Made by a program: the position numbers and the translations under genes. A stretch of DNA of 64,000 nucleotides from an uncultured Gemmatimonadales bacterium. Its GTDB lineage: Bacteria; Gemmatimonadota; Gemmatimonadetes; Gemmatimonadales; Gemmatimonadaceae. Position 1 is the stretch's first letter, and each line of letters begins with the position of its first letter. The stretch spans positions 480,001 through 544,000 of the forward strand of contig CAWKNZ010000002.1 of NCBI GenBank assembly GCA_963851265.1, given 5' to 3'. The notes under the pieces are model-generated. The model saw only the letters and a program-made list of their open reading frames with translations, had not been told where the DNA came from and did not search any database. Shown here piece after piece: positions 1 through 64,000 of this stretch.

Positions 1-537
1 GCGCGCCACCGCCCACTCGCGCGAGACCGTGATCGGCGCGATCCCGAGCGCCTCCGCCGTCTCCTCGACCGTGAGCCCGGTGAAGAAGCGCAGCTCGACG
101 ATCCGCGCCTGCCGCGGGTCCACGCGCGCGAGCGCCCGGAGCGCCTCGTCCACCCGCAACACGTCCGCGGCCGGGCCGGCGTCCGGCAGGTCGGGGTCGA
201 GCGTGACGAGCTGCCCGCCGCGCTTGGCCGCCTGCGCGCGCCGCGCGTGGTCGACCAGCAGCCGCCGCATCTGTTCGGCCGCCACCACGAAGAACTGCGT
301 GCGGTTCTGCCACCGCGCCCGCCGCTGCGCGACGAGGCGCAGGAACGCGTCGTGGACGAGCGCCGTCGGCTGCAGCGTGTGGTCCGCGCGCTCGCGCTTC
401 AGGTACGCCTCGGCCACGCGGTACAGCTCGTCGTAGACGGCCGCGGCGAGCCGGTCGACCGCGTGCGACCTCGCGTCGGCTCCGGCATCCCGGACGTCGT
501 GCAGGAGCTGCGTGATCGAGGCGGCTGACGCGGTCAC
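1..537 (-). CDS. ECF-type RNA polymerase sigma factor (TIGR02999-like), 3' end runs off the window
   Basis: Manual translation (not in ORF track): VTASAASITQLL...VYDELYRVAEAYLKRERADHTLQPTALVHDAFLRL...DPRQARIVELRFFTGLTVEETAEALGIAPITVSREW; GTG start at 537. Confidence 0.88.
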   Translation of the reverse strand, partial: MTASAASITQLLHDVRDAGADARSHAVDRLAAAVYDELYRVAEAYLKRERADHTLQPTALVHDAFLRLVAQRRARWQNRTQFFVVAAEQMRRLLVDHARRAQAAKRGGQLVTLDPDLPDAGPAADVLRVDEALRALARVDPRQARIVELRFFTGLTVEETAEALGIAPITVSREWAVAR

Positions 538-613
538 GGTGGGGCAGTGGAGGACCCGACAATATGCGCCGCCAGCCCGCGCGACGAAACGGCGGCGCGG
601 GGTGACGGGTCTG

Positions 614-1570
614 CTACGAGGCCCGACCCGTCACCCCCGCGAGGAACGGCAGCACCGCCGCGAACAGCGCGTCCGGCTGCTCGACGTACGGGACGTGCCC
701 GCACCGCTCCAGCACCGCGAGTCGCGCGCCCGCGACGGCCGCGACGAGCGCCTCGCTCGACGCGAGCGGGATCGGGTCCTCGCGCCCGTGCGCGACGAAC
801 ACCGGGCAGGCGATCCGGCCGAGGTGCGGCACCAGGTCGTAGTCGCCTAACGATTCCCAGACGCTCTGCTGCACCCGCCCGGTGACGCGGAACGGCGTGA
901 GGTCGCGCGCCCGCTCCGGATCGAAGAAGTACCCCGCCACGCTCAGCTCGAACGCGCGCTGCCGGTACGCCTCGGGGTCGCGCTCGCGCAGGCCGCCCGC
1001 TGCCAGCTCGGCGCGCATTGCCGCGATCCGCGGGTCCTGCGACCGCCGGGCGAACTCCCCCTCGAAGTGCTCGCGGAAGCGGCGCGTGACGGGCGCGGGG
1101 TCGATCAGCGTGAGCGAGGCGGGCGCGACCCTCGCGTGCGCGCTCGCGCCGCCGACGGGCGCGCCTAACGTCGCCAGCGCGACGCCGGCCGCGTCGAGCG
1201 CGTAGAGCAGCGCGAGCAGTCCGCCCCAGGAGTAGCCCACGAGGTGGAGCGGGCGGTCGCCGACGAGTTCGGCGGCGACGCGGGCGAGGTCGTCCACGTG
1301 GGTGCGCCAGGTGACCGGCCCCACGTCGTCGGCCGCCGTCTTCGAGCGCCCGCCGCCGCGCTGGTCGTAGAACACGCAGTCGTACCGATCAGCGAGCCGC
1401 AGCAACTGCGGCAGCAGGTACCGGTGGTCCGCGCCGGGACCGCCGTGGAGCACGAGCAGGCGGGGCGCGGCGGAGGTCGCCGGGCCGGGGCCCCAGGCGG
1501 CCCAGTAGAGCGGGCGGGTGGTCGTCGCGGTGTCGCCCGCGGCGCGAGGGGCGGGGATGGGGAGCGGCAT
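614..1570 (-). CDS. Alpha/beta hydrolase, proline iminopeptidase-like
   Basis: HGGPG, YDQRGGGRS, GYSWG nucleophile elbow, C-terminal GH; start taken at MPLPIP (alternative 1621). Confidence 0.85.
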   Translation of the reverse strand: MPLPIPAPRAAGDTATTTRPLYWAAWGPGPATSAAPRLLVLHGGPGADHRYLLPQLLRLADRYDCVFYDQRGGGRSKTAADDVGPVTWRTHVDDLARVAAELVGDRPLHLVGYSWGGLLALLYALDAAGVALATLGAPVGGASAHARVAPASLTLIDPAPVTRRFREHFEGEFARRSQDPRIAAMRAELAAGGLRERDPEAYRQRAFELSVAGYFFDPERARDLTPFRVTGRVQQSVWESLGDYDLVPHLGRIACPVFVAHGREDPIPLASSEALVAAVAGARLAVLERCGHVPYVEQPDALFAAVLPFLAGVTGRAS

Positions 1571-1656
1571 GGGGCGAAGATAGCCACGGCTCACCGGCGC
1601 TCCGCCGGCGCGCGCGCCCATGGCGTCCCGGTCGCCGGCGGCTCACGCCGAGCCCG

Positions 1657-2559
1657 TCACGCGAACCGCGCGACCACCCCCACCGTGTTCACGTGCACCG
1701 CGACCGTGTCCCGCACGTGCCGCCCGTAGCCGCCGGCGATCGTCGCGCACACCGGGATCCCCACCTCGCGGCACGCCTCCAGCACCATCCAGTCGCGCCG
1801 CACGAGCCCGTCGAACGTCAGCTTCAACCGGCCCAGGCGGTCCCCCTCGTGCGGGTCGGCGCCGGCGAGGTAGACGACGAGGTCGGGCGCCGCGTCGCGC
1901 AACACGCGCGGCAGGTGGGCGCCCAACAGGGCGAGGTACTCGGCGTCGCCCGTCCCGTCGGCCAACTCCACGTCGCGGGCCCCAGGGACCTTGTGGAAGG
2001 GGAAGTTCTTCGCACCGTGCATCGAAAACGTGTACACGTCGGGGTCGCCCGCGAAGCACGCGTGCGTGCCGTTCCCCTGGTGCACGTCGAGGTCGACCAC
2101 GCACGCCCGGCGCACGTGCCCGGCGCGTTGCAATCGACGGATCGCAACGGCGACGTCGTTGAAGGTGCAGAACCCCTCGCCCCGGTCTGGGAACGCGTGG
2201 TGCGTGCCGCCCGCGAGGTTCATCGCCACGCCGTACTGCAGCGCGGCCTCCGCGGCCTCGCACGTGCCGCGTACCACGCGGTACGCGCGCTCGACGAACG
2301 CCGGCGACCAGGGAAGTCCGATGCGCCGCTGCTCGGCGTAGGGCAGGGTGCCGTCGGTGACCTGCCCGACGTACTCGGGCGTGTGGACGAGGAGCAGGTC
2401 GTCGAGCGGCGCCCGCGGCGGGTCGTGCATCCGCTCCGGCGGCACCAGCCCCGCGGCGAGCACACCCTCGCGCAGCAGGGCGTACTTCGCCATCGGGAAG
2501 CGGTGACCTTCGGGCAGCGGGATCGCGTACGCCGCGGAGGACCAGAGGTGGAGCGGCAC
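1657..2559 (-). CDS. Histone deacetylase family protein
   Basis: GGTHHA, GFCTFND, DLDVHQGNGT, GADPHEGD, GGY motifs. Confidence 0.93.
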   Translation of the reverse strand: MPLHLWSSAAYAIPLPEGHRFPMAKYALLREGVLAAGLVPPERMHDPPRAPLDDLLLVHTPEYVGQVTDGTLPYAEQRRIGLPWSPAFVERAYRVVRGTCEAAEAALQYGVAMNLAGGTHHAFPDRGEGFCTFNDVAVAIRRLQRAGHVRRACVVDLDVHQGNGTHACFAGDPDVYTFSMHGAKNFPFHKVPGARDVELADGTGDAEYLALLGAHLPRVLRDAAPDLVVYLAGADPHEGDRLGRLKLTFDGLVRRDWMVLEACREVGIPVCATIAGGYGRHVRDTVAVHVNTVGVVARFA

Positions 2560-2612
2560 GTCGGGAAGGCCGGCGGGCGCGCGCCGCGGCGCCTGACGAA
2601 CCGTCGACTGCG

Positions 2613-3965
2613 CTACCGCGCCGCCACCGCCGTCGCGGCGCCGTTCTGCACGTACACCACGCCGCCCTTCATCACGAAGCTGACGCGCTGCGTGACCGTG
2701 ATGTCCTGCAGCGGATCCCCCGGCACGGCGACCACGTCGGCCAGCCGTCCCGCCGCGAGCGTGCCCACGCGGTCCTGCCAGCCGAGCAGGCGCGCCGCCG
2801 TCGACGTCCCGGCGACGATCGCCTGCATCGGCGTCATCCCCGAGCGCACCATCAGCCCGAACTCCTCCGCGTTCTTACCGTGCGGCCCGACGCCCGCGTC
2901 CGTGCCTAACGCGATCGGGATGCCGTAGCGCAGCGCGAGCTGGACGCGCCGCGGACCGGCCGCGTACGCCGCGAGCGCCTTCTGCGCGCGCAGCCCCTTG
3001 AGCGTGCCGTTCTCCGCCGCCGTCTTCGACGCCTCCATCGCCTGCAGCGTCGGGACGAGGTACGTGCCGCGCGCCTTCATCATCCGCGCGCCCTCCTCAT
3101 CGAGGAACGTGCCGTGCTCGATGCTCGTCACCCCCGCCTGCACCGCCAGCCGGATCCCCTCGGCCCCGTGCGCGTGCGCGGCGACCGGGCGTTCGAGCTT
3201 CTTCGCCTCGCCCACGATCGCCTGCATCTCTTCGAGCGTGTACTGCGTGGCGCCGATCGCGTCCCCCTCCGAGAGCACGCCGCCCGTCGCGCAGATCTTG
3301 ATCACGTCGGCGCCGTACTTCACCTGGTAGCGCACGGCCTTGCGCCCCTCGTCCGCGCCGTCGGCCACGCCGGTGCGGTAGTCGGCGTCGGCCAGCCCCG
3401 GCTTGAAGCCGTTCTCGTCGCAGTGGCCGCCCGTGATGCCGAACGAGTGCCCCGCGTTCTCCATCCGCGGGCCGACGGCGTGCCCCTCGTCGACGATCTT
3501 GCGCAGCGCCATGTCGTCGAAGTCGGGCGACCCCACGTTGCGGATGCTCGTGAAGCCCGCCATCAGCGTCTTGCGCGCGTTCTCCGCGCCCAGCAGCGCG
3601 TTGTAGGCGGGAAAGTCGCGCACGATCGCGTCGTCGCCGCCGGGCTGGCTCAGCGAGCGCCCGATGATGTGCGTGTGCGCGTCGATGAAGCCGGGCATGA
3701 GCGTGACGTCGCCGAGGTCGACTACGCGGGCACCGCTCGGGATGGTCACGCTCGCGGCCGGGCCGGCGGCGGTGATCCGGTCGCCGGTGATCACGACGGC
3801 CGCGTCGCGCACCGTGGCGGCACCGGTTCCGTCGATGAGGCGCGTGGCGCGAAGCACGACCGTCTGCCGCGCGACCTCGGGCGTGGCGGCGGGGAACTGC
3901 GCGGCGGCCGGGCGCGAAGCGGACAGGCCGAACAGCGCGAGCGAGGCGAGCGTGAGGCGGCGCAT
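2613..3965 (-). CDS. Secreted metal-dependent amidohydrolase (Xaa-Pro dipeptidase-like)
   Basis: Signal peptide MRRLTLASLALFGLS; PGFIDAHTH, AHAHG, SIEHG, GTDAG motifs. Confidence 0.9.
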   Translation of the reverse strand: MRRLTLASLALFGLSASRPAAAQFPAATPEVARQTVVLRATRLIDGTGAATVRDAAVVITGDRITAAGPAASVTIPSGARVVDLGDVTLMPGFIDAHTHIIGRSLSQPGGDDAIVRDFPAYNALLGAENARKTLMAGFTSIRNVGSPDFDDMALRKIVDEGHAVGPRMENAGHSFGITGGHCDENGFKPGLADADYRTGVADGADEGRKAVRYQVKYGADVIKICATGGVLSEGDAIGATQYTLEEMQAIVGEAKKLERPVAAHAHGAEGIRLAVQAGVTSIEHGTFLDEEGARMMKARGTYLVPTLQAMEASKTAAENGTLKGLRAQKALAAYAAGPRRVQLALRYGIPIALGTDAGVGPHGKNAEEFGLMVRSGMTPMQAIVAGTSTAARLLGWQDRVGTLAAGRLADVVAVPGDPLQDITVTQRVSFVMKGGVVYVQNGAATAVAAR

Positions 3966-4015
3966 GGGGCGCGGGGGGTGGGGGAGGCGGGGCAGGGCGG
4001 GAGGGAACGCTGAAG

Positions 4016-4933
4016 TTACGCGCGCAGGCCCCGAGCGTTGCGGTCGGCCGCCGCGACGCGGCGCAGCCGCCGGAGAGCGAGCGCCCCGACGCCGACCGAT
4101 ACGAGCACGCCGCCCGCCGCCGGCCAGAACACGCGCGGGTCGTGCGCCATGCGGAGCAGCGCACCCTCGTCGGTGCGCGGCGTGAGCACCCCGAGCACGA
4201 TCAGCGACGCGTTGTACGCGCCGTGGAGTACCACGCTCGGCCAGATCGACCTCGTGGCCCACGCGGCGTATCCCGAGGCGACCGCGAAGCCGAAGCGCAG
4301 CGGGAACCCGAACAGCTGCGCGTGCGCGGCCGCGAACGCGAACGCGGTGACCGCGATGGCGCCCCACGCTGGCAATCGCCGCTCGAGGCCGCGCTGCATC
4401 CAGCCGCGAAACAGGAACTCCTCGAGCAGCGGCGCCACCGCGGCCGCGAGGACCAGCAGCGCGACGGCGCCGAACGGCTGCCGCAGGTACGCGCCCGTCA
4501 TGCCGTCGTCGTCGTGCGGCACGGCCAGCACGCGCGGCAGCACGACGAGCGCGCACTGCGTTCCCGCAATCACGGCAGCCGCGGTGGCGGCGACCCACGG
4601 CCACGCGCCCGCCGGCACCGGGCGCAGGCGGAAGTGCGCCGCGCGCCACCATTCGCGCCGCCGCACCACGCGCACCACGAACCACCAGACGAACGCCGCG
4701 GCCACGGTCGCGTTGACCACGGCGCCGGCGAGCGGCGGGACGAGAAAGTGCACCGCGCCCGGGCCGATCGGCAGGCGCGGCAGCATGAACACCGCCTGCA
4801 CGAGGCCCCAGAGCACCACCGCCCCCGCGCGCCGCAGCCAGAGCGCGGACCCGCGCGGCCGCGCGCCCGGCGGGCGTGGCGGGGCCGCGAGCCCCGCGCG
4901 CGGCGCGGGGCTCGACGTCGCCGCCGCGGTCAC
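4016..4933 (-). CDS. CPBP/CAAX (Abi) family intramembrane metalloprotease
   Basis: EEFLFRG, FAAAH and HxxYN motifs in hydrophobic helices; GTG start overlaps upstream TGA. Confidence 0.85.
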   Translation of the reverse strand: MTAAATSSPAPRAGLAAPPRPPGARPRGSALWLRRAGAVVLWGLVQAVFMLPRLPIGPGAVHFLVPPLAGAVVNATVAAAFVWWFVVRVVRRREWWRAAHFRLRPVPAGAWPWVAATAAAVIAGTQCALVVLPRVLAVPHDDDGMTGAYLRQPFGAVALLVLAAAVAPLLEEFLFRGWMQRGLERRLPAWGAIAVTAFAFAAAHAQLFGFPLRFGFAVASGYAAWATRSIWPSVVLHGAYNASLIVLGVLTPRTDEGALLRMAHDPRVFWPAAGGVLVSVGVGALALRRLRRVAAADRNARGLRA

Positions 4934-6387
4934 TCCCCGCGCCGGCCTAACGTCACGCTCGTGCGCACCCGCTCGCCGCCGCGCAGCACCACCACGGCGA
5001 CCACGTCGCCCGGCGCGTGGCTGTAGAGCGCGTCGGTGTAGCTGTACAGGTCGGTCACCGGCTTCCCGCCGAACTCCACGACCAGGTCGCCGCCCTTGAG
5101 CCCGGCCCTGTCGGCGGGACTCCCCGGCGTGACGCCCTGCAGCTTGAGCCCCTTCACGTCGTCGGCCGACATGTCGGGCACCGAGCCCAGGTACGGCTGC
5201 GGGCCGCCCGAACCCGGCCCGCTGGCCATCGTCGGCCGCGCCGGTGCGCGGCGGAACGTGAGCCGCGCCGGCCGGTCCGCCACGCGCCGCAGCACGCCCT
5301 CGGCGAGCGCGATCACGCGCGCCTCGCCGGGCGCGTTGATCTTCGCGGCCACGTCGGTCGCGGCGTGGTAGTCCGCGTGCTGGTCGGTGAAGAAGTGCAG
5401 CACCGGGACGCCCGCTTCGTAGAACGACGCGTGGTCGCTCGGCCCCTCGCCGTCGCCTAACGCCTTCACCTGCAGCCGCGGGCCCGCCGCGTTCGACGAG
5501 TCGAGGAGCGCCGGCAGCTCGTCGGCCGTCGCGACGCCGTACACCAGCAGCTTGTCGTTCGCGAGCCGCCCGACCATGTCGAAGTTGAGCATCGCGCTCG
5601 CGCTGTCGAGCGGCAGCGGGCTGTGCGCGACGAAGTACTGCGAGCCGAGCACGCCGAGCTCCTCGCCGCTGAACGCCACGAAGAGTACCGAGCGGCGCGC
5701 CGGGCGCGCCGAGACGCGCGCCGCGAGCTCGAGCACCGCGGCCACGCCCGACGCGTTGTCGTCCGCACCGGGGTGGACGACCGCGCCGGCCTTGGGGTCG
5801 GTCGCGAACTGCGTCTCGCGGCCGAGGTGGTCGTAGTGGGCGCCCACCACCACCACCTGCCCGCGGAGCGCCGGGTCGGTGCCCGCGACGAGGCCGACCA
5901 CGTTCTCGGCCGGGAGGGCGAACGGCTTGCCCGCGTGCGCGAGCGCCGCGGAGCGGGCCGAGAAGCGCTGGTAGTAGCTCGCGCACGGAACGCTGTCCGC
6001 GGCGTCCGCGCCGGTCACCCCCGACGCGTTCGGCCCCGACGCGTTCGGCCCCGAAGCGTAGTCGCGGGCGGGACCGGGGACGGCCGACACGTGGGTCGCG
6101 CACCGCTCCGCGTCCGCCGGGTCGACGACGACGGGCGTGAGCCCGAGAGTGCCGAACCGCCGCGCCACGTACGCCGCGGCCGTGTCCGCGCCGGGCGAGC
6201 CGGTGAAGCGCCCCTCCAGCCGCGGGCTCGCGAGGTAGGCGATGTCGGCCTGCACGCGCGCGGCGACCGCGGCGGTCGAGGTGTCCGCCCTCGCCCGGCC
6301 GCGGTGGTCGGCGTGTTGGGCCGGCAGCACCGCCGGCGCGCCGAGGAGCACGCCCGCGGCCAGTCGGAGGGAACGTCGCAGCAGCAT
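4930..6387 (-). CDS. M28 family peptidase with C-terminal PDZ domain
   Basis: GAHYDHLG, GADDNASG, GEELG, NFDMVG, SDH, YH; YLGSVPD...GSPADRAGLKGGD PDZ. Confidence 0.92.
   Translation of the reverse strand: MLLRRSLRLAAGVLLGAPAVLPAQHADHRGRARADTSTAAVAARVQADIAYLASPRLEGRFTGSPGADTAAAYVARRFGTLGLTPVVVDPADAERCATHVSAVPGPARDYASGPNASGPNASGVTGADAADSVPCASYYQRFSARSAALAHAGKPFALPAENVVGLVAGTDPALRGQVVVVGAHYDHLGRETQFATDPKAGAVVHPGADDNASGVAAVLELAARVSARPARRSVLFVAFSGEELGVLGSQYFVAHSPLPLDSASAMLNFDMVGRLANDKLLVYGVATADELPALLDSSNAAGPRLQVKALGDGEGPSDHASFYEAGVPVLHFFTDQHADYHAATDVAAKINAPGEARVIALAEGVLRRVADRPARLTFRRAPARPTMASGPGSGGPQPYLGSVPDMSADDVKGLKLQGVTPGSPADRAGLKGGDLVVEFGGKPVTDLYSYTDALYSHAPGDVVAVVVLRGGERVRTSVTLGRRGE
6019..6059 (+). 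repeat. 15-bp in-frame tandem repeat (about 2.7 copies) in the M28 peptidase
   Basis: CCCCGACGCGTTCGG x2 plus CCCCGAAGCGT; encodes ASGPN-ASGPN-ASG. Confidence 0.85.
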
Positions 6388-6398
6388 CCGGCGCCGCC

Positions 6399-7469
6399 TC
6401 AGCGGTCGGTGAAGTCGGTGTCCGCGGTCACGGAGCGGCACGCCTCGGCGATGACCTCAGCCGCGCGGTCCAGGTCGTCGAGCGCGACCATCTCGTTAGG
6501 CGAGTGCATGTAGCGGTTGGGGATCGAGACGAGCGCCGTCGCCACCCCGGCCGTCGCGTTGTGGATCGCGTCGGCGTCGGTGAAGCTCTCGCGTCCGGCG
6601 GCGTGCAGCTGGAACGGCACGCCCAGGCGCTCGGCCGCCTCGCGCACGAACCGGTACGCCACGGGCGACACCACCGAGCCGCGCGTGAACACCGGCCCGC
6701 CGCCGAGCGTCGCCTCGCCCACCTCCTTCTTCTCGACCCCGGGGTGGTCCGTCGCGAAGGTCACGTCGACGACCACCGCCATCTGCGGCTGCACGCGCAC
6801 GGCGCTCGGGAGCGCGCCGCCGCCGCGCCACGCGATCTCCTCCTGCGTGGTCGCCACCGCCGCCACGCGCGCCGCGCCCGGCCGCTCGGCGTAGCGCCGC
6901 AGCGCCTCGACCACGACGAACGCGCCCACGCGGTTGTCGATCGAGCGCGAGACGATCCGGCCGTTAGGCAGCTCCAGCAGCGGCGTGTCCAGCACGCCCG
7001 CGTCGCCCACCTCGAGCCGCGCGAGCGTCTCGGCCTTGTTGGCCGAACCGATGTCGACCCACAGGTCGGTCAGCTTCGAGGCCTTCTCGCGCTCCTCCGG
7101 CTTCATGAGGTGGATCGGCTTCTTGCCGACCACGCCGAGCACGGCGCCGCCGCGCCCCTCGAAGCGCACGCGCTGGCCGACGAGCACCTGCGGGTCCCAC
7201 CCGCCGATCGCGCCGACGTAGACGTAGCCCTCCGCGTCGACGTGCGTGACGATGAGGCCGATCTCGTCGACGTGCCCGGCCAGGAGAATGGTCGGCGCCC
7301 CCGGTGCGCCGCCGGCGATCGCGTAACTGTTGCCGAGCACGTCCGACGAGACGTCGGCGAACGCGCGGGCGTACTCGCGCCAGACGCGGGCGGGGCCGCG
7401 CTCGAAGCCGGACGGGCCCGGGGTGTCCAGCAGGCGCTTCAGAAAGGAGGTCGAGAGGTCGTTGAGCAT
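6399..7469 (-). CDS. M42 family metallopeptidase (TET-type aminopeptidase)
   Basis: GHVDEIG, IDNRVG, TQEEI, VDVT, TDAD, RYMHSPNE. Confidence 0.93.
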   Translation of the reverse strand: MLNDLSTSFLKRLLDTPGPSGFERGPARVWREYARAFADVSSDVLGNSYAIAGGAPGAPTILLAGHVDEIGLIVTHVDAEGYVYVGAIGGWDPQVLVGQRVRFEGRGGAVLGVVGKKPIHLMKPEEREKASKLTDLWVDIGSANKAETLARLEVGDAGVLDTPLLELPNGRIVSRSIDNRVGAFVVVEALRRYAERPGAARVAAVATTQEEIAWRGGGALPSAVRVQPQMAVVVDVTFATDHPGVEKKEVGEATLGGGPVFTRGSVVSPVAYRFVREAAERLGVPFQLHAAGRESFTDADAIHNATAGVATALVSIPNRYMHSPNEMVALDDLDRAAEVIAEACRSVTADTDFTDR

Positions 7470-7561
7470 GAGGCGGACGAACGCGGCAACGCCTCACGCT
7501 TGTCAACCCCGGCGTGCGACGCGGACCTTGTGAACACCGGCGCGAGGAGGAAAGTTGCCGC

Positions 7562-7927
7562 ATGGTTCTCATCTTCCTGGCGATCGGCCTCGCCGCGGGC
7601 GTGCTCTCCGGACTGTTCGGGATCGGCGGCGGCATCGTCATCGTCCCGGCGCTTCTCTACTTCGCCCAGATGCAGCCGGCCCAGGCGACCGGGACCTCGC
7701 TCGGCGCGCTCCTCCTCCCCGTCGGCGTGCTAGGCGCGTGGGAGTACTACAAGACCGGCGCGCTCGACGTACGCGCGTCGCTGCTCGTGGCGGCCGGACT
7801 CACGGTCGGCGCGTACTTCGGCGCCCGCCTCAACCACCTGCTCTCGCCCGTGCAGGCCAAGCGCGCCTTCGCCCTGTTCCTCGCCGCGGTCGCGGTCCGG
7901 CTCTGGGTGACGGCGAAGGGGAGCTGA
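7562..7927 (+). CDS. Sulfite exporter TauE/SafE family protein, half-size (121 aa)
   Basis: GLAAGVLSGLFGIGGGIVIVP...ATGTSL signature; about 4 TM helices. Confidence 0.85.
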   Translation: MVLIFLAIGLAAGVLSGLFGIGGGIVIVPALLYFAQMQPAQATGTSLGALLLPVGVLGAWEYYKTGALDVRASLLVAAGLTVGAYFGARLNHLLSPVQAKRAFALFLAAVAVRLWVTAKGS

Positions 7928-7959
7928 CGCCCCGGAACGCCCGAGCCCACCCGGGCGGG

Positions 7960-8610
7960 TCAACCGGTCACGGCCGGCGTCCCGCCCCGCACCAGGTCCG
8001 CGACGAGGGCGGCCGCCTCGTCTATCCCGACGCGCCCGGTGTTGATCTGGACGTCGTAGAGCAGGGGATCGTTCCAGTCGCGCCGGTGGTGGCGTTGGAT
8101 GTACCGGCCGCGCTCGTCGTCCATCCGCCGGGCCTCCGTCGCCGCACGCGCCGCGTGCCAACCGAGCCGCGACGCCACCCGGTGTGCGCGCGCCTCCACG
8201 GGCGCGACGAGCCGGACGTGAAAACTCCCCGGGCGCTGGTGGAACAGGCACTGCGCGCCGTGCCCGACGACGACCACCGGTGGCGCTTGCGCCGCCTCCA
8301 CGATCACCCGCCGTACCGCATCGGCGACGTCGTCGGGGCCGAGCCGTTCGTGGGCGGGGACGTAGGCGGACGGGAGTTCGGGCGGGAGGACGAACATCGC
8401 GGCCGCGATGCGCGACAGGCGCGTCGGCGGGTGCTCGTCGAGCCGCTCCACCACGGACGCGTCCAGCGCGAGCTGCTCGGCCACGTGGTAGACGATCGCG
8501 CGGTCGAGCACCGGCCAGCCGAGCCTGGCGCCGAGGGCCTCGGCGAACTCGCTGCCGCCGCTGCCGAACTCGCGGGAGACGGTGATGAGGTCGATCGGTT
8601 GGGTGGGCAT
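7960..8610 (-). CDS. Cytidylate kinase-like family protein
   Basis: ITVSREFGSGG P-loop variant; D..R..Y; DPLLYDVQINT. Confidence 0.88.
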   Translation of the reverse strand: MPTQPIDLITVSREFGSGGSEFAEALGARLGWPVLDRAIVYHVAEQLALDASVVERLDEHPPTRLSRIAAAMFVLPPELPSAYVPAHERLGPDDVADAVRRVIVEAAQAPPVVVVGHGAQCLFHQRPGSFHVRLVAPVEARAHRVASRLGWHAARAATEARRMDDERGRYIQRHHRRDWNDPLLYDVQINTGRVGIDEAAALVADLVRGGTPAVTG

Positions 8611-8791
8611 CGTCCGGTCCTCGTGACGGCGTCGTGTGGGTCGCACGGGGTGTACATGAAGAGTACGACGCGTACCGCATCGGCGTTGCCCCGCCGGCCT
8701 GCACGTCCGGCGCCGAGTGCGCGGGCGGCGCCCGGCGACGTCGGCCGCCGGGGCGGGCTCCGTCCTGGAAGGCCCCGCCCCGGCGGCTCCG

Positions 8792-9706
8792 TTAGGCCAC
8801 GCGCGTCGCGCGCGACGCGTCGGGCGAGCCGAAGCACTGCGGGTGGAACAGGCGTGCGAAGAGTTCGACTCCGTCGACCAGGCGCGGCCCGGGGCGGCTC
8901 ACGTACGCGTTCGCGTCGACGGCCCACACCGCGCGCCCGCCGAGCCACCGCCAGTCCTGGTGCGCCAGAAGCGCGCGGGCCTCCGCGGTCGCCCGCGGCA
9001 GATCGTACCCGCACGGGGCGACGATGACGACTTCGGGGTCGGCCGCCGCGAGCACGTCGACCGGGACCGTCGTCGAGTGCGCGCCCGCGGTGCCGAGCAC
9101 GTCGACCCCGCCGGCGCGGCGCACCATCTCGGGGCCCCAGTGGCCGGCGAGGAATACGGGCTCGGTCCACTCCACCACGGCGACGCGCGGACGCGGCGCG
9201 CGGGCCGCCTTGAGCGCCTCGTGCACCGCGGCGAGCCGGGCGCCGAGCGCCGCCGCCAGCGCCTCGCCCGCAGGCTGTCGGCCGAGCGCTTCCGCCACGC
9301 GGCGGACATCGTCGCAGACGCCGGCGAGGGTCGTCCCGCCGAGCGTGACGACGGCGGGGGGCGACCCGGTCGTGGCGCCGAGACGCGCCGCGATCGCGCA
9401 CACGTCGTCCTGCGACACCGCGCACACGTCGCAGAGCGCCTGCGTGAGCAGCACGTCGGGGCGGAGCGCGGCGATGGCGCCGTCATCGAGGGTGAACATC
9501 GGCGCGCCCGCGGCGGCCGCGGTGCGCACGGCGGCGTCCACCTCGCCCGGCGGGGCGTGTACCGGGACGGCGCTCGCCGTCACCCGCGGCCGTCCCGCAG
9601 CCTCGGGCGGGAAGTCGCATTCGTGCGTGACACCGGCGACGGAATCGAACGCGCCTAATGCGGCACAGATTTCGGTGGCCGCGGGGAGGAGGGAGACGAC
9701 GCGCAT
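8792..9706 (-). CDS. Cobalamin/Fe-siderophore-type substrate-binding protein (BtuF-like)
   Basis: MRVVSLLPAATEI...GVTHECDFP...TQALCDVCAV...PCGY...SRPGPRLVDG. Confidence 0.85.
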   Translation of the reverse strand: MRVVSLLPAATEICAALGAFDSVAGVTHECDFPPEAAGRPRVTASAVPVHAPPGEVDAAVRTAAAAGAPMFTLDDGAIAALRPDVLLTQALCDVCAVSQDDVCAIAARLGATTGSPPAVVTLGGTTLAGVCDDVRRVAEALGRQPAGEALAAALGARLAAVHEALKAARAPRPRVAVVEWTEPVFLAGHWGPEMVRRAGGVDVLGTAGAHSTTVPVDVLAAADPEVVIVAPCGYDLPRATAEARALLAHQDWRWLGGRAVWAVDANAYVSRPGPRLVDGVELFARLFHPQCFGSPDASRATRVA

Positions 9707-9719
9707 GAAATGAGTCAGG

Positions 9720-10040
9720 GTGAGCCCGCGCGCGCCGGCCGACGGCCGCGCGCGCGGTCGATGTGGACAATCGCGGCGCATGGCGCGCCGCGTACGTCGC
9801 GAGCGAGTCGTGGACGCGGACGTGGTGCGCGCGTGCGTCGGCGAGTGCGTCACGGTCCGCGACGAGTTCCTGCCGGATCGCCGCGAGCGCCTGCGCCGTG
9901 CGCGCCCGCTGCGCACGGTTCTGTGCCCAGTCGTTGACGACGAAGCCGAGCACCACTCCGAAGACGATGAGAAGTGAGTCGACGACCGGCTTCGCCAGTC
10001 CCGGTGCGCGCGCGCCGCGCGCCCCCGGCGCGTCGCTCAC
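9720..10040 (-). pseudogene. Probable truncated remnant of a single-TM coiled-coil membrane protein
   Basis: GTG overlapping the EamA stop; DSLLIVFGVVLGFVVNDWAQNRAQRART...LAAIRQELVADR looks genuine, then the frame degenerates and runs 224 nt into the next gene before a stop at 9483. Confidence 0.45.
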
Positions 10041-11011
10041 GCGACGGCGGGCCGCGCCGAGCCCCACACGCCGAGCAGCCGCAGCACCCCCGCCAGCACC
10101 AGCGCCGCCCCAGGCACCAGCCACCCCGACGGCACCTCGCCCAACGCGGCGGCCGCCGCGACCGCCGACACCACCGGCACGAGCAGCAGCGACCCGCTCG
10201 CGAGCACCGGCGACAGCCGCTCCGACGCGGTCGCGAACCCCACCGTCGGCACGAACGTGCACGCCACGCCGAACAGCGCGAGCAGCGCCCACCCCCGGCC
10301 GTCGAGCGCGCCGGCGGGGACGAACGGCACGCCCGTGGCGACCGCGTGCAGTGCGAGCGCCGCGCACCCGACGACGAACGTGAGCACCGCGACGCCGAGC
10401 GACGCGGGCGCGTCCCGCCCGCCGGTCGCGGCGCGCCGCTGTGCCGTGCGGAACGTGAGCGCGTACCCCGCCGAGAGCGCCGCCGACCCCAGCGCGAGGA
10501 GGTCGCCCAGGACGTGTGTGGGCGCCCCCCCGCCCGTACCGCTCCCGATGCCCGCGCGCAGCGCGGGCACGAGCGTCACCGCCACCCCGGCCACGGCGAG
10601 CGCGGCGCCCTGCCGCTCGCGGGGCGCGGCGGGCTCGCCCCCCAACCGCCGCATGCCGAGCGCGCAGAGCGGCGCCGTCGCGATCAGGAGCGCCACCTCG
10701 GCCACCGGCGCGAGACGGAAGGCGATCACCGCGACCACGTAGTACGCCGTGAGCGTCGCGGCGAGCGCCCACGCCACGGGCGTGCGGAGCGCCGCGCCGA
10801 CTTCCCGCCGCACGCGCGCTGCGGCAACCATCGGCAGCGAGGCCGCGAGCGCGAACGCCAGCCGCCCCGCGACGAGCTCGCGCGGCGAGAGCGCCGGGAT
10901 CTCGCGCACGAGCGTGCCGACCAGTCCCCACGCCAGCGCGGTCGCGCCCGCCGCCGCGAGCCCGACGCGGTCGAGCCGCGCCGCCGGCGCGGTGCCGGCC
11001 GGTGCCGTCAC
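10037..11011 (-). CDS. DMT/EamA family transporter
   Basis: About 10 TM helices in two EamA repeats; GDLLALGSA, LVPVVSAVAA...LGE. Confidence 0.85.
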   Translation of the reverse strand: MTAPAGTAPAARLDRVGLAAAGATALAWGLVGTLVREIPALSPRELVAGRLAFALAASLPMVAAARVRREVGAALRTPVAWALAATLTAYYVVAVIAFRLAPVAEVALLIATAPLCALGMRRLGGEPAAPRERQGAALAVAGVAVTLVPALRAGIGSGTGGGAPTHVLGDLLALGSAALSAGYALTFRTAQRRAATGGRDAPASLGVAVLTFVVGCAALALHAVATGVPFVPAGALDGRGWALLALFGVACTFVPTVGFATASERLSPVLASGSLLLVPVVSAVAAAAALGEVPSGWLVPGAALVLAGVLRLLGVWGSARPAVA

Positions 11012-12762
11012 CGCGCCTCGTACACCGCGCGCCCGCCGACGTAGGTCGCGAGCACGCGCGCGGCGAGGATCTCGTCCGCCGCCGCGCGCATGACGTCGCG
11101 GTCGAGCACGACGAAGTCGGCGTACTTGCCCGCCGTGAGCGACCCGAGGTCGTGTTCCTGGAACGCCGCCATCGCCGGCCAGAGCGTGACCGAGCGCAGC
11201 GCCTCGTCCCGGGTCATCCGCTGCTCGGGGTGCCACCCGCCCGGGGGCCACCCCGCCGCGTCCTGCCGCGACACCGCGGCGTGGAACGAGATCAGCGGGT
11301 TCACGCGCTCCACCGGGAAGTCGCTCCCGTTAGGCACGATGCTTCCCGCGTCGATCAGCGAGCGCCAGGCGTAGGCGCCGTACAGCCGCCCCTCGCCGAG
11401 CCGCGTGCCCGCCCAGTACATGTCGCTCGTCTGGTGGCTCGCCTGCATGCTCGGAATCACCCCGAGCGCGGCGAAGCGCGGCACGTCGTCGTGGTGGAGG
11501 ATCTGCGCGTGCTCGATCCGGAAGCGGTGGTCCGCCGTCGGCACCTCGCGCAGCGCGGCCTCGTAGGCGTCGAGCACGAGCCGGTTGGCGCGGTCGCCGA
11601 TCGCGTGCGTGTTCACCTGGAAGCCGGCGCGCAGCGCGCGGGTCGCGACGTCGCGGATGTGCGCGGGCGCGCTCACCAGCAGCCCGGCGTTCCTCGGGTC
11701 GTCGTTGTACGGCTCGAGCAGCGCCGCGCCCCGCGACCCTAACGCGCCGTCGGCGTACAGCTTGACCGCGCGCACCCACAGCCGCCCGCCGGCGAGCGCG
11801 GAGCGCGGCCCGCGCGCGAAGTAGTACGCGAGCGCCGCCGAGTCGTCGCCCACCATCACGTACGTACGCAGCTCCAACTCGCCCGCGCCCGCCATCTCTT
11901 CCATCAACTCGATCACGGGGCGCGGTTCGCCGGGGTCGTGCACCCCCGTCAGCCCGTAGCGGTGCAGCTCGGCGGTCGCGTCGCGCAGCGCGGTCCGCAC
12001 CTCCGCCCGGGTCGGCGGCGGGATCACGCGCTCGACGAGCGACTTCGCGTTGTCGACGAACACCCCGGTCGGATTGCCGGCCGCGTCCCGCTCGATGCGC
12101 CCGCCCGCGGGGTCCGGCGTGTCGCGCGTGACCCCCGCCGCGCGCATCGCCGCCGCGTTCGCCAGCCCGGCGTGCCCGTCGATGCGCGCCAGCCACACGG
12201 GCCGGTCCGGCACGGCCGCCGACAGCGCTTCGTGCGTCGGGAAGCGCGTGTCGCCCCACGCGTTCTGGTCCCACCCGTGGCCGAGCACCCACGTGCTCCC
12301 CGCGCCTGCCACCGCCGGGTGCGCGCGCGCGCGCTCGGCCACGCGGCGCACCACCTCCGCGTACGCGCGCGTGCCGGCGACGTCCACCTCGTGCAGCACC
12401 AGCCCGAGCTCGAGCAGATGACCGTGCGCGTCGACGAGCCCCGGCAGCACGGTGCGCCCGCCGAGGTCGAGGACGCGCGTGCCCGGTCCGCCGAGCGCCC
12501 GCGCGCCGCCCGCGTCACCGACGAACGCCAGCCGCCCGCCGCGCACCGCGAGCGCGGTCGCGAGCGGACGTCCCGCGTCGGCGGTGTAGACACGCGCGTT
12601 GACGACGACGAGCTCCGCGGGCGGCGGGGCCGCGCCGCCCACGGGCGGCCGCGGCTGCGCGGCGAGCGGCGTCGACGGCGACACCGCAGCGAGGGCTGCG
12701 GCAAGCGCGGCGACGATCGCCGCGGACACGACGGACGGATGGATCCGGGCGAGTGCGCTCAT
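11008..12762 (-). CDS. Amidohydrolase 3 (YtcJ-like), secreted
   Basis: PGLVDAHGH, DGHAGLAN, KLYADGALGSRGA, HAIGDRAN, RIEHAQ, GSDFP. Confidence 0.92.
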   Translation of the reverse strand: MSALARIHPSVVSAAIVAALAAALAAVSPSTPLAAQPRPPVGGAAPPPAELVVVNARVYTADAGRPLATALAVRGGRLAFVGDAGGARALGGPGTRVLDLGGRTVLPGLVDAHGHLLELGLVLHEVDVAGTRAYAEVVRRVAERARAHPAVAGAGSTWVLGHGWDQNAWGDTRFPTHEALSAAVPDRPVWLARIDGHAGLANAAAMRAAGVTRDTPDPAGGRIERDAAGNPTGVFVDNAKSLVERVIPPPTRAEVRTALRDATAELHRYGLTGVHDPGEPRPVIELMEEMAGAGELELRTYVMVGDDSAALAYYFARGPRSALAGGRLWVRAVKLYADGALGSRGAALLEPYNDDPRNAGLLVSAPAHIRDVATRALRAGFQVNTHAIGDRANRLVLDAYEAALREVPTADHRFRIEHAQILHHDDVPRFAALGVIPSMQASHQTSDMYWAGTRLGEGRLYGAYAWRSLIDAGSIVPNGSDFPVERVNPLISFHAAVSRQDAAGWPPGGWHPEQRMTRDEALRSVTLWPAMAAFQEHDLGSLTAGKYADFVVLDRDVMRAAADEILAARVLATYVGGRAVYEAR

Positions 12763-12973
12763 GCGCGGCAAGGTAAGCGGCCGCGAGACTGGGCCGGCGA
12801 ACGGCGCCGGCGAACGGCGCCGGCCACCGCGGCGGGGAATCGGTGACGAACGCCGTTTCCCGCGGGGTCTTGCCTTCCGGGTCGTCCCGTGTGACCGTCC
12901 CGGGCTGCGCGGCTCGACGCCTCGCACCTAGTCGCACGCCCCCACTCAACGCTCGCCCGCAGGAGATCAGGAT

Positions 12974-14455
12974 ATGAGGCTTCGTGCGCACGCACGCCGG
13001 TGGTGGCCCACCCTCGCCGCAGCTGGTGCGGCCGCCACCGGCGTGATGGCCGCGGCCCCCGCCGCCCGCGCCCAGGGGTTTGGATTGAACGAGATCGGGA
13101 GCTGCGCGATCGCGCGCGGCTTCGCGGTCACGGGCGCGCCCTGCGCCGACGCGTCGTCGCTGTACTGGAACCCGGGTGCGGTGAGCAACCTGCCGATGGG
13201 CGTCTCGGTCTACGCCGGCTCGGCGGCGATCGGCATCAACGGGAAGTTCACGGCCGACGGCAGCGGCCGCGTTTACAACGCCAACGTGCCCACGGCGCTC
13301 CCGCCGTATCTCGGACTCGCCGTGCGCACCTCGCCGCGCCTGATGCTCGGCATCGCGACCTACGTGCCCTACGGCCTCACGTCGCAGTGGAACAACGACT
13401 TCCCCGGGCGCTTCTCCGCGCAGAAGTCGGCGCTCCAGGACTTCTACATCCAGCCGACCATCGCCTACGAGCTCGTCCCCGGCCGACTCTCCGTCGGCGG
13501 CGGCGCCATCCTCGCCTACTCGCAGCTCGAACTGCGCCAGTCGCTCGACTTCTCGCAGAGCCCCATCCCGGGGGGCGGCGGCGCGACCTTCGCCAGCCTC
13601 GGCATCCAGCCCGGCACCGAGTTCGCCCGCGCCAAGGTCGCCGGCAACGGCGTCGGCGGCGGCTACACCCTCGGCATCCACGCGCGCCCGATCTCCTCGC
13701 TCTCCATCGGCGCGCGCTACCTGAGCAAGGTGCGCATCGAGTACCGCGGCGCGCAGGCCGACTTCACCACGGTGTCCGCGGCCGACAGCGTCACCTTCGC
13801 CACCGGCAACCCGCTCGGCGTGCCTAACGGAACGTCGCTGCAGCAGGTGGTCGCCGCGCAGTTCCAGCCCGGCGGCTCGCTCGCGCGCGGACAGACCGCG
13901 AGCACGACGATCACCAACCCCGCGCAGTACCAGGTCGGGATCGGCTTCAACGGCCTCCCCAACACCACCCTGTCGCTCGACTACGCGCAGGTCCGGTGGT
14001 CGTCGTTCCAGTCGCTGCCCGTCAACTTCACGACCCAGGCCGGCGTGCCCAACGTCGCGCTCTCGCGCGTGCAGCTCGAGGACTACCACGACTCCAAGTC
14101 CTACCGCGGCGGCCTCGAACACCGCCTCGGCGGCGACGGCGGCATCGCCGTCCGCCTCGGCTACGCCTACGAGGAGGGCGCCGCGCCCGACGTCACCGTG
14201 ACGCCGCTCCTCCCCGACATGAACCGCTACGCCTTCGGCGGCGGCCTCGGGGTCCCGCTCGGCGGCCACAGCCTGCTCGGCCTCGGCCGCGGCGGCTACA
14301 TGCTCGACCTGTCGTACCTGCGCATCGACACCCGCGGGCGCCGCGGCCGCACCGGCGAGCGACTCTCCGAGACGCTCACCGCCCAGCAGGTCAACAACGG
14401 CTACTACAACCTGAACGCGAACGTCCTCTCCGCGAGCGTGCGGGCCAACTTCTGA
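12974..14455 (+). CDS. OmpP1/FadL family outer membrane transporter
   Basis: Signal peptide; GFGLNE, DASSLYWNPG hatch motif, PYGL, C-terminal Phe. Confidence 0.88.
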   Translation: MRLRAHARRWWPTLAAAGAAATGVMAAAPAARAQGFGLNEIGSCAIARGFAVTGAPCADASSLYWNPGAVSNLPMGVSVYAGSAAIGINGKFTADGSGRVYNANVPTALPPYLGLAVRTSPRLMLGIATYVPYGLTSQWNNDFPGRFSAQKSALQDFYIQPTIAYELVPGRLSVGGGAILAYSQLELRQSLDFSQSPIPGGGGATFASLGIQPGTEFARAKVAGNGVGGGYTLGIHARPISSLSIGARYLSKVRIEYRGAQADFTTVSAADSVTFATGNPLGVPNGTSLQQVVAAQFQPGGSLARGQTASTTITNPAQYQVGIGFNGLPNTTLSLDYAQVRWSSFQSLPVNFTTQAGVPNVALSRVQLEDYHDSKSYRGGLEHRLGGDGGIAVRLGYAYEEGAAPDVTVTPLLPDMNRYAFGGGLGVPLGGHSLLGLGRGGYMLDLSYLRIDTRGRRGRTGERLSETLTAQQVNNGYYNLNANVLSASVRANF

Positions 14456-14477
14456 GCTAGCTGACGCGCCACCTCCC

Positions 14478-15851
14478 ATGACTTCGCGCTCCACCCTCCG
14501 CGCGGCCGTCCGCGCCGCCAGACCGGCCGCCGCCCTCGCCGCCGCCGTCGCAGCGGCCGCCTGCAGCCGGGACCCGATCCTCGTCGGCGCCACCCCGCCC
14601 GCCGCCGCGCCGTTCATGGCGCGTTACGTCGCGATCGGCAACAGCATCACCGCCGGGTACCAGTCCGGCGGCATCACCGACTCGACCCAGCGCCGCAGCT
14701 ACGCGCGCATGCTCGCGATCGCGGCCGGCGCGACGTATAACTACCCGTCGTTCCGAGCGCCGGGCTGCCCACCCCCGATCGTCAACTTCCTGACCGGAGT
14801 GCGCACCAACAACGACACGTCGAGCACGTCGTGCGCGCTGCGGGACCCCGCGTCGGCCACCGCGTCGCTCAACAACGTGGCCGTCCCGGGCGCCAACTCG
14901 TGGGACGCCGTCGGCCGCGGCCTGACGGCGACCACCACCACCCCCGCCTCGCTCACCACCGGCGGCTACAGCGCGCTCACCGCCTTCATCCTCGGCGGGC
15001 AGACGCAGCTCCAGCGTGCCGTGCAGCTCGACCCGACCTTCGCGACCGTCTGGATCGGAAACCTTGACGTGCTCGCCGGCGCGCTCCAGTCCGCAGGCGA
15101 CAGCACGAAGGCGACCAACGTCGCCAACTTCACCAGTAACTACGCCGCACTCGTCAACGGACTCACCAACGGCAGCCCCAACCTCAAGGGCGGCGTACTG
15201 ATCGGCGTCGTCGACCCGACCGCCGTCCCGCTCCTCGTTCCGTTCGCGGTGTTCAATCCGAACGTGCCAGGGTCGAGCGCCGCGGCGTACCAGGCGGTAC
15301 TCGGCGTGTTCGGGGTGGGCACCACGCGCCCGGTGACGTTCCGCCTTCTGTTCAGCGCCAACTGCACCACGTCCGGCGCGGCGATCGCGTTCCCCGCGCT
15401 CGTGCAACTCAACCGCCTGATCCCGGTCGCGGCCCCGAGCTTCACCATCGATTGCAGCGGCACGTCGCTCCTCGCCGCGAACACGCCGCAGACCCTCTTT
15501 TTCGTGACCGACGCGGAGCGGACGTTCTACCAGAACCGGGTCGTCGCCTACAACACCTACATCCACGCCAAGGCCGACAGCATCGGGTGGGCGTACGTCG
15601 ACCCGAACCCGCTGTTCGTCGCGCTCAAGCAGCAGGGCGCGATTCCGCCTTTCCCCGACCTCGCCCATCCGACGGCCCCTTTCGCGGTGGCGGCGGGAAC
15701 GGCCCAGCAGGTCCGGTACATCACCAACGACGGTGTCCACCCGAGCACGTCCGCGCACTTCGTGCTGGCCAACACGCTTATCACCGCGATCAACACGAAG
15801 TACGGCTCGACGATCCGCGCGCTCACGCCGGCGGATACGACGGGTCTGTAG
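14478..15851 (+). CDS. SGNH/GDSL hydrolase family lipoprotein
   Basis: Lipobox VAAAAC; YVAIGNSITAG block I, NVAVPGA, WIGN, DGVHP block V. Confidence 0.85.
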   Translation: MTSRSTLRAAVRAARPAAALAAAVAAAACSRDPILVGATPPAAAPFMARYVAIGNSITAGYQSGGITDSTQRRSYARMLAIAAGATYNYPSFRAPGCPPPIVNFLTGVRTNNDTSSTSCALRDPASATASLNNVAVPGANSWDAVGRGLTATTTTPASLTTGGYSALTAFILGGQTQLQRAVQLDPTFATVWIGNLDVLAGALQSAGDSTKATNVANFTSNYAALVNGLTNGSPNLKGGVLIGVVDPTAVPLLVPFAVFNPNVPGSSAAAYQAVLGVFGVGTTRPVTFRLLFSANCTTSGAAIAFPALVQLNRLIPVAAPSFTIDCSGTSLLAANTPQTLFFVTDAERTFYQNRVVAYNTYIHAKADSIGWAYVDPNPLFVALKQQGAIPPFPDLAHPTAPFAVAAGTAQQVRYITNDGVHPSTSAHFVLANTLITAINTKYGSTIRALTPADTTGL

Positions 15852-15875
15852 CCGCACTCCTCCGCCCGGTTCGTG

Positions 15876-15938
15876 CGAGCGTCGCCCCGCTCACGCGGGG
15901 CGCGCTCGGCGTCGGGGGCGCGCCCACGCCCCCGACGC
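15876..15938. terminator. Two adjacent GC hairpins between convergent genes
   Basis: CGCCCCGC-tcac-GCGGGGCG and a 12-bp stem GCGTCGGGGGCG/CGCCCCCGACGC (15909-15938); no U-tract. Confidence 0.5.
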
Positions 15939-15941
15939 GGG

Positions 15942-16979
15942 TCAGGCTCGCGTCCCGAAGGCGTCGACCAGCGCACGGGCCGCCATGGCCTGCGCCTCTC
16001 GCGCCGCCTCGACGGCGGCGGCCATGCCGAAGAACTCGTGCGTCACGCCCGGGAAGGTCCGCTGCTCGGTCCGGACACCGGCCGCCCGCAAGCGCTCGGC
16101 CAGCTGTTCGCCCTCGGTGCGCAGCGGGTCGAGCTCGGCGTTGATGATCGTCGTCGGCGGCAGCCCCGCGAGATTCCCGTTCACGAGATCGATCGCCTCG
16201 GTGCGGCCCTGCTCCGCATTCTCGAGGTACTTGTCGAAGAACCAGCGCATCATCGGCGAGCTGAGCGGCTTGGCCTGCTCCATCTCGCGGTAGCTCTCCG
16301 TCTGCGTGTCGTAGCCGGCGATCGGGTACACGAGCACCTCGTGCACCGGAAGCTGGACGCCCTCGTCGCGCGCGTTGATCGACACGACGGCCGCCATGTT
16401 GCCGCCGGCGCTCTCGCCGAGCACCGCCACGCGCGCCCGGTCGCCGCCTAACGATTCGGCGTTCGCGAGGGTCCACTTGTACGCCGCATACACGTCCTCG
16501 TGCGCGGCGGGGAACTTGTGCTCGGGCGCCTGGCGGTAGTGCGTCGAGACCACGATCGCGTGCGCCGCGTTCGCGATCCCGCGCGGCGAGGCGTCGTACA
16601 CGTCGAGGTCGGCGATCACCCACCCGCCGCCGTGGATGTAGAAGACGACCGGAAGCAGCTGCCCCTCGCGGGCGCTCGCCGGCTTGTAGACGCGGACCTT
16701 GATCCCGCCGGCCGGGCCCTCGATGGTGCGGTCGTCGACGTCGCCGACGTCCTCCGGAATCGTGTTCTCCTCGCCACGGTCCTGCAACACCGCCTTGACC
16801 GCGTCGGCCGGCGTGGGCTGCTTGCGCGCGTCGGCCGCGTCGAGCGTCTCGATCGGCTTCGCGCCTGACGCCTGCATCGCGCGGAGTACGGCCGCCATGT
16901 CGGGGTTGGGCCGGCGGCCGCCGAACATCGACGCCAACTCCTCGATCGACTGGCCCTGCTGGGTATCGGATTGTGCCAT
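15942..16979 (-). CDS. HSL-family esterase/lipase (alpha/beta hydrolase fold 3)
   Basis: HGGGW, GESAGG, DPLR, HEFF; AGGAG RBS before MAQSD. Confidence 0.92.
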   Translation of the reverse strand: MAQSDTQQGQSIEELASMFGGRRPNPDMAAVLRAMQASGAKPIETLDAADARKQPTPADAVKAVLQDRGEENTIPEDVGDVDDRTIEGPAGGIKVRVYKPASAREGQLLPVVFYIHGGGWVIADLDVYDASPRGIANAAHAIVVSTHYRQAPEHKFPAAHEDVYAAYKWTLANAESLGGDRARVAVLGESAGGNMAAVVSINARDEGVQLPVHEVLVYPIAGYDTQTESYREMEQAKPLSSPMMRWFFDKYLENAEQGRTEAIDLVNGNLAGLPPTTIINAELDPLRTEGEQLAERLRAAGVRTEQRTFPGVTHEFFGMAAAVEAAREAQAMAARALVDAFGTRA

Positions 16980-17562
16980 GTCGCGTGATGCTCCTGTAGA
17001 TAGACTGGATGGTCGGGCCGTCGTGCCGGGCACGTTCGGTGCCCGCGAGCCACGGAACCGTCGGCCGTGCCTGCACCGGTATGCCGCAGCACGGGACGCC
17101 GCGGTCACCGGGAGAACGCGCGCCGTCACGTACTCGGTCCACGCCACACTGCCGTATGCGTCCGTCCCGGTCGTGTTTGCCGTCGTCGGCGCGGTCGTGG
17201 GCACGTTGCCGCCGTGGGCCGCGCGGCTGCGCAGCTACGGCCTCCACATCGCGGCCGACGTAGTCTTCGCCGTCGACCCGCTCCCGGAGGTCCAGCGGCG
17301 AGCGAGCGCGGTCACCTGGCCCGGCTCGCTATCCACGACCGGGACGTCGTGCGGCCAGCCGCTGGCGGCGTGGAGCTTCCGCCGCGGGCGGCGAGTGCGA
17401 TACCCCCGGGCGTGAGCCGACGTCGACCGAGCCGATCACGGCGCGGGTGCGCGTGGCCCGGAGTCCGACGGTGCCGTGCCGGCTGTGCGCCACGTAGACC
17501 GTGGCTCCGTCCGGTGCGAGCGCGCCCTGTTCGGCGCGCCCGAGCCGGCCGTGCGAAATCGC

Positions 17563-19866
17563 CTAACGCGCCGCCGCGACCGGCTTACGCGCGACCGCGT
17601 AGACCGGTACCAGGATCGCCAGCACGAAGATCCCGAACGCGACCCCGGGGTTCGTCGCCACCGCGCCGAGCCGCGATTCCATGTCGATCCCCCCGGCCAC
17701 GTCGTACGCCGCGAGCGCCGCGAGCGCGATCCCCGTGATCGCCCCGCCCGCGATGAGCCCCGACGAGATCAGCACCCCGGGCCCGCTCTCCGACTCCGCG
17801 TCCGAGGCCGCGCCGAGCCCCGCCGCCGCCCGCCGCCGCGCGACGACCCGCTCGGCCGCCCAGCGCACCACCCCTCCGGCAAAGATCCCCGCCGACGTCG
17901 AGATCGGCAGGTACAGCCCCACCGACACCGGCAGCGACGACACGCCGATGATCTCGAGCGCGACGGCGAAGAACGCGCCCACGAGGATCAACCCCCACGA
18001 CAGCTTCTGCGTGAGGATCCCGTCGACCACGAGCCGCATGATCTGCGCCTTCGGCGAGTCGAGCTTCTTCACGTGCCGCCCGGTCGTGGTCGTCTCCTCG
18101 GTGCCGCCGATCCCCGGGTCGACGAGGTACGTGATCGCCCCCGACCCGTCCACGAGGTAGCGCCCCGCCGGCGCCGCGCCGGTCTGCTCGTACAGGTGTG
18201 CCAGGCGGAGGGGCCCGTCGGGCGACGCGACTAGCCGGTCACCGGCCAGCTGGTACCGCGCGGGCTCCACGTCGCGCACCGCCACGCCCGCGTACGTCCT
18301 CGGCGCGTACGTCGTGTACGCGCGGTCGAGCGCCTGGATCGTGAAGCCGATCAGCAACGCGCTCGTCGTCACGCCGAACAGCAGCCCCACCTGCTGCCGC
18401 GCCGGGGTGGCACCGACGAGGTAGCCCGTCTTGAGGTCCTGCGACGTCGCCCCGGCCACCGCAGCCGCCACGCACACCACGCCGCCGATCGACAGCGCGA
18501 GCACGCGGTGCTCGATCCCCGTCCACCCCACCGCGAGGAAGATCAACGCGGTGAGCAGCACGGTCGCCACCGTCATCCCCGAGATCGGGTTGGACGACGA
18601 CCCGATCTGCCCCGTGATGCGGCTCGACACCGTGACGAACAGGAAGGCGAAGAACAGCGCGAGCAGCGCGCCGCCGACGTTGATCCCGATCTGCGGCAGG
18701 AGCACCATCGCCGCGACCAGCACCAGCGACCCCACGCCGACGAGCGCGAACGGCAGGTCGCGCCCGCGCCGGCCGCCCGACGCCGCCGAGCCGATCCCGG
18801 CCCCGTTCGCCGCCCCGTTCGCCGCGGTCCGGGCCGCCGCGCCCGCGCGTGGCGCTCGCCGCACCCCGCCCACGAGCGCGGCCGCGATCGTCGGCAGCGA
18901 CCGGCCTAACGAGATGAGCCCCGCCATCGTGACCGCGCCCGCGCCGACGTAGTACACGTAGTTCGCGCGCACGTCCATGGCCGACATGGCCGAGATGAGC
19001 TTGGTCGCCGGCGCCACGGGCGTCGTGAGGCCCGCGCCGAAGTACTTGATCGCGGGGATCAGCACGAAGAACGACGTCAGCCCGCCGCCGAAGAGGTAGC
19101 CCGCGATCTTCGGCCCGATGATGAACCCCACGCCCGCGAGCTCCGGGCTCACCTCGCACTGGATCTCGCCGAACAGCTCCGGGCGTCCGTTAGGCACGGC
19201 CCGCTGGAACGTCTGCTTCGGCACCTCCGCCCACAGGTGTGCGCCCGAGTTGAGGAACTTGTAGACCGCGCCGAGGAAGAAGCCGCCGAACACGGTCTTC
19301 GCCTGCGTGCCGCCCTCCTCGCCCGCGATCAGCACCTCCGCGCACGCGGTGCCCTCGGGGTACTTCAGGTTCTCGTGCTCGTCGACGATCAGCGACTTGC
19401 GCAGCGGGATCATCAGCAACACGCCGAGCAGGCCGCCGACGAGCGCGATCGCGGCCACCTTCGTCCACGGCAGCGAGTAGCCCAGCAGCAGCAGGGCGGG
19501 GAGCGTGAACACCGTCCCCGCCGCGATCGACTCGCCCGCCGAGCCCGTCGTCTGCACGATGTTGTTGCGCAGGATCGACGAGCGCCCGCCGGTGAGGTTG
19601 GTCACCCAGCGGAAGATCGTGATCGACAGCACCGCGATCGGGATCGACGCGCTCACGGTGAGGCCGATCTTGAGCGCGAGGTACACACTCGACGCGGCGA
19701 ACACGAGCCCGAGCACGACCCCGATCAGGATCGCCGGCGCCGTGAGTTCGGGCAGGTCGGTGTGGTCGGGAACGTAGGGCGCGAACTCGACCGAGTCGCC
19801 GGCCAGCGGAACGCGGTCGGCGCTCGGCGCGACGGCCGGCTGCTCGGGGATGGTGACGGTGGCCAT
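17563..19866 (-). CDS. OPT family oligopeptide transporter
   Basis: YLALKIGLTVSASIPIAV, NNIVQTTGSAGE, YPEGTACAEVL, SSNPISGMT, SQDLKTGYLVGATP. Confidence 0.94.
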   Translation of the reverse strand: MATVTIPEQPAVAPSADRVPLAGDSVEFAPYVPDHTDLPELTAPAILIGVVLGLVFAASSVYLALKIGLTVSASIPIAVLSITIFRWVTNLTGGRSSILRNNIVQTTGSAGESIAAGTVFTLPALLLLGYSLPWTKVAAIALVGGLLGVLLMIPLRKSLIVDEHENLKYPEGTACAEVLIAGEEGGTQAKTVFGGFFLGAVYKFLNSGAHLWAEVPKQTFQRAVPNGRPELFGEIQCEVSPELAGVGFIIGPKIAGYLFGGGLTSFFVLIPAIKYFGAGLTTPVAPATKLISAMSAMDVRANYVYYVGAGAVTMAGLISLGRSLPTIAAALVGGVRRAPRAGAAARTAANGAANGAGIGSAASGGRRGRDLPFALVGVGSLVLVAAMVLLPQIGINVGGALLALFFAFLFVTVSSRITGQIGSSSNPISGMTVATVLLTALIFLAVGWTGIEHRVLALSIGGVVCVAAAVAGATSQDLKTGYLVGATPARQQVGLLFGVTTSALLIGFTIQALDRAYTTYAPRTYAGVAVRDVEPARYQLAGDRLVASPDGPLRLAHLYEQTGAAPAGRYLVDGSGAITYLVDPGIGGTEETTTTGRHVKKLDSPKAQIMRLVVDGILTQKLSWGLILVGAFFAVALEIIGVSSLPVSVGLYLPISTSAGIFAGGVVRWAAERVVARRRAAAGLGAASDAESESGPGVLISSGLIAGGAITGIALAALAAYDVAGGIDMESRLGAVATNPGVAFGIFVLAILVPVYAVARKPVAAAR

Positions 19867-20092
19867 GCCGCCCAATATGCGTTCCGGCCCGGTCAAACAG
19901 ACAGCGCGTACGCCGGCGTCTGCCAGCTTGGTGCCCCGTGCGCACCGCGGTATGCCGAGGTTGCACACTCGGACGGGCACCCGCGTTGCCCTCGTCAGGA
20001 CCGCCGCGGCACACGGGGTCGGCCGCGGAACGCAGGTCGACGTCGACCCCACCACCACCTCTCACGCAACGTTATTCGCGAGGACCTGTTCG

Positions 20093-20638
20093 ATGGCTTA
20101 CCGCAGCGGATTCCCCCTTGGCCCGGTCGGCGTTCCCGGCATCTTCGGCCTCCGTCGCGAGATCGACCGCCTGTTCGAGGACGCGTTCAGCACGCAGGAC
20201 GGCAACGGCCGTGGCACGACGCCGAGCTTCACCCCGGCGGCCGACGCGCGTGAGGACGCGCGCGAGATCACGCTTCACATGGACCTTCCCGGCGTTCGCC
20301 CCGCGGACGTCGACATCTCGGTCGAGAACGGGCTGCTCACCGTGCGCGGTCAGCGCAACCAGCACCGCAAGGAAGGGCAGGACGGCCGGTTCCACTTCGT
20401 CGAGCGCAGCTACGGCAGCTTCTCGCGCGGCTTCCAGCTCCCGCAGGGTGTCGACGAGTCGCAGATCCGCGCCGATTTCGAGCACGGCGAATTGATCATC
20501 CACGTGCCGAAGCCCGCGCTCCCGCAGCCGCGCAAGGTGCAGATCGGCGTCGGCGGCGTGACAAGCACGAACGCGGAGCCGGCCGCTGCTGCGGCCACCC
20601 CCGCCGCCGAGACCACGAGCCACGCCGCGTCGCACTGA
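20093..20638 (+). CDS. Hsp20/alpha-crystallin small heat shock protein
   Basis: DLPGV, LTVRGQR, ERSYGSFSRGFQLP, ADFEHGELIIHVPK. Confidence 0.94.
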   Translation: MAYRSGFPLGPVGVPGIFGLRREIDRLFEDAFSTQDGNGRGTTPSFTPAADAREDAREITLHMDLPGVRPADVDISVENGLLTVRGQRNQHRKEGQDGRFHFVERSYGSFSRGFQLPQGVDESQIRADFEHGELIIHVPKPALPQPRKVQIGVGGVTSTNAEPAAAAATPAAETTSHAASH

Positions 20639-20665
20639 CGTCCGGCGATCGAGAGCGAGGGTGAC

Positions 20666-20706
20666 GGGCCCGGGGCCGCGTGCCATGCGGCCCCGGGCTC
20701 TTGCTT
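20666..20706 (+). terminator. Intrinsic terminator after hsp20
   Basis: 14-bp stem GGGCCCGGGGCCGC/GCGGCCCCGGGCTC followed by TTGCTT. Confidence 0.7.
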
Positions 20707-20948
20707 GTCGAGCCAACGCTTGTCGAGCCAGCGCCCCCCCGGCGCACGCCCCGTCGCTGGCGGGCCTCGCCCAACGCGGCGGCGCGCCGTCACCGTGGTG
20801 GAGCCGATGCGCTACAGACGGATCGCGGGTGCTCGGAAGCGGAAGATGGTAAAGAAAACTTTGTGCGGCGTGTGACGCGTGCCACGTGAGTGCGCGTTAG
20901 CGTCACGCGGTCCTTTGTTGTTGCCGCAGTCGTCCCCAATCGTCCGCC

Positions 20949-22121
20949 ATGTCCTCGTGTAACTCCCGCTCGCGACGCGCGTTTCCGCGCGCCGTCCCCG
21001 CCATCACGTTCGGTCTCGTCGCGGCCCTGACCAGCGTGTGCACCCGAGCTGCCGTCGCGCAGTCCACCGCCGGTCTGATCGGCGAGAAGGTGCCCACCAT
21101 GCTGCGCACCGACTCACCTGGGGGGACGTACAGTCCCACCGACCCGTCCCTGCGGTTCTTCTACGGTGCGACGATGGACGGAGTCAACCTCGACGGCGTC
21201 GCGCGCGTCGAGACGCCGGACGTGACGCCGGGGTACACCGACTACTGCACTGGCACCCGCATCAGCGCGCGCGCCGTACTCACGGCCGCGCATTGCGTCA
21301 CCGACGAGTACACCGGCGCGCTCACCGTCTCGCGTACCAGTCCGACGACCGCCCGCTTCGTCGGGCCGGGTGCTGGCGGCGTGGGAAGCGCCTTCTACAG
21401 CTTCACGACGTCGACGGTGTTCGTCCAGTCGTCCTGGCACGGCTTCTACAACGCCAACACGTCGCTCTCGCAGGACGTCGCCGTGCTGCTGTTCGATGCG
21501 CCGCTGCCGGCCTTCGTGACCACCTACGGACTGTTCGACAACGGCGTCCTCGGTAGCCAGACCGCGACTGGCCTGAACACGGTGAACGCCGGCTACGGCA
21601 CGTTCGGTAGCGGGACCGGGACGACCGGATTCGACGGGCGCCGCCGCGCCGGCGACAACGTCGTCGATTTCGTCGGCAACGACCCGACCTCCAACGACTT
21701 CGGCGATCTCTACACGAGTTTCGAGGACTCCAACAACAACTACAACTCGGTGTGCGGGCTCGCCGCGCTCGGCGAGTTCCCGTCCTTCGCCTGTCACGCG
21801 TCCCGTGGCACGACCGAAGCCGGCACCGCCCCGGGCGACTCGGGTGGCCCGCTGTTCATCAACGGCCTGCTCGCCGGTGTCACGTCGTTCGGCACGTACT
21901 TCTGCGATCCCGCGGTCACGACCACCTGCGCGCCCTACATGAGTGGCGACCCCACCCGGGCGACGAACGCCTACGGGTCGCTCAACGGCTTCGCGCCCGT
22001 CTCGCCGAACGCGGCCTTCATCGCCTACGCGATCTCCACCCCCGAGCCGACCACGGTCGCCCTCATGGGCGCTGGCGTGCTCGGCGTCGCCGCCGCGGCC
22101 CGCCGCCGACGCCAGAGCTGA
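20949..22121 (+). CDS. Trypsin-like (S1) serine protease with PEP-CTERM sorting signal
   Basis: Signal peptide; LTAAHC, DVAVL, GDSGGP triad; C-terminus TPEPTTVALMGAGVLGVAAAARRRRQS. Confidence 0.92.
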   Translation: MSSCNSRSRRAFPRAVPAITFGLVAALTSVCTRAAVAQSTAGLIGEKVPTMLRTDSPGGTYSPTDPSLRFFYGATMDGVNLDGVARVETPDVTPGYTDYCTGTRISARAVLTAAHCVTDEYTGALTVSRTSPTTARFVGPGAGGVGSAFYSFTTSTVFVQSSWHGFYNANTSLSQDVAVLLFDAPLPAFVTTYGLFDNGVLGSQTATGLNTVNAGYGTFGSGTGTTGFDGRRRAGDNVVDFVGNDPTSNDFGDLYTSFEDSNNNYNSVCGLAALGEFPSFACHASRGTTEAGTAPGDSGGPLFINGLLAGVTSFGTYFCDPAVTTTCAPYMSGDPTRATNAYGSLNGFAPVSPNAAFIAYAISTPEPTTVALMGAGVLGVAAAARRRRQS

Positions 22122-22160
22122 CCCGTCTGCCGTCGTCCCCACGACGGCTGCGGACCCTGC

Positions 22161-22207
22161 ACGGCACGCGCGCCGGCAACCCAAGAGGTTGCCGGCGCGC
22201 GTGCCGT
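22161..22207. terminator. Perfect 21-bp inverted repeat between convergent genes, likely a bidirectional terminator
   Basis: ACGGCACGCGCGCCGGCAACC-caaga-GGTTGCCGGCGCGCGTGCCGT. Confidence 0.7.
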
Positions 22208-22242
22208 ACGGGATCCGACGTCGCGACGCTGCGCGCCCGACG

Positions 22243-23295
22243 TCAGCCTCGCCGCGTGCGCCCCCGAGCGGCGAGCCCGAACGCCGCGGCCGCCCCGACC
22301 GCCGCGGCCAGCAGGACCGCCGCGCCGCCACGCGGCGCACGTCCCGCGGCGTCCGTGTACGCGCTGTGCTCGAGCACCGGCCCGTCGTACCGACCACGCT
22401 CCGCACCCGCGTGCTGCGGCTCGTGCACCGGCGCGTCGAGATTGCCTCGCGCATGCTCCGGCGCCTCGTCGCTCTCCTGCGCGTCGAACATCACGCGCTC
22501 CATCACCTCGTCCGTGAGGCCGGGCGCCCACTCCTCCGTCGCTCCGATCGCCACCGCCGCCCCGCCCGCGTACAACTCGCGCGTCGGACGCGTCGCGCAG
22601 GTCAGGATCGCGCGCGCCGGCACCTCGGGCGCGTAGAGCGGCGGCACCGGCCGCGGTCTCCGCCGCATGTAGCTCCTTGCCCTGTCGTAGAACGGCGTGT
22701 CGATGCTCGCCGGCTTCACGAGCGACACCGAGATCGGCGCCCCACGGTGTGCCAGTTCCATCCGTAACGCGTCCGTGAACGCCTTCACGGCGTGCTTCGT
22801 CGCGCAGTACATCCCCTGCAGTGGGATCGCCCGCTCCGAGAGCACGCTCCCGACGTTCACGAGCGCCGCGCCGCCCGACGCCCGCCCGTTCGCCTCGAGC
22901 AACGGCAGTGCGGCGCGCGACCCGTGCACCACGCCCCAGAAGTTCACGTCCATCAGTCGCCGCAGGTCTGCGAGCGAGATTTCCTCGAGCGTCCCGTAGA
23001 TGCTGGTCCCGGCGTTGTTCACCCAGGTGTCGACGCCGCCGAACGCGTCGCGCGCCACCCGCGCCAGCCGCGCGACGTCGACCTCGTCGCTCACGTCGCA
23101 GACCACCGCCTCGGCTTCGCCGCCCGCCCGCACCACGGCGTCCGCCGCGGCGTCGAGCGCCTCGCTGTCGCGCGCCGCGAGCACGACTCGCGCCCCCGCC
23201 TCGCCGGCCAATCGCGCCGCCACGCGCCCGATCCCGCTCGACGCGCCCGTGATGACGAACACCTGCTCAGCGAGCGGCCTGAGTGTCAGACGCAT
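22243..23295 (-). CDS. SDR family oxidoreductase
   Basis: TGASSGIG, NNAG, YCATK. Confidence 0.92.
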   Translation of the reverse strand: MRLTLRPLAEQVFVITGASSGIGRVAARLAGEAGARVVLAARDSEALDAAADAVVRAGGEAEAVVCDVSDEVDVARLARVARDAFGGVDTWVNNAGTSIYGTLEEISLADLRRLMDVNFWGVVHGSRAALPLLEANGRASGGAALVNVGSVLSERAIPLQGMYCATKHAVKAFTDALRMELAHRGAPISVSLVKPASIDTPFYDRARSYMRRRPRPVPPLYAPEVPARAILTCATRPTRELYAGGAAVAIGATEEWAPGLTDEVMERVMFDAQESDEAPEHARGNLDAPVHEPQHAGAERGRYDGPVLEHSAYTDAAGRAPRGGAAVLLAAAVGAAAAFGLAARGRTRRG

Positions 23296-23539
23296 AGGTC
23301 GGGTCGGTTCCTCGTCGATCGCATGGTCGAGGGCCGAATGAAGCGACACCGGCGGCGGTTCCCGAACCTGCCGCGTCGGCGCGGCGACCGCGAACGCCGT
23401 CGTGCCCGGTTCGCGACCGCGTGATGATGGGAGGCTCAGGCGTTCGAACTGTTGGCGGGCGTCGTCCGGAGCGGCCTGAGAATCGTGTACTCGCCGAGCA
23501 CTTCGCGGTGCATCGGAATGCCGGCCGTGTCGCCGTCGT

Positions 23540-24709
23540 CTACCGCAGCACCGTCTTCGCGATCGTCTGCAGCTGCATGTTCGACGTCCCTTCGTAGATC
23601 GTCCCGATTTTTGCGTCGCGGTAGAACTTCTCCACCGGGTACTCCTTCGTGTACCCGTACCCGCCGAACAGCTCGACGCACAGCGACGTCACGCGCTCCG
23701 CCACCTGCGACGAGTACAGCTTCGCCATCGCCCCCTCGTGCGCGATGTCGCGCCCCGCGTCCTTGAGCCGCGCCGCGTTGTAGACCATCAGCCGCGCCGC
23801 TTCCAGCTCCGTTGCGGCCTGTCCGACCTGGAACTGGATGCCCTGGAACTCCGCGAGCGACTTGCCGAACTGCTTGCGCTCCTTGAGGTACTTCGTCGCG
23901 GCCGCGAGCGCCCCGCCCGCCACGCCGATCATCTGCGCCCCGATCCCGATGCGCCCACCGTTGAGCGTGTCGATCGCGACCTTGTAGCCCTTCCCCGGCT
24001 GGCCGAGCACGTTCTCGTCCGGCACGAACACGTTGTCGAAGTGCAGCGAGGTCGTGCTCGACGCGCGGATCCCGAGCTTGTCCTCCCGCTTGCCGACCGA
24101 GAACCCCTCCATCGACTTCTCGACGAGGAACGCGGTGATGCCCTTGTAGCCGGCCCCGGGGTTCTCCGACGCGAACACGACGAAGACCTCCGCCTCCGCG
24201 CCGTTCGTGATCCACGCCTTGCTCCCCGTGAGGCGGTGCCCGCCCGGGACCTTGTCGGCCCTGGTCGCCAGCCCGAACGCGTCCGACCCCGACCCCGCCT
24301 CCGAGAGGGCGTACGCCCCGATCGCGTCACTCGTTAGGCGTGTCAGGTACTTCGCCTTCTGCGCCTCCGTGCCGTACGCCGCGATCGGGTACTCGACGAG
24401 CGTGTTCTGCACGTCCACCTGGATCGCCGCGCTGGCGTCCACCTTCGACAGCTCCTCGACGGCGAGCACGATCATCATCGCCGTGCCCCCCGCACCGCCG
24501 TACTGCTCCGGGACCTCGATCCCCATCAGCCCGAGCTCGAAGAAGTGCTTGGTCAGCGCGGGGTCGATCTGCTTGGCGGCCTCCATCTCCATCACGCGCG
24601 GCCGAACCTGCTCCTCGGCGAGGGCGGTCACGGCGTCGCGGAACAGGGTCTCTTCTTCCGAGAGGAGCGTGAGGGGCGGGCGGGCGATAGCGACTTCGGT
24701 ATCGGACAT
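23540..24709 (-). CDS. Acyl-CoA dehydrogenase (short/branched-chain type)
   Basis: ALSEAGSGSDA, GSKAWITN, KLGIRAS, RKQFG, GGYGY, IYEGTSNMQ. Confidence 0.95.
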   Translation of the reverse strand: MSDTEVAIARPPLTLLSEEETLFRDAVTALAEEQVRPRVMEMEAAKQIDPALTKHFFELGLMGIEVPEQYGGAGGTAMMIVLAVEELSKVDASAAIQVDVQNTLVEYPIAAYGTEAQKAKYLTRLTSDAIGAYALSEAGSGSDAFGLATRADKVPGGHRLTGSKAWITNGAEAEVFVVFASENPGAGYKGITAFLVEKSMEGFSVGKREDKLGIRASSTTSLHFDNVFVPDENVLGQPGKGYKVAIDTLNGGRIGIGAQMIGVAGGALAAATKYLKERKQFGKSLAEFQGIQFQVGQAATELEAARLMVYNAARLKDAGRDIAHEGAMAKLYSSQVAERVTSLCVELFGGYGYTKEYPVEKFYRDAKIGTIYEGTSNMQLQTIAKTVLR

Positions 24710-24957
24710 GGCGACGCGAAAGCGATGGTGCGAGATGGCGTGCGCGCGAGCGACGGAAGTGCCCACGCCAGCTCCAAGTTAGCTACCGGCTGCCTCGGGC
24801 GTTGTGCCGAACGTGCTACACACGGCCTACACACGGCAGCGCACGCTGTTGCGCCTTGACCCGTCTCGCCCGTCCGCCGAGCTTGGGGCGTCGGCCACCC
24901 GGGGGCGGCAGGCGGTGACGCGGCCCGGACACGTCGGTCTCACCCTCACCAGTTCTC

Positions 24958-26040
24958 GTGTCGACGATTCTCATCACCGGCGGCGCCGGCTTCATCGGTT
25001 CGGCCGTCGTGCGCCACTTGGTTCGACGCGGCGGGGCGCGGGTCGTCAACGTCGACAAGCTGACCTACGCCGGCAACCTCGATTCCCTCGCCGACGTCGC
25101 CGACGATCCGGGATACGCCTTCGAGCGCGTCGACATCTGTGATGCCGAGGCCGTCGCGCGCGTCTTCGACGCGCACCGGCCCGACGCCGTGCTCCACCTC
25201 GCCGCCGAGTCGCACGTCGACCGCAGCATCGACGGCCCTGGCGCCTTCGTCCAGACCAACGTCGTCGGCACCTACGTGCTGCTCCACGAGGCGCGCCGAT
25301 TCTGGGCGGCGCTCCCGCCCGACGCCGCGGCCCGGTTCCGATTCGTCCACGTCTCGACCGACGAGGTGTTCGGCTCGCTCGGCGCCGAGGGCTTCTTCGA
25401 CGAGGCCACGGCGTACCGCCCGAGCTCGCCATACTCGGCGAGCAAGGCCGCGAGCGACCACCTCGTCCGCGCGTGGCATCATACGTACGGCTTGCCGACC
25501 ATCGTCACCAACTGCTCGAACAACTACGGCCCGTACCAGTTCCCCGAAAAGCTCATTCCGCTCACAATTCTCAACGCGCTCGCCGGCCGTCCGCTCCCGG
25601 TCTACGGGCGCGGCGAGAACGTGCGGGACTGGCTCTACGTCGACGACCACGCCGCCGCCCTCGTCGCCGTCCTGGAGCGCGGCCGCCCCGGCGAGACCTA
25701 CGCGGTCGGCGGCCACAACGAGCGCCGCAACCTCGATGTCGTCGAGACCATCTGCGACCTTGTTGACGAGCTCGGACCGCCGCGTGACACCCCGCGGCGC
25801 GATCTCATCAGGTTCGTCTCGGACCGCCCGGGCCACGACCTGCGTTACGCGATCGACGCCTCGCACATCGCGCGCGAACTCGGCTGGAACCCGCGTGAGA
25901 CGTTCGAGACCGGCCTCCGGAAGACCGTCCGGTGGTACGTGGATCACGAGTGGTGGTGGAGCCGCGTCCAGTCCGGTGGGTACCGCGGCGAGCGCTTGGG
26001 CCTCGCGCCGGCACCCGCGGCCGCCGCGGCCGCGTCCTGA
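24958..26040 (+). CDS. rmlB: dTDP-glucose 4,6-dehydratase
   Basis: [42 protein letters not shown]. Confidence 0.97.
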
Positions 26041-26064
26041 CCGTGCGATGCAGGTGAGACCCAC

Positions 26065-26967
26065 ATGAAGGGCATCGTCCTCGCCGGCGGATCCGGCACG
26101 CGCCTGTACCCGCTCACGCTCGCCGTGAGCAAGCAGCTGCTGCCGGTTTACAACAAGCCGATGATTTACTACCCGCTCACGACGCTGATGCTCGCCGGCA
26201 TCCGCGACGTGCTGCTCATCTCCACGCCGCACGACCTCCCGCTCTTCGAGCGCCTGCTCGGCGACGGTGCCGCATGGGGGATGTCGATCCGCTACGCCGC
26301 ACAGGCGGTGCCTAACGGCCTCGCGCAGGCGTTCGTGATCGGGCGCGACTTCGTCGGGAACGATCGCGCCGCGCTCGTCCTCGGCGACAACATCTTCTAC
26401 GGCGTCGGCCTCCGCGCTTTCCTCCGCCGCGCTGCCGCGCGCGCCGACGGCGCCACGATCTTCGGCTACACCGTCCGCGACCCCGAACGCTACGGAATCG
26501 TCGAGATCGACAGCGCGGGACGCGCCCTCAGCATCGAAGAAAAGCCCGCCCGCCCGAAGTCCAGCAGCGCGGTGACCGGGCTCTACTTCTACGACAACGA
26601 CGTGCTCGACATCGCGCGCGACCTCGCGCCGAGCGCGCGCGGCGAGTACGAGATCACCGACGTCAACCGCGTCTACCTCGACCGCGACCGCCTGCACGTC
26701 GAGCGCTTCGGGCGCGGCATGGCGTGGTTCGACACCGGGACGCACGAGTCGTTGCTCGGCGCCGCGATGTTCATCGAGGCCATCGAGAACCGTCAGGGGT
26801 TGCTCGTCGCGAGCCCCGAGGAGGTCGCGTTCCGCGAGGGCTTCATCGGGCGCGACCAGCTCGCGCGCGTTGCCGCGTCGCTCGGGAAGTCGTCGTACGG
26901 CGCCTATCTGGCCCACCTCGTCGACGACTCGACGGCACACGACTCTCCACACGACGGTCACGCGTGA
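26065..26967 (+). CDS. rmlA: Glucose-1-phosphate thymidylyltransferase
   Basis: [50 protein letters not shown]. Confidence 0.97.
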
Positions 26968-27404
26968 CCACGCCGCAGCGAGCACTCCCCGCGCCGAGCA
27001 TCCGCCGCCTCGATCGGCCCGCCGTGCGCTTCGCGATCGCCGGCGTGTTCAACACCGCGCTCGGGTTCGTCCTCTTCCGCGGCCTGCTCCGCGCGTTCGG
27101 AGACCGCCCGACGATGGCCTGGGTCGCGCAATCGCTGGCGTACGGCATCTGCGTCTCGCTGAGCTACGCGATCAACAGCACGTGGACCTTCCGCAGCGGG
27201 GGCGCACACGGGCGGCAGCTTCCCCGCTTCCTCGCGGCCCACGGCGGCTCGCTCGTCCTCTCGAGCACGCTCATCCAGACCGGCGTGACCACGCTCGCGC
27301 TCCCGTTCTCGTTCTGCTGGCTGTTGGTCACCGGTGTCACCACGGTGACCAACTTCGTACTGCAGCGATTCTGGGTCTTCCCGCACCGGCCGCCGGCGGC
27401 GTGA
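26964..27404 (+). CDS. GtrA family lipid-linked sugar flippase
   Basis: [10 protein letters not shown]...[10 protein letters not shown]...[10 protein letters not shown], 4 TM helices; GTG overlaps the rmlA stop. Confidence 0.85.
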
Positions 27405-27426
27405 CCGTCGCCGGCGCGATCGCCCC

Positions 27427-28230
27427 TCACCCCGCGCGCGCCGCCGTGACCGTGTAGCCCAGGCAGTCGGCACCGCCACGCCCGCGCAGCGACAGATTGC
27501 CGACTCCCGCGAGCGCGAGCAGCATCGGCGAGAGACACACGCCCAACGCGCGTTGCGCGAGGGCGACGACTCCGCCCGACGTGGGCGCGAGCAGCGGAAG
27601 GATCAACGCCATCGCCTTGTAGCACGCCACCGTCACCGCGTTCCCGCGCGCGTACACCGCGACGTGGTCGAATCCACTGTCCCGCAGCAGCAGGTCGAGG
27701 CTGCTCGGTGTGTACCGCCAGTAATCGTGCGGGATGAAGTGCCAGCGCGCCGCGAACGGCACGGTCAGAAGTAACCGCCCGCCCGGCCGCACCACGCGCG
27801 CGGCTTCCGCGAGAAACGGTGCGGGCTCGCGCACGTGCTCCAGCGTCTCGGTACAAAGGACCAGGTCCGCCGAGGCGTCGGCCACCGGCCACCGGTCACC
27901 CGAGTAGTAGATCGCGTCCGGCACGCGATAGCCGAACTGCTGGTCCGCCTGCTCGATGTCGATCCCGAGATAGCGGTTGCCCGGGCCGACGAGCGAGCGA
28001 AAGGGTTGCGCGCCGCATCCGACGTCGAGCACCGCCCCGTAAGGCGGCGCGAGCTCCGCCGACAGGTCCTGCCAGATCGACCCGAACTGCAGGTCGAGGA
28101 AGCGGCGCGCCACGAACGTGATGCGGCCGAACGCGGTCGTCGGCGGCGCGAGGTGCGGCGGGCGCCAGCGCTCGGCCGCACGCACGACCATGTTCTCGCG
28201 CCGCCGCAACCACCCCGCCCCCGCGGTCAT
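27427..28230 (-). CDS. Class I SAM-dependent methyltransferase
   Basis: VLDVGCG, CTETLEHV, PGGRLLLTVPF, PHDYWRYT. Confidence 0.9.
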   Translation of the reverse strand: MTAGAGWLRRRENMVVRAAERWRPPHLAPPTTAFGRITFVARRFLDLQFGSIWQDLSAELAPPYGAVLDVGCGAQPFRSLVGPGNRYLGIDIEQADQQFGYRVPDAIYYSGDRWPVADASADLVLCTETLEHVREPAPFLAEAARVVRPGGRLLLTVPFAARWHFIPHDYWRYTPSSLDLLLRDSGFDHVAVYARGNAVTVACYKAMALILPLLAPTSGGVVALAQRALGVCLSPMLLALAGVGNLSLRGRGGADCLGYTVTAARAG

Positions 28231-30272
28231 GCGGGCGATCGCGCGCCGACCCCCGCGTCCGCCGCGCCGACCTCCGCCGCGCGGACCGCGCCGTCGCGGA
28301 GGATGCTCCGCCGGATGAAGTGCGGCCGTCGCTTCACCTCGTCGAAGATCTTCGCGACGTACTCGCCGAGCACGCCGATGCCTAACAACGTGAGCGATCC
28401 GAAAAACAGGATGAGCAGGATCGTCGTCGTCACGCCGCGCGGCGCCAGGGTCGGGAACGCGAGCCGCAGCACCGTCTGCACCACCCCCACCCCCACGCTC
28501 GCGATGAACACCACCACGCCCATGAAGCTGAGAAAGTTCAGCGGCGCGTTACTGAACGACAGAATTCCCTTCTTCGCCCACCCGACGTTCTTCATCAGGC
28601 TGTTGGTCGTCACGCCGAACTGCCGCTCCGGGCGTACGTAGTCCACGCCCGTCTGGCGGAATCCCGCGAACGCGCGCACGCCGCGCACGAACAGGTCGCG
28701 CTCGGGGAATTGCAGCAGCGCGCGCACCACGCGGCGGTCCATGAGCGAGAAGTCGCCCGCGTCGTGCGGGATCTTGATGTAGCTGAAGCGGTCGAACAGG
28801 CGGTAGAACGCCTTGTACGCCAGCTGCATGTGCCACGGCGCTTCCCGCTTCACCCGCCGCCCGTACACCACGTCGAACCCCTCGCGCCAGCGCGCGACGA
28901 ACTCCGCGATCAGCTCCGGCGGATCCTGCAGGTCGCCGTCCAGCAGCACGACGGAGTTCTTGCTCGCGATCTCCATCCCGCTCCGGAACGCACTCTGCGA
29001 GCCGAAGTTGCGCGAATGCGAGATCCCGATCACGCGCTTGTCGTCGGCGCTGAGCGCGCGGATGGTTTCCTCGCTGTCGTCCGGACTACAATCGTTGACG
29101 AAAATGATCTCGTAGTCCACCTGCAGCGCGGTGAACGTGTCGCGCAGCCGCCGGTACATGATCGGGATCGCCTGCCCGTCCTTGTAGCACGCGATCACGG
29201 CGCTCACACTGTGCTTCGTGTCGAGCCCGAACCGCTTGCTCGACCGATGGTACGCCTCGCGGTCCCCGATCGCGCGGTACCACGCCGTCGTGCGGGCGAG
29301 CCCGTCGCGCAACGACGTGCGCGGGCGCCACCCGATGCGCTCCCGCACCTTCGACACGTCGGCGTACCAGTCCGCCACGTCCCACCGCCGGCTCGGCATC
29401 GAAAAGCTCGGCTCCGCGCCGAGGTCGTACAGCTCGCGGGCCGCCTCCGCCACGTCGCCGATCGTCGTCTTCCGCCCCGTACCGATGTTGAAGCTCTCGC
29501 CGTAGTCCTCCTCGCGCAGCCGGAGCGCGACGTCGACGAACGCCTCGACCACGTCGTCGATGTAGACGAAATCGCGCGAGATCGCGGGGTCCACGAGCGG
29601 CGGGTAGCGCCCCTCCACCCCCATCGCGACCACCTGCGGGATCAGCCGCGACGCGTCCTCCAGCGGTCCGAACACCGAGTACAGCCGGAGGTTGGCGCAC
29701 GGCAGCCGCTTGCGTTTCCCGAAGAAGTGGATGAGCCCCGCGCTCGCCGCCTTCGCTACCGCGTACTCGCTGTTCGGCGCGAGCGACGCGTCCTCGCTCG
29801 GACCACTCGCGTTGTCGCCGTACTCCGACGAACTGCCCGCGTGCACGTACGCCGCCACGCCGCGCGACTCCAACCGCGCGAGAAGGCGTGCCGTGAACAG
29901 GAAGTTCGTCTGGTAGATGAGCTGCGGGTCCGTCTCGAACGAGTACGCCCCGTACGCGATGCAGTCGAAGATCGTGCGCGGCCGCACCTCGTCGAGGAGC
30001 CGGTCGAGGTTCGACTCGACGAGCAGGTCCGCCTGCCGCACGTTCGCCGCCGGCAGCCCGTCCAGCCGCCATGCCGGCAGTCGCGTCGCCGTGGCGTAGA
30101 CGTCCTCACGCTCCGCCAGCAGCGCGCGCGCGAGCACGGCGCCGACGAACCCGCTCCCGCCGAGGACGAGGATCGGGCCTTGCAGCTGTCGGATCTTGCG
30201 CGTGAGGTCGGCGGCGTGCTGCGCCGAACCGTCGTCGCGCGCGGCGGGAGAGACGGGCGTGTCGATCGACAT
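28227..30272 (-). CDS. Fusion: NAD-dependent epimerase/dehydratase plus GtrB-like polyprenol-phosphate GT2
   Basis: N-terminal GGSGFVG, GSSSEYG, YAVAK; C-terminal VNDCSPD, SRNFGSQ, DGDLQDPPE, GDFSLMDR, two TM helices, GEYVAKIFDEVKRRP. Confidence 0.9.
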   Translation of the reverse strand: MSIDTPVSPAARDDGSAQHAADLTRKIRQLQGPILVLGGSGFVGAVLARALLAEREDVYATATRLPAWRLDGLPAANVRQADLLVESNLDRLLDEVRPRTIFDCIAYGAYSFETDPQLIYQTNFLFTARLLARLESRGVAAYVHAGSSSEYGDNASGPSEDASLAPNSEYAVAKAASAGLIHFFGKRKRLPCANLRLYSVFGPLEDASRLIPQVVAMGVEGRYPPLVDPAISRDFVYIDDVVEAFVDVALRLREEDYGESFNIGTGRKTTIGDVAEAARELYDLGAEPSFSMPSRRWDVADWYADVSKVRERIGWRPRTSLRDGLARTTAWYRAIGDREAYHRSSKRFGLDTKHSVSAVIACYKDGQAIPIMYRRLRDTFTALQVDYEIIFVNDCSPDDSEETIRALSADDKRVIGISHSRNFGSQSAFRSGMEIASKNSVVLLDGDLQDPPELIAEFVARWREGFDVVYGRRVKREAPWHMQLAYKAFYRLFDRFSYIKIPHDAGDFSLMDRRVVRALLQFPERDLFVRGVRAFAGFRQTGVDYVRPERQFGVTTNSLMKNVGWAKKGILSFSNAPLNFLSFMGVVVFIASVGVGVVQTVLRLAFPTLAPRGVTTTILLILFFGSLTLLGIGVLGEYVAKIFDEVKRRPHFIRRSILRDGAVRAAEVGAADAGVGARSPA

Positions 30273-30342
30273 GACGAGAGGATGGGGCGTGGCGCGGGGA
30301 CCCACACCGCGCCAGGATCTTGATGTGTGCGCCGGCCCGCAG

Positions 30343-31242
30343 TTAGGCCGTGATCGCGGCGAGGATCGACTCGGGGTCGAGGCCAGACTCGCGCCGGTGG
30401 AACCGCTGCGAGCCGTACCGCCCCGACACGTACCCCCGCGCGCATCGATGCGTGAACCGGGGCGGAGCCTCACCGTGCATGAGGAGGGCGTGCGCTACGA
30501 GCTCGCCCACGCCGCCTCGCGCGACGTGCTCTTCGACCACCACGAGGTGCCCGCTTCGCCGCAGATCGGCGCGCAGCGCATCGGGCAGGTCGGCGAACGG
30601 CAGCTGCGCGACGACCCACACGGTCGGCCGACGATCCGCGTCCAACGCCTGACACGCAGCGATCAGCGGCGACACGACCGGTCCGACGCCGATCACCGTC
30701 GGCCCGCCTCCGTCCACCACGCGGCGCCACGGCGCGAACGCGGGCAGCGGCACGTCCTTCGGATCCTCCGCCAACCCGAGCCGCAGGTACGCCGGATGGT
30801 CGAACGTCCCGAGGTACCGCACCACGGCCCCGACGTCGGCCGCGAACGCGGGCACGAACACGTGCATGTGCTGCAGGCCGAGCATCGCGCCGTAGTCTTC
30901 GAGCGCATGATGCGTCGCTCCCATCACGCCGTACCCGTAGCCGCCGCCGTTCCCGACGAGACGGGCCGGCAGATCGTGCAGGCACACGCCATTCCGGATC
31001 TGCTCGTACGGGCGCGCGTACATGAACGGCGCAATGCTGTACGCCCAGGGACGCAGCCCGGCCCGCGCCAGCCCGGCGGCAACGGAGACCATGTTCTGCT
31101 CGGCAACTCCGGCGTTGATGAACCGGCGCCCCATCGCGTCGCGGAGCGGTTCGAGCGCGCGGTAGCCGAGATCCCCGGTGAGGAACACCACCGACGGGTC
31201 TTCCGCCGCCTCGATCATCGACTGACAGAACGCGTTACGCAT
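30343..31242 (-). CDS. Transketolase-like C-terminal (pyrimidine-binding) subunit
   Basis: TGDLG, NAGVAEQNM, RPYEQIRN, GATHHALED, VVEEH. Confidence 0.9.
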   Translation of the reverse strand: MRNAFCQSMIEAAEDPSVVFLTGDLGYRALEPLRDAMGRRFINAGVAEQNMVSVAAGLARAGLRPWAYSIAPFMYARPYEQIRNGVCLHDLPARLVGNGGGYGYGVMGATHHALEDYGAMLGLQHMHVFVPAFAADVGAVVRYLGTFDHPAYLRLGLAEDPKDVPLPAFAPWRRVVDGGGPTVIGVGPVVSPLIAACQALDADRRPTVWVVAQLPFADLPDALRADLRRSGHLVVVEEHVARGGVGELVAHALLMHGEAPPRFTHRCARGYVSGRYGSQRFHRRESGLDPESILAAITA

Positions 31243-32041
31243 CGGCGCCGATCTCCGCCAGTGCATCGGCGTACTCCGCAGCGGTGAGCGGGCGGTAGTG
31301 CCAGTCCATGCGGTCCTCCATGAACGAGACGCCCGCGCCCTTGTGCGTGCGGGCCACGACCGCGAGCGGGCCGTCGTCGGCGCGCGCCGCGACCGCCTCG
31401 GCGAGCGCCGCGGTATCGTGCCCGTCCACCGACCGCGTCGGCACGCCGAACGCGCGGAACTTGTCCTCCAGCGGGTCGAGGTCGGCCACTTCGCGCGTCG
31501 TGCCGAATCCCTGCAGCCCGTTGACGTCGACGATCAGCGTCAGCGGCAGCCCGTGGTGCCGCGCGAAGATCAGCGACTCCCAGCACGACCCCTCGTTCCA
31601 CTCGCCGTCGGACGTTAGGCACACGACGCGTCCAGCCTCGTCCTTCAGGCGCTTGGCGAGCGCGAGGCCGTTCGCGAGACCGAGGCCGTGGCCGAGGCTC
31701 CCCGTCGCGAACAGCACGTCCGGTATGCCCGAGGTGGGCGGGTGCCCGCTCAGGCGCGTGTCGTCGCGGTGGAACGTCGTGAGGTCGTCGTCGGTGAGGC
31801 GCCCGCGTGTCCAGAGTGCGACGTAGAGCGCGCCCGCCGAGTGCCCCTTCGACAGCACGAATGCGTCGCCGGGTCCGAGCGCGACGTGATAGAGCGTGAG
31901 CAGGATGTCGAGGGCACTCAGGTTGCCGCCGATGTGTCCGGTGCCGGCCTCGTAGTGCATCCGCAGTAGCCGTCGCCGCGCCGTCGCGCGCAGCGATTCA
32001 GATACAGCGGGGTGGGGCAGAGAAGAATTCGTCAGCATCAT
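31235..32041 (-). CDS. Transketolase-like N-terminal (ThDP-binding) subunit
   Basis: GHIGGNLS, LSKGHSA, LSGHP, TGSLGHG, SDGEWNEG..N, KGAGVSFME..WHY. Confidence 0.9.
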   Translation of the reverse strand: MMLTNSSLPHPAVSESLRATARRRLLRMHYEAGTGHIGGNLSALDILLTLYHVALGPGDAFVLSKGHSAGALYVALWTRGRLTDDDLTTFHRDDTRLSGHPPTSGIPDVLFATGSLGHGLGLANGLALAKRLKDEAGRVVCLTSDGEWNEGSCWESLIFARHHGLPLTLIVDVNGLQGFGTTREVADLDPLEDKFRAFGVPTRSVDGHDTAALAEAVAARADDGPLAVVARTHKGAGVSFMEDRMDWHYRPLTAAEYADALAEIGADA

Positions 32042-32157
32042 CGCGGGGTCCGAAACCTCGGCGGCAAGACGCCGCCGACGCGTCCCGTACAATAAACGCG
32101 ATCGGCGCGTGACTGTCCCGCGCACGGCGCGCGGCGGGGTCCGCCGCCGCGCCCGCA

Positions 32158-34122
32158 TCAGACCAGCGCGGCCGGCGCGCCGGAGGTGGCGATCACCCCG
32201 TCGAGCACTTCGAGCGCGAGCTCCGCCCGGCCGAACGGGGCGCTTACCTGCACGCCCTGGACGGTGCCGCGTACCCGCTCCAGCATCTCGCGCGCGATCG
32301 CGATCCCTTCTTGCACCGCGTGCTCCTTACTACGCGCATTCGCCCGTCGCATCCGCTCCAGCACCGCCTCGGGCACCGTCACGCCGGGGACCTCGTTGGC
32401 GAGGAATTCCGCGTTGCGGGCCGATACGAGCGGCCAGATCCCGGCGATGATCGCCGGTCGGGCGGCGCCGAGCGCCGCGTCGACGTCCACGGTGAAGCGC
32501 TCGAGTTGCTCCGCGTCGAACACCGGCTGCGTGATGGCGTACTCAGCTCCGGCTTCGATCTTGTAACGAAAGCGATCCAACTCGTGCGCCGGGTCGATGG
32601 CCGCCGGGTTCACCCCGACGCCGACCGCGAACCGCGTCGGAGCCCCGATCGACCCACCGCTCGGGTCGAGCCCGCGGTTGAGCTGCGCGACGAGATTCGT
32701 GAGCCCCACCGAATCGATGTCGAATACGGCCGTCGCGTCGGGGTACGGCCCCATCTTCGGCGGATCACCGGTGATCAGCAGCACGTTCCGCAGCCCGAGT
32801 GCCGCCGCGCCTAACAGATCGCTCAACATCCCGAGCAGGTTGCGGTCGCGACACGCGTAATGCGTCACGGCCTCGATCCCACCGCCCTGCTGCTCGATGA
32901 GCAAGGACGTCGCGATCGCCCCCATCCGACTCTGCGCGCGCGGCCCGTCGGGCACGTTGATCGCGTCGACCCCCGCCGCGCCGAGCTTTCGCGCGTCCGC
33001 GACGAGCTTCGCCGTATCGACGCCGCGCGGAGGCACGATCTCGACGGTCGTCACGAAGCGTCCGTCGGCCAGGGCCGCGGCGAATCGCGAGCGCTCGGCG
33101 AACGGGACCGGCTCGAAGCCCGCCCGGGCCTGCGGCGGGGCGGCCGGCGTGCCGCCGCGCGGTGCGGCACCTGGCGTGTCCGCCGCCTTCGACGCCGACG
33201 CGGCCATCGCGCGCTCCACCCGCAGCGACTGGCTCATGGCGCGCACGTGCTCGGGCGTCGTGCCGCAGCACCCGCCCACCACCTTCGCCCCCGCCTGCAC
33301 GAGGTGCCGCGCATACGTGGCCAGATATTCCGCGCTCGCCATGTACATGCGCCGCCCGCCCACGTCACGCGGCAGCCCCGCGTTGGGCATCGCGGACAGC
33401 TTGCGGCGTGTCACCGCGGCCATCTGCTCGATCGCCTCGAGGATAGTCTGCGGCCCCACCGAGCAGTTGAGCCCGATCACGTCCGCCCCCCAGCCGTCGA
33501 GTGCGCGCGCGACGTCGGCCGGCGTCGCGCCATACGGGGTGCGCAGGTCCGAGCCGACCGTCATCTGCGCCACGACCGGCATTGCCCCGTCCACGTCGCG
33601 CGCCGCACGAATCGCCTGCTCGATCTCGATCAGGTCGCCGAACGTCTCGAGGATCACGCAGTCCGCCCCGCCCGCGCGCAGCGCGGCGATCTGCTCGCCG
33701 AACACCGCGCGCGCCTCGTCGCGGCTCGTCGGCCCGTAGGGCTCGATGCGTACCCCCAACGGCCCCACGGCGCCCGCGACGAGCACCTCGCGCCCGCGCG
33801 CGGCGTCCGCGGCCGCGCGCGCCAGCTCCGCCCCACGCCGGTTGATGGCCTCGACCTGCGTCTCGAGGCCGTACTGCGCCAGCTTCAACCGGTTCGCGCC
33901 GAACGTGTTCGTCTCGATGACCTCGGCCCCGGCGGCGACGTACGCGTCGTGCACGCCGCGCACGAGGTCGGGCGCGCGGAGGCACAGCTCGTCGTAGCAC
34001 TGATTGATGAACACGCCGCGCGCGTACAGTTCGGTCCCGGTCGCGCCGTCGAACAGGACGACGGCAGCGGGGTCTACGAGGCGCGCGAGGGCGGCGGAGC
34101 GTGGGGAGGTCGTCGAGGACAC
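32158..34122 (-). CDS. yitJ: Bifunctional homocysteine S-methyltransferase / methylenetetrahydrofolate reductase
   Basis: [38 protein letters not shown], then MTHFR domain (CRDRN, TGDPP, TQPVFD); start uncertain (34122 or 34182). Confidence 0.93.
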   Translation of the reverse strand: MSSTTSPRSAALARLVDPAAVVLFDGATGTELYARGVFINQCYDELCLRAPDLVRGVHDAYVAAGAEVIETNTFGANRLKLAQYGLETQVEAINRRGAELARAAADAARGREVLVAGAVGPLGVRIEPYGPTSRDEARAVFGEQIAALRAGGADCVILETFGDLIEIEQAIRAARDVDGAMPVVAQMTVGSDLRTPYGATPADVARALDGWGADVIGLNCSVGPQTILEAIEQMAAVTRRKLSAMPNAGLPRDVGGRRMYMASAEYLATYARHLVQAGAKVVGGCCGTTPEHVRAMSQSLRVERAMAASASKAADTPGAAPRGGTPAAPPQARAGFEPVPFAERSRFAAALADGRFVTTVEIVPPRGVDTAKLVADARKLGAAGVDAINVPDGPRAQSRMGAIATSLLIEQQGGGIEAVTHYACRDRNLLGMLSDLLGAAALGLRNVLLITGDPPKMGPYPDATAVFDIDSVGLTNLVAQLNRGLDPSGGSIGAPTRFAVGVGVNPAAIDPAHELDRFRYKIEAGAEYAITQPVFDAEQLERFTVDVDAALGAARPAIIAGIWPLVSARNAEFLANEVPGVTVPEAVLERMRRANARSKEHAVQEGIAIAREMLERVRGTVQGVQVSAPFGRAELALEVLDGVIATSGAPAALV

Positions 34123-34185
34123 GAGCGGGGGATGCGAGGGTCCTGCCGCGCGCCGAATCCGGTCGTGACGCGACCCGTTCAATAT

Positions 34186-34209
34186 ATCCGATAATCCGGA
34201 TGAACGGAT
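34186..34209. promoter_or_regulatory. Two overlapping ATCCG-N6-CGGAT palindromes upstream of yitJ (putative methionine-regulon operator)
   Basis: ATCCGataatcCGGAT 34186-34201 and ATCCGgatgaaCGGAT 34194-34209; same motif upstream of metH. Confidence 0.7.
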
Positions 34210-34402
34210 AGCATACGGTGCCGGGACCGTCTAAACTGAACGCGGCTCAACGGCCCGCGCAGGCTTCGGTCCCGCGTCTCGTTACCCGATCCGCACCAAG
34301 CTGTCTTGACCGTGCAGTCTTGATCGACGTTCGTTTCGTTGCACCCCCGCGTCGGCGTTGAGCGTTTGACGCCGGCCGGTTCGCTTCCCGTCCGCGATTC
34401 CC

Positions 34403-35395
34403 TTGTCGACTTCACTCGATAGCTCGCTCGTCGCGCCCGGCGTCGGCGCGAACCCGGCGCGCGTCGCGCGCGCGCTCGATCAGCGCGCCGACGCGCCGCC
34501 GCCCATCACGCGCGATCCGAGTCACACGAACGTGCTCGGCGCCATGCACCGCGTCACCGTGCGCGAGAGCGTGCGCGAGATCCTCTCCCACCGCGACCTG
34601 CTGATCCAACTCGCGACGCGCGACGTGCGCATTCGGTACAAGCAGGCAGTGATGGGCTTCGCGTGGGCCCTGCTCATGCCGCTCCTGATCGTCGGCGCGG
34701 GCACGCTCATCCGCATCGCCATGGTCGCGATGACGGGCATGCACCTCGACAAGGCCGAACTCGGCGGCGTCGTCCTCAAGTCGTTCCCCTGGGCGTTCTT
34801 CTCCGGCGCGCTCGGGTTCGCGGTCAACAGCGTCACGAGCAACGTCTCGCTCGTCACCAAGATCTACTTCCCGCGCGCGATCCTCCCCATCGCCGCGGTC
34901 GGCGCCAACCTGCTCGACCTCGCCGTCGGGGCGGCCGTCATGCTCGTCGCGCTGCCGTTCCTCGGCGCGCAGCTGTCGTTCGCGCTGCTCTGGGTCCCGT
35001 TCCTCGTGCTGCTCCTCGTACTGGTGACCGCAGGGCTGGGCATCGTACTCTCGTGCGCCAACCTGTTCTACCGGGACGTCAAGTACATCGTCCAGGTCGT
35101 CCTGACGTTCGGCATCTTCCTCACGCCGGTGTTCTTCGAGGTCGCCGCGTTTGGACGGCGTGGGTCGAAGTTCCTGATCCTCAATCCGCTCAGCCCGATC
35201 TTCGAAGGGCTCACGCAGTCGGTGATCCACGGCCACAACCTGTTAGTCCCCGCCACGACGATGTTGCGTGGCGTGCCCGTGACGTCGTGGGAGCCGTGGT
35301 ACCTGCTGTACAGCATGGTATGGGCGTTCGGCAGCGTCGCCCTCGGACTCGTGCTCTTCCAGCGCACGCAGTTCCTGTTCGCCGAGTACGCCTGA
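34403..35395 (+). CDS. wzm: Polysaccharide ABC transporter permease
   Basis: RDVRIRYKQAVMGFAWALLMPL, KIYFPR, YRDVKYIV, LNPL; start may be later (34544). Confidence 0.9.
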   Translation: MSTSLDSSLVAPGVGANPARVARALDQRADAPPPITRDPSHTNVLGAMHRVTVRESVREILSHRDLLIQLATRDVRIRYKQAVMGFAWALLMPLLIVGAGTLIRIAMVAMTGMHLDKAELGGVVLKSFPWAFFSGALGFAVNSVTSNVSLVTKIYFPRAILPIAAVGANLLDLAVGAAVMLVALPFLGAQLSFALLWVPFLVLLLVLVTAGLGIVLSCANLFYRDVKYIVQVVLTFGIFLTPVFFEVAAFGRRGSKFLILNPLSPIFEGLTQSVIHGHNLLVPATTMLRGVPVTSWEPWYLLYSMVWAFGSVALGLVLFQRTQFLFAEYA

Positions 35396-35405
35396 GGCCA
35401 GACAC

Positions 35406-36665
<1,260 letters not shown>

Positions 36666-36689
36666 CCGATCCTGCGAGGCGGCGTAGAC

Positions 36690-38363
36690 TCAGCGAGCGT
36701 TCGGCGCTGACGCGTCGACGCCCGTCGCGCACGCGGCCGGCGTGCGGCCGGGCAGGCGCGTGACCAACACGACACCGTCGTCGCGGTCGACGCCCGCGAG
36801 CGCGACCCGCTCGAATGCCGAATCGCTCGCGATCCGCCGCTTGTACCACGCATCACCTGCGTGGCGGACCACCACGAACGGGTCATTCCCGCAGAGCACG
36901 GCGCGCGCCTCGACCGGCCCGGTCTGATCGTATCCGAGGCGCTGAAAGAGGCGCATCTCGTTGAACAGCGCCTCCGGTCCTACCATGTCGGCCGGCGTGC
37001 GCCGGTCGTACGCCACGGCCGAATCCAGCGGATAGCGCACTGGCGGGTTGCCGGCCGCCGCGCGTGCGGCCGAGCTGTCGAACGCGAGTTCCGCGTACTG
37101 TCGTGCGTCCTCGACGATGAGCGGCAATCCGTGCGCGCGCGGATCGCGTGCGACCATGCGTTCGATCGGCACCCAGGGCGACAACGTCGGTGTCCGTTGC
37201 CGCTCGGCGTCGATCGGGCTGACCACGAGGGCGGCGATCACGACCGCCCATCCCGCGGCTCCCACGCGTGCGCGCCACGCTCGACGCTCCGGGCCGTGCA
37301 CGCCGGCCTGCTGCTCGCCCATCGTCACGAGTTCGGCCAGGAAAACCGCCCAGGCGAACGACGTCGGCAGCAGGTACCGCGGCCAGAAAATCGACACCGA
37401 GACGCGCGAGATGACGAACGCGGCGATCGGCACACCTAGCAGACCCACGCCGAGCCACAAGAGTGCGTCGCGCCGCAGTGCGCGCCTCGCCTCGTCGTCG
37501 GCGCGTTCGAACGCTGCCGGCGTACGCCCGACCAGCCTCGGCAGGAGCACCGCGGCGATGACGACCACCGCGAGATGCCCGATGCCGAGCCCGAACGCGT
37601 CGATGAGGTCGTGCCCGATCGGCACCGGGATCCACGAGCGCTGTGCGGTATGGCGCTGGCGGACGAGCGCAGGGACGTACGTCAAGAACGCCAGCCAGCC
37701 CGCGACGAATGACGCATACCGTGCGGGGCGCCACTGCCCACGCGCCAGATCCCATACGACGAGCGTGAAGCACAGCGCTCCCCCATACAGCGATCCGTAG
37801 ATGTGGGTCAGTACGAGCGCCGCCTGCGAGATCACGTTGCCGACCCACAGACCGCGGCCGACGCGCTCGCGCGTCATCAGGGCGAAACAGAGCGAGACGG
37901 CGATCGCCGAGGTGCACGCGAACACACCGTAGAACCGCACTTCGGCATTCTGCGTCAGCACCAACGACCCGAGCCCGAATACCGTCAGCACGCCGAGCGC
38001 CGTCGCGAGTCGCGCGTACGCCTGCCGCAGCGTGAACCACAACACGACGAGCGCCGTGCTCAGCCCCACCGACGAGAAGAGCCGCAGCGCGATCGGTCGC
38101 GGTCCGGCCACGGCGACCCAGGCGCGCGCGAGCAGGTGATACAGGGGCGGTGCCGAGTCGGCCCCCGCCGTGATCGCGCCTAACATGTGGCGCAGCGACG
38201 GGTCCGTGACGAGCCGGAACGTCACGATCTCGTCGAACCACATCGCCTTCCGGTGCGACGTCCACACCGACGTCGCGAGGAGGACGGCGATCGCCGCACC
38301 GACTAGTACGACATCGGGCGCGGCGGTGCGCCAGTCACGCTCTTGGGTCCGATTATCAGTCAC
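36690..38363 (-). CDS. GT-C fold membrane glycosyltransferase (GT39/ArnT-like)
   Basis: WFDE after TM1, PPLYHLL, LRLFS, EVRFY, RYLLP; many TM helices. Confidence 0.75.
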   Translation of the reverse strand: MTDNRTQERDWRTAAPDVVLVGAAIAVLLATSVWTSHRKAMWFDEIVTFRLVTDPSLRHMLGAITAGADSAPPLYHLLARAWVAVAGPRPIALRLFSSVGLSTALVVLWFTLRQAYARLATALGVLTVFGLGSLVLTQNAEVRFYGVFACTSAIAVSLCFALMTRERVGRGLWVGNVISQAALVLTHIYGSLYGGALCFTLVVWDLARGQWRPARYASFVAGWLAFLTYVPALVRQRHTAQRSWIPVPIGHDLIDAFGLGIGHLAVVVIAAVLLPRLVGRTPAAFERADDEARRALRRDALLWLGVGLLGVPIAAFVISRVSVSIFWPRYLLPTSFAWAVFLAELVTMGEQQAGVHGPERRAWRARVGAAGWAVVIAALVVSPIDAERQRTPTLSPWVPIERMVARDPRAHGLPLIVEDARQYAELAFDSSAARAAAGNPPVRYPLDSAVAYDRRTPADMVGPEALFNEMRLFQRLGYDQTGPVEARAVLCGNDPFVVVRHAGDAWYKRRIASDSAFERVALAGVDRDDGVVLVTRLPGRTPAACATGVDASAPNAR

Positions 38364-38453
38364 GCGCACGCGTGATCCTATTCCCACCTGGCGCGATTTG
38401 CCAGACGTGGGCCTCCGGCGGAACGCGGAGGTGCCGTCGCGCGACGGCTCGCG

Positions 38454-39446
38454 CTACGCCGGTTCCTGTGCGGCGCCGAGCGACGCACCGTGGCTGGTGC
38501 GCGGCGCCTCGCGGAAGCGGAATTTCCCATACCAGAATCCCGCGAGGTCGACCGCGTCCATCCGTGCGTCGAACCGTGCGGCCGGTGTTCGCAGCGGGCC
38601 CACGCCGAGCATGCCGGGCAGCGCCCGCAACGCGGCACGCGCGACGCGACCGATCCGGTAACGCGGCACGCCAAAGAGATGCGGCACCCCGGTCGGTGAG
38701 GCGCGCGCGAGCAGCCCCTGCGAGATGCCGTGCTCGAAGTACCAGCGGCGGTGGTAGTCGCGGGTCAGGCGCGCGGCGGGGATGAAATGGTGGATGATCA
38801 GTCCCGGGCGGTACTCGCCGCGCGCGCCCGCGGCGGTGAGACGGCGTTGCACGTCTTCGTCCTCACACGATCCCAAGCGCCGCGATGCGGTCGGCCCGAG
38901 TTCGGGGTCGTAGCCGCCGATCGCGCGGAGCAAGGCGAGCCGAATGACCGCGTTCCCGCCCATCAGCACGCCCGTATAATCGTGCCCGAACGTTCGCACG
39001 TCGGGGCCGCCATCCACCCACCCGACCACGCTGCTCGGACGGTACGGCATCCAGGCTGGCGGTGGCGCTTCCCAGCGCGGCACGTACGGACCCGTGATGA
39101 AGTCGAGGGCCGGATCCGCGAACGCGCGCTCGACCTCTTCGAACCAGCCGGCGTCGACTTCCTCATCGTCGTCGATCATGCCGACGAGTTCACTCGTGGC
39201 GACGGCCAGCCCCGCGTTCAGCGCGTGCGATTTCCCAGTCCGCCCCTCGAACACATACTGTAGGCGTTGGTCGAACTCCGGCGTGAGCGACGCGATCAGC
39301 TCGCGCGTGCCGTCGGTGGAGTTGTTGTCCACCACGATGATCGTGACGCGCATCCCGTCCGGGATGCGGGCGCGCGCGAAGCTCGCGATCGTGCGGCGGA
39401 GCAGTGGCGCCCGGTTGTGCGTTGCAACGAGGACGTCGAGGTGCAT
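38454..39446 (-). CDS. Glycosyltransferase family 2
   Basis: VATHNRA, VDNNSTD, ALNAG, DDD, EDED. Confidence 0.9.
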   Translation of the reverse strand: MHLDVLVATHNRAPLLRRTIASFARARIPDGMRVTIIVVDNNSTDGTRELIASLTPEFDQRLQYVFEGRTGKSHALNAGLAVATSELVGMIDDDEEVDAGWFEEVERAFADPALDFITGPYVPRWEAPPPAWMPYRPSSVVGWVDGGPDVRTFGHDYTGVLMGGNAVIRLALLRAIGGYDPELGPTASRRLGSCEDEDVQRRLTAAGARGEYRPGLIIHHFIPAARLTRDYHRRWYFEHGISQGLLARASPTGVPHLFGVPRYRIGRVARAALRALPGMLGVGPLRTPAARFDARMDAVDLAGFWYGKFRFREAPRTSHGASLGAAQEPA

Positions 39447-39466
39447 GCCGGACAGCGACGCTCGCG

Positions 39467-40501
39467 CTACCGCACGCTCCCGCGGGCGGCGGGAGCGAGC
39501 GGGCGCGGCGGGTATGAACCGTTCACGCGTTCGTGGCGAGTTGCGATGTACTCGCGGATCATGCCGAGATACTCGAGCGTTTTGAACTGCAGCCACAGGC
39601 GATCCTGCCGCCGCCCGGGGCCGAGGCGACGGGGGTAGATCGAGCTGAGCTCCAACACCTGCTTGAACAGTCGGGCCGGTGCACCGAACACGTATGGCAT
39701 GCTCGGTGATTCTGGCACGTAGCTCGAATGGCCGTCGAACACCATACCGGGCGGTGTCATGCGCACGATCGCTCGGCCGTGGTCGAATGCCCACCTGCGA
39801 TGGTACGCGAGCGTGAGCCGATTCGGCTGCACCTCCGCGTGCATCTCGATCGCGGGGTCGTACCATCCTCGGTAGCCCGCGTCGAGTAGGCGGATCTGGA
39901 CTTCGTGGTCCTCCGTCGACGTGACCGCGCCCGGCGCATGCTGGTAGCGCGGGTCGAGACGCCCCACCGCATCGAATACGCTACGCCGGATGGCCATGTT
40001 CGCGGTGACGAAGCAGCGGAACGGCTCCCGCTGGGCTTCGGCGGCCTCTCCGTAATCGATGAGCGCGAGGGGCGACCAGAACCAGTCCGTCAGCCAAGCC
40101 GGCGGTTCGGATGGCCAGATCGGACGCACTGGGCCGCCCGCATACGCGATCTCGGGGTGCGCCGCGAACACATCGCGGATCGCGATCAACCACGTCGGTG
40201 CCGGCCGTACGTCGTCGTCGGTGAATGCGAGGAACTCGCCGCGCGCGACGGCCGCACCGGCGTTCCGACCGTGGCTCGCGCCCTGCCGCGGTTCGAAGAT
40301 GTAGCGCAGCCGCCCGCCACTCGCCGGGATCATCGCCTCGACGACCTCGCGCGTGTGGTCCTTGGAGTTGTTATCGACGATGATGATCTCGTGCGGCGGC
40401 GACTCTGGGCTGAGCGCGAGCAGGCTCGAGATGGCGCCGCGAAGCGTCTCCGCACGATTGTAGGTGCTGACGACGACGGAAATGACGGGCTCGACCGACA
40501 T
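39467..40501 (-). CDS. Glycosyltransferase family 2
   Basis: STYNRA, VDNNSKD, GRNAG, FTDDD, EDHE. Confidence 0.92.
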   Translation of the reverse strand: MSVEPVISVVVSTYNRAETLRGAISSLLALSPESPPHEIIIVDNNSKDHTREVVEAMIPASGGRLRYIFEPRQGASHGRNAGAAVARGEFLAFTDDDVRPAPTWLIAIRDVFAAHPEIAYAGGPVRPIWPSEPPAWLTDWFWSPLALIDYGEAAEAQREPFRCFVTANMAIRRSVFDAVGRLDPRYQHAPGAVTSTEDHEVQIRLLDAGYRGWYDPAIEMHAEVQPNRLTLAYHRRWAFDHGRAIVRMTPPGMVFDGHSSYVPESPSMPYVFGAPARLFKQVLELSSIYPRRLGPGRRQDRLWLQFKTLEYLGMIREYIATRHERVNGSYPPRPLAPAARGSVR

Positions 40502-40600
40502 GGGCCTACGATGATTTGGAAGAGCGTGAGACCCCCGGAATCCCGGGATGTGCAAACATACCGGCCGGGACAGTCACGCGACGCCGCAACGCGCAAACCG

Positions 40601-41641
40601 TCACGACGGACGGGCGCGCAACTGCCCCGCCGGTCCTCGCCGTCGTTCGGCCACTCCAACGATGTGGCCGACGAGTTCCCGCGCCTGGCATTCCTGCAGA
40701 AACGCGTCGGCTTCGCGTCGTCGTAGCCACGCCGCCGCGGAGCGCGCGACGCTCTCCGCGAGTTGGCGGTACGCCCAGGGTGCTACCCCGAGCGGCATCG
40801 GACGGTTGGACGCGTGCGATACCGGCAACATGCGCGCGTCGAACGTCTCGCCCGGCGCGAGCAGTCCGGCGAGCGATCGCCCGTGGTCGAAATGCCACTT
40901 GCGATGGTAGGCCTTCCCGAGGCGGTTCGGCTGCACCTCGGCGTCGAGCACGATATCCGGCGAATACAGACCCGCGCCTCCGGAACGCAACACGCGGAGC
41001 TCCCATTCGTGGTCCTCGCTCGCCGCCACCGCGCCGCGCACATGCTGCCGCTCGGGGTCGAACAGGCCGACCCGGTCGAACGTCGTCCGTCGCGCGGCGA
41101 CGTTCGCCGTCACGAGACACACGGGGCGGTCGAGGTCCACGCGAAATGGCTCGTCGCCGTAGTCGATCAGGGCGAGCGGACTCCAGTGGTCGCGCGTGAG
41201 CCACCTCGGCACCGGGCCCGGCCACCGTGGGTAGACGCGGCCGCCGACGAACTCCGCCCACGGATGCTCGACGAAGGCGCGGTGGATGGACACGACCCAG
41301 TTGCGGCTGGTGCGCACGTCGTCATCGGTGAACGCGACGAACTCTCCACGCGCCGCAGCGACCCCGGTGTTTCGCGCGTGACTCGCACCCTGCTTTCCTT
41401 CGAACACGTAGCGTAACCGCCCGCCGCTCTCCGGGATCAAGGCCTCGACGACCGCGCGCGTGTCGTCTTTCGAGTTGTTGTCGACGACGACGAACTCGTA
41501 CGGTGGCGCGCCGTCCTGCGCGAGCACGCTACGCACGGCGTCGCCCAGCAGGTGCGAGCGATTGTACGTCGGCATGACGACGGTGATCACGGGCGCCGGC
41601 GCGTCCGCGCGCGTCGTCCGGCTAACGTTTGCCGTACTCAC
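40601..41641 (-). CDS. Glycosyltransferase family 2
   Basis: PTYNRS, VDNNSKD, ARNTG, FTDDD, EDHE. Confidence 0.92.
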   Translation of the reverse strand: MSTANVSRTTRADAPAPVITVVMPTYNRSHLLGDAVRSVLAQDGAPPYEFVVVDNNSKDDTRAVVEALIPESGGRLRYVFEGKQGASHARNTGVAAARGEFVAFTDDDVRTSRNWVVSIHRAFVEHPWAEFVGGRVYPRWPGPVPRWLTRDHWSPLALIDYGDEPFRVDLDRPVCLVTANVAARRTTFDRVGLFDPERQHVRGAVAASEDHEWELRVLRSGGAGLYSPDIVLDAEVQPNRLGKAYHRKWHFDHGRSLAGLLAPGETFDARMLPVSHASNRPMPLGVAPWAYRQLAESVARSAAAWLRRREADAFLQECQARELVGHIVGVAERRRGPAGQLRARPS

Positions 41642-41650
41642 CTCGCGACC

Positions 41651-42625
41651 TTACCGGCGCGACGTCGCGTAATAGTGAATCGACCCGGCAAGCCGCCGAG
41701 CTTCGCACTCCCACCACAGCGCGTCCTCTTCGTTGCCGCGCAGACGTGCCCGCAGCGCCCGCGCTCCATGCTCGGCCGTCTGGCGGTACATCCAGAGTGG
41801 CGCACCAAGCAGCTTCCGCGCGTCTGGCGGCTCGGGGGTGTACGTGCAGCCCCCGTCGAATTGATATCCCGGCGGCGTGGCGCGCGCCCGCACGCGTCCG
41901 TTGTCGAACGCCCAACGCCGGTGGTACGCCTTCGTGAGGCGCTCCGGCTGCACTTCCGCACGAATGATGGCGTCCGGTTCGTACCAACCGCGGCGGCCGG
42001 CGGCCTGCATCCGAATCTGGAACTCATGATCCTCCATCGCCGTGATCGCGCCAGGCTCGTGCTGGAAGTACGGATCGAGCCGGCCGACCGCGTCGAACGC
42101 GGTACGCCGCACGGCCAGGTTCGCCGTCACGAACACGCGAAAATTTTCAGGCGTCACCACGAATCCGGTCGGCCCATGCTCGATGAGCGCGAGTGGCGAG
42201 CTGTGCGCGTGCGTCAACCACGCCGGTGCCGGTGCGGGCCAGATCGGTTCGATCGGTCCGCCGGCGTAGTCCACGTCGGGATGCTCCGCGAACGCGCGTG
42301 CATACGCCATCAACCAGCCCCGCGATGCCCGCACGTCGTCATCCGTGAACACGATGACAGGCGCGCTTGCCGCGGCGGCTCCCGCATTTCGTCCGTACGC
42401 GACCCCCTGCGTACCCTCGAACAGATATCGAAGGCGGCCGGCGCTCTCGGGAATGAGGGCCTCGACGACCTCGCGCGTATTGTCCTTCGAATTGTTGTCG
42501 ACGATGATCACCTCGTACGGCGGCGTCGCCGGGTCGAGAGTGAGCAGGCTCCGCACCGCGTCCCGGAGGAGCGCGGCGCGGTTGTACGTCGACATCACGA
42601 CCGAGAGCGATGGTCCGTTCGGCAT
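41651..42625 (-). CDS. Glycosyltransferase family 2
   Basis: STYNRA, VDNNSKD, GRNAG, FTDDD, EDHE. Confidence 0.92.
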   Translation of the reverse strand: MPNGPSLSVVMSTYNRAALLRDAVRSLLTLDPATPPYEVIIVDNNSKDNTREVVEALIPESAGRLRYLFEGTQGVAYGRNAGAAAASAPVIVFTDDDVRASRGWLMAYARAFAEHPDVDYAGGPIEPIWPAPAPAWLTHAHSSPLALIEHGPTGFVVTPENFRVFVTANLAVRRTAFDAVGRLDPYFQHEPGAITAMEDHEFQIRMQAAGRRGWYEPDAIIRAEVQPERLTKAYHRRWAFDNGRVRARATPPGYQFDGGCTYTPEPPDARKLLGAPLWMYRQTAEHGARALRARLRGNEEDALWWECEARRLAGSIHYYATSRR

Positions 42626-42665
42626 TGAGTGCGATTTCGTCAGCAACGGGCGTGTCGCGTTCCGG

Positions 42666-43916
42666 TCAGGCCGCGAATCCGGGCTGCGCGGCAGCCGTCC
42701 CCGAGCCGAGCCGCAGCCGTCGCCGAACGTTCCGCTTGAGCCACCGGGTGTACAACGGCGGCCACGACGTGTCTCGCAGCCAGCCGTAGCTCGACCGTGG
42801 GCGGGCGAGCAGTTCGGCATACAGCCGTTCGAATCCGCTCACGTAGCCGCTCATCGCGAAACGTTCGGATACGAGTGCCGGCCCCGCTGCCCCGAGCGCC
42901 GCTCGCTTCGCTGGCGACGCCGCAAACTCGGCGAGCGCGTCCGCCAGTGCGTCCGGATTCTCGACCGGGACGACCACGCCCGACACACCGACGGCCAGCG
43001 CCTCGCGGTGGGCGGGGATGTCGGAGGCAATGACGGGCACCCCGAGCCACTGCGCCTCGAGCACGTTTAGACCGAGCGTCTCCTCTCTCGCACTCGTCAC
43101 GCACACGTCGCCCGCGTCGCGCACGACGGCACCCACGTCTGGGCGGTAGCCGAGGATGTGGACCACGCTACCCACGTCGAGGTCGGCGATCAGCCGGCGT
43201 ACCGATTCGGCGTCCTCGCCATCGCCGCAGATCAGGAGGCGGACGTCGATCCCGCGCGCCCGCGCCGCCGCAACGCCGCGTACCGTGACGTCGTGCGCCT
43301 TGCGGTGGATGAGCGAACCCACAGAGACGGCCACGAGCGCGCCGTCCGGGATGCCGAGTTCGCGCCGAAGGCCGCGCGCGTCGCCCTGCCCGAGGCGCTC
43401 GGTGTCGATCCCGTTGTAGATCACCCGCAGCCGGCTCTCGGGCACTCCGTCTCGCTCGAGGGGCTCGATCACGTGCTGCGCGACGCCGACATTCACGTCG
43501 ACTTGATGCACCAGCTCGCGCATCCGGATGTACTCGTCGTTCACCGGCAGGTGCAGGTGGCACACGACGGGCAGGCGCCCACCGCGGGCAACCGGAAGCA
43601 CCACGGGCAGCACGGCCGTCACGTTCGAGTGCACGAGGCGCACGTCTTGTGCGCGAAACACGTCGCGCAGCTTCGCGCGAAGCGCCGGCCGCCCCGCGCG
43701 GTTGCGCAGCACGGTCCAGTCGTCCGCCGGGTCGAGTTGCACGACACGCATGTCGAGCGCGGCCGCCGCTGCCGCGAGCGTCGGCTGCTCGCAGACGAGG
43801 AACGGGCGAAAGCGGGTACGGTCGACGCGGGCCATGAGGTCGAGCAGGCACTGCTCGCTGCCCCGGATCCAGTCGTGCCCGCGGTGCACGAATGCGATCG
43901 TCGCGGGGGTGCTCAT
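42666..43916 (-). CDS. Glycosyltransferase family 4
   Basis: GSEQ, VIYNGID, RKAHD, ETLGLNVLEA (E-X7-E). Confidence 0.9.
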   Translation of the reverse strand: MSTPATIAFVHRGHDWIRGSEQCLLDLMARVDRTRFRPFLVCEQPTLAAAAAALDMRVVQLDPADDWTVLRNRAGRPALRAKLRDVFRAQDVRLVHSNVTAVLPVVLPVARGGRLPVVCHLHLPVNDEYIRMRELVHQVDVNVGVAQHVIEPLERDGVPESRLRVIYNGIDTERLGQGDARGLRRELGIPDGALVAVSVGSLIHRKAHDVTVRGVAAARARGIDVRLLICGDGEDAESVRRLIADLDVGSVVHILGYRPDVGAVVRDAGDVCVTSAREETLGLNVLEAQWLGVPVIASDIPAHREALAVGVSGVVVPVENPDALADALAEFAASPAKRAALGAAGPALVSERFAMSGYVSGFERLYAELLARPRSSYGWLRDTSWPPLYTRWLKRNVRRRLRLGSGTAAAQPGFAA

Positions 43917-44947
43917 GCCATCGACTCTCGCGGTGTGGACATCGACCCGTCAGCCTGCAGCGCGGCCAGGCGGTCGCGGCGGGTCCTCGCATATTCGTGA
44001 ATCATCCCATACCGTTCCAAGATCTTGAACTGGAGCCAGAGGCGGTCCGGCTGCCGCCCCGGAACCAACCGCTTCAGGTACGCGACCGCGAGCGTCATCA
44101 ATTCGCGATACATCCACAGCGGCGCGCCGAGGAAGCGCCGCGCCGCGGGCGGCTCCGGGGCGAACAACGTGTGCCCGTCGAACACCGTCCGCGGCGGCGT
44201 CATGCGGACGACGGCGCGCCCGTGATCGAACGCCCACTTCCGGTGGTACGCGAGCGTGAGCCGGTGCGGCTGCACTTCGGCGTGGATCTCGATCGACGGG
44301 TCATACCATCCTCGATACCCCGCGTCCAGCAGCCGGATCTGCAATTCGTGATCTTCCGAGGCAGTGACGGCCCCTGGCGCGTGCTGGTAACGCGGGTCGA
44401 AGCCTCCCACTGCCTCGAACGCCGCGCGTCTCACGGCGAGATTCGCAGAGACCAGACACCGGAACGGCATCCGCCGCACCTCCGCCCCCTCCGCGCCGTA
44501 GTCGACGAGCGCCAGCGGCGACCAGAACCAGTCCGTGAGCCACTCCGGCGGCTCCGACGGCCAAATCGCTCGGATCGGACCGCCCGTATAATCCATCTCG
44601 GGGTGCGCATCGAACACGGCCGCGATGGCCGCGAGCCACGCCGGGGACACGCGCACGTCATCGTCGGTGAACACGACGAACTCGCCGTGAGCCGCCGCGA
44701 CTCCGGCGTTGCGCCCGTAGCTCGCGCCCTGACGCGCCTCGAACACGTACCGCAACCGCCCGTGCGCTGCGGGCAGGAACGCCTCCACCACGGCGCGCGT
44801 GTCGTCCGTGGAGTTATTGTCGACGACGATGATCTCGTGCGGCGGTGAATTCGGACCGAGTTCGAGGAGACTATCGATCGCGCCGCGAAGCGTGGCGGCG
44901 CGGTTGTACGTCGTGACGACGACGGAGTAGAGCGGCTGGACCGACAT
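43913..44947 (-). CDS. Glycosyltransferase family 2 (close paralog of 39467-40501)
   Basis: TTYNRA, VDNNSTD, GRNAG, FTDDD, EDHE. Confidence 0.92.
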   Translation of the reverse strand: MSVQPLYSVVVTTYNRAATLRGAIDSLLELGPNSPPHEIIVVDNNSTDDTRAVVEAFLPAAHGRLRYVFEARQGASYGRNAGVAAAHGEFVVFTDDDVRVSPAWLAAIAAVFDAHPEMDYTGGPIRAIWPSEPPEWLTDWFWSPLALVDYGAEGAEVRRMPFRCLVSANLAVRRAAFEAVGGFDPRYQHAPGAVTASEDHELQIRLLDAGYRGWYDPSIEIHAEVQPHRLTLAYHRKWAFDHGRAVVRMTPPRTVFDGHTLFAPEPPAARRFLGAPLWMYRELMTLAVAYLKRLVPGRQPDRLWLQFKILERYGMIHEYARTRRDRLAALQADGSMSTPRESMA

Positions 44948-45172
44948 CGGGGTGGCTACGGATGGCGGGGACACGGATCGACTGAACGGAGCGCGCAGTC
45001 GAGCGCGCTCCGACGTCGAGATCTGGCGATCACCGAAGCAAGTTTTGGGACAATGGTTCGGTCGACAAGTGGCACACCGTACCGTGACTCACCCTCGACA
45101 CTCGATCCCCAGACCGTGCGTGAGATCGAGCGATGGTAGGCCATGTTGAACGGATGATATACATTTCCTTTC

Positions 45173-45188
45173 ATCCGGATAAGCGGAT
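45173..45188. promoter_or_regulatory. ATCCG-N6-CGGAT palindrome upstream of metH
   Basis: ATCCGgataagCGGAT, with extra GAACGGAT half-sites at 45148-45155 and 45216-45223. Confidence 0.7.
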
Positions 45189-45190
45189 GA

Positions 45191-49075
<3,885 letters not shown>

Positions 49076-49099
49076 GCGGATGTCGCGTGCTCGCCGGCG

Positions 49100-49705
49100 T
49101 CAGCGCAGCGCGCCGGCGAGCACCCCGATCACCAGACGTTCGAGCAACGTCAGGGCGAAGTACGCGACGATCGGCGTGACGTCGATCATCCCGAGCGGTG
49201 GCACGACTTGCCGCAACGGATTCACGATCCAGTCGGTGAGCACGAACGCCCACCGCACCCACCCCGAGTACGGCGAGACGCCGAACCAGCTCGAGATCAC
49301 CCGCACGAACAGCGCGAGCTGCAGCGCCGCGAACGTGAGACTGATCAGCTCGAGCAGGAGCGGCCCCGAGCCCGCGCTCGCCGCGACGAGTAGCTGCACG
49401 AGCAGCCCCTGCACGACGCCGAGCATGTACAGCAACAACAGCCCGCCAACGACCACTCCGGCCAGCGTCCACCAGGGGGCGTTGGTCGGCAGGCCGCCCG
49501 CGCGCACGAGCCGCCGCTCCATCGGCGTGAAGATCGGATCGACGCGCGCCCGCACGAACCGGCCGACGCCGCCGAACGGACTCACGCGCCGGGTCCGCAC
49601 GGACACGCTGAGCGCGGCAAGGGCGGCCACGACCACGGCCACGCCGAACACGAGCGTGCGGAGTGCGGCGAGCGCGACGTTCAGAACCACGAGGAAGACG
49701 GGCAC
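49100..49705 (-). CDS. yggT: YggT family membrane protein
   Basis: RVISSWF...LTDWIVNPLRQVVPPLGMIDVTPIV. Confidence 0.85.
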   Translation of the reverse strand: MPVFLVVLNVALAALRTLVFGVAVVVAALAALSVSVRTRRVSPFGGVGRFVRARVDPIFTPMERRLVRAGGLPTNAPWWTLAGVVVGGLLLLYMLGVVQGLLVQLLVAASAGSGPLLLELISLTFAALQLALFVRVISSWFGVSPYSGWVRWAFVLTDWIVNPLRQVVPPLGMIDVTPIVAYFALTLLERLVIGVLAGALR

Positions 49706-50081
49706 GAGTGCAAGCTCGCCGGGCCCTGGCGCGCCGGCAAGGCGACGACGGCGCTGTCCTGTTGCCCCCGGTGTGCGACTGTTCAGCCGGATGTCACGAG
49801 CCTGCTACGGAGCGCCGCCAGCAGTCGCACCATGCGTGCTACGTTTCGTCTCTGGCGGAACAATCACCATCACGCCAGGGTCGCATCCCGGGCCGCCGGA
49901 CCGACTGGCGGCTTGCGCGAGAATGGTTCGACGCACCGGCGCACACGCCAGTGTCGGCGCGGCGTGTTACGTTTGCGGTCTGCAGGGCGATACTCGCTCC
50001 TGTTGGCGATCTTTTAACTCGCTCGGGCGCGGCGCACGGCGGCTCGCGTTCGGCCCCTCCTACGCACCCACCCTACCGTCC

Positions 50082-50603
50082 GTGCTTTCCGAAGAAAACC
50101 TCCTTCGGTACGTCCGCGCTCTGTACTCCGTCGGCCTACTGCTCGTATTCGTCCCGGTCGTCGATCTCGCGCTCCGGTCGTACCCGCCGCAGTTCGGAAC
50201 GCTGCAGTGGCGCTTCGCGACGACCGGTCTTCTGCTCGGAAATTACGGCACACTGGTCCTGGGCGTCGCCCTGATCGGGCTCACCGCCGCGCTCCTCGGT
50301 GACCGCGGGGTCCTTCGCGTGGTTGGCACCGGCGCGCTGGTCATGGCGGTGGTCACTCTCGCGCTGCTCGTACTCTTCGCGCTCGACGCGGTTCAGCTCC
50401 GCCAACTGGTGAACGTGAACGTCCAGCGCCAGGTCGGACTCTCGTCGGCCGCGGCGGCCATCACGGGCGTGCTCGGCACCATGGCGTGGTTCGTCATCGG
50501 GCGTAGCGCGATGACCGCCAGCCGGTCGGCGCGCCCCGTCGCGAACCGCGCCCGCGCGGCGTCGCCGCTGGTGATGGCGTCGGGCACCGGAGACTCGGTG
50601 TGA
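50082..50603 (+). CDS. Hypothetical 4-TM membrane protein coupled to exosortase
   Basis: GTG start VLSEENLL; four hydrophobic segments; stop overlaps the exosortase start (GTGA). Confidence 0.7.
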   Translation: MLSEENLLRYVRALYSVGLLLVFVPVVDLALRSYPPQFGTLQWRFATTGLLLGNYGTLVLGVALIGLTAALLGDRGVLRVVGTGALVMAVVTLALLVLFALDAVQLRQLVNVNVQRQVGLSSAAAAITGVLGTMAWFVIGRSAMTASRSARPVANRARAASPLVMASGTGDSV

Positions 50604-51625
50604 CCACGCCCGCATTGCCTGCGCCGCTCGCCGGAGGCAGTGCGGCCGAGGATCGTCCGGCGCGACCGCGTCCGCCGGCCGGTCGCTCCATCTCCGCCGA
50701 GGTCGCGCGTGCGGCCTCGACGTTGCGCGTGGTCGCGACCCCGGCCGGGCTCGTGACCATCGCGCTTTTCGCGTTCCTGTTTGCACGCCCCGCGTATCTC
50801 CTCGTGCGCGACTGGTGGTCCAACCCGGAAGCCGGGCACGGACTGCTCCTCGCGCCGCTCGCGCTCTGGTTCGCGTACAAGAGTGGCATCCGCCCGGACG
50901 CGCGTCCCAATCGCGTCGCCGGGGCGGCGATCATCGTCGTTGCCGTCGGATTCCGCTGGGTCGCCGACCTCGCGGCCGAGCTGTTCGTCATGCGCGGATC
51001 GATGCTGCTCGCCATCGCCGGCCTCGTGGTCTGGCATTACGGCGTCCGCCAGGTGGTTCGCTGGTGGCTTCCATTCGCGCTCGTCGCGTTGTCGATCCCG
51101 CTGCCGGACGTGATCCTCAACCGGGTGGCCTTCCCGCTGCAGCTCATCGCGTCGCGGATCGGGGCGTCGCTGCTGGCGTGGCGCGAGATCCCGGTGCTGC
51201 TCACCGGGAACGTCATCCACATCCCGCGCCACGAGCTGTTCGTCGCCGAGGCGTGTAGTGGTCTCCGGTCGCTCACCGCGCTGATCAGCCTCGGCGTACT
51301 GCTGGGCGCGATCCTCCTGCGACACCCGCTCAGCCGCGTGCTCCTGATCGCCGCCGTCGTCCCGGTCGCGATCGTGCTCAACGGCGTGCGCGTGTTCCTG
51401 ACGGGATTCCTCGTCTACTTCGTCGATCCCGCGCTCGGCGAGGGCTTCATGCACCTGACTGAGGGCATGCTCGTCTTCGTCGTCGCGTTCGCGATCCTCG
51501 GCGCGCTCGCGTTCGGCGTCGCCGCGCTCGAGGAGCGGGTACTCCCCTCGGTCGACCGTCGCGGCGGTACGCGGGTACCAAACGTCATGAACAGCGCTGC
51601 CGTCTCCGTGCCCGACCATGCCTGA
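50600..51625 (+). CDS. Exosortase (EpsH family)
   Basis: HGLLL, PLQ, GNVI, VAEACSGLRSL (Cys), NGVRV (Arg), FMHLTEG (His). Confidence 0.93.
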   Translation: MTTPALPAPLAGGSAAEDRPARPRPPAGRSISAEVARAASTLRVVATPAGLVTIALFAFLFARPAYLLVRDWWSNPEAGHGLLLAPLALWFAYKSGIRPDARPNRVAGAAIIVVAVGFRWVADLAAELFVMRGSMLLAIAGLVVWHYGVRQVVRWWLPFALVALSIPLPDVILNRVAFPLQLIASRIGASLLAWREIPVLLTGNVIHIPRHELFVAEACSGLRSLTALISLGVLLGAILLRHPLSRVLLIAAVVPVAIVLNGVRVFLTGFLVYFVDPALGEGFMHLTEGMLVFVVAFAILGALAFGVAALEERVLPSVDRRGGTRVPNVMNSAAVSVPDHA

Positions 51626-52289
51626 CGTCGCCCGCTTCGCCCCGGCCGCCCTGCTCGGCGTCGGGTGCCTTCTCATCTCCGGCGTCCGCGAACAGCAACG
51701 CGTGCCGCCGCGCCTCCCGCTCGCGGACGTGCAGGTGAACGTGCCGGGCTACGTCGCGCGCGACACCACTGTCGACGAAGCGGAGCGCAAGGTCGCGGGC
51801 ATGAGCCATTACCTGTCGCGGCTCTATCAGCGCACGCCGACCGACGCCTTCGGCGTGTACGTCGGCTACTACGATTATCAGGTCCAGGGCAAGTCCATCC
51901 ACTCCCCCAAGAATTGCCTGCCCGGCGCCGGGTGGGAGCCGCTCGACGCCGGCGTGCGGACCGTCGCGCTCCCGGGCGGCGATTCGGCGCACGTGAACCG
52001 ATTCCTCCTCGCCAACAAGGGCGCACAGGCGCTCGTGTACTACTGGTACGAGGGGCGTGGACGCGTCGAGCCGAGCGAGTACCGTGTGAAGTGGAACCTG
52101 ATCCGCGACGCCGCACGCTACGGGCGGACGGAAGAAGCGCTCGTGCGCATCGTCGTCCCGATTGACGTGCGGAACGTTGCGCCCGGCAAGCGCCCCAACT
52201 ACGCGGCCGCGGATCAGCTCGCGAGCGCCGTCGCGGCGCAGTTGGTCCCGGGCGTTCGCCGCGTGCTCCCCGCCGCGCCGGCCGCCTAA
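51618..52289 (+). CDS. epsI: Exosortase-associated EpsI family protein
   Basis: VYVGYY...SIHSPKNCLPGAGW...YYWY..RGR...ALVRI. Confidence 0.9.
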   Translation: MPDVARFAPAALLGVGCLLISGVREQQRVPPRLPLADVQVNVPGYVARDTTVDEAERKVAGMSHYLSRLYQRTPTDAFGVYVGYYDYQVQGKSIHSPKNCLPGAGWEPLDAGVRTVALPGGDSAHVNRFLLANKGAQALVYYWYEGRGRVEPSEYRVKWNLIRDAARYGRTEEALVRIVVPIDVRNVAPGKRPNYAAADQLASAVAAQLVPGVRRVLPAAPAA

Positions 52290-52650
52290 CGCTCGACGAG
52301 CCGGGCCGTCGGGCGGCCGCGGACTCCAGCAGGGATCACTGGGAGTGGCGTCGCGCGGTTCGCCGCGCCGGCGTCATCCCAGCTCGCAGCGGGTGCCGTG
52401 AACGTCCCCGACATCGGGTACGCCTACAGGTGCACCCTCGGTTCGATGTTCGGGTTGGGGGCGGTACGGTGGTTCGGTCGAACGCGCTTGCGTCGCCAAG
52501 CCCCTGTTCAAGAGAGCCACGAAGGCATGTTTCGAGACGCCTGATGCCGACGGTACCGGAAGCACTCGCGCGCCGCCGTGGCTCGGCATCCGCCGCGTCC
52601 CCACGTCAGAGCTCGGAATCGCCTCGAGAGATCACGTGGCGACAGGGCGG

Positions 52651-54003
52651 CTACTCAGGCTCTACAGCGCGGCGTGCAGATTCGGACGATACCGCCCGGG
52701 CAAACTCGTCGGCAACGCGAGACCAGTCGAACGTGTCGCGCGCGAGTTCCCAGAACTTCGCGACCGTCGCGTCGTTCCCGGCCGGATCGTCGAGCCCACG
52801 CAGGATCTCCTCTGCCAGCTTCGCCGGAGCGTCGGCGGCCGTGAACAGCGCCCGAAGGGGGTCGGGGAGGAACTCGAAGGCGTACGACGTTCCCACGACG
52901 CACGTGCCTGTCGCGAGCGCCTCGACGACCTTGTTTTTGAATCCGCTGCCGAGCGTCATCGGCGCGACGTAGAGCGCGCTTCGCGCCAGCTCGGCGCGGA
53001 TGTCGTCGACCCACCCGGTGATCTCCACGTTAGGCCCGGCGAGCGCCCGCAACTCGGGCTGCGGGTTGGAGCCGGCGACGACGAACCGGACGCCGGGCCG
53101 CCGCCCGACGACCAGCGGCAGCACGCGTTGGATGAACCACAGCGCGGAGTAGTGGTTGGGCGCGAAGTCCATCGCGCCGGTGAAGATCAGGCGGTCGCGC
53201 TCGCGCAAGGCGCCCGTGAGTGTCGGTTTCGCGCGGATGCCGTTCGGGACCGTATGCACCGTCGCCGCGGAGCCGAGCAGGCGCGTCATCGCGAGTGCGT
53301 CGACCGGCGAGACGAACACGTTGTGGTCGGCGCGACGGCCGTAGTAGCGCTCGAACAGCCCCGCCTCCCACGACTGGAACACCCCCTGCGCGACGTGCCC
53401 CCAATCGCGGCGCTCGAACGCGGACCGACCCGCGCGCGCGTACTGCAGGTTGTGCGAATCCTTCCAGTCGATCGCGACGGGCGCGTGCCGACGTAGCGCC
53501 GGACCGGAAAAAATCAGGTGTGGGTCCGTGAAGACGAAGAGGTCGGGCGATACGGCGCGCGCGACGGCGTCGAGTTCGGCCGTCATGGCACGCCGCTCGG
53601 GGCCGAGCGCGACCGCACGGGCCGCGGGGTGCAGCACCGAGCGCGCCACCTTTCCGCGCAGCCACGAGTGACGCAGCCGGATCCGGCTGTATCCCGTGAT
53701 GACCTGCTGGTCGCGCAGGCGGTCCAGGTACGGTCCGGGGAGCGCCGGGTCGGTGTGGTCGAACTCGCACGCAATGAAGTGCACCTCCGCGCCGCGGCGT
53801 ACCCATTCGCGCGCGATCGCGAACGATCGCAGGTGCCCTCCGTGCTCCCACCCGTGCGCGTAGTACAGTGTGACGCACCACGCGCTCCGCCGCGGCGGCG
53901 CGTGGTGCGTAGTCGCCGGGTCGGTCGGTTGGACCCGTGTACCCGCTGCCGCCGGCGGGAGTGGCCCGCGCGTCGCAGGCCGCGTGGGGGTGGGGCTAGA
54001 CAT
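52651..54003 (-). CDS. Glycosyltransferase family 4
   Basis: HGGHLR, VPNG, FTGAMDFAPN, GSGFKNKVVEALA. Confidence 0.88.
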   Translation of the reverse strand: MSSPTPTRPATRGPLPPAAAGTRVQPTDPATTHHAPPRRSAWCVTLYYAHGWEHGGHLRSFAIAREWVRRGAEVHFIACEFDHTDPALPGPYLDRLRDQQVITGYSRIRLRHSWLRGKVARSVLHPAARAVALGPERRAMTAELDAVARAVSPDLFVFTDPHLIFSGPALRRHAPVAIDWKDSHNLQYARAGRSAFERRDWGHVAQGVFQSWEAGLFERYYGRRADHNVFVSPVDALAMTRLLGSAATVHTVPNGIRAKPTLTGALRERDRLIFTGAMDFAPNHYSALWFIQRVLPLVVGRRPGVRFVVAGSNPQPELRALAGPNVEITGWVDDIRAELARSALYVAPMTLGSGFKNKVVEALATGTCVVGTSYAFEFLPDPLRALFTAADAPAKLAEEILRGLDDPAGNDATVAKFWELARDTFDWSRVADEFARAVSSESARRAVEPE

Positions 54004-55246
54004 GAGCGGCGGATGTGAGTCGCTGGCCGTTGACGCCGTCGTACACGCGCCCGAGTCGCTGTCCGATGCCGTCCCAGGAATAATGATCGAGGACGAATGC
54101 GCGGCCGGCTTCCGCGAGGCGAGCGGCGAGGCGTGGATCGCCCTCGACGCGGCGTACCTGGGAGACTGTCTCGGCGACGTCGTTCGCCTCGAGGTAATGC
54201 TCGCCGTCGATGAGGCCGATGCCCTCGACGCCGATGCGCGTGGCGACCAGCGGCCGGCCGAGCGCGAGCGCGTCGAGCACTTTCAGCCGCGTCCCACCGC
54301 CGACCCGGATCGGGCAGATGTACGTCGTCGCGCCGCGCACGTGCGGTCGGACGTCGTCGACGAAACCGAGTACCCGGACGCGCGGATCGGATGCCGCGAG
54401 CGCCACCGCGCGGGCGGGCGGATGGCGACCGATGATCACCGCCGACCGGTCGCGATCAGCGTCGGCGAGCGCGGGCCACAGTTCGGCGGCGAACCACTCG
54501 ATCGCGTCGGCGTTCGGGAACCAGTCCATCCCGCCTGCCCAGACCAAGCTGCGCGGCCGGACCGGCTGCGCCGGATCCGGCGTGAAAAACGTCACGTCGA
54601 CGCCGTTCGGAATCGTTTCGACCCGCGCGTCCGGCGCGATCGTGCGCAGTCGCTCGCCATCGAGGTCCGAGACCACGAGGTTGCAGGCAGCGCGCGTCGA
54701 GAACTCGCGTTCGGCGCGCAGGGTCCCACGCGCCTGTCGCGCAAAGAAGGCGCGCGCCGGGCCGCGCATGCGCTCGGCCCGGCGCTCAAGCAGGTGCGAC
54801 TCGACATTATGGTGGTTCAGCACGAACGGCGTGTTGCCGAGCAGGGGCACGTAGCCGCAGAGAAAAACCGTATCGAGGTGCGCGACGTCGAACTGCACTC
54901 GGCTCATCAGCGCGCGCGTGTAGGCGACCGCGTCCGCGTTGTCGAACAGGTGTTCCCAGTACGTTGCCTGTCCGATCGACGCGCGCGCGACGCGCGCGCC
55001 CGCGCGCACGCGGCGAACGTTGCTCGGAAGGGCGACGACGCGCGCTGACGCGAGGATCCGCGCGAGTGCCGACTCGGCATCGCGCAATGCGTCATCCGAG
55101 GCGAACGAGCCAGCCGGCGCGAGCGCGACGAGGTGCGTCTCGTAGCGCTGGGCGGCCTGCGCGAGCAGGTGGTGCGTCCGCTGAAGCGCGCCGTGCCCCG
55201 TTGCCGGGTACGGCGCGAAATGCGAGAGCCAGAAAAGGCGTGACAT
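53996..55246 (-). CDS. Glycosyltransferase family 4 (PEP-CTERM/EPS-associated type)
   Basis: PYPATGHGALQR, HNVES, IPNGVD, GGMDWFPN, GGGTRLKVLDA. Confidence 0.9.
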   Translation of the reverse strand: MSRLFWLSHFAPYPATGHGALQRTHHLLAQAAQRYETHLVALAPAGSFASDDALRDAESALARILASARVVALPSNVRRVRAGARVARASIGQATYWEHLFDNADAVAYTRALMSRVQFDVAHLDTVFLCGYVPLLGNTPFVLNHHNVESHLLERRAERMRGPARAFFARQARGTLRAEREFSTRAACNLVVSDLDGERLRTIAPDARVETIPNGVDVTFFTPDPAQPVRPRSLVWAGGMDWFPNADAIEWFAAELWPALADADRDRSAVIIGRHPPARAVALAASDPRVRVLGFVDDVRPHVRGATTYICPIRVGGGTRLKVLDALALGRPLVATRIGVEGIGLIDGEHYLEANDVAETVSQVRRVEGDPRLAARLAEAGRAFVLDHYSWDGIGQRLGRVYDGVNGQRLTSAAHV

Positions 55247-55424
55247 CGAAGAGGGAACGGCGCCGAACGTCTGCAACGGTGACGGCGGTGCGGTCGTACG
55301 GTAACGACCCCGGGCCGGCCAAGTCGATGCCGCCGCACACTGCATTTATTGGACGGTCGCCTTCGCTCCATGCGCACGAGCTGTTACAAGCTCGACCAAC
55401 GTGCGTCTTCGCGGTGCACGACGA

Positions 55425-55442
55425 TTGTGATATCGCGCACAA
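55425..55442. promoter_or_regulatory. CRP/FNR-family-like box in a divergent promoter
   Basis: tTGTGA-tatcgc-GCACAa, 9/10 match to TGTGA-N6-TCACA. Confidence 0.5.
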
Positions 55443-55508
55443 GATGTAGCTCGGTGCGACTTACGCGTCGTGAGTACGAGAGGTAGGCGCATCCCCGCGT
55501 CGTGCAGG

Positions 55509-55617
55509 GATCGACTGATAACGGCAAACCCGTCGAAAGGCGGGGACGCAAAGCCACGAGGCTACCACCGCCGGGGGAGGACTCCCGGGGTCACGCTAGT
55601 CGGGCCGCCAAACGATC
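55509..55617 (+). ncRNA. c-di-GMP-I (GEMM) riboswitch
   Basis: GGCAAACCcgtcGAAAggcgGGGACGCAAAGCC core with GAAA tetraloop; P1 GATCG/CGATC; ends 12 nt before the ATG at 55630. Confidence 0.9.
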
Positions 55618-55629
55618 ACCGCTGGAACC

Positions 55630-57732
55630 ATGTCGTCCACCCGTCCGTCTTCCGCCCGGGGCGCGCGCGCGCGCTCGAGCGGAGCCCTCCTCGTGCTCGC
55701 GGCCGTCGCCTGCGACACGAACAGTCCGCCTGCCCTCGACCCCGCGGTCCCCGCGAGTAGCTTGATCGGGGTGGGCATGATCCTCGATGTTCCGACCGTT
55801 GCGCTGGCCGTCGGCGCCGCGGGCACGACGCTTCATGCGATGCGTCCCGACGCCGACCGCATCGACACCGTCGCGGCCGCCTGGCACTCGAGCGACGAGC
55901 AGGTCGTCAGCGTCGGAGCCGACGGCCGGCTGACGCCGCGGCGCGCGGGACAGGCAACCGTCTGGGCGCGAGTTGGGCGCGACAGCGTGCCCGCTTCCGT
56001 CACGGTGACCGAACGTGGTCCGTCGGCGAGCGTGAACGCCGCGACCGTCGCCGTCCGCCCAGCGGTGGCAATGCTGGCGGTCGGCGCCCCGCAGCAGTTC
56101 ACCGCGACGGTCCAGGCTGCGGCGACCGGTCTGCTCACCGTAGCAGGCGTTGCGGCCGCAGCGCCGAACGCACCCGCGGTGACGTGGTCGTCATCTGCGC
56201 CCACCGTCGCCGCGGTGTCGAGCAACGGAACGGTGGTGCCGATCGCGCCCGGGATCGCCGTCATCACGGCAACAGCGCTCGGTGTGCGTGCGACGTCGAC
56301 GGTGCTGGTCGCGGCCCCGCGCGCGAGCGCAGCAGCCCGCATCGACGTCGCCGTGATGCGGTTCGACGGCGGCAGTGGGCAGGTGATGGTGTCGAACGGC
56401 ATTCCGTTTCCGCGCGGAGCCGTCACCGAAAATTCGCTCGGCCAAGTCCACGTGTTCGTCAACGGGACCGAGCGACCCATTCGCACGCGCGCCCTCAGCG
56501 GGCGCTGGCCCGACGGGTCGCTGCGCGCCGCGCTGGTCCAGTTCGATTACGTGATCCCCGACGCGCAGCCCATTCCGGGTTACGTCACCGTCGGCGGTAC
56601 GCGCACGCTCACGCCTCCAGCCGAGCGTGCGGCCGTGCCGACCCCCGTCGCCGCGGTCCTCCCTACCTCGTCGGCCTACCTGATGAGCACCGGCCTCGGC
56701 GGTCCGCTGTACGACCCGGCCACGACGAAGGCGCCAACGTCTCTCATCGCGCAGTACGAGAGCGACTACGTCCGCTTGGCTGCAGGCGACTGGTCGCAGT
56801 GCGGGTCCAATTGGAGCTGTGGACGGACCGCCGGTTACGACCGCGCGTTCATTCTCTATCAGGAGTGGCTGCGCACGGCCAACCCGACGTACTGGCAGCA
56901 CGCGTCCGCGATCGTCGCGAACTACATCGACCAGTACTTGGCGCCCGCGAACGGCGGTCCTGCGCCTTGGTGGTCGAACAGCGAGAGCATGGCGCTTCAC
57001 TACTTCTCGACTGGCGACGAGCGGACGCGCGGGTACCTGTACTCGATGGCGACGTCGCTGATGTGTCAGGACCGCCCGATCGCGATGTGGCGGCTCGGCG
57101 GCGACCCGTCGACGCAGCTCGGCGACGACCGCGCGCGGGCCAAGGTGATCGCTGCGCTCATGGACGTGCAGATGACTAACGCGGTGCCGACCGCGACCAG
57201 TCCCGACATGACGGGCGGCGATGCGATGTTTTGCCGCCAGTACATGACGAATACCGTGCTCACGACCGCGATCAACGACATCCTCGGGACCCAACACACC
57301 TCCGGCGCGTTCGGCGGCACGCAGTACAACGGTGGGCAGAAGAATTTCATGGTCGGGATGCTGCTCACACAGCTGATCCGGTACTACGACCAGTTCACGC
57401 CGGACGCACGGATCCCGACCGCCGTGCAGCGCGCCGTCGACTACATGACGGCGAACGAGTGGATCGCGAGCGCGCAGGGTTTCAAGTACGTCACGACGAA
57501 CGTCGACGCGGACGATGGCGACTGGCCCGAGCCGACCCTGAACAACCTCGTCGCCCCGGCGTACGCGTGGCTGTACAACCGCACCGGAAATGCGCAGTAC
57601 GCCACGATGGTGGACCGCATGCTCCTGGCGAATACGAACAACGGTGAGCGCAGCTGGTGGGCGGCCTCGGGCAAGGCATTCGACCAAGGATTCACCCACA
57701 CGTTCAACACGATGCAGTGGCGTAACCGCTAG
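55630..57732 (+). CDS. Lipoprotein with two Ig-like (Big_2) domains and a putative polysaccharide lyase/hydrolase-like C-terminus
   Basis: Lipobox LAAVAC; WHSSDEQVVSV and WSSSAPTVAAV repeats; NGIPFPRG...WPDGS motif; aromatic-rich helical C-terminus. Confidence 0.75.
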   Translation: MSSTRPSSARGARARSSGALLVLAAVACDTNSPPALDPAVPASSLIGVGMILDVPTVALAVGAAGTTLHAMRPDADRIDTVAAAWHSSDEQVVSVGADGRLTPRRAGQATVWARVGRDSVPASVTVTERGPSASVNAATVAVRPAVAMLAVGAPQQFTATVQAAATGLLTVAGVAAAAPNAPAVTWSSSAPTVAAVSSNGTVVPIAPGIAVITATALGVRATSTVLVAAPRASAAARIDVAVMRFDGGSGQVMVSNGIPFPRGAVTENSLGQVHVFVNGTERPIRTRALSGRWPDGSLRAALVQFDYVIPDAQPIPGYVTVGGTRTLTPPAERAAVPTPVAAVLPTSSAYLMSTGLGGPLYDPATTKAPTSLIAQYESDYVRLAAGDWSQCGSNWSCGRTAGYDRAFILYQEWLRTANPTYWQHASAIVANYIDQYLAPANGGPAPWWSNSESMALHYFSTGDERTRGYLYSMATSLMCQDRPIAMWRLGGDPSTQLGDDRARAKVIAALMDVQMTNAVPTATSPDMTGGDAMFCRQYMTNTVLTTAINDILGTQHTSGAFGGTQYNGGQKNFMVGMLLTQLIRYYDQFTPDARIPTAVQRAVDYMTANEWIASAQGFKYVTTNVDADDGDWPEPTLNNLVAPAYAWLYNRTGNAQYATMVDRMLLANTNNGERSWWAASGKAFDQGFTHTFNTMQWRNR

Positions 57733-57840
57733 GCATCAACGATCGAGCGGTGGCCCGCGCCGGTCACCGCTCGGCCCCGGGCAGGCTATTTTCAACGGCG
57801 AGCGCACGGCCGGGCCGCGCCTCCACCTCGGCCGCATCGC

Positions 57841-59022
57841 ATGTCCACTGTCCTGCTCGCGTCGTTCGTCGCCGGCCCTCTTGCGCTGGCCGTCTTCACC
57901 GCCGTCGGGTATCCGGCGCTCCTCCGCGTTCGCGCGGCGGGGCGCCGTTCGCCGATCGAAGCCACCCTCGCCGCGGCGGACGCGGCGCGCGCCGCGGGAA
58001 CGCCCGACGACGCCGCGCGCGTGACCGTTGTCGTCGCGACGCGCGACGCACCGGATTCCATCGTCGAACGCGTGCGCGACCTCCGCGCCGCCGACTACCC
58101 TCAAGACCGGCTCGACGTGGTCGTTGCCGTCGACGCTGGCGGTTCGTATCCCGCGGCGGCATACGCGCGGGCGTTGGGCGACAACGCCCGCGTGGTGCCC
58201 GGCGACCCGCCCGGCGGGAAATCGGCGGCGCTGAACGCCGGCGTCCGGGCAGCCACGAGTGACGTGCTGCTGTTCGCCGACTCCGCCCAACGGTTTGCCC
58301 CGTCCGTGATCCGGGACCTCGTCGTGGCCGTGCATTCCCCCGGCGTCGGCGCCGTTACGGGCGTGATTGCGCCGGCGGCGGATGACCCGTTGCTCGATCG
58401 GTACTGGCAATACGAGCTTCGCTTGCGTCGAGACCAGGCCGCCGTGCACAGCATCATCTGCGTGTCGGGTGCCGTCTACGCGATGCGCGGGGCACTCTGG
58501 CGCCCGATGCCGACGGGGCTGATCTGCGACGACCTGTTCGCGACCACGCAGGTCATCCTGCAGGGGTGGCGCGTGGCGATCTGCGAGCGCGCACTCGCCA
58601 CTGACCCGCGCACGTTCACGCGAGAGCAGCACTTTCGTCGCAAGGTCCGCACGCTCACGGGCCTCGTCCAGCTCTGCGCGTGGACGCCGGAGATCCTGCT
58701 CCCTTGGCGCAACGCAATCTGGCCGGATTTCGTCGTACACAAGCTCACGCGCGTTCTGCTCCCGTACCTCGGGGTAATTGCCGCGTTCTGTAGCGTGTGG
58801 CTGGCGCTCCGCGTCGCGGGAATGGCCGTGCTCTGGGCCGCCGGCGCGGGGCTGGTGCTCGCCGCGCTGGTCGCGTTAGCTCGGCCGCGGCTCCTGCGCG
58901 ACGTCGCGTGGGCGGCGAAGCTCTCGACGGCGCCACTCCTCGCGCTCATGAACGCGGTCCGCGGACGCTGGGAAGTCTGGCAGCCGTCGTCAATTCCGTA
59001 TGCGGCAGACCGGTCCGGGTGA
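57841..59022 (+). CDS. Membrane-anchored glycosyltransferase family 2 (PgaC/CESA-like)
   Basis: GKSAALNAG, FADS, SGAVYAMR, DDL, RRKVRTLTG; N- and C-terminal TM helices. Confidence 0.85.
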   Translation: MSTVLLASFVAGPLALAVFTAVGYPALLRVRAAGRRSPIEATLAAADAARAAGTPDDAARVTVVVATRDAPDSIVERVRDLRAADYPQDRLDVVVAVDAGGSYPAAAYARALGDNARVVPGDPPGGKSAALNAGVRAATSDVLLFADSAQRFAPSVIRDLVVAVHSPGVGAVTGVIAPAADDPLLDRYWQYELRLRRDQAAVHSIICVSGAVYAMRGALWRPMPTGLICDDLFATTQVILQGWRVAICERALATDPRTFTREQHFRRKVRTLTGLVQLCAWTPEILLPWRNAIWPDFVVHKLTRVLLPYLGVIAAFCSVWLALRVAGMAVLWAAGAGLVLAALVALARPRLLRDVAWAAKLSTAPLLALMNAVRGRWEVWQPSSIPYAADRSG

Positions 59023-59055
59023 CCGCCCCGCCCGCGCTCCCACATCCCACACGCC

Positions 59056-60120
59056 GTGCTCCTGTCAGTCGTCGTCCCGTGCTACAACGAAGCGGACGCC
59101 ATTTCCGAGACGCACCGCCGGCTAACCACGACGTTGCAGCGTTTGGAGCCTGACGGATACGAATTGATTTATGTCGACGACGGAAGTCGTGACGCGACGC
59201 CGACGATCTTGCGCGATCTGTCCGCCGGCGACGCCCGGGTCCGAGTCCTCTTTCTCTCGCGCAACTTCGGGCACCAAACCGCCGTCAGCGCCGGCATCGA
59301 ACACGCGGCTGGCGATGCGGTCGCGATCATCGACGCCGACCTCCAGGATCCGCCCGAGGTGCTGCTCGAGATGCTCGAGCGCTGGCGGGAGGGGGCCGAC
59401 GTCGCGTACGGCCTGCGCACCGATCGCGCGGGCGAGACAGCGTTCAAGCGCGCCACCGCGAAGTCGTTCTACCGCCTGTTGAACCGACTCAGTGAAACGG
59501 CGATCCCGCTCGACGTCGGCGATTTTCGGTTGATGGACCGGAAGGTGGTGCGGGCGCTCGTCGCCATGCCCGAGCGGGCGCGCTTCGTCCGGGGTATGGT
59601 GAGCTGGGTCGGGTACCGGCAGGTCGCAGTCCCGTACGCGCGCGCCGAGCGGTTCGCGGGCGAAACGAAATATCCCCTCTTCAAAATGGTGCGGCTCGCG
59701 TTGGACGGGGTCACATCGTTCTCCGTCGTGCCGCTGCGCCTTGCATCGTGGGCGGGCGTCGGTGCCTCGCTCGTCGCGCTTCTCGGAATCGTCTGGGCGG
59801 TTGTGACCCGCCTGCTCACGAACTCCTGGGTACCCGGGTGGGCGGCGATCTTCGTCGCGGTGCTCTTCGTCGGGGGCGTGCAACTACTGGCTCTCGGCAT
59901 CATCGGCGAGTACATCGGTCGCATCTATGGCGAGTCGAAGCAACGTCCGTTGTACCTCTTGCGCGACGCACTCGGCTTCGAGGTGCCACCGGGTGAGCCG
60001 GTCCGCGCGCAGGGCCACGTTCGAATCGCGCGCCCCGGTTTTTCAGATCGCGTGGGCGAATCCACCGAGCGCACCTCGGCACAGCCGTACGCGGGCCTCT
60101 CATCCCATCCCGACCGATGA
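59056..60120 (+). CDS. GtrB-like polyprenol-phosphate glycosyltransferase (GT2)
   Basis: VVPCYNE, VDDGSRD, SRNFGHQ, DADLQDPPE, GDFRLMDR, GEYIGRIY.E.K.RPLY. Confidence 0.93.
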   Translation: MLLSVVVPCYNEADAISETHRRLTTTLQRLEPDGYELIYVDDGSRDATPTILRDLSAGDARVRVLFLSRNFGHQTAVSAGIEHAAGDAVAIIDADLQDPPEVLLEMLERWREGADVAYGLRTDRAGETAFKRATAKSFYRLLNRLSETAIPLDVGDFRLMDRKVVRALVAMPERARFVRGMVSWVGYRQVAVPYARAERFAGETKYPLFKMVRLALDGVTSFSVVPLRLASWAGVGASLVALLGIVWAVVTRLLTNSWVPGWAAIFVAVLFVGGVQLLALGIIGEYIGRIYGESKQRPLYLLRDALGFEVPPGEPVRAQGHVRIARPGFSDRVGESTERTSAQPYAGLSSHPDR

Positions 60121-61808
60121 CGGCGACGTTCGCTGCGCCAGGCGCAGCGCGGACTGAGTCTCTCGCCGGCGATCGAGTCGTGCGACCGGCACCCGTTCGC
60201 GAATGGTGGTCGAAGCCGTGGGTGATCGTCCTTGCCGCCGTCGTGGTTCGTCTGCTCGCGCTCCTCTTCATCGAGGGCGACGTGAACGACGGTACGACCC
60301 GGATCGGTACCGCGGCCGCGTGGTTTTTCGACGGCGTGCCGACGTTCGGCCGGACCGTCTGGGGCGAGGGGAACTACGTGCTGCCGGGGCTCGCGCTCCT
60401 CGTCTGGCGCGACCCGTTCTGGAGCGTGCGCATCCTGTACGCGCTCATCGCGGCGACGAACGCCTGGCTGGCGCTCAAGGTCACGTCCGAAGCCTTCGAC
60501 CTGCGCGCCGGCGCGGTGACTGGCTGGATCGTGGCGCTGATGCCGTTCCACCTGTTCATGTCGTCGAACGGCGCGACGAGCGAGGCGCCGTACATCACGT
60601 GCATTCTCGCGGCCGTCTGGGCCGTGATGCGATATCGACAGACGCCGCGAGCGAGCCTCGCGGCGATTGCGGGGCTGGCCCTCGCGTTGGCGACGACCGT
60701 CAGATTCGACGGGGTGATCTGGGGTCTGCCGCTCGCCGCGTCGTTCGTCCTCCTGCTTCCTGGCGAGCGGGCGCGGTTCCACATCGAACGTCGCACCGTC
60801 GGCCACCTCGCAATCTTCGGCGTCTGCGGGCTGCTCTACGTGCTCGTGATCTTCTGGCGCTGGTCGATGTTGTATCCAACGCCGTGGTACCCGCTCGATC
60901 AGGCGAAGCTCAACACGCTGCAGTTTTTCGCCGGCGGGCAGCATCAACGGTGGCCGAACTGGCTGTACCAGACGTACGTGGTGCTGTTCTGGCCGGCGGC
61001 CACGCTCGCGATCCTCACGCCGGGACTCGGGATCGTGAGCTGGGTCGGCTTCGTCGCCGCACTGCGACGCGTCGAGCGCGCGGCGGTCCCGCTCGCGCTC
61101 GGGCTGGTAGTCGCGAGCGCATGGCTCGCGTACGCCGCGTTCACCCACGCCATCCTCGCGCAGTTTCGCTACGCGCTGATCATCGCGGTCACACTCGCGG
61201 CGTACACGGTGCCCGGCGTGCGGGCAATCCGGGCGCGGCTCCCGCGCCTGCGCCTAACGCACGTCGTGGTCGCGACGGCGGCGGTCGGCCTCGCGTGGCA
61301 GGCCGTCGTGAGCGACGCGTCACTGCATGCACGCGGGGTGCTGACAAACCAGTTCCGATCGATCAGTCCGGTCCAGCGGTCGCAGTTCGCCGCGCGCGAC
61401 CTCCTCACCTGGGCGGATCGTAACGCGACCCGCGAGACGCCGTTGGTGGTGACGCCCTACATCCAGTCGTCGTACTACCTGCTGAAGGGGCGCCCGCTCA
61501 TCGACGCGGGGCGGGTAATCGTTCAGTCGTACTACCTGCCGAACAGTCAGTTCGTTCACACCCGCGCCTCGCTCGCGGACGTGCTGGCTCAGGAGATCGC
61601 GGGCGCGCGCTGGGTAGCGACCAGCACCGGGACCCGCCAACTCGGCCTCCGCGACGGAATGGCGTCGGAGCTTGTCGCCCCGACGCGACTCGGTTCCACC
61701 TATCAGTGGCACGGGATCCAACTTGCGCCGGTCGCGAACTGGGGAGACATCCAGTTGTGGCGAGTCGAGCGCGCCACGCACGAACGCACGACCGGAACGC
61801 GCGAGTAG
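60117..61808 (+). CDS. GT-C fold membrane glycosyltransferase (GtrII/GT39-like)
   Basis: Acidic loop after TM1 (GDVND), SEAP, VRFDG, FRYAL; about 11 TM helices; ATG overlaps the GtrB stop. Confidence 0.65.
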   Translation: MTATFAAPGAARTESLAGDRVVRPAPVREWWSKPWVIVLAAVVVRLLALLFIEGDVNDGTTRIGTAAAWFFDGVPTFGRTVWGEGNYVLPGLALLVWRDPFWSVRILYALIAATNAWLALKVTSEAFDLRAGAVTGWIVALMPFHLFMSSNGATSEAPYITCILAAVWAVMRYRQTPRASLAAIAGLALALATTVRFDGVIWGLPLAASFVLLLPGERARFHIERRTVGHLAIFGVCGLLYVLVIFWRWSMLYPTPWYPLDQAKLNTLQFFAGGQHQRWPNWLYQTYVVLFWPAATLAILTPGLGIVSWVGFVAALRRVERAAVPLALGLVVASAWLAYAAFTHAILAQFRYALIIAVTLAAYTVPGVRAIRARLPRLRLTHVVVATAAVGLAWQAVVSDASLHARGVLTNQFRSISPVQRSQFAARDLLTWADRNATRETPLVVTPYIQSSYYLLKGRPLIDAGRVIVQSYYLPNSQFVHTRASLADVLAQEIAGARWVATSTGTRQLGLRDGMASELVAPTRLGSTYQWHGIQLAPVANWGDIQLWRVERATHERTTGTRE

Positions 61809-61836
61809 TCGACCCGGCGATCAGCCCCCGGATTTA

Positions 61837-61886
61837 GCCTGAACGCGAGAGCGCCCGGGATTTCCCGGGCGCTCTCGCGTTCAGGC
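61837..61886. terminator. Perfect 24-bp inverted repeat between convergent genes, likely a bidirectional terminator
   Basis: GCCTGAACGCGAGAGCGCCCGGGA-tt-TCCCGGGCGCTCTCGCGTTCAGGC. Confidence 0.72.
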
Positions 61887-61888
61887 CA

Positions 61889-63346
61889 TCACGCGCGGGC
61901 GAGCCCGGTCGTCGGCGCGCGGCCGACCATCCGCGCGGCCACACCGCGCCGCGCACTACGCGGCGGCGCGGAGGGAACGCCGCCGCGCAGCGACTCCGCC
62001 TCATAGACACGCCCTGCGTACGCGGCCAGCGCCAGCGTGAAGAAGAGCAGCGGGTTGTAGGCGTGCGACAGGAACATCGCTCCGGAGAGGAATCCGGTGA
62101 GCGTGGCGAAGATTTCCGGGCGGTACAGCTGGCGTGGAGCGCTCGCCTTCGGCCGGCGCCAGAGGGGGAACGATCCGCGAACGGCAGTCGTGATCATTCC
62201 GAACAGCGCAATTCCGCCGAGGATCCCGATCTCGACGAGCACCTGGAGATAGGTGTTGTGGGCCGTGAGCCAACCTCCGCTGCGGCCCTGGCTGGCGAAG
62301 TACTCGCCCTCGCGCAGTCCGTACCCGCCTGGCCCGACGCCGATGATGGGCCGGCGGATGAAGTAGCCCAGCCCACGCTGCCAGATGATCCACCGGCCGG
62401 CGTCCGTGTTGAACGTGTAGTCGTTCCCGATGTCCAGAAACGAGGCCGTTCGGATCCGGAACGACTCGGGTCCGAACATCCACGCGAGAGGAATCGCGAT
62501 GACGATGACCGTCAAAAGCGTGAAGAACCGACCGGGTTTCTGCGCCAGCAGCAGGGTGAGCGTGCCCACGCCGAGCGCAATCGTGCCGCCGCGCGACCCA
62601 GTCTTGAGCGCGACAATGACCGTCACGACGGCCGAGGCCGCTCCGAGCAAGCGCCACAGGCCGCGCTCGCGCAGGGCCATCCCGATCGAGAGTTGCATGA
62701 CGATGACGGCGAGCACCGCGAGGTCGTTGGGATCGTACATGCCGAGCCCGCCTAACCGCGCTCCGCCGAGGCCGTCCATGACGATCGAGCCGAACATCAT
62801 CACGTACGCGGCATACGATCCACCAAGGAGAACCGTCCAACGGATGATGCGGTCGAGCGTCTCTCGCGTCGGCTCGCACAGCATGATCGCGACGAACATC
62901 AACGCCATGAACGGGAGAACGTACATGATGTTGAACGCACCGCCCGGCCAGAGCGCGAATGGGATCGTTATCACGATCACGGCCATGTACATCGCGAGCC
63001 AACGCACGGCAGGCTGCTCGAAGACCATCCGCCAGATCTGCGGACGCACCCGCTGCACGAGCAGCAGGCCGACGATCGTTCCCGCGATGATCGACGGGCG
63101 GATCCGGACGAGCGGCGGGTAGAGCTCGGCGAGTCGCATCACCAGCAACCCGATCAGCGCGACGACCGCCTTCCACGTGCCCTGCCAGTACGCGCCGACC
63201 GTGGTGGCGGCGCGAGCGAGTCCCGGTCGAGGCCCGCGCATCCCTGCGCGGAAGCCCGGAGCGACGCGCTGGGCCGGCGGATACCGGTGATTCGGTGCCG
63301 CCCCGGATGGGGGAAGCGGCCTGGAGGGAGGTACGGTCGCGGCCAT
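61889..63346 (-). CDS. O-antigen ligase / Wzy-like polymerase family protein
   Basis: DPNDLA, TGSRGG, GRWIIW, PIIGVGPG, AHNTYLQVLVEIG. Confidence 0.9.
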   Translation of the reverse strand: MAATVPPSRPLPPSGAAPNHRYPPAQRVAPGFRAGMRGPRPGLARAATTVGAYWQGTWKAVVALIGLLVMRLAELYPPLVRIRPSIIAGTIVGLLLVQRVRPQIWRMVFEQPAVRWLAMYMAVIVITIPFALWPGGAFNIMYVLPFMALMFVAIMLCEPTRETLDRIIRWTVLLGGSYAAYVMMFGSIVMDGLGGARLGGLGMYDPNDLAVLAVIVMQLSIGMALRERGLWRLLGAASAVVTVIVALKTGSRGGTIALGVGTLTLLLAQKPGRFFTLLTVIVIAIPLAWMFGPESFRIRTASFLDIGNDYTFNTDAGRWIIWQRGLGYFIRRPIIGVGPGGYGLREGEYFASQGRSGGWLTAHNTYLQVLVEIGILGGIALFGMITTAVRGSFPLWRRPKASAPRQLYRPEIFATLTGFLSGAMFLSHAYNPLLFFTLALAAYAGRVYEAESLRGGVPSAPPRSARRGVAARMVGRAPTTGLARA

Positions 63347-63358
63347 GGCGGCTCGAAG

Positions 63359-64000
63359 TCAGAAAACGGGTACAGGCGGCGCCGTGAGCGGGCGCACGAG
63401 TCGAGTGTACAGGGCTTCGTGCGCCGCCACCATCCGGTCTACGCCGTACTGGGTACGGGCACGCGCGCGGGCGGCCTCGCCGAGTGTTCGGCGGAGCTGG
63501 GCGTCTGTGAGGACGCGAGCGAGCGCGGCCGCGAGTGTCTCGACGTCGCCGGGTGGGACGAGCACGCCTTCCTGCCCATCCCGCACGGCCTCAGGAATGC
63601 CGCCGACGCTCGAGGCGACGATCGCAGTACCGCTGAACATCGCTTCGAGCAGTGCCATCGGCAGCGCCTCGTTCAGCGACGGCATTGCGAACACGTCCGA
63701 CGCCGCCAGGAGATCGGGGACGTCGTCGCGCGGGCCGAGGAGGTGGACCCGCTGCCGCCACCCGAGTGCCGCGATCCGCTCGTCGAGCGAGTCCGCCGCG
63801 TCCTCGCGGCGGCCGGCGATGACGAGGCGCCACCGGACGTCGGCCGGGATGCGGCCGAGCGCGTCCAACAGCGCCGCGTGATTCTTGTTGTGGAAGAGGT
63901 TCCCGACGGCGACGACGAGCAGTTCGTCGGGTGCGACGCCGAGCGACGCCCGCGTCGCGTCGCGTGCGCCGTGGCGCTCGGGCACGCCGTTAGGCAGGAC
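63359..64000 (-). CDS. Glycosyltransferase family 4, 5' part outside the window
   Basis: LPNG, KNH, EALPMALLEAM, VGGIPE. Confidence 0.88.
   Translation of the reverse strand, partial: VLPNGVPERHGARDATRASLGVAPDELLVVAVGNLFHNKNHAALLDALGRIPADVRWRLVIAGRREDAADSLDERIAALGWRQRVHLLGPRDDVPDLLAASDVFAMPSLNEALPMALLEAMFSGTAIVASSVGGIPEAVRDGQEGVLVPPGDVETLAAALARVLTDAQLRRTLGEAARARARTQYGVDRMVAAHEALYTRLVRPLTAPPVPVF

What the first reader, a model, noticed from the sequence alone, without database searches (positions are those of the whole stretch)
845..63995. Hyper-iterated non-palindromic heptamer GCCTAAC/GTTAGGC written into genes through rare codons
Seen (manual count): 28 exact copies. GCCTAAC on + at 845, 1163, 2904, 4945, 5455, 13822, 16446, 17561, 18904, 26310, 28380, 32809, 38178, 52284, 61252, 62750. 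GTTAGGC on + at 6495, 6963, 8791, 11329, 19189, 24333, 30342, 31614, 46057, 47944, 53029, 63989. Of these, 23 extend to GCCTAACG. A rough zero-order estimate at about 72% GC gives about 6 heptamers and about 2 octamers. All copies lie in genes or on their stop codons: 13 as TTA-GGC (Leu-Gly), 8 as CCT-AAC (Pro-Asn), 3 as CTA-ACG (Leu-Thr), 4 forming stop codons. TTA, CTA and CCT are otherwise rare here, so the word appears maintained at the DNA level, in different frames and both orientations. The 16:12 strand split argues against a polar Chi/KOPS-type signal. Inference: a genome-wide self-signature comparable to DNA uptake sequences or cyanobacterial HIP1, a nucleoid/partition-protein site, or a methyltransferase or phosphorothioate target. 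I do not know of a description of it.
Basis: partly seen in the sequence, partly recalled or inferred. Interest (0 to 1): 0.85.

Follow-up and report, generated by a model that had tools for sequence, protein, structure and literature searches.

The report
Genome-wide GCCTAAC word in Gemmatimonadaceae
This soil bacterium and about a third of its family keep one exact seven-letter DNA word written into their genes against their own codon habits, much like the self-tags other bacteria use when exchanging DNA, but what reads it is still unknown.

Summary
All 28 GCCTAAC/GTTAGGC copies and all 23 GCCTAACG copies lie where stated (shuffles give 2.6 and 1.2). The 4.6-Mb genome, a Gemmatimonadota genome by its best MetH matches, has 1762 copies. 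In genes there are 1285, against 68.5 after synonymous-codon shuffling and 26 once motif-bound codons are masked. 998 of 1293 TTA codons precede GGC.

The word works at the DNA level. Use per available site is similar in both orientations (12.5% Leu-Gly, 17.5% Pro-Asn), and there is no replication-strand polarity. It is maintained: 54 of 72 G-TTA-GGC sites are identical in a congener, against 141 of 262 for the favoured G-CTC-GGC. Copies avoid each other below about 800 bp, and density rises with GC3.

103 of 301 family genomes are rich in it. Two poor genomes have no substitute word. It equals the integron attC core of this order, but over 98% of copies are solitary.

No reader was found: IntI, ComP, PilT, RecC and a type IIG methylase do not track it. 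My best reading (0.4) is a self-tag for DNA exchange, like DUS, USS or HIP1. The scan had already found this word in this genome and in others. I found no paper describing it.

The parts
845..851 (+). GCCTAAC(G); read on the coding (-) strand as G-TTA-GGC, Leu-Gly, in the alpha/beta hydrolase gene 614-1621
   Evidence: same word at the orthologous site in 3 of 3 aligned congeners
1163..1169 (+). GCCTAAC(G); G-TTA-GGC in the same hydrolase gene
   Evidence: kept in 2 of 3 aligned congeners
2904..2910 (+). GCCTAAC(G); G-TTA-GGC in the amidohydrolase gene 2613-3965 (-)
   Evidence: kept in 4 of 4 congeners
4945..4951 (+). GCCTAAC(G); G-TTA-GGC in the M28 peptidase/PDZ gene 4930-6387 (-)
   Evidence: kept in 3 of 4 congeners
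5455..5461 (+). GCCTAAC(G); G-TTA-GGC in the same peptidase gene
   Evidence: kept in 4 of 4 congeners
6495..6501 (-). GTTAGGC on +; read on the coding (-) strand as G-CCT-AAC, Pro-Asn, in the M42 peptidase gene 6399-7469
   Evidence: private to this genome, congeners have the synonymous CCG or CCC
6963..6969 (-). GTTAGGC on +; G-CCT-AAC in the same M42 gene
   Evidence: kept in 2 of 4 congeners
8791..8797 (-). GTTAGGC on +; GCC-TAA-C on the - strand, supplying the TAA stop of gene 8792-9706 (periplasmic binding protein)
   Evidence: kept in 2 of 3 aligned congeners
11329..11335 (-). GTTAGGC on +; G-CCT-AAC in the amidohydrolase_3 gene 11008-12762 (-)
   Evidence: private to this genome
13822..13828 (+). 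GCCTAAC(G); G-CCT-AAC in the FadL/TodX-type outer membrane gene 13043-14455 (+)
   Evidence: shared with 1 of 4 congeners
16446..16452 (+). GCCTAAC(G); G-TTA-GGC in the esterase gene 15942-16979 (-)
   Evidence: not aligned in the congeners
17561..17567 (+). GCCTAAC(G); overlaps the TAG stop (GT-TAG-GC on the - strand) of the OPT transporter gene 17563-19866
   Evidence: kept in 2 of 2 aligned congeners
18904..18910 (+). GCCTAAC(G); G-TTA-GGC in the OPT transporter gene
   Evidence: kept in 3 of 3 aligned congeners
19189..19195 (-). GTTAGGC on +; G-CCT-AAC in the OPT transporter gene
   Evidence: private to this genome
24333..24339 (-). GTTAGGC on +; GC-CTA-AC(G) in the acyl-CoA dehydrogenase gene 23540-24709 (-)
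26310..26316 (+). GCCTAAC(G); G-CCT-AAC in the nucleotidyl transferase gene 26065-26967 (+)
28380..28386 (+). GCCTAAC (no G after it); G-TTA-GGC in the epimerase/glycosyltransferase gene 28227-30272 (-)
30342..30348 (-). GTTAGGC on +; GCC-TAA-C stop of the transketolase C-part gene 30343-31242 (-)
31614..31620 (-). GTTAGGC on +; GC-CTA-AC(G) in the transketolase N-part gene 31235-31960 (-)
32809..32815 (+). GCCTAAC (no G after it); G-TTA-GGC in the homocysteine S-methyltransferase/MTHFR gene 32158-34122 (-)
38178..38184 (+). GCCTAAC (no G after it); G-TTA-GGC in gene 36690-38267 (-), which has no Pfam match
46057..46063 (-). GTTAGGC on +; G-TTA-GGC in metH 45236-49075 (+)
   Evidence: same Leu-Gly site carries the word in both congeners examined
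47944..47950 (-). GTTAGGC on +; G-TTA-GGC in metH
   Evidence: same site carries the word in both congeners examined
52284..52290 (+). GCCTAAC(G); GCC-TAA-C stop of gene 51618-52289 (+)
53029..53035 (-). GTTAGGC on +; G-CCT-AAC in the glycosyltransferase gene 52651-53784 (-)
61252..61258 (+). GCCTAAC(G); GC-CTA-AC(G) in gene 60222-61808 (+)
62750..62756 (+). GCCTAAC (no G after it); G-TTA-GGC in gene 61889-63241 (-)
63989..63995 (-). GTTAGGC on +; G-CCT-AAC in a gene that starts at 63359 on the - strand and runs off the window

Best explanation
GCCTAAC(G) is a signal in double-stranded DNA. It is not a codon, peptide or RNA signal. An unidentified sequence-specific protein reads all seven base pairs in either orientation. 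The word is written wherever a protein tolerates it: Leu-Gly as G-TTA-GGC, Pro-Asn as G-CCT-AAC, stop codons and spacers. It is then kept against the genome's strong preference for G or C at third codon positions.

The most likely function is a self-tag in DNA exchange. DNA that carries the word would be taken up, or recombined after uptake, more readily than DNA without it. In that case the word would accumulate by drive and/or selection, as DUS does in Neisseriaceae and USS in Pasteurellaceae, and as is now proposed for HIP1 in cyanobacteria.

Shown here: the excess, its DNA-level nature, its maintenance at orthologous sites, its spacing, and its distribution among relatives. Inferred, not shown: that the process involved is DNA uptake or recombination, and that a protein reads the word.
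For: Scale: 1762 copies in 4.6 Mb. It is the top word at k = 7 to 10 under an order-3 Markov model. Coding sequence holds 1285 copies against 68.5 (codon shuffle) or 26 (motif codons masked). Related genomes reach 1.3 to 1.45 copies per kb, which is about the density I recall for USS and DUS.

DNA level: use per available site is similar in both orientations. It is 989 of 7915 G-preceded Leu-Gly sites and 199 of 1134 G-preceded Pro-Asn sites. In addition, 120 of 425 TAA stops are GCC-TAA-C and 83 of 725 TAG stops are GT-TAG-GC. 290 of the 1762 copies are intergenic.

Strict word: one-letter variants are at or below background, apart from one variant described under evidence against. The base before TTA-GGC is G in 989 of 998 cases.

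Maintenance: against congener G004 (393 kb aligned, third-position identity 0.698), G-TTA-GGC is identical at 54 of 72 sites. The favoured G-CTC-GGC is identical at 141 of 262, and G-TTG-GGC at 2 of 24.

One tag per stretch of DNA seems to be enough. Neighbour distances under 200 bp make up 0.77% against 5.9% in simulations that draw from the same Leu-Gly and Pro-Asn sites. Distances under 400 bp make up 4.6% against 11.2%. In 0 of 300 simulations were the values this low. The deficit is the same for direct, convergent and divergent pairs.

Density rises with GC3 from 0.12 to 0.55 per kb, and Leu-Gly use rises from 1.8% to 14%. This would follow if both GC3 and the word track recombination, but that link is my inference.

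The uptake machinery is encoded. ComEC is present. A ComEA-like gene lies directly upstream of pilB-pilT-pilC.

The word is also on the two megaplasmids of the cultured Gemmatirosa kalamazoonensis KBS708, at 0.78 and 0.50 per kb in the first 50 kb of each.

Published context, from abstracts only: HIP1 is conserved and thought to be under selection (PMC5861425). HIP1 raises transformation efficiency (bioRxiv 10.1101/2024.09.10.611283). HIP1 is proposed as an uptake recognition sequence (PMC13756078).
Against: No uptake, transformation or binding data exist for this phylum in the library I searched.

No reader was found. The ComP_DUS family (PF16732) passes its cut-off in 1 of 41 relatives and not in this genome. 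PilT is in 41 of 41, so it cannot explain the patchy distribution.

Only 103 of 301 family genomes are rich in the word. Neither of the 2 poor genomes I sampled has a substitute word. DUS, by contrast, has dialects across its whole family (recalled).

The near-absence of one-letter variants looks more like the specificity of an enzyme than what I recall of uptake receptors, which tolerate mismatches.

The one enriched variant, GCCCAAC/GTTGGGC, is 2.7 times its expectation. The sites where this genome has G-TTG-GGC often carry the word in G004 (14 of 24). The word may therefore be eroding in this particular genome, which has the lowest density in its genus.

The spacing effect is weak in the densest genome sampled, G207 (under 200 bp: 21% against 28% expected).

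A test for lower divergence near the word was negative once GC3 was controlled (t = 0.61, 273 genes).

That the word equals the integron R box is left unexplained by this reading.
Confidence: 0.4

Rival explanations
1. Chi-like signal. The word is read on DNA ends by the AddAB-type helicase-nuclease. It switches that enzyme from degradation to RecA loading, so DNA that carries the word is spared and recombined.
For: An adjacent pair of PD-(D/E)XK nuclease genes of AddAB type lies at C3:244.5-249 kb. RecC was not found here and was found in only 1 of 41 relatives. The spacing deficit and the link with GC3 fit any recombination signal. The authors of the HIP1 transformation preprint raise a Chi-like role for HIP1 (bioRxiv 10.1101/2024.09.10.611283, abstract).
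Against: There is no orientation bias beyond what gene orientation and dipeptide supply explain (112:32 versus 13:3), although only 16 sites lay in counter-oriented genes. The excess (about 19 to 49 times in genes) and the overriding of codon bias far exceed what I recall for known Chi sites. Two of the 2 poor relatives sampled show no word of their own, although a modest Chi would not stand out in that test. I did not test whether AddAB is present in all relatives.
Confidence: 0.13
2. Binding site of a nucleoid-organising or chromosome-handling protein. The word would be spaced along every replicon to shape or mark the chromosome.
For: Copies keep their distance from one another. The word occurs on the chromosome and on megaplasmids. 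The largest gap in this genome, 45 kb without a copy, is the mnmE/gidA/parA/parB region. That region is also thin in two congeners, at about 0.2 per kb by my reading of the bins. A nucleoid role was proposed for HIP1 (PMC5861425, abstract).
Against: The gap around parAB is not seen in two other genera: G207 has 1.2 per kb and G068 has 0.82 per kb around parB. Two thirds of the family do without the word and, where sampled, without a substitute. That is unexpected for a core organising function. No candidate protein was found.
Confidence: 0.12
3. Neutral drive by modification-linked or biased repair, as in the older HIP1 model. A methylase marks the word, and a repair enzyme converts near-matches into matches. 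In this reading the word itself has no function.
For: Specificity is strict, with some one-letter variants below background: GGCTAAC at 0.26, GCTTAAC at 0.20 and GCCTAAG at 0.39 of expectation. One intact type IIG-like N6-adenine methylase of 1141 residues lies beside an SNF2 helicase. From memory, enzymes of that kind read short non-palindromic words.
Against: No match to Vsr, C5 methylases, N4/N6 (PF01555) or D12 methylases was found in this 94%-complete genome. The two HsdM-like genes appear broken into several frames. The type IIG-like methylase has orthologues in 38 of 41 relatives whatever their word count. Making TTA from CTC needs two changes, one of them away from G+C, which patch repair does not explain. 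Site-by-site repair does not predict the spacing deficit. Sites are conserved rather than constantly replaced; the HIP1 study used the same argument against biased repair (PMC5861425, abstract).
Confidence: 0.1
4. Site for an integron-type tyrosine recombinase. The word is the R box of attC sites, and it is read genome-wide by IntI or a relative of IntI.
For: Cassette arrays in motif-poor relatives G025 and G027 have attC sites of the form GCCTAACA, about 80 bp, CGTTAGGC, spaced about 550 bp apart. The word fits the attC core consensus RYYYAAC/GTTRRRY (recalled). Integron integrases pass the family cut-off in 25 of 41 relatives. This genome has a cassette remnant beside its IntI and a cluster of attC-like pairs on C10.
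Against: Fewer than 10 of the roughly 880 plus-then-minus neighbour pairs in this genome have attC-like spacing. The remaining copies are solitary and sit in frame inside conserved genes. IntI is split by an inserted serine-recombinase gene here. It appears only as fragments in the richest relative G012 and in G001, and was not found over the cut-off in the rich genomes G008 and G018. It is intact in many poor genomes. No known recombinase reaction writes a synonymous word into a gene.
Confidence: 0.06
5. Translation-level or RNA-level signal: a rare TTA codon pause, or a GUUAGGC element in mRNA.
For: 56% of copies (989 of 1762) are G-TTA-GGC on the sense strand. A tRNA-Leu(UAA) gene is kept.
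Against: The antisense reading G-CCT-AAC is used at least as often per available site (17.5% against 12.5%). The word also covers stop codons and 290 intergenic places. The required G before TTA belongs to the previous codon (989 of 998).
Confidence: 0.01

Closest known systems
DNA uptake sequences: DUS of Neisseriaceae and USS of Pasteurellaceae
   Same: A short exact word present in thousands of copies, in both orientations. It is written into genes in the frames that proteins tolerate, and also lies between genes. It is conserved between species. Density reaches about one per kb. Copies are spaced apart. The word is thin in atypical DNA.
   Different: No uptake bias has been measured. The word is 7 to 8 bp with no flanking consensus, whereas USS has AT-rich flanks (recalled). 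Few copies form inverted pairs, whereas DUS often forms terminators (recalled). No ComP-type pilin was found. Only about a third of the family carries it, and the 2 poor genomes sampled show no dialect. One-letter variants are almost absent.
HIP1 (GCGATCGC) of cyanobacteria
   Same: It is hyper-abundant (HIP1 15 to 300 times; here about 19 to 49 times in genes). It is conserved within and between reading frames. It is missing from some lineages. Its function is long unknown and now linked to transformation (PMC5861425, PMC13756078 and bioRxiv 10.1101/2024.09.10.611283, abstracts only).
   Different: HIP1 is a palindrome read by known methylases. This word is not a palindrome, and no matching methylase was found. 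I did not test for the 10 to 90 kb periodicity reported for HIP1.
Integron attC core site (R box, RYYYAAC / GTTRRRY)
   Same: The letters are identical. The attC sites of cassette arrays in this same order begin with GCCTAAC and end with GTTAGGC.
   Different: attC sites are paired, imperfect inverted repeats about 90 bp long, and they sit between cassettes. Over 98% of the copies here are single and lie in frame inside ordinary genes. Whether a genome has IntI does not track the word.
Chi sites of RecBCD/AddAB and polar words such as KOPS
   Same: A short over-represented word spread along the chromosome at kb spacing. An AddAB-type enzyme is encoded.
   Different: There is no strand polarity beyond gene orientation. 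The excess is much larger and uses the rarest codons.

Membership tests
DUS/USS-type DNA uptake sequence | DNA that carries the word is taken up or transforms better than DNA without it | not testable with these tools
   Needs a transformation or uptake assay. No paper on competence in this phylum bears on it.
DUS/USS-type DNA uptake sequence | Short exact word, hundreds to thousands of copies, both orientations, far above codon-aware expectation | tested here: met
   1762 copies, 877 + and 885 -. 1285 in genes against 68.5 or 26 expected.
DUS/USS-type DNA uptake sequence | Uptake machinery encoded (ComEC, ComEA, type IV pilus) | tested here: met
   ComEC is present. A ComEA-like gene lies next to pilB-pilT-pilC. 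These genes are also in motif-poor relatives (PilT in 41 of 41), so they do not discriminate.
DUS (Neisseriaceae) | Read by the minor pilin ComP | tested here: not met
   PF16732 passes its cut-off in 1 of 41 relatives and has no match in this genome. A different receptor is not excluded.
DUS (Neisseriaceae) | Often in inverted pairs that act as terminators (recalled) | tested here: not met
   Only a handful of inverted pairs lie within 30 bp, among 1750 neighbour pairs.
DUS/USS-type DNA uptake sequence | Shared by the whole family, with dialects (recalled) | tested here: not met
   103 of 301 family genomes have 150 or more octamers (hand count). In the 2 poor genomes sampled (400 kb and 227 kb) I found no dispersed substitute word.
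HIP1-type highly iterated palindrome | Palindromic word | tested here: not met
   GCCTAAC is not its own reverse complement.
HIP1-type highly iterated palindrome | Sites conserved between genomes beyond the neutral expectation | tested here: met
   54 of 72 sites are kept, against 141 of 262 for the favoured synonymous word, at third-position identity 0.698.
HIP1-type highly iterated palindrome | A cognate DNA methylase present whenever the word is abundant | tested here: inconclusive
   No PF00145, PF01555 or PF02086 match. The one intact type IIG-like methylase occurs in rich and poor genomes alike. Its specificity is unknown and no methylome was available.
Chi / KOPS-type polar signal | Orientation bias tied to the direction of replication | tested here: not met
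   The ratio of the two orientations relative to the gene is 112:32 in co-oriented genes and 13:3 in counter-oriented genes of a strongly polarised 620-kb stretch. Large-scale polarity follows gene strand. The origin and terminus are not mapped in this 12-contig assembly.
Integron attC site | Core letters RYYYAAC ... GTTRRRY (recalled consensus) | tested here: met
   The word fits it, and real attC sites of relatives carry exactly this word.
Integron attC site | Two inverted cores 55 to 140 bp apart forming a hairpin, arranged in arrays beside or without IntI | tested here: not met
   Fewer than 10 such pairs in this genome. None of the 28 copies in the window is part of one.

The most novel reading that the evidence does not exclude
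The identity with the integron R box is not a coincidence. The word would be read genome-wide by an integron-type tyrosine recombinase or a domesticated relative. Ordinary chromosomal genes in these bacteria would then be pre-marked with half-sites. Many genes even end in GCC-TAA-C, as cassette genes do. They would be the raw material from which new gene cassettes are made. That would bear on the unsolved origin of integron cassettes.
Probability: 0.05. Interest if true: 0.92.

Novelty: new variant of a known kind. Interest (0 to 1): 0.7.

Why it matters
Only a few bacterial groups are known to stamp their genomes with a short self-word: Neisseriaceae, Pasteurellaceae and cyanobacteria. How such words arise and what they do is still debated.

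This is a further case, in an abundant but little-studied soil phylum, and it has useful properties:
- The word is not a palindrome and is strictly seven base pairs.
- It costs the rarest codons, so selection on it is easy to measure.
- Whole genera have it or lack it, and one genus (g59) holds both kinds.
- A cultured strain, Gemmatirosa kalamazoonensis KBS708, carries it, so uptake, methylation and binding can be tested directly.

If it is an uptake or recombination tag, it would show that Gemmatimonadota exchange DNA by transformation. It would also give a tool for engineering them.

Tried and rejected
1. Reader candidates by co-occurrence in 41 relatives (15 rich, 26 poor by my reading).
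- Integron integrase TIGR02249 shows no link. By my reading, it is intact in about 6 of 15 rich and about 14 of 26 poor genomes.
- PilT is in 41 of 41.
- ComP_DUS passes its cut-off in 1 of 41.
- RecC is in 1 of 41.
- The type IIG-like methylase of this genome has a match in 38 of 41.
None of these tracks the word.

2. Vsr/Dcm-type patch repair: no Vsr and no C5 methylase was found in this genome.

3. Dialects: k-mer scans of the poor genomes G006 (400 kb) and G126 (227 kb) found no dispersed hyper-word. The apparent word in G126 is a tandem (GAAAGCA)n array.

4. Exclusion from the origin region. The 45-kb gap at parAB in this genome looked like a rule, but it is not kept in G207 or G068 and is only partial in G001 and G004.

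5. Homogenisation near the word. The correlation between third-position identity to G004 and word density (rho 0.37) vanished after controlling for GC3 and first/second-position identity (t = 0.61, 273 genes).

6. Ssn nuclease repeats (PMC11893778; abstract and sections 6 and 10 read) are about 30-bp intergenic hairpins. They are not comparable.

7. L007, a Moraxellaceae MAG locus, has 8 copies in 21.9 kb at 49.5% GC. The copies are scattered. I did not follow this up.

8. MetH as a family-wide orthologue for dating sites. The family holds two MetH types (34 to 39% against 64 to 91% identity), so only subsets could be compared.

Full report
**Observation.** 23 of them are followed by G. Dinucleotide-preserving shuffles of the window give 2.56 and 1.15 copies, and 0 of 100 shuffles reach the observed counts.

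The window is G000:C2:480001-544000 of a 4.60-Mb assembly with 12 contigs and 73% G+C. Its MetH is closest to Gemmatimonadota MAGs, at 66 to 69% identity. The whole genome holds 1762 heptamers (877 + and 885 -) and 1396 octamers, at similar density on all 12 contigs. The word and its extensions head the list of over-represented k-mers from k = 6 to 10. Under an order-3 Markov model the observed-to-expected ratio is 13.9 for the heptamer and 24 for the octamer.

The sequence logo shows seven fixed positions. The following base is G in 79% and A in 14% of copies. The preceding base is C in 54%, T in 22% and G in 19%. Beyond that there is only the three-base rhythm of coding sequence.

**Where the word sits.** I called genes with a simple codon-usage finder of my own (3646 genes, 88% coding). 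It is not a curated annotation. Of the 1762 copies:
- 989 are G-TTA-GGC (Leu-Gly)
- 199 are G-CCT-AAC (Pro-Asn)
- 115 are GCC-TAA-C stop codons
- 72 overlap a TAG stop as GT-TAG-GC
- 73 are GC-CTA-AC
- 24 are GTT-AGG-C
- 290 are intergenic

They lie in ordinary housekeeping and polysaccharide genes.

**Is it more than codon usage?** Yes.
- 998 of 1293 TTA codons are followed by GGC.
- TTA is 8.1% of Leu codons before Gly and 0.23% elsewhere.
- 120 of 425 TAA stops are GCC-TAA-C.
- Shuffling synonymous codons within each gene keeps every TTA and CCT, yet gives 68.5 +/- 7.0 copies against 1285 observed in coding sequence.
- With motif-bound codons masked, the expectation is 26.1 +/- 5.8.

One correction: most CCT and CTA codons lie outside the word (204 of 1903 and 75 of 1065).

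**DNA level, not RNA or peptide.** Use per available site is about the same in both orientations. It is 989 of 7915 G-preceded Leu-Gly sites (12.5%) and 199 of 1134 G-preceded Pro-Asn sites (17.5%). The 3:1 excess of GTTAGGC on the coding strand therefore reflects the supply of dipeptides. The G before TTA, which belongs to the previous codon, is present in 989 of 998 TTA-GGC pairs.

**Polarity.** On the 1.83-Mb contig the + and - counts drift over hundreds of kb, but this follows gene orientation. In a stretch where about 90% of genes point one way and then the other (960 to 1580 kb), the two orientations relative to the gene are 112:32 in co-oriented genes and 13:3 in counter-oriented genes (Fisher p = 1). 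The second class is small, and the origin and terminus are not mapped. Still, a strong Chi-type or KOPS-type polarity is excluded.

**Specificity and turnover.** With motif codons masked, 20 of the 21 one-letter variants are at 0.2 to 1.7 times expectation. There is no halo of near-matches. The exception is GCCCAAC/GTTGGGC at 2.7 times. G-TTG-GGC occurs 449 times, about twice its share in comparable contexts.

I aligned 393 kb to congener G004, where third-position identity is 0.698. At conserved Leu-Gly sites:
- G-TTA-GGC is identical in 54 of 72 (75%)
- G-CTC-GGC, the favoured word, in 141 of 262 (54%)
- C-CTC-GGC in 70 of 149
- G-TTG-GGC in 2 of 24, and 14 of these 24 carry the word in G004
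- G-CCT-AAC in 4 of 11

The word built on the rarest Leu codon is thus the best conserved. Sites are also gained and lost by synonymous changes. G004 has more private sites than this genome, about 59 against 18 by my sum. This genome has the lowest density in its genus.

In the first 20 kb of the window, 9 of 13 aligned copies are shared with G004, and several are shared with all four congeners.

In a second MetH type, compared across nine genomes of six genera, one Leu-Gly site carries the word in 7 of 9. A Val-Arg site is written GTT-AGG-C in 5 of the 5 genomes that encode Val-Arg. This could be inheritance or saturation; I cannot tell which.

**Spacing and composition.** Among the 1188 Leu-Gly and Pro-Asn copies, neighbours closer than 100, 200, 400 and 800 bp make up 0.17, 0.77, 4.6 and 15.4% of distances. 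Simulations that draw the same number of sites per 50-kb bin from all such dipeptides give 3.0, 5.9, 11.2 and 20.6%. In 0 of 300 simulations were the values this low. By 1600 bp the difference is gone. The deficit is equal for direct, convergent and divergent pairs.

In the much denser genome G207 (1.45 per kb in 332 kb) the deficit is weak: 21% against 28% expected under 200 bp, with a coefficient of variation of 0.91.

Density rises steadily with gene GC3, from 0.12 to 0.55 per kb. Position within genes is even.

**Distribution among relatives.** In 41 relatives, the four congeners have 727 to 2415 octamers and G012 has 6360. Several others have a few hundred, and most have under 40.

In 301 genomes of the family, 103 have 150 or more octamers by my hand count. 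The trait is consistent within genera, with densities up to 1.3 per kb (G207: 7821 octamers). In genus g59, however, five species have 3244 to 4141 and three have 66, 8 and 4.

These tallies include unpublished genomes: G011 in the set of 41, and G285, G313, G267, G054, G152, G011 and G053 in the set of 301. Of these, only G054 counts as rich. No conclusion rests on them alone.

Neither of the two poor genomes sampled, G006 and G126, has a substitute dispersed word. The first 50 kb of each of the two megaplasmids of the cultured Gemmatirosa kalamazoonensis KBS708 carry 39 and 25 copies.

**The integron link.** The tight one-strand clusters seen in the poor genomes G025 and G027 are integron cassette arrays. 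Their attC sites run GCCTAACA, about 80 bp, CGTTAGGC, roughly every 550 bp. The word is therefore the R box of this order's attC sites, and from memory it fits the general consensus RYYYAAC/GTTRRRY.

In this genome, fewer than 10 pairs have attC-like geometry. They lie next to a split integrase on C6 and in a cluster on C10. Integrases pass the cut-off in 25 of 41 relatives, with no relation to word count. The richest genome, G012, has only frameshifted pieces. I treat the identity as unexplained. By my estimate a chance fit to the degenerate consensus has a probability of about 0.002, before allowing for the many known motifs one could compare with.

**Search for a reader.**
- This genome shows no match to Vsr, C5, N4/N6 (PF01555) or D12 methylases, or to RecC.
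- It has two HsdM-like genes broken into several frames.
- It has an AddAB-like gene pair.
- It has ComEC.
- It has a ComEA-like gene directly upstream of pilB-pilT-pilC.
- It has one intact type IIG-like methylase of 1141 residues beside an SNF2 helicase. That methylase has orthologues in 38 of 41 relatives, rich and poor alike.
- PilT is in 41 of 41 relatives, ComP_DUS passes its cut-off in 1 of 41, and RecC is in 1 of 41.

No candidate tracks the word.

**Interpretation.** What is shown: a strictly specified, orientation-free word in double-stranded DNA. It is kept by purifying forces at orthologous sites, placed where proteins allow, spaced apart, and richest in the most GC3-extreme genes. 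It is present on all replicons, and it is an all-or-none trait of genera.

That set of features matches DUS and USS best. It also matches HIP1, which recent work links to transformation (abstracts of PMC5861425, PMC13756078 and bioRxiv 10.1101/2024.09.10.611283). I therefore give 0.4 to a self-tag for DNA exchange.

Several things hold that figure down:
- there is no functional evidence
- no receptor was found
- the distribution is patchy and without dialects
- the specificity is enzyme-like
- the test for homogenisation near the word was negative

Rivals are a Chi-like signal for AddAB (0.13), a nucleoid protein site (0.12), modification-linked or repair-linked neutral drive (0.10), a tyrosine-recombinase site (0.06) and a translational signal (0.01). 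The remainder is unknown.

**Novelty.** Searches of the held library found no description. The terms searched were the literal words, Gemmatimonadota with "uptake sequence", Gemmatimonadetes with natural transformation and competence, and abundant oligonucleotides with the genus names. Papers outside that library were not searched.

Earlier agents of this scan reported the same word in this genome and in other Gemmatimonadaceae, and read it the same way. I re-tested their main claims here.

- the codon-aware null models
- the per-site symmetry between the two orientations
- the retention figures against G004
- the spacing deficit
- the GC3 gradient
- the 301-genome census, with the split genus g59
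- the absence of dialects in two poor genomes
- negative tests of six reader candidates

Noticed in passing
G000:C1:182876-227962 (outside the window): This is the largest stretch without the word, 45 kb at 73 to 75% G+C. It holds mnmE, gidA, parA and parB, so it is probably origin-proximal. It is only 73 to 81% identical to congeners, against 86 to 89% in its flanks. The same region is thin in the word in G001 and G004, but not in G207 or G068.
   Followed up: yes
G000:C2:960000-1580000 (outside the window): About 90% of genes are on the + strand up to 1372 kb. After that, about 95% are on the - strand. This is a sharp convergent switch that looks like a replication terminus. Word density is also lower at 1016-1372 kb.
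   Followed up: partly
G000:C6:1-6230 and C10:188000-204000 (outside the window): There is an integron remnant on C6. Its integrase (model positions 2-265 and 260-313) is split by a roughly 2-kb insert carrying a large serine recombinase, and it lies next to small cassette-like genes including a BrnT toxin. C10 has a cluster of attC-like pairs without an integrase.
   Followed up: partly
G000:C7:579717-585511 (outside the window): A type IIG-like N6-adenine methylase (1141 residues) lies beside an SNF2 helicase (759 residues). The methylase is conserved as a single gene in 38 of 41 genomes across three families, which is unusual for a restriction-type enzyme.
   Followed up: partly
L196-L215 (G126, genus g59): This motif-poor species carries tandem arrays of the heptamer GAAAGCA (91 copies in 227 kb), apparently between genes.
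   Followed up: partly
window 45236-49075 and loci L218-L235: Two MetH types occur in the family. The one in this genome is 64 to 65% identical to those of another family of the order, but only 34 to 39% identical to those of most genera of its own family. This suggests paralogy or gene transfer.
   Followed up: no
window 33000-64000: The polysaccharide and glycosyltransferase part of the window has lower G+C (69 to 70% against 75% at 1-12 kb) and fewer copies. There is none between 38185 and 46056. This fits the genome-wide rise of density with GC3.
   Followed up: partly
L129 and L143 (G207 contigs C3 and C17): Two whole contigs of 10.6 and 7.4 kb have no copy, in a genome that averages 1.45 per kb. 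They may be mobile or foreign DNA, or binning contamination.
   Followed up: no
L007 (Moraxellaceae MAG, 21.9 kb): It has 8 copies of the heptamer at 49.5% G+C, about three times my rough expectation. The copies are scattered and not attC-like.
   Followed up: no
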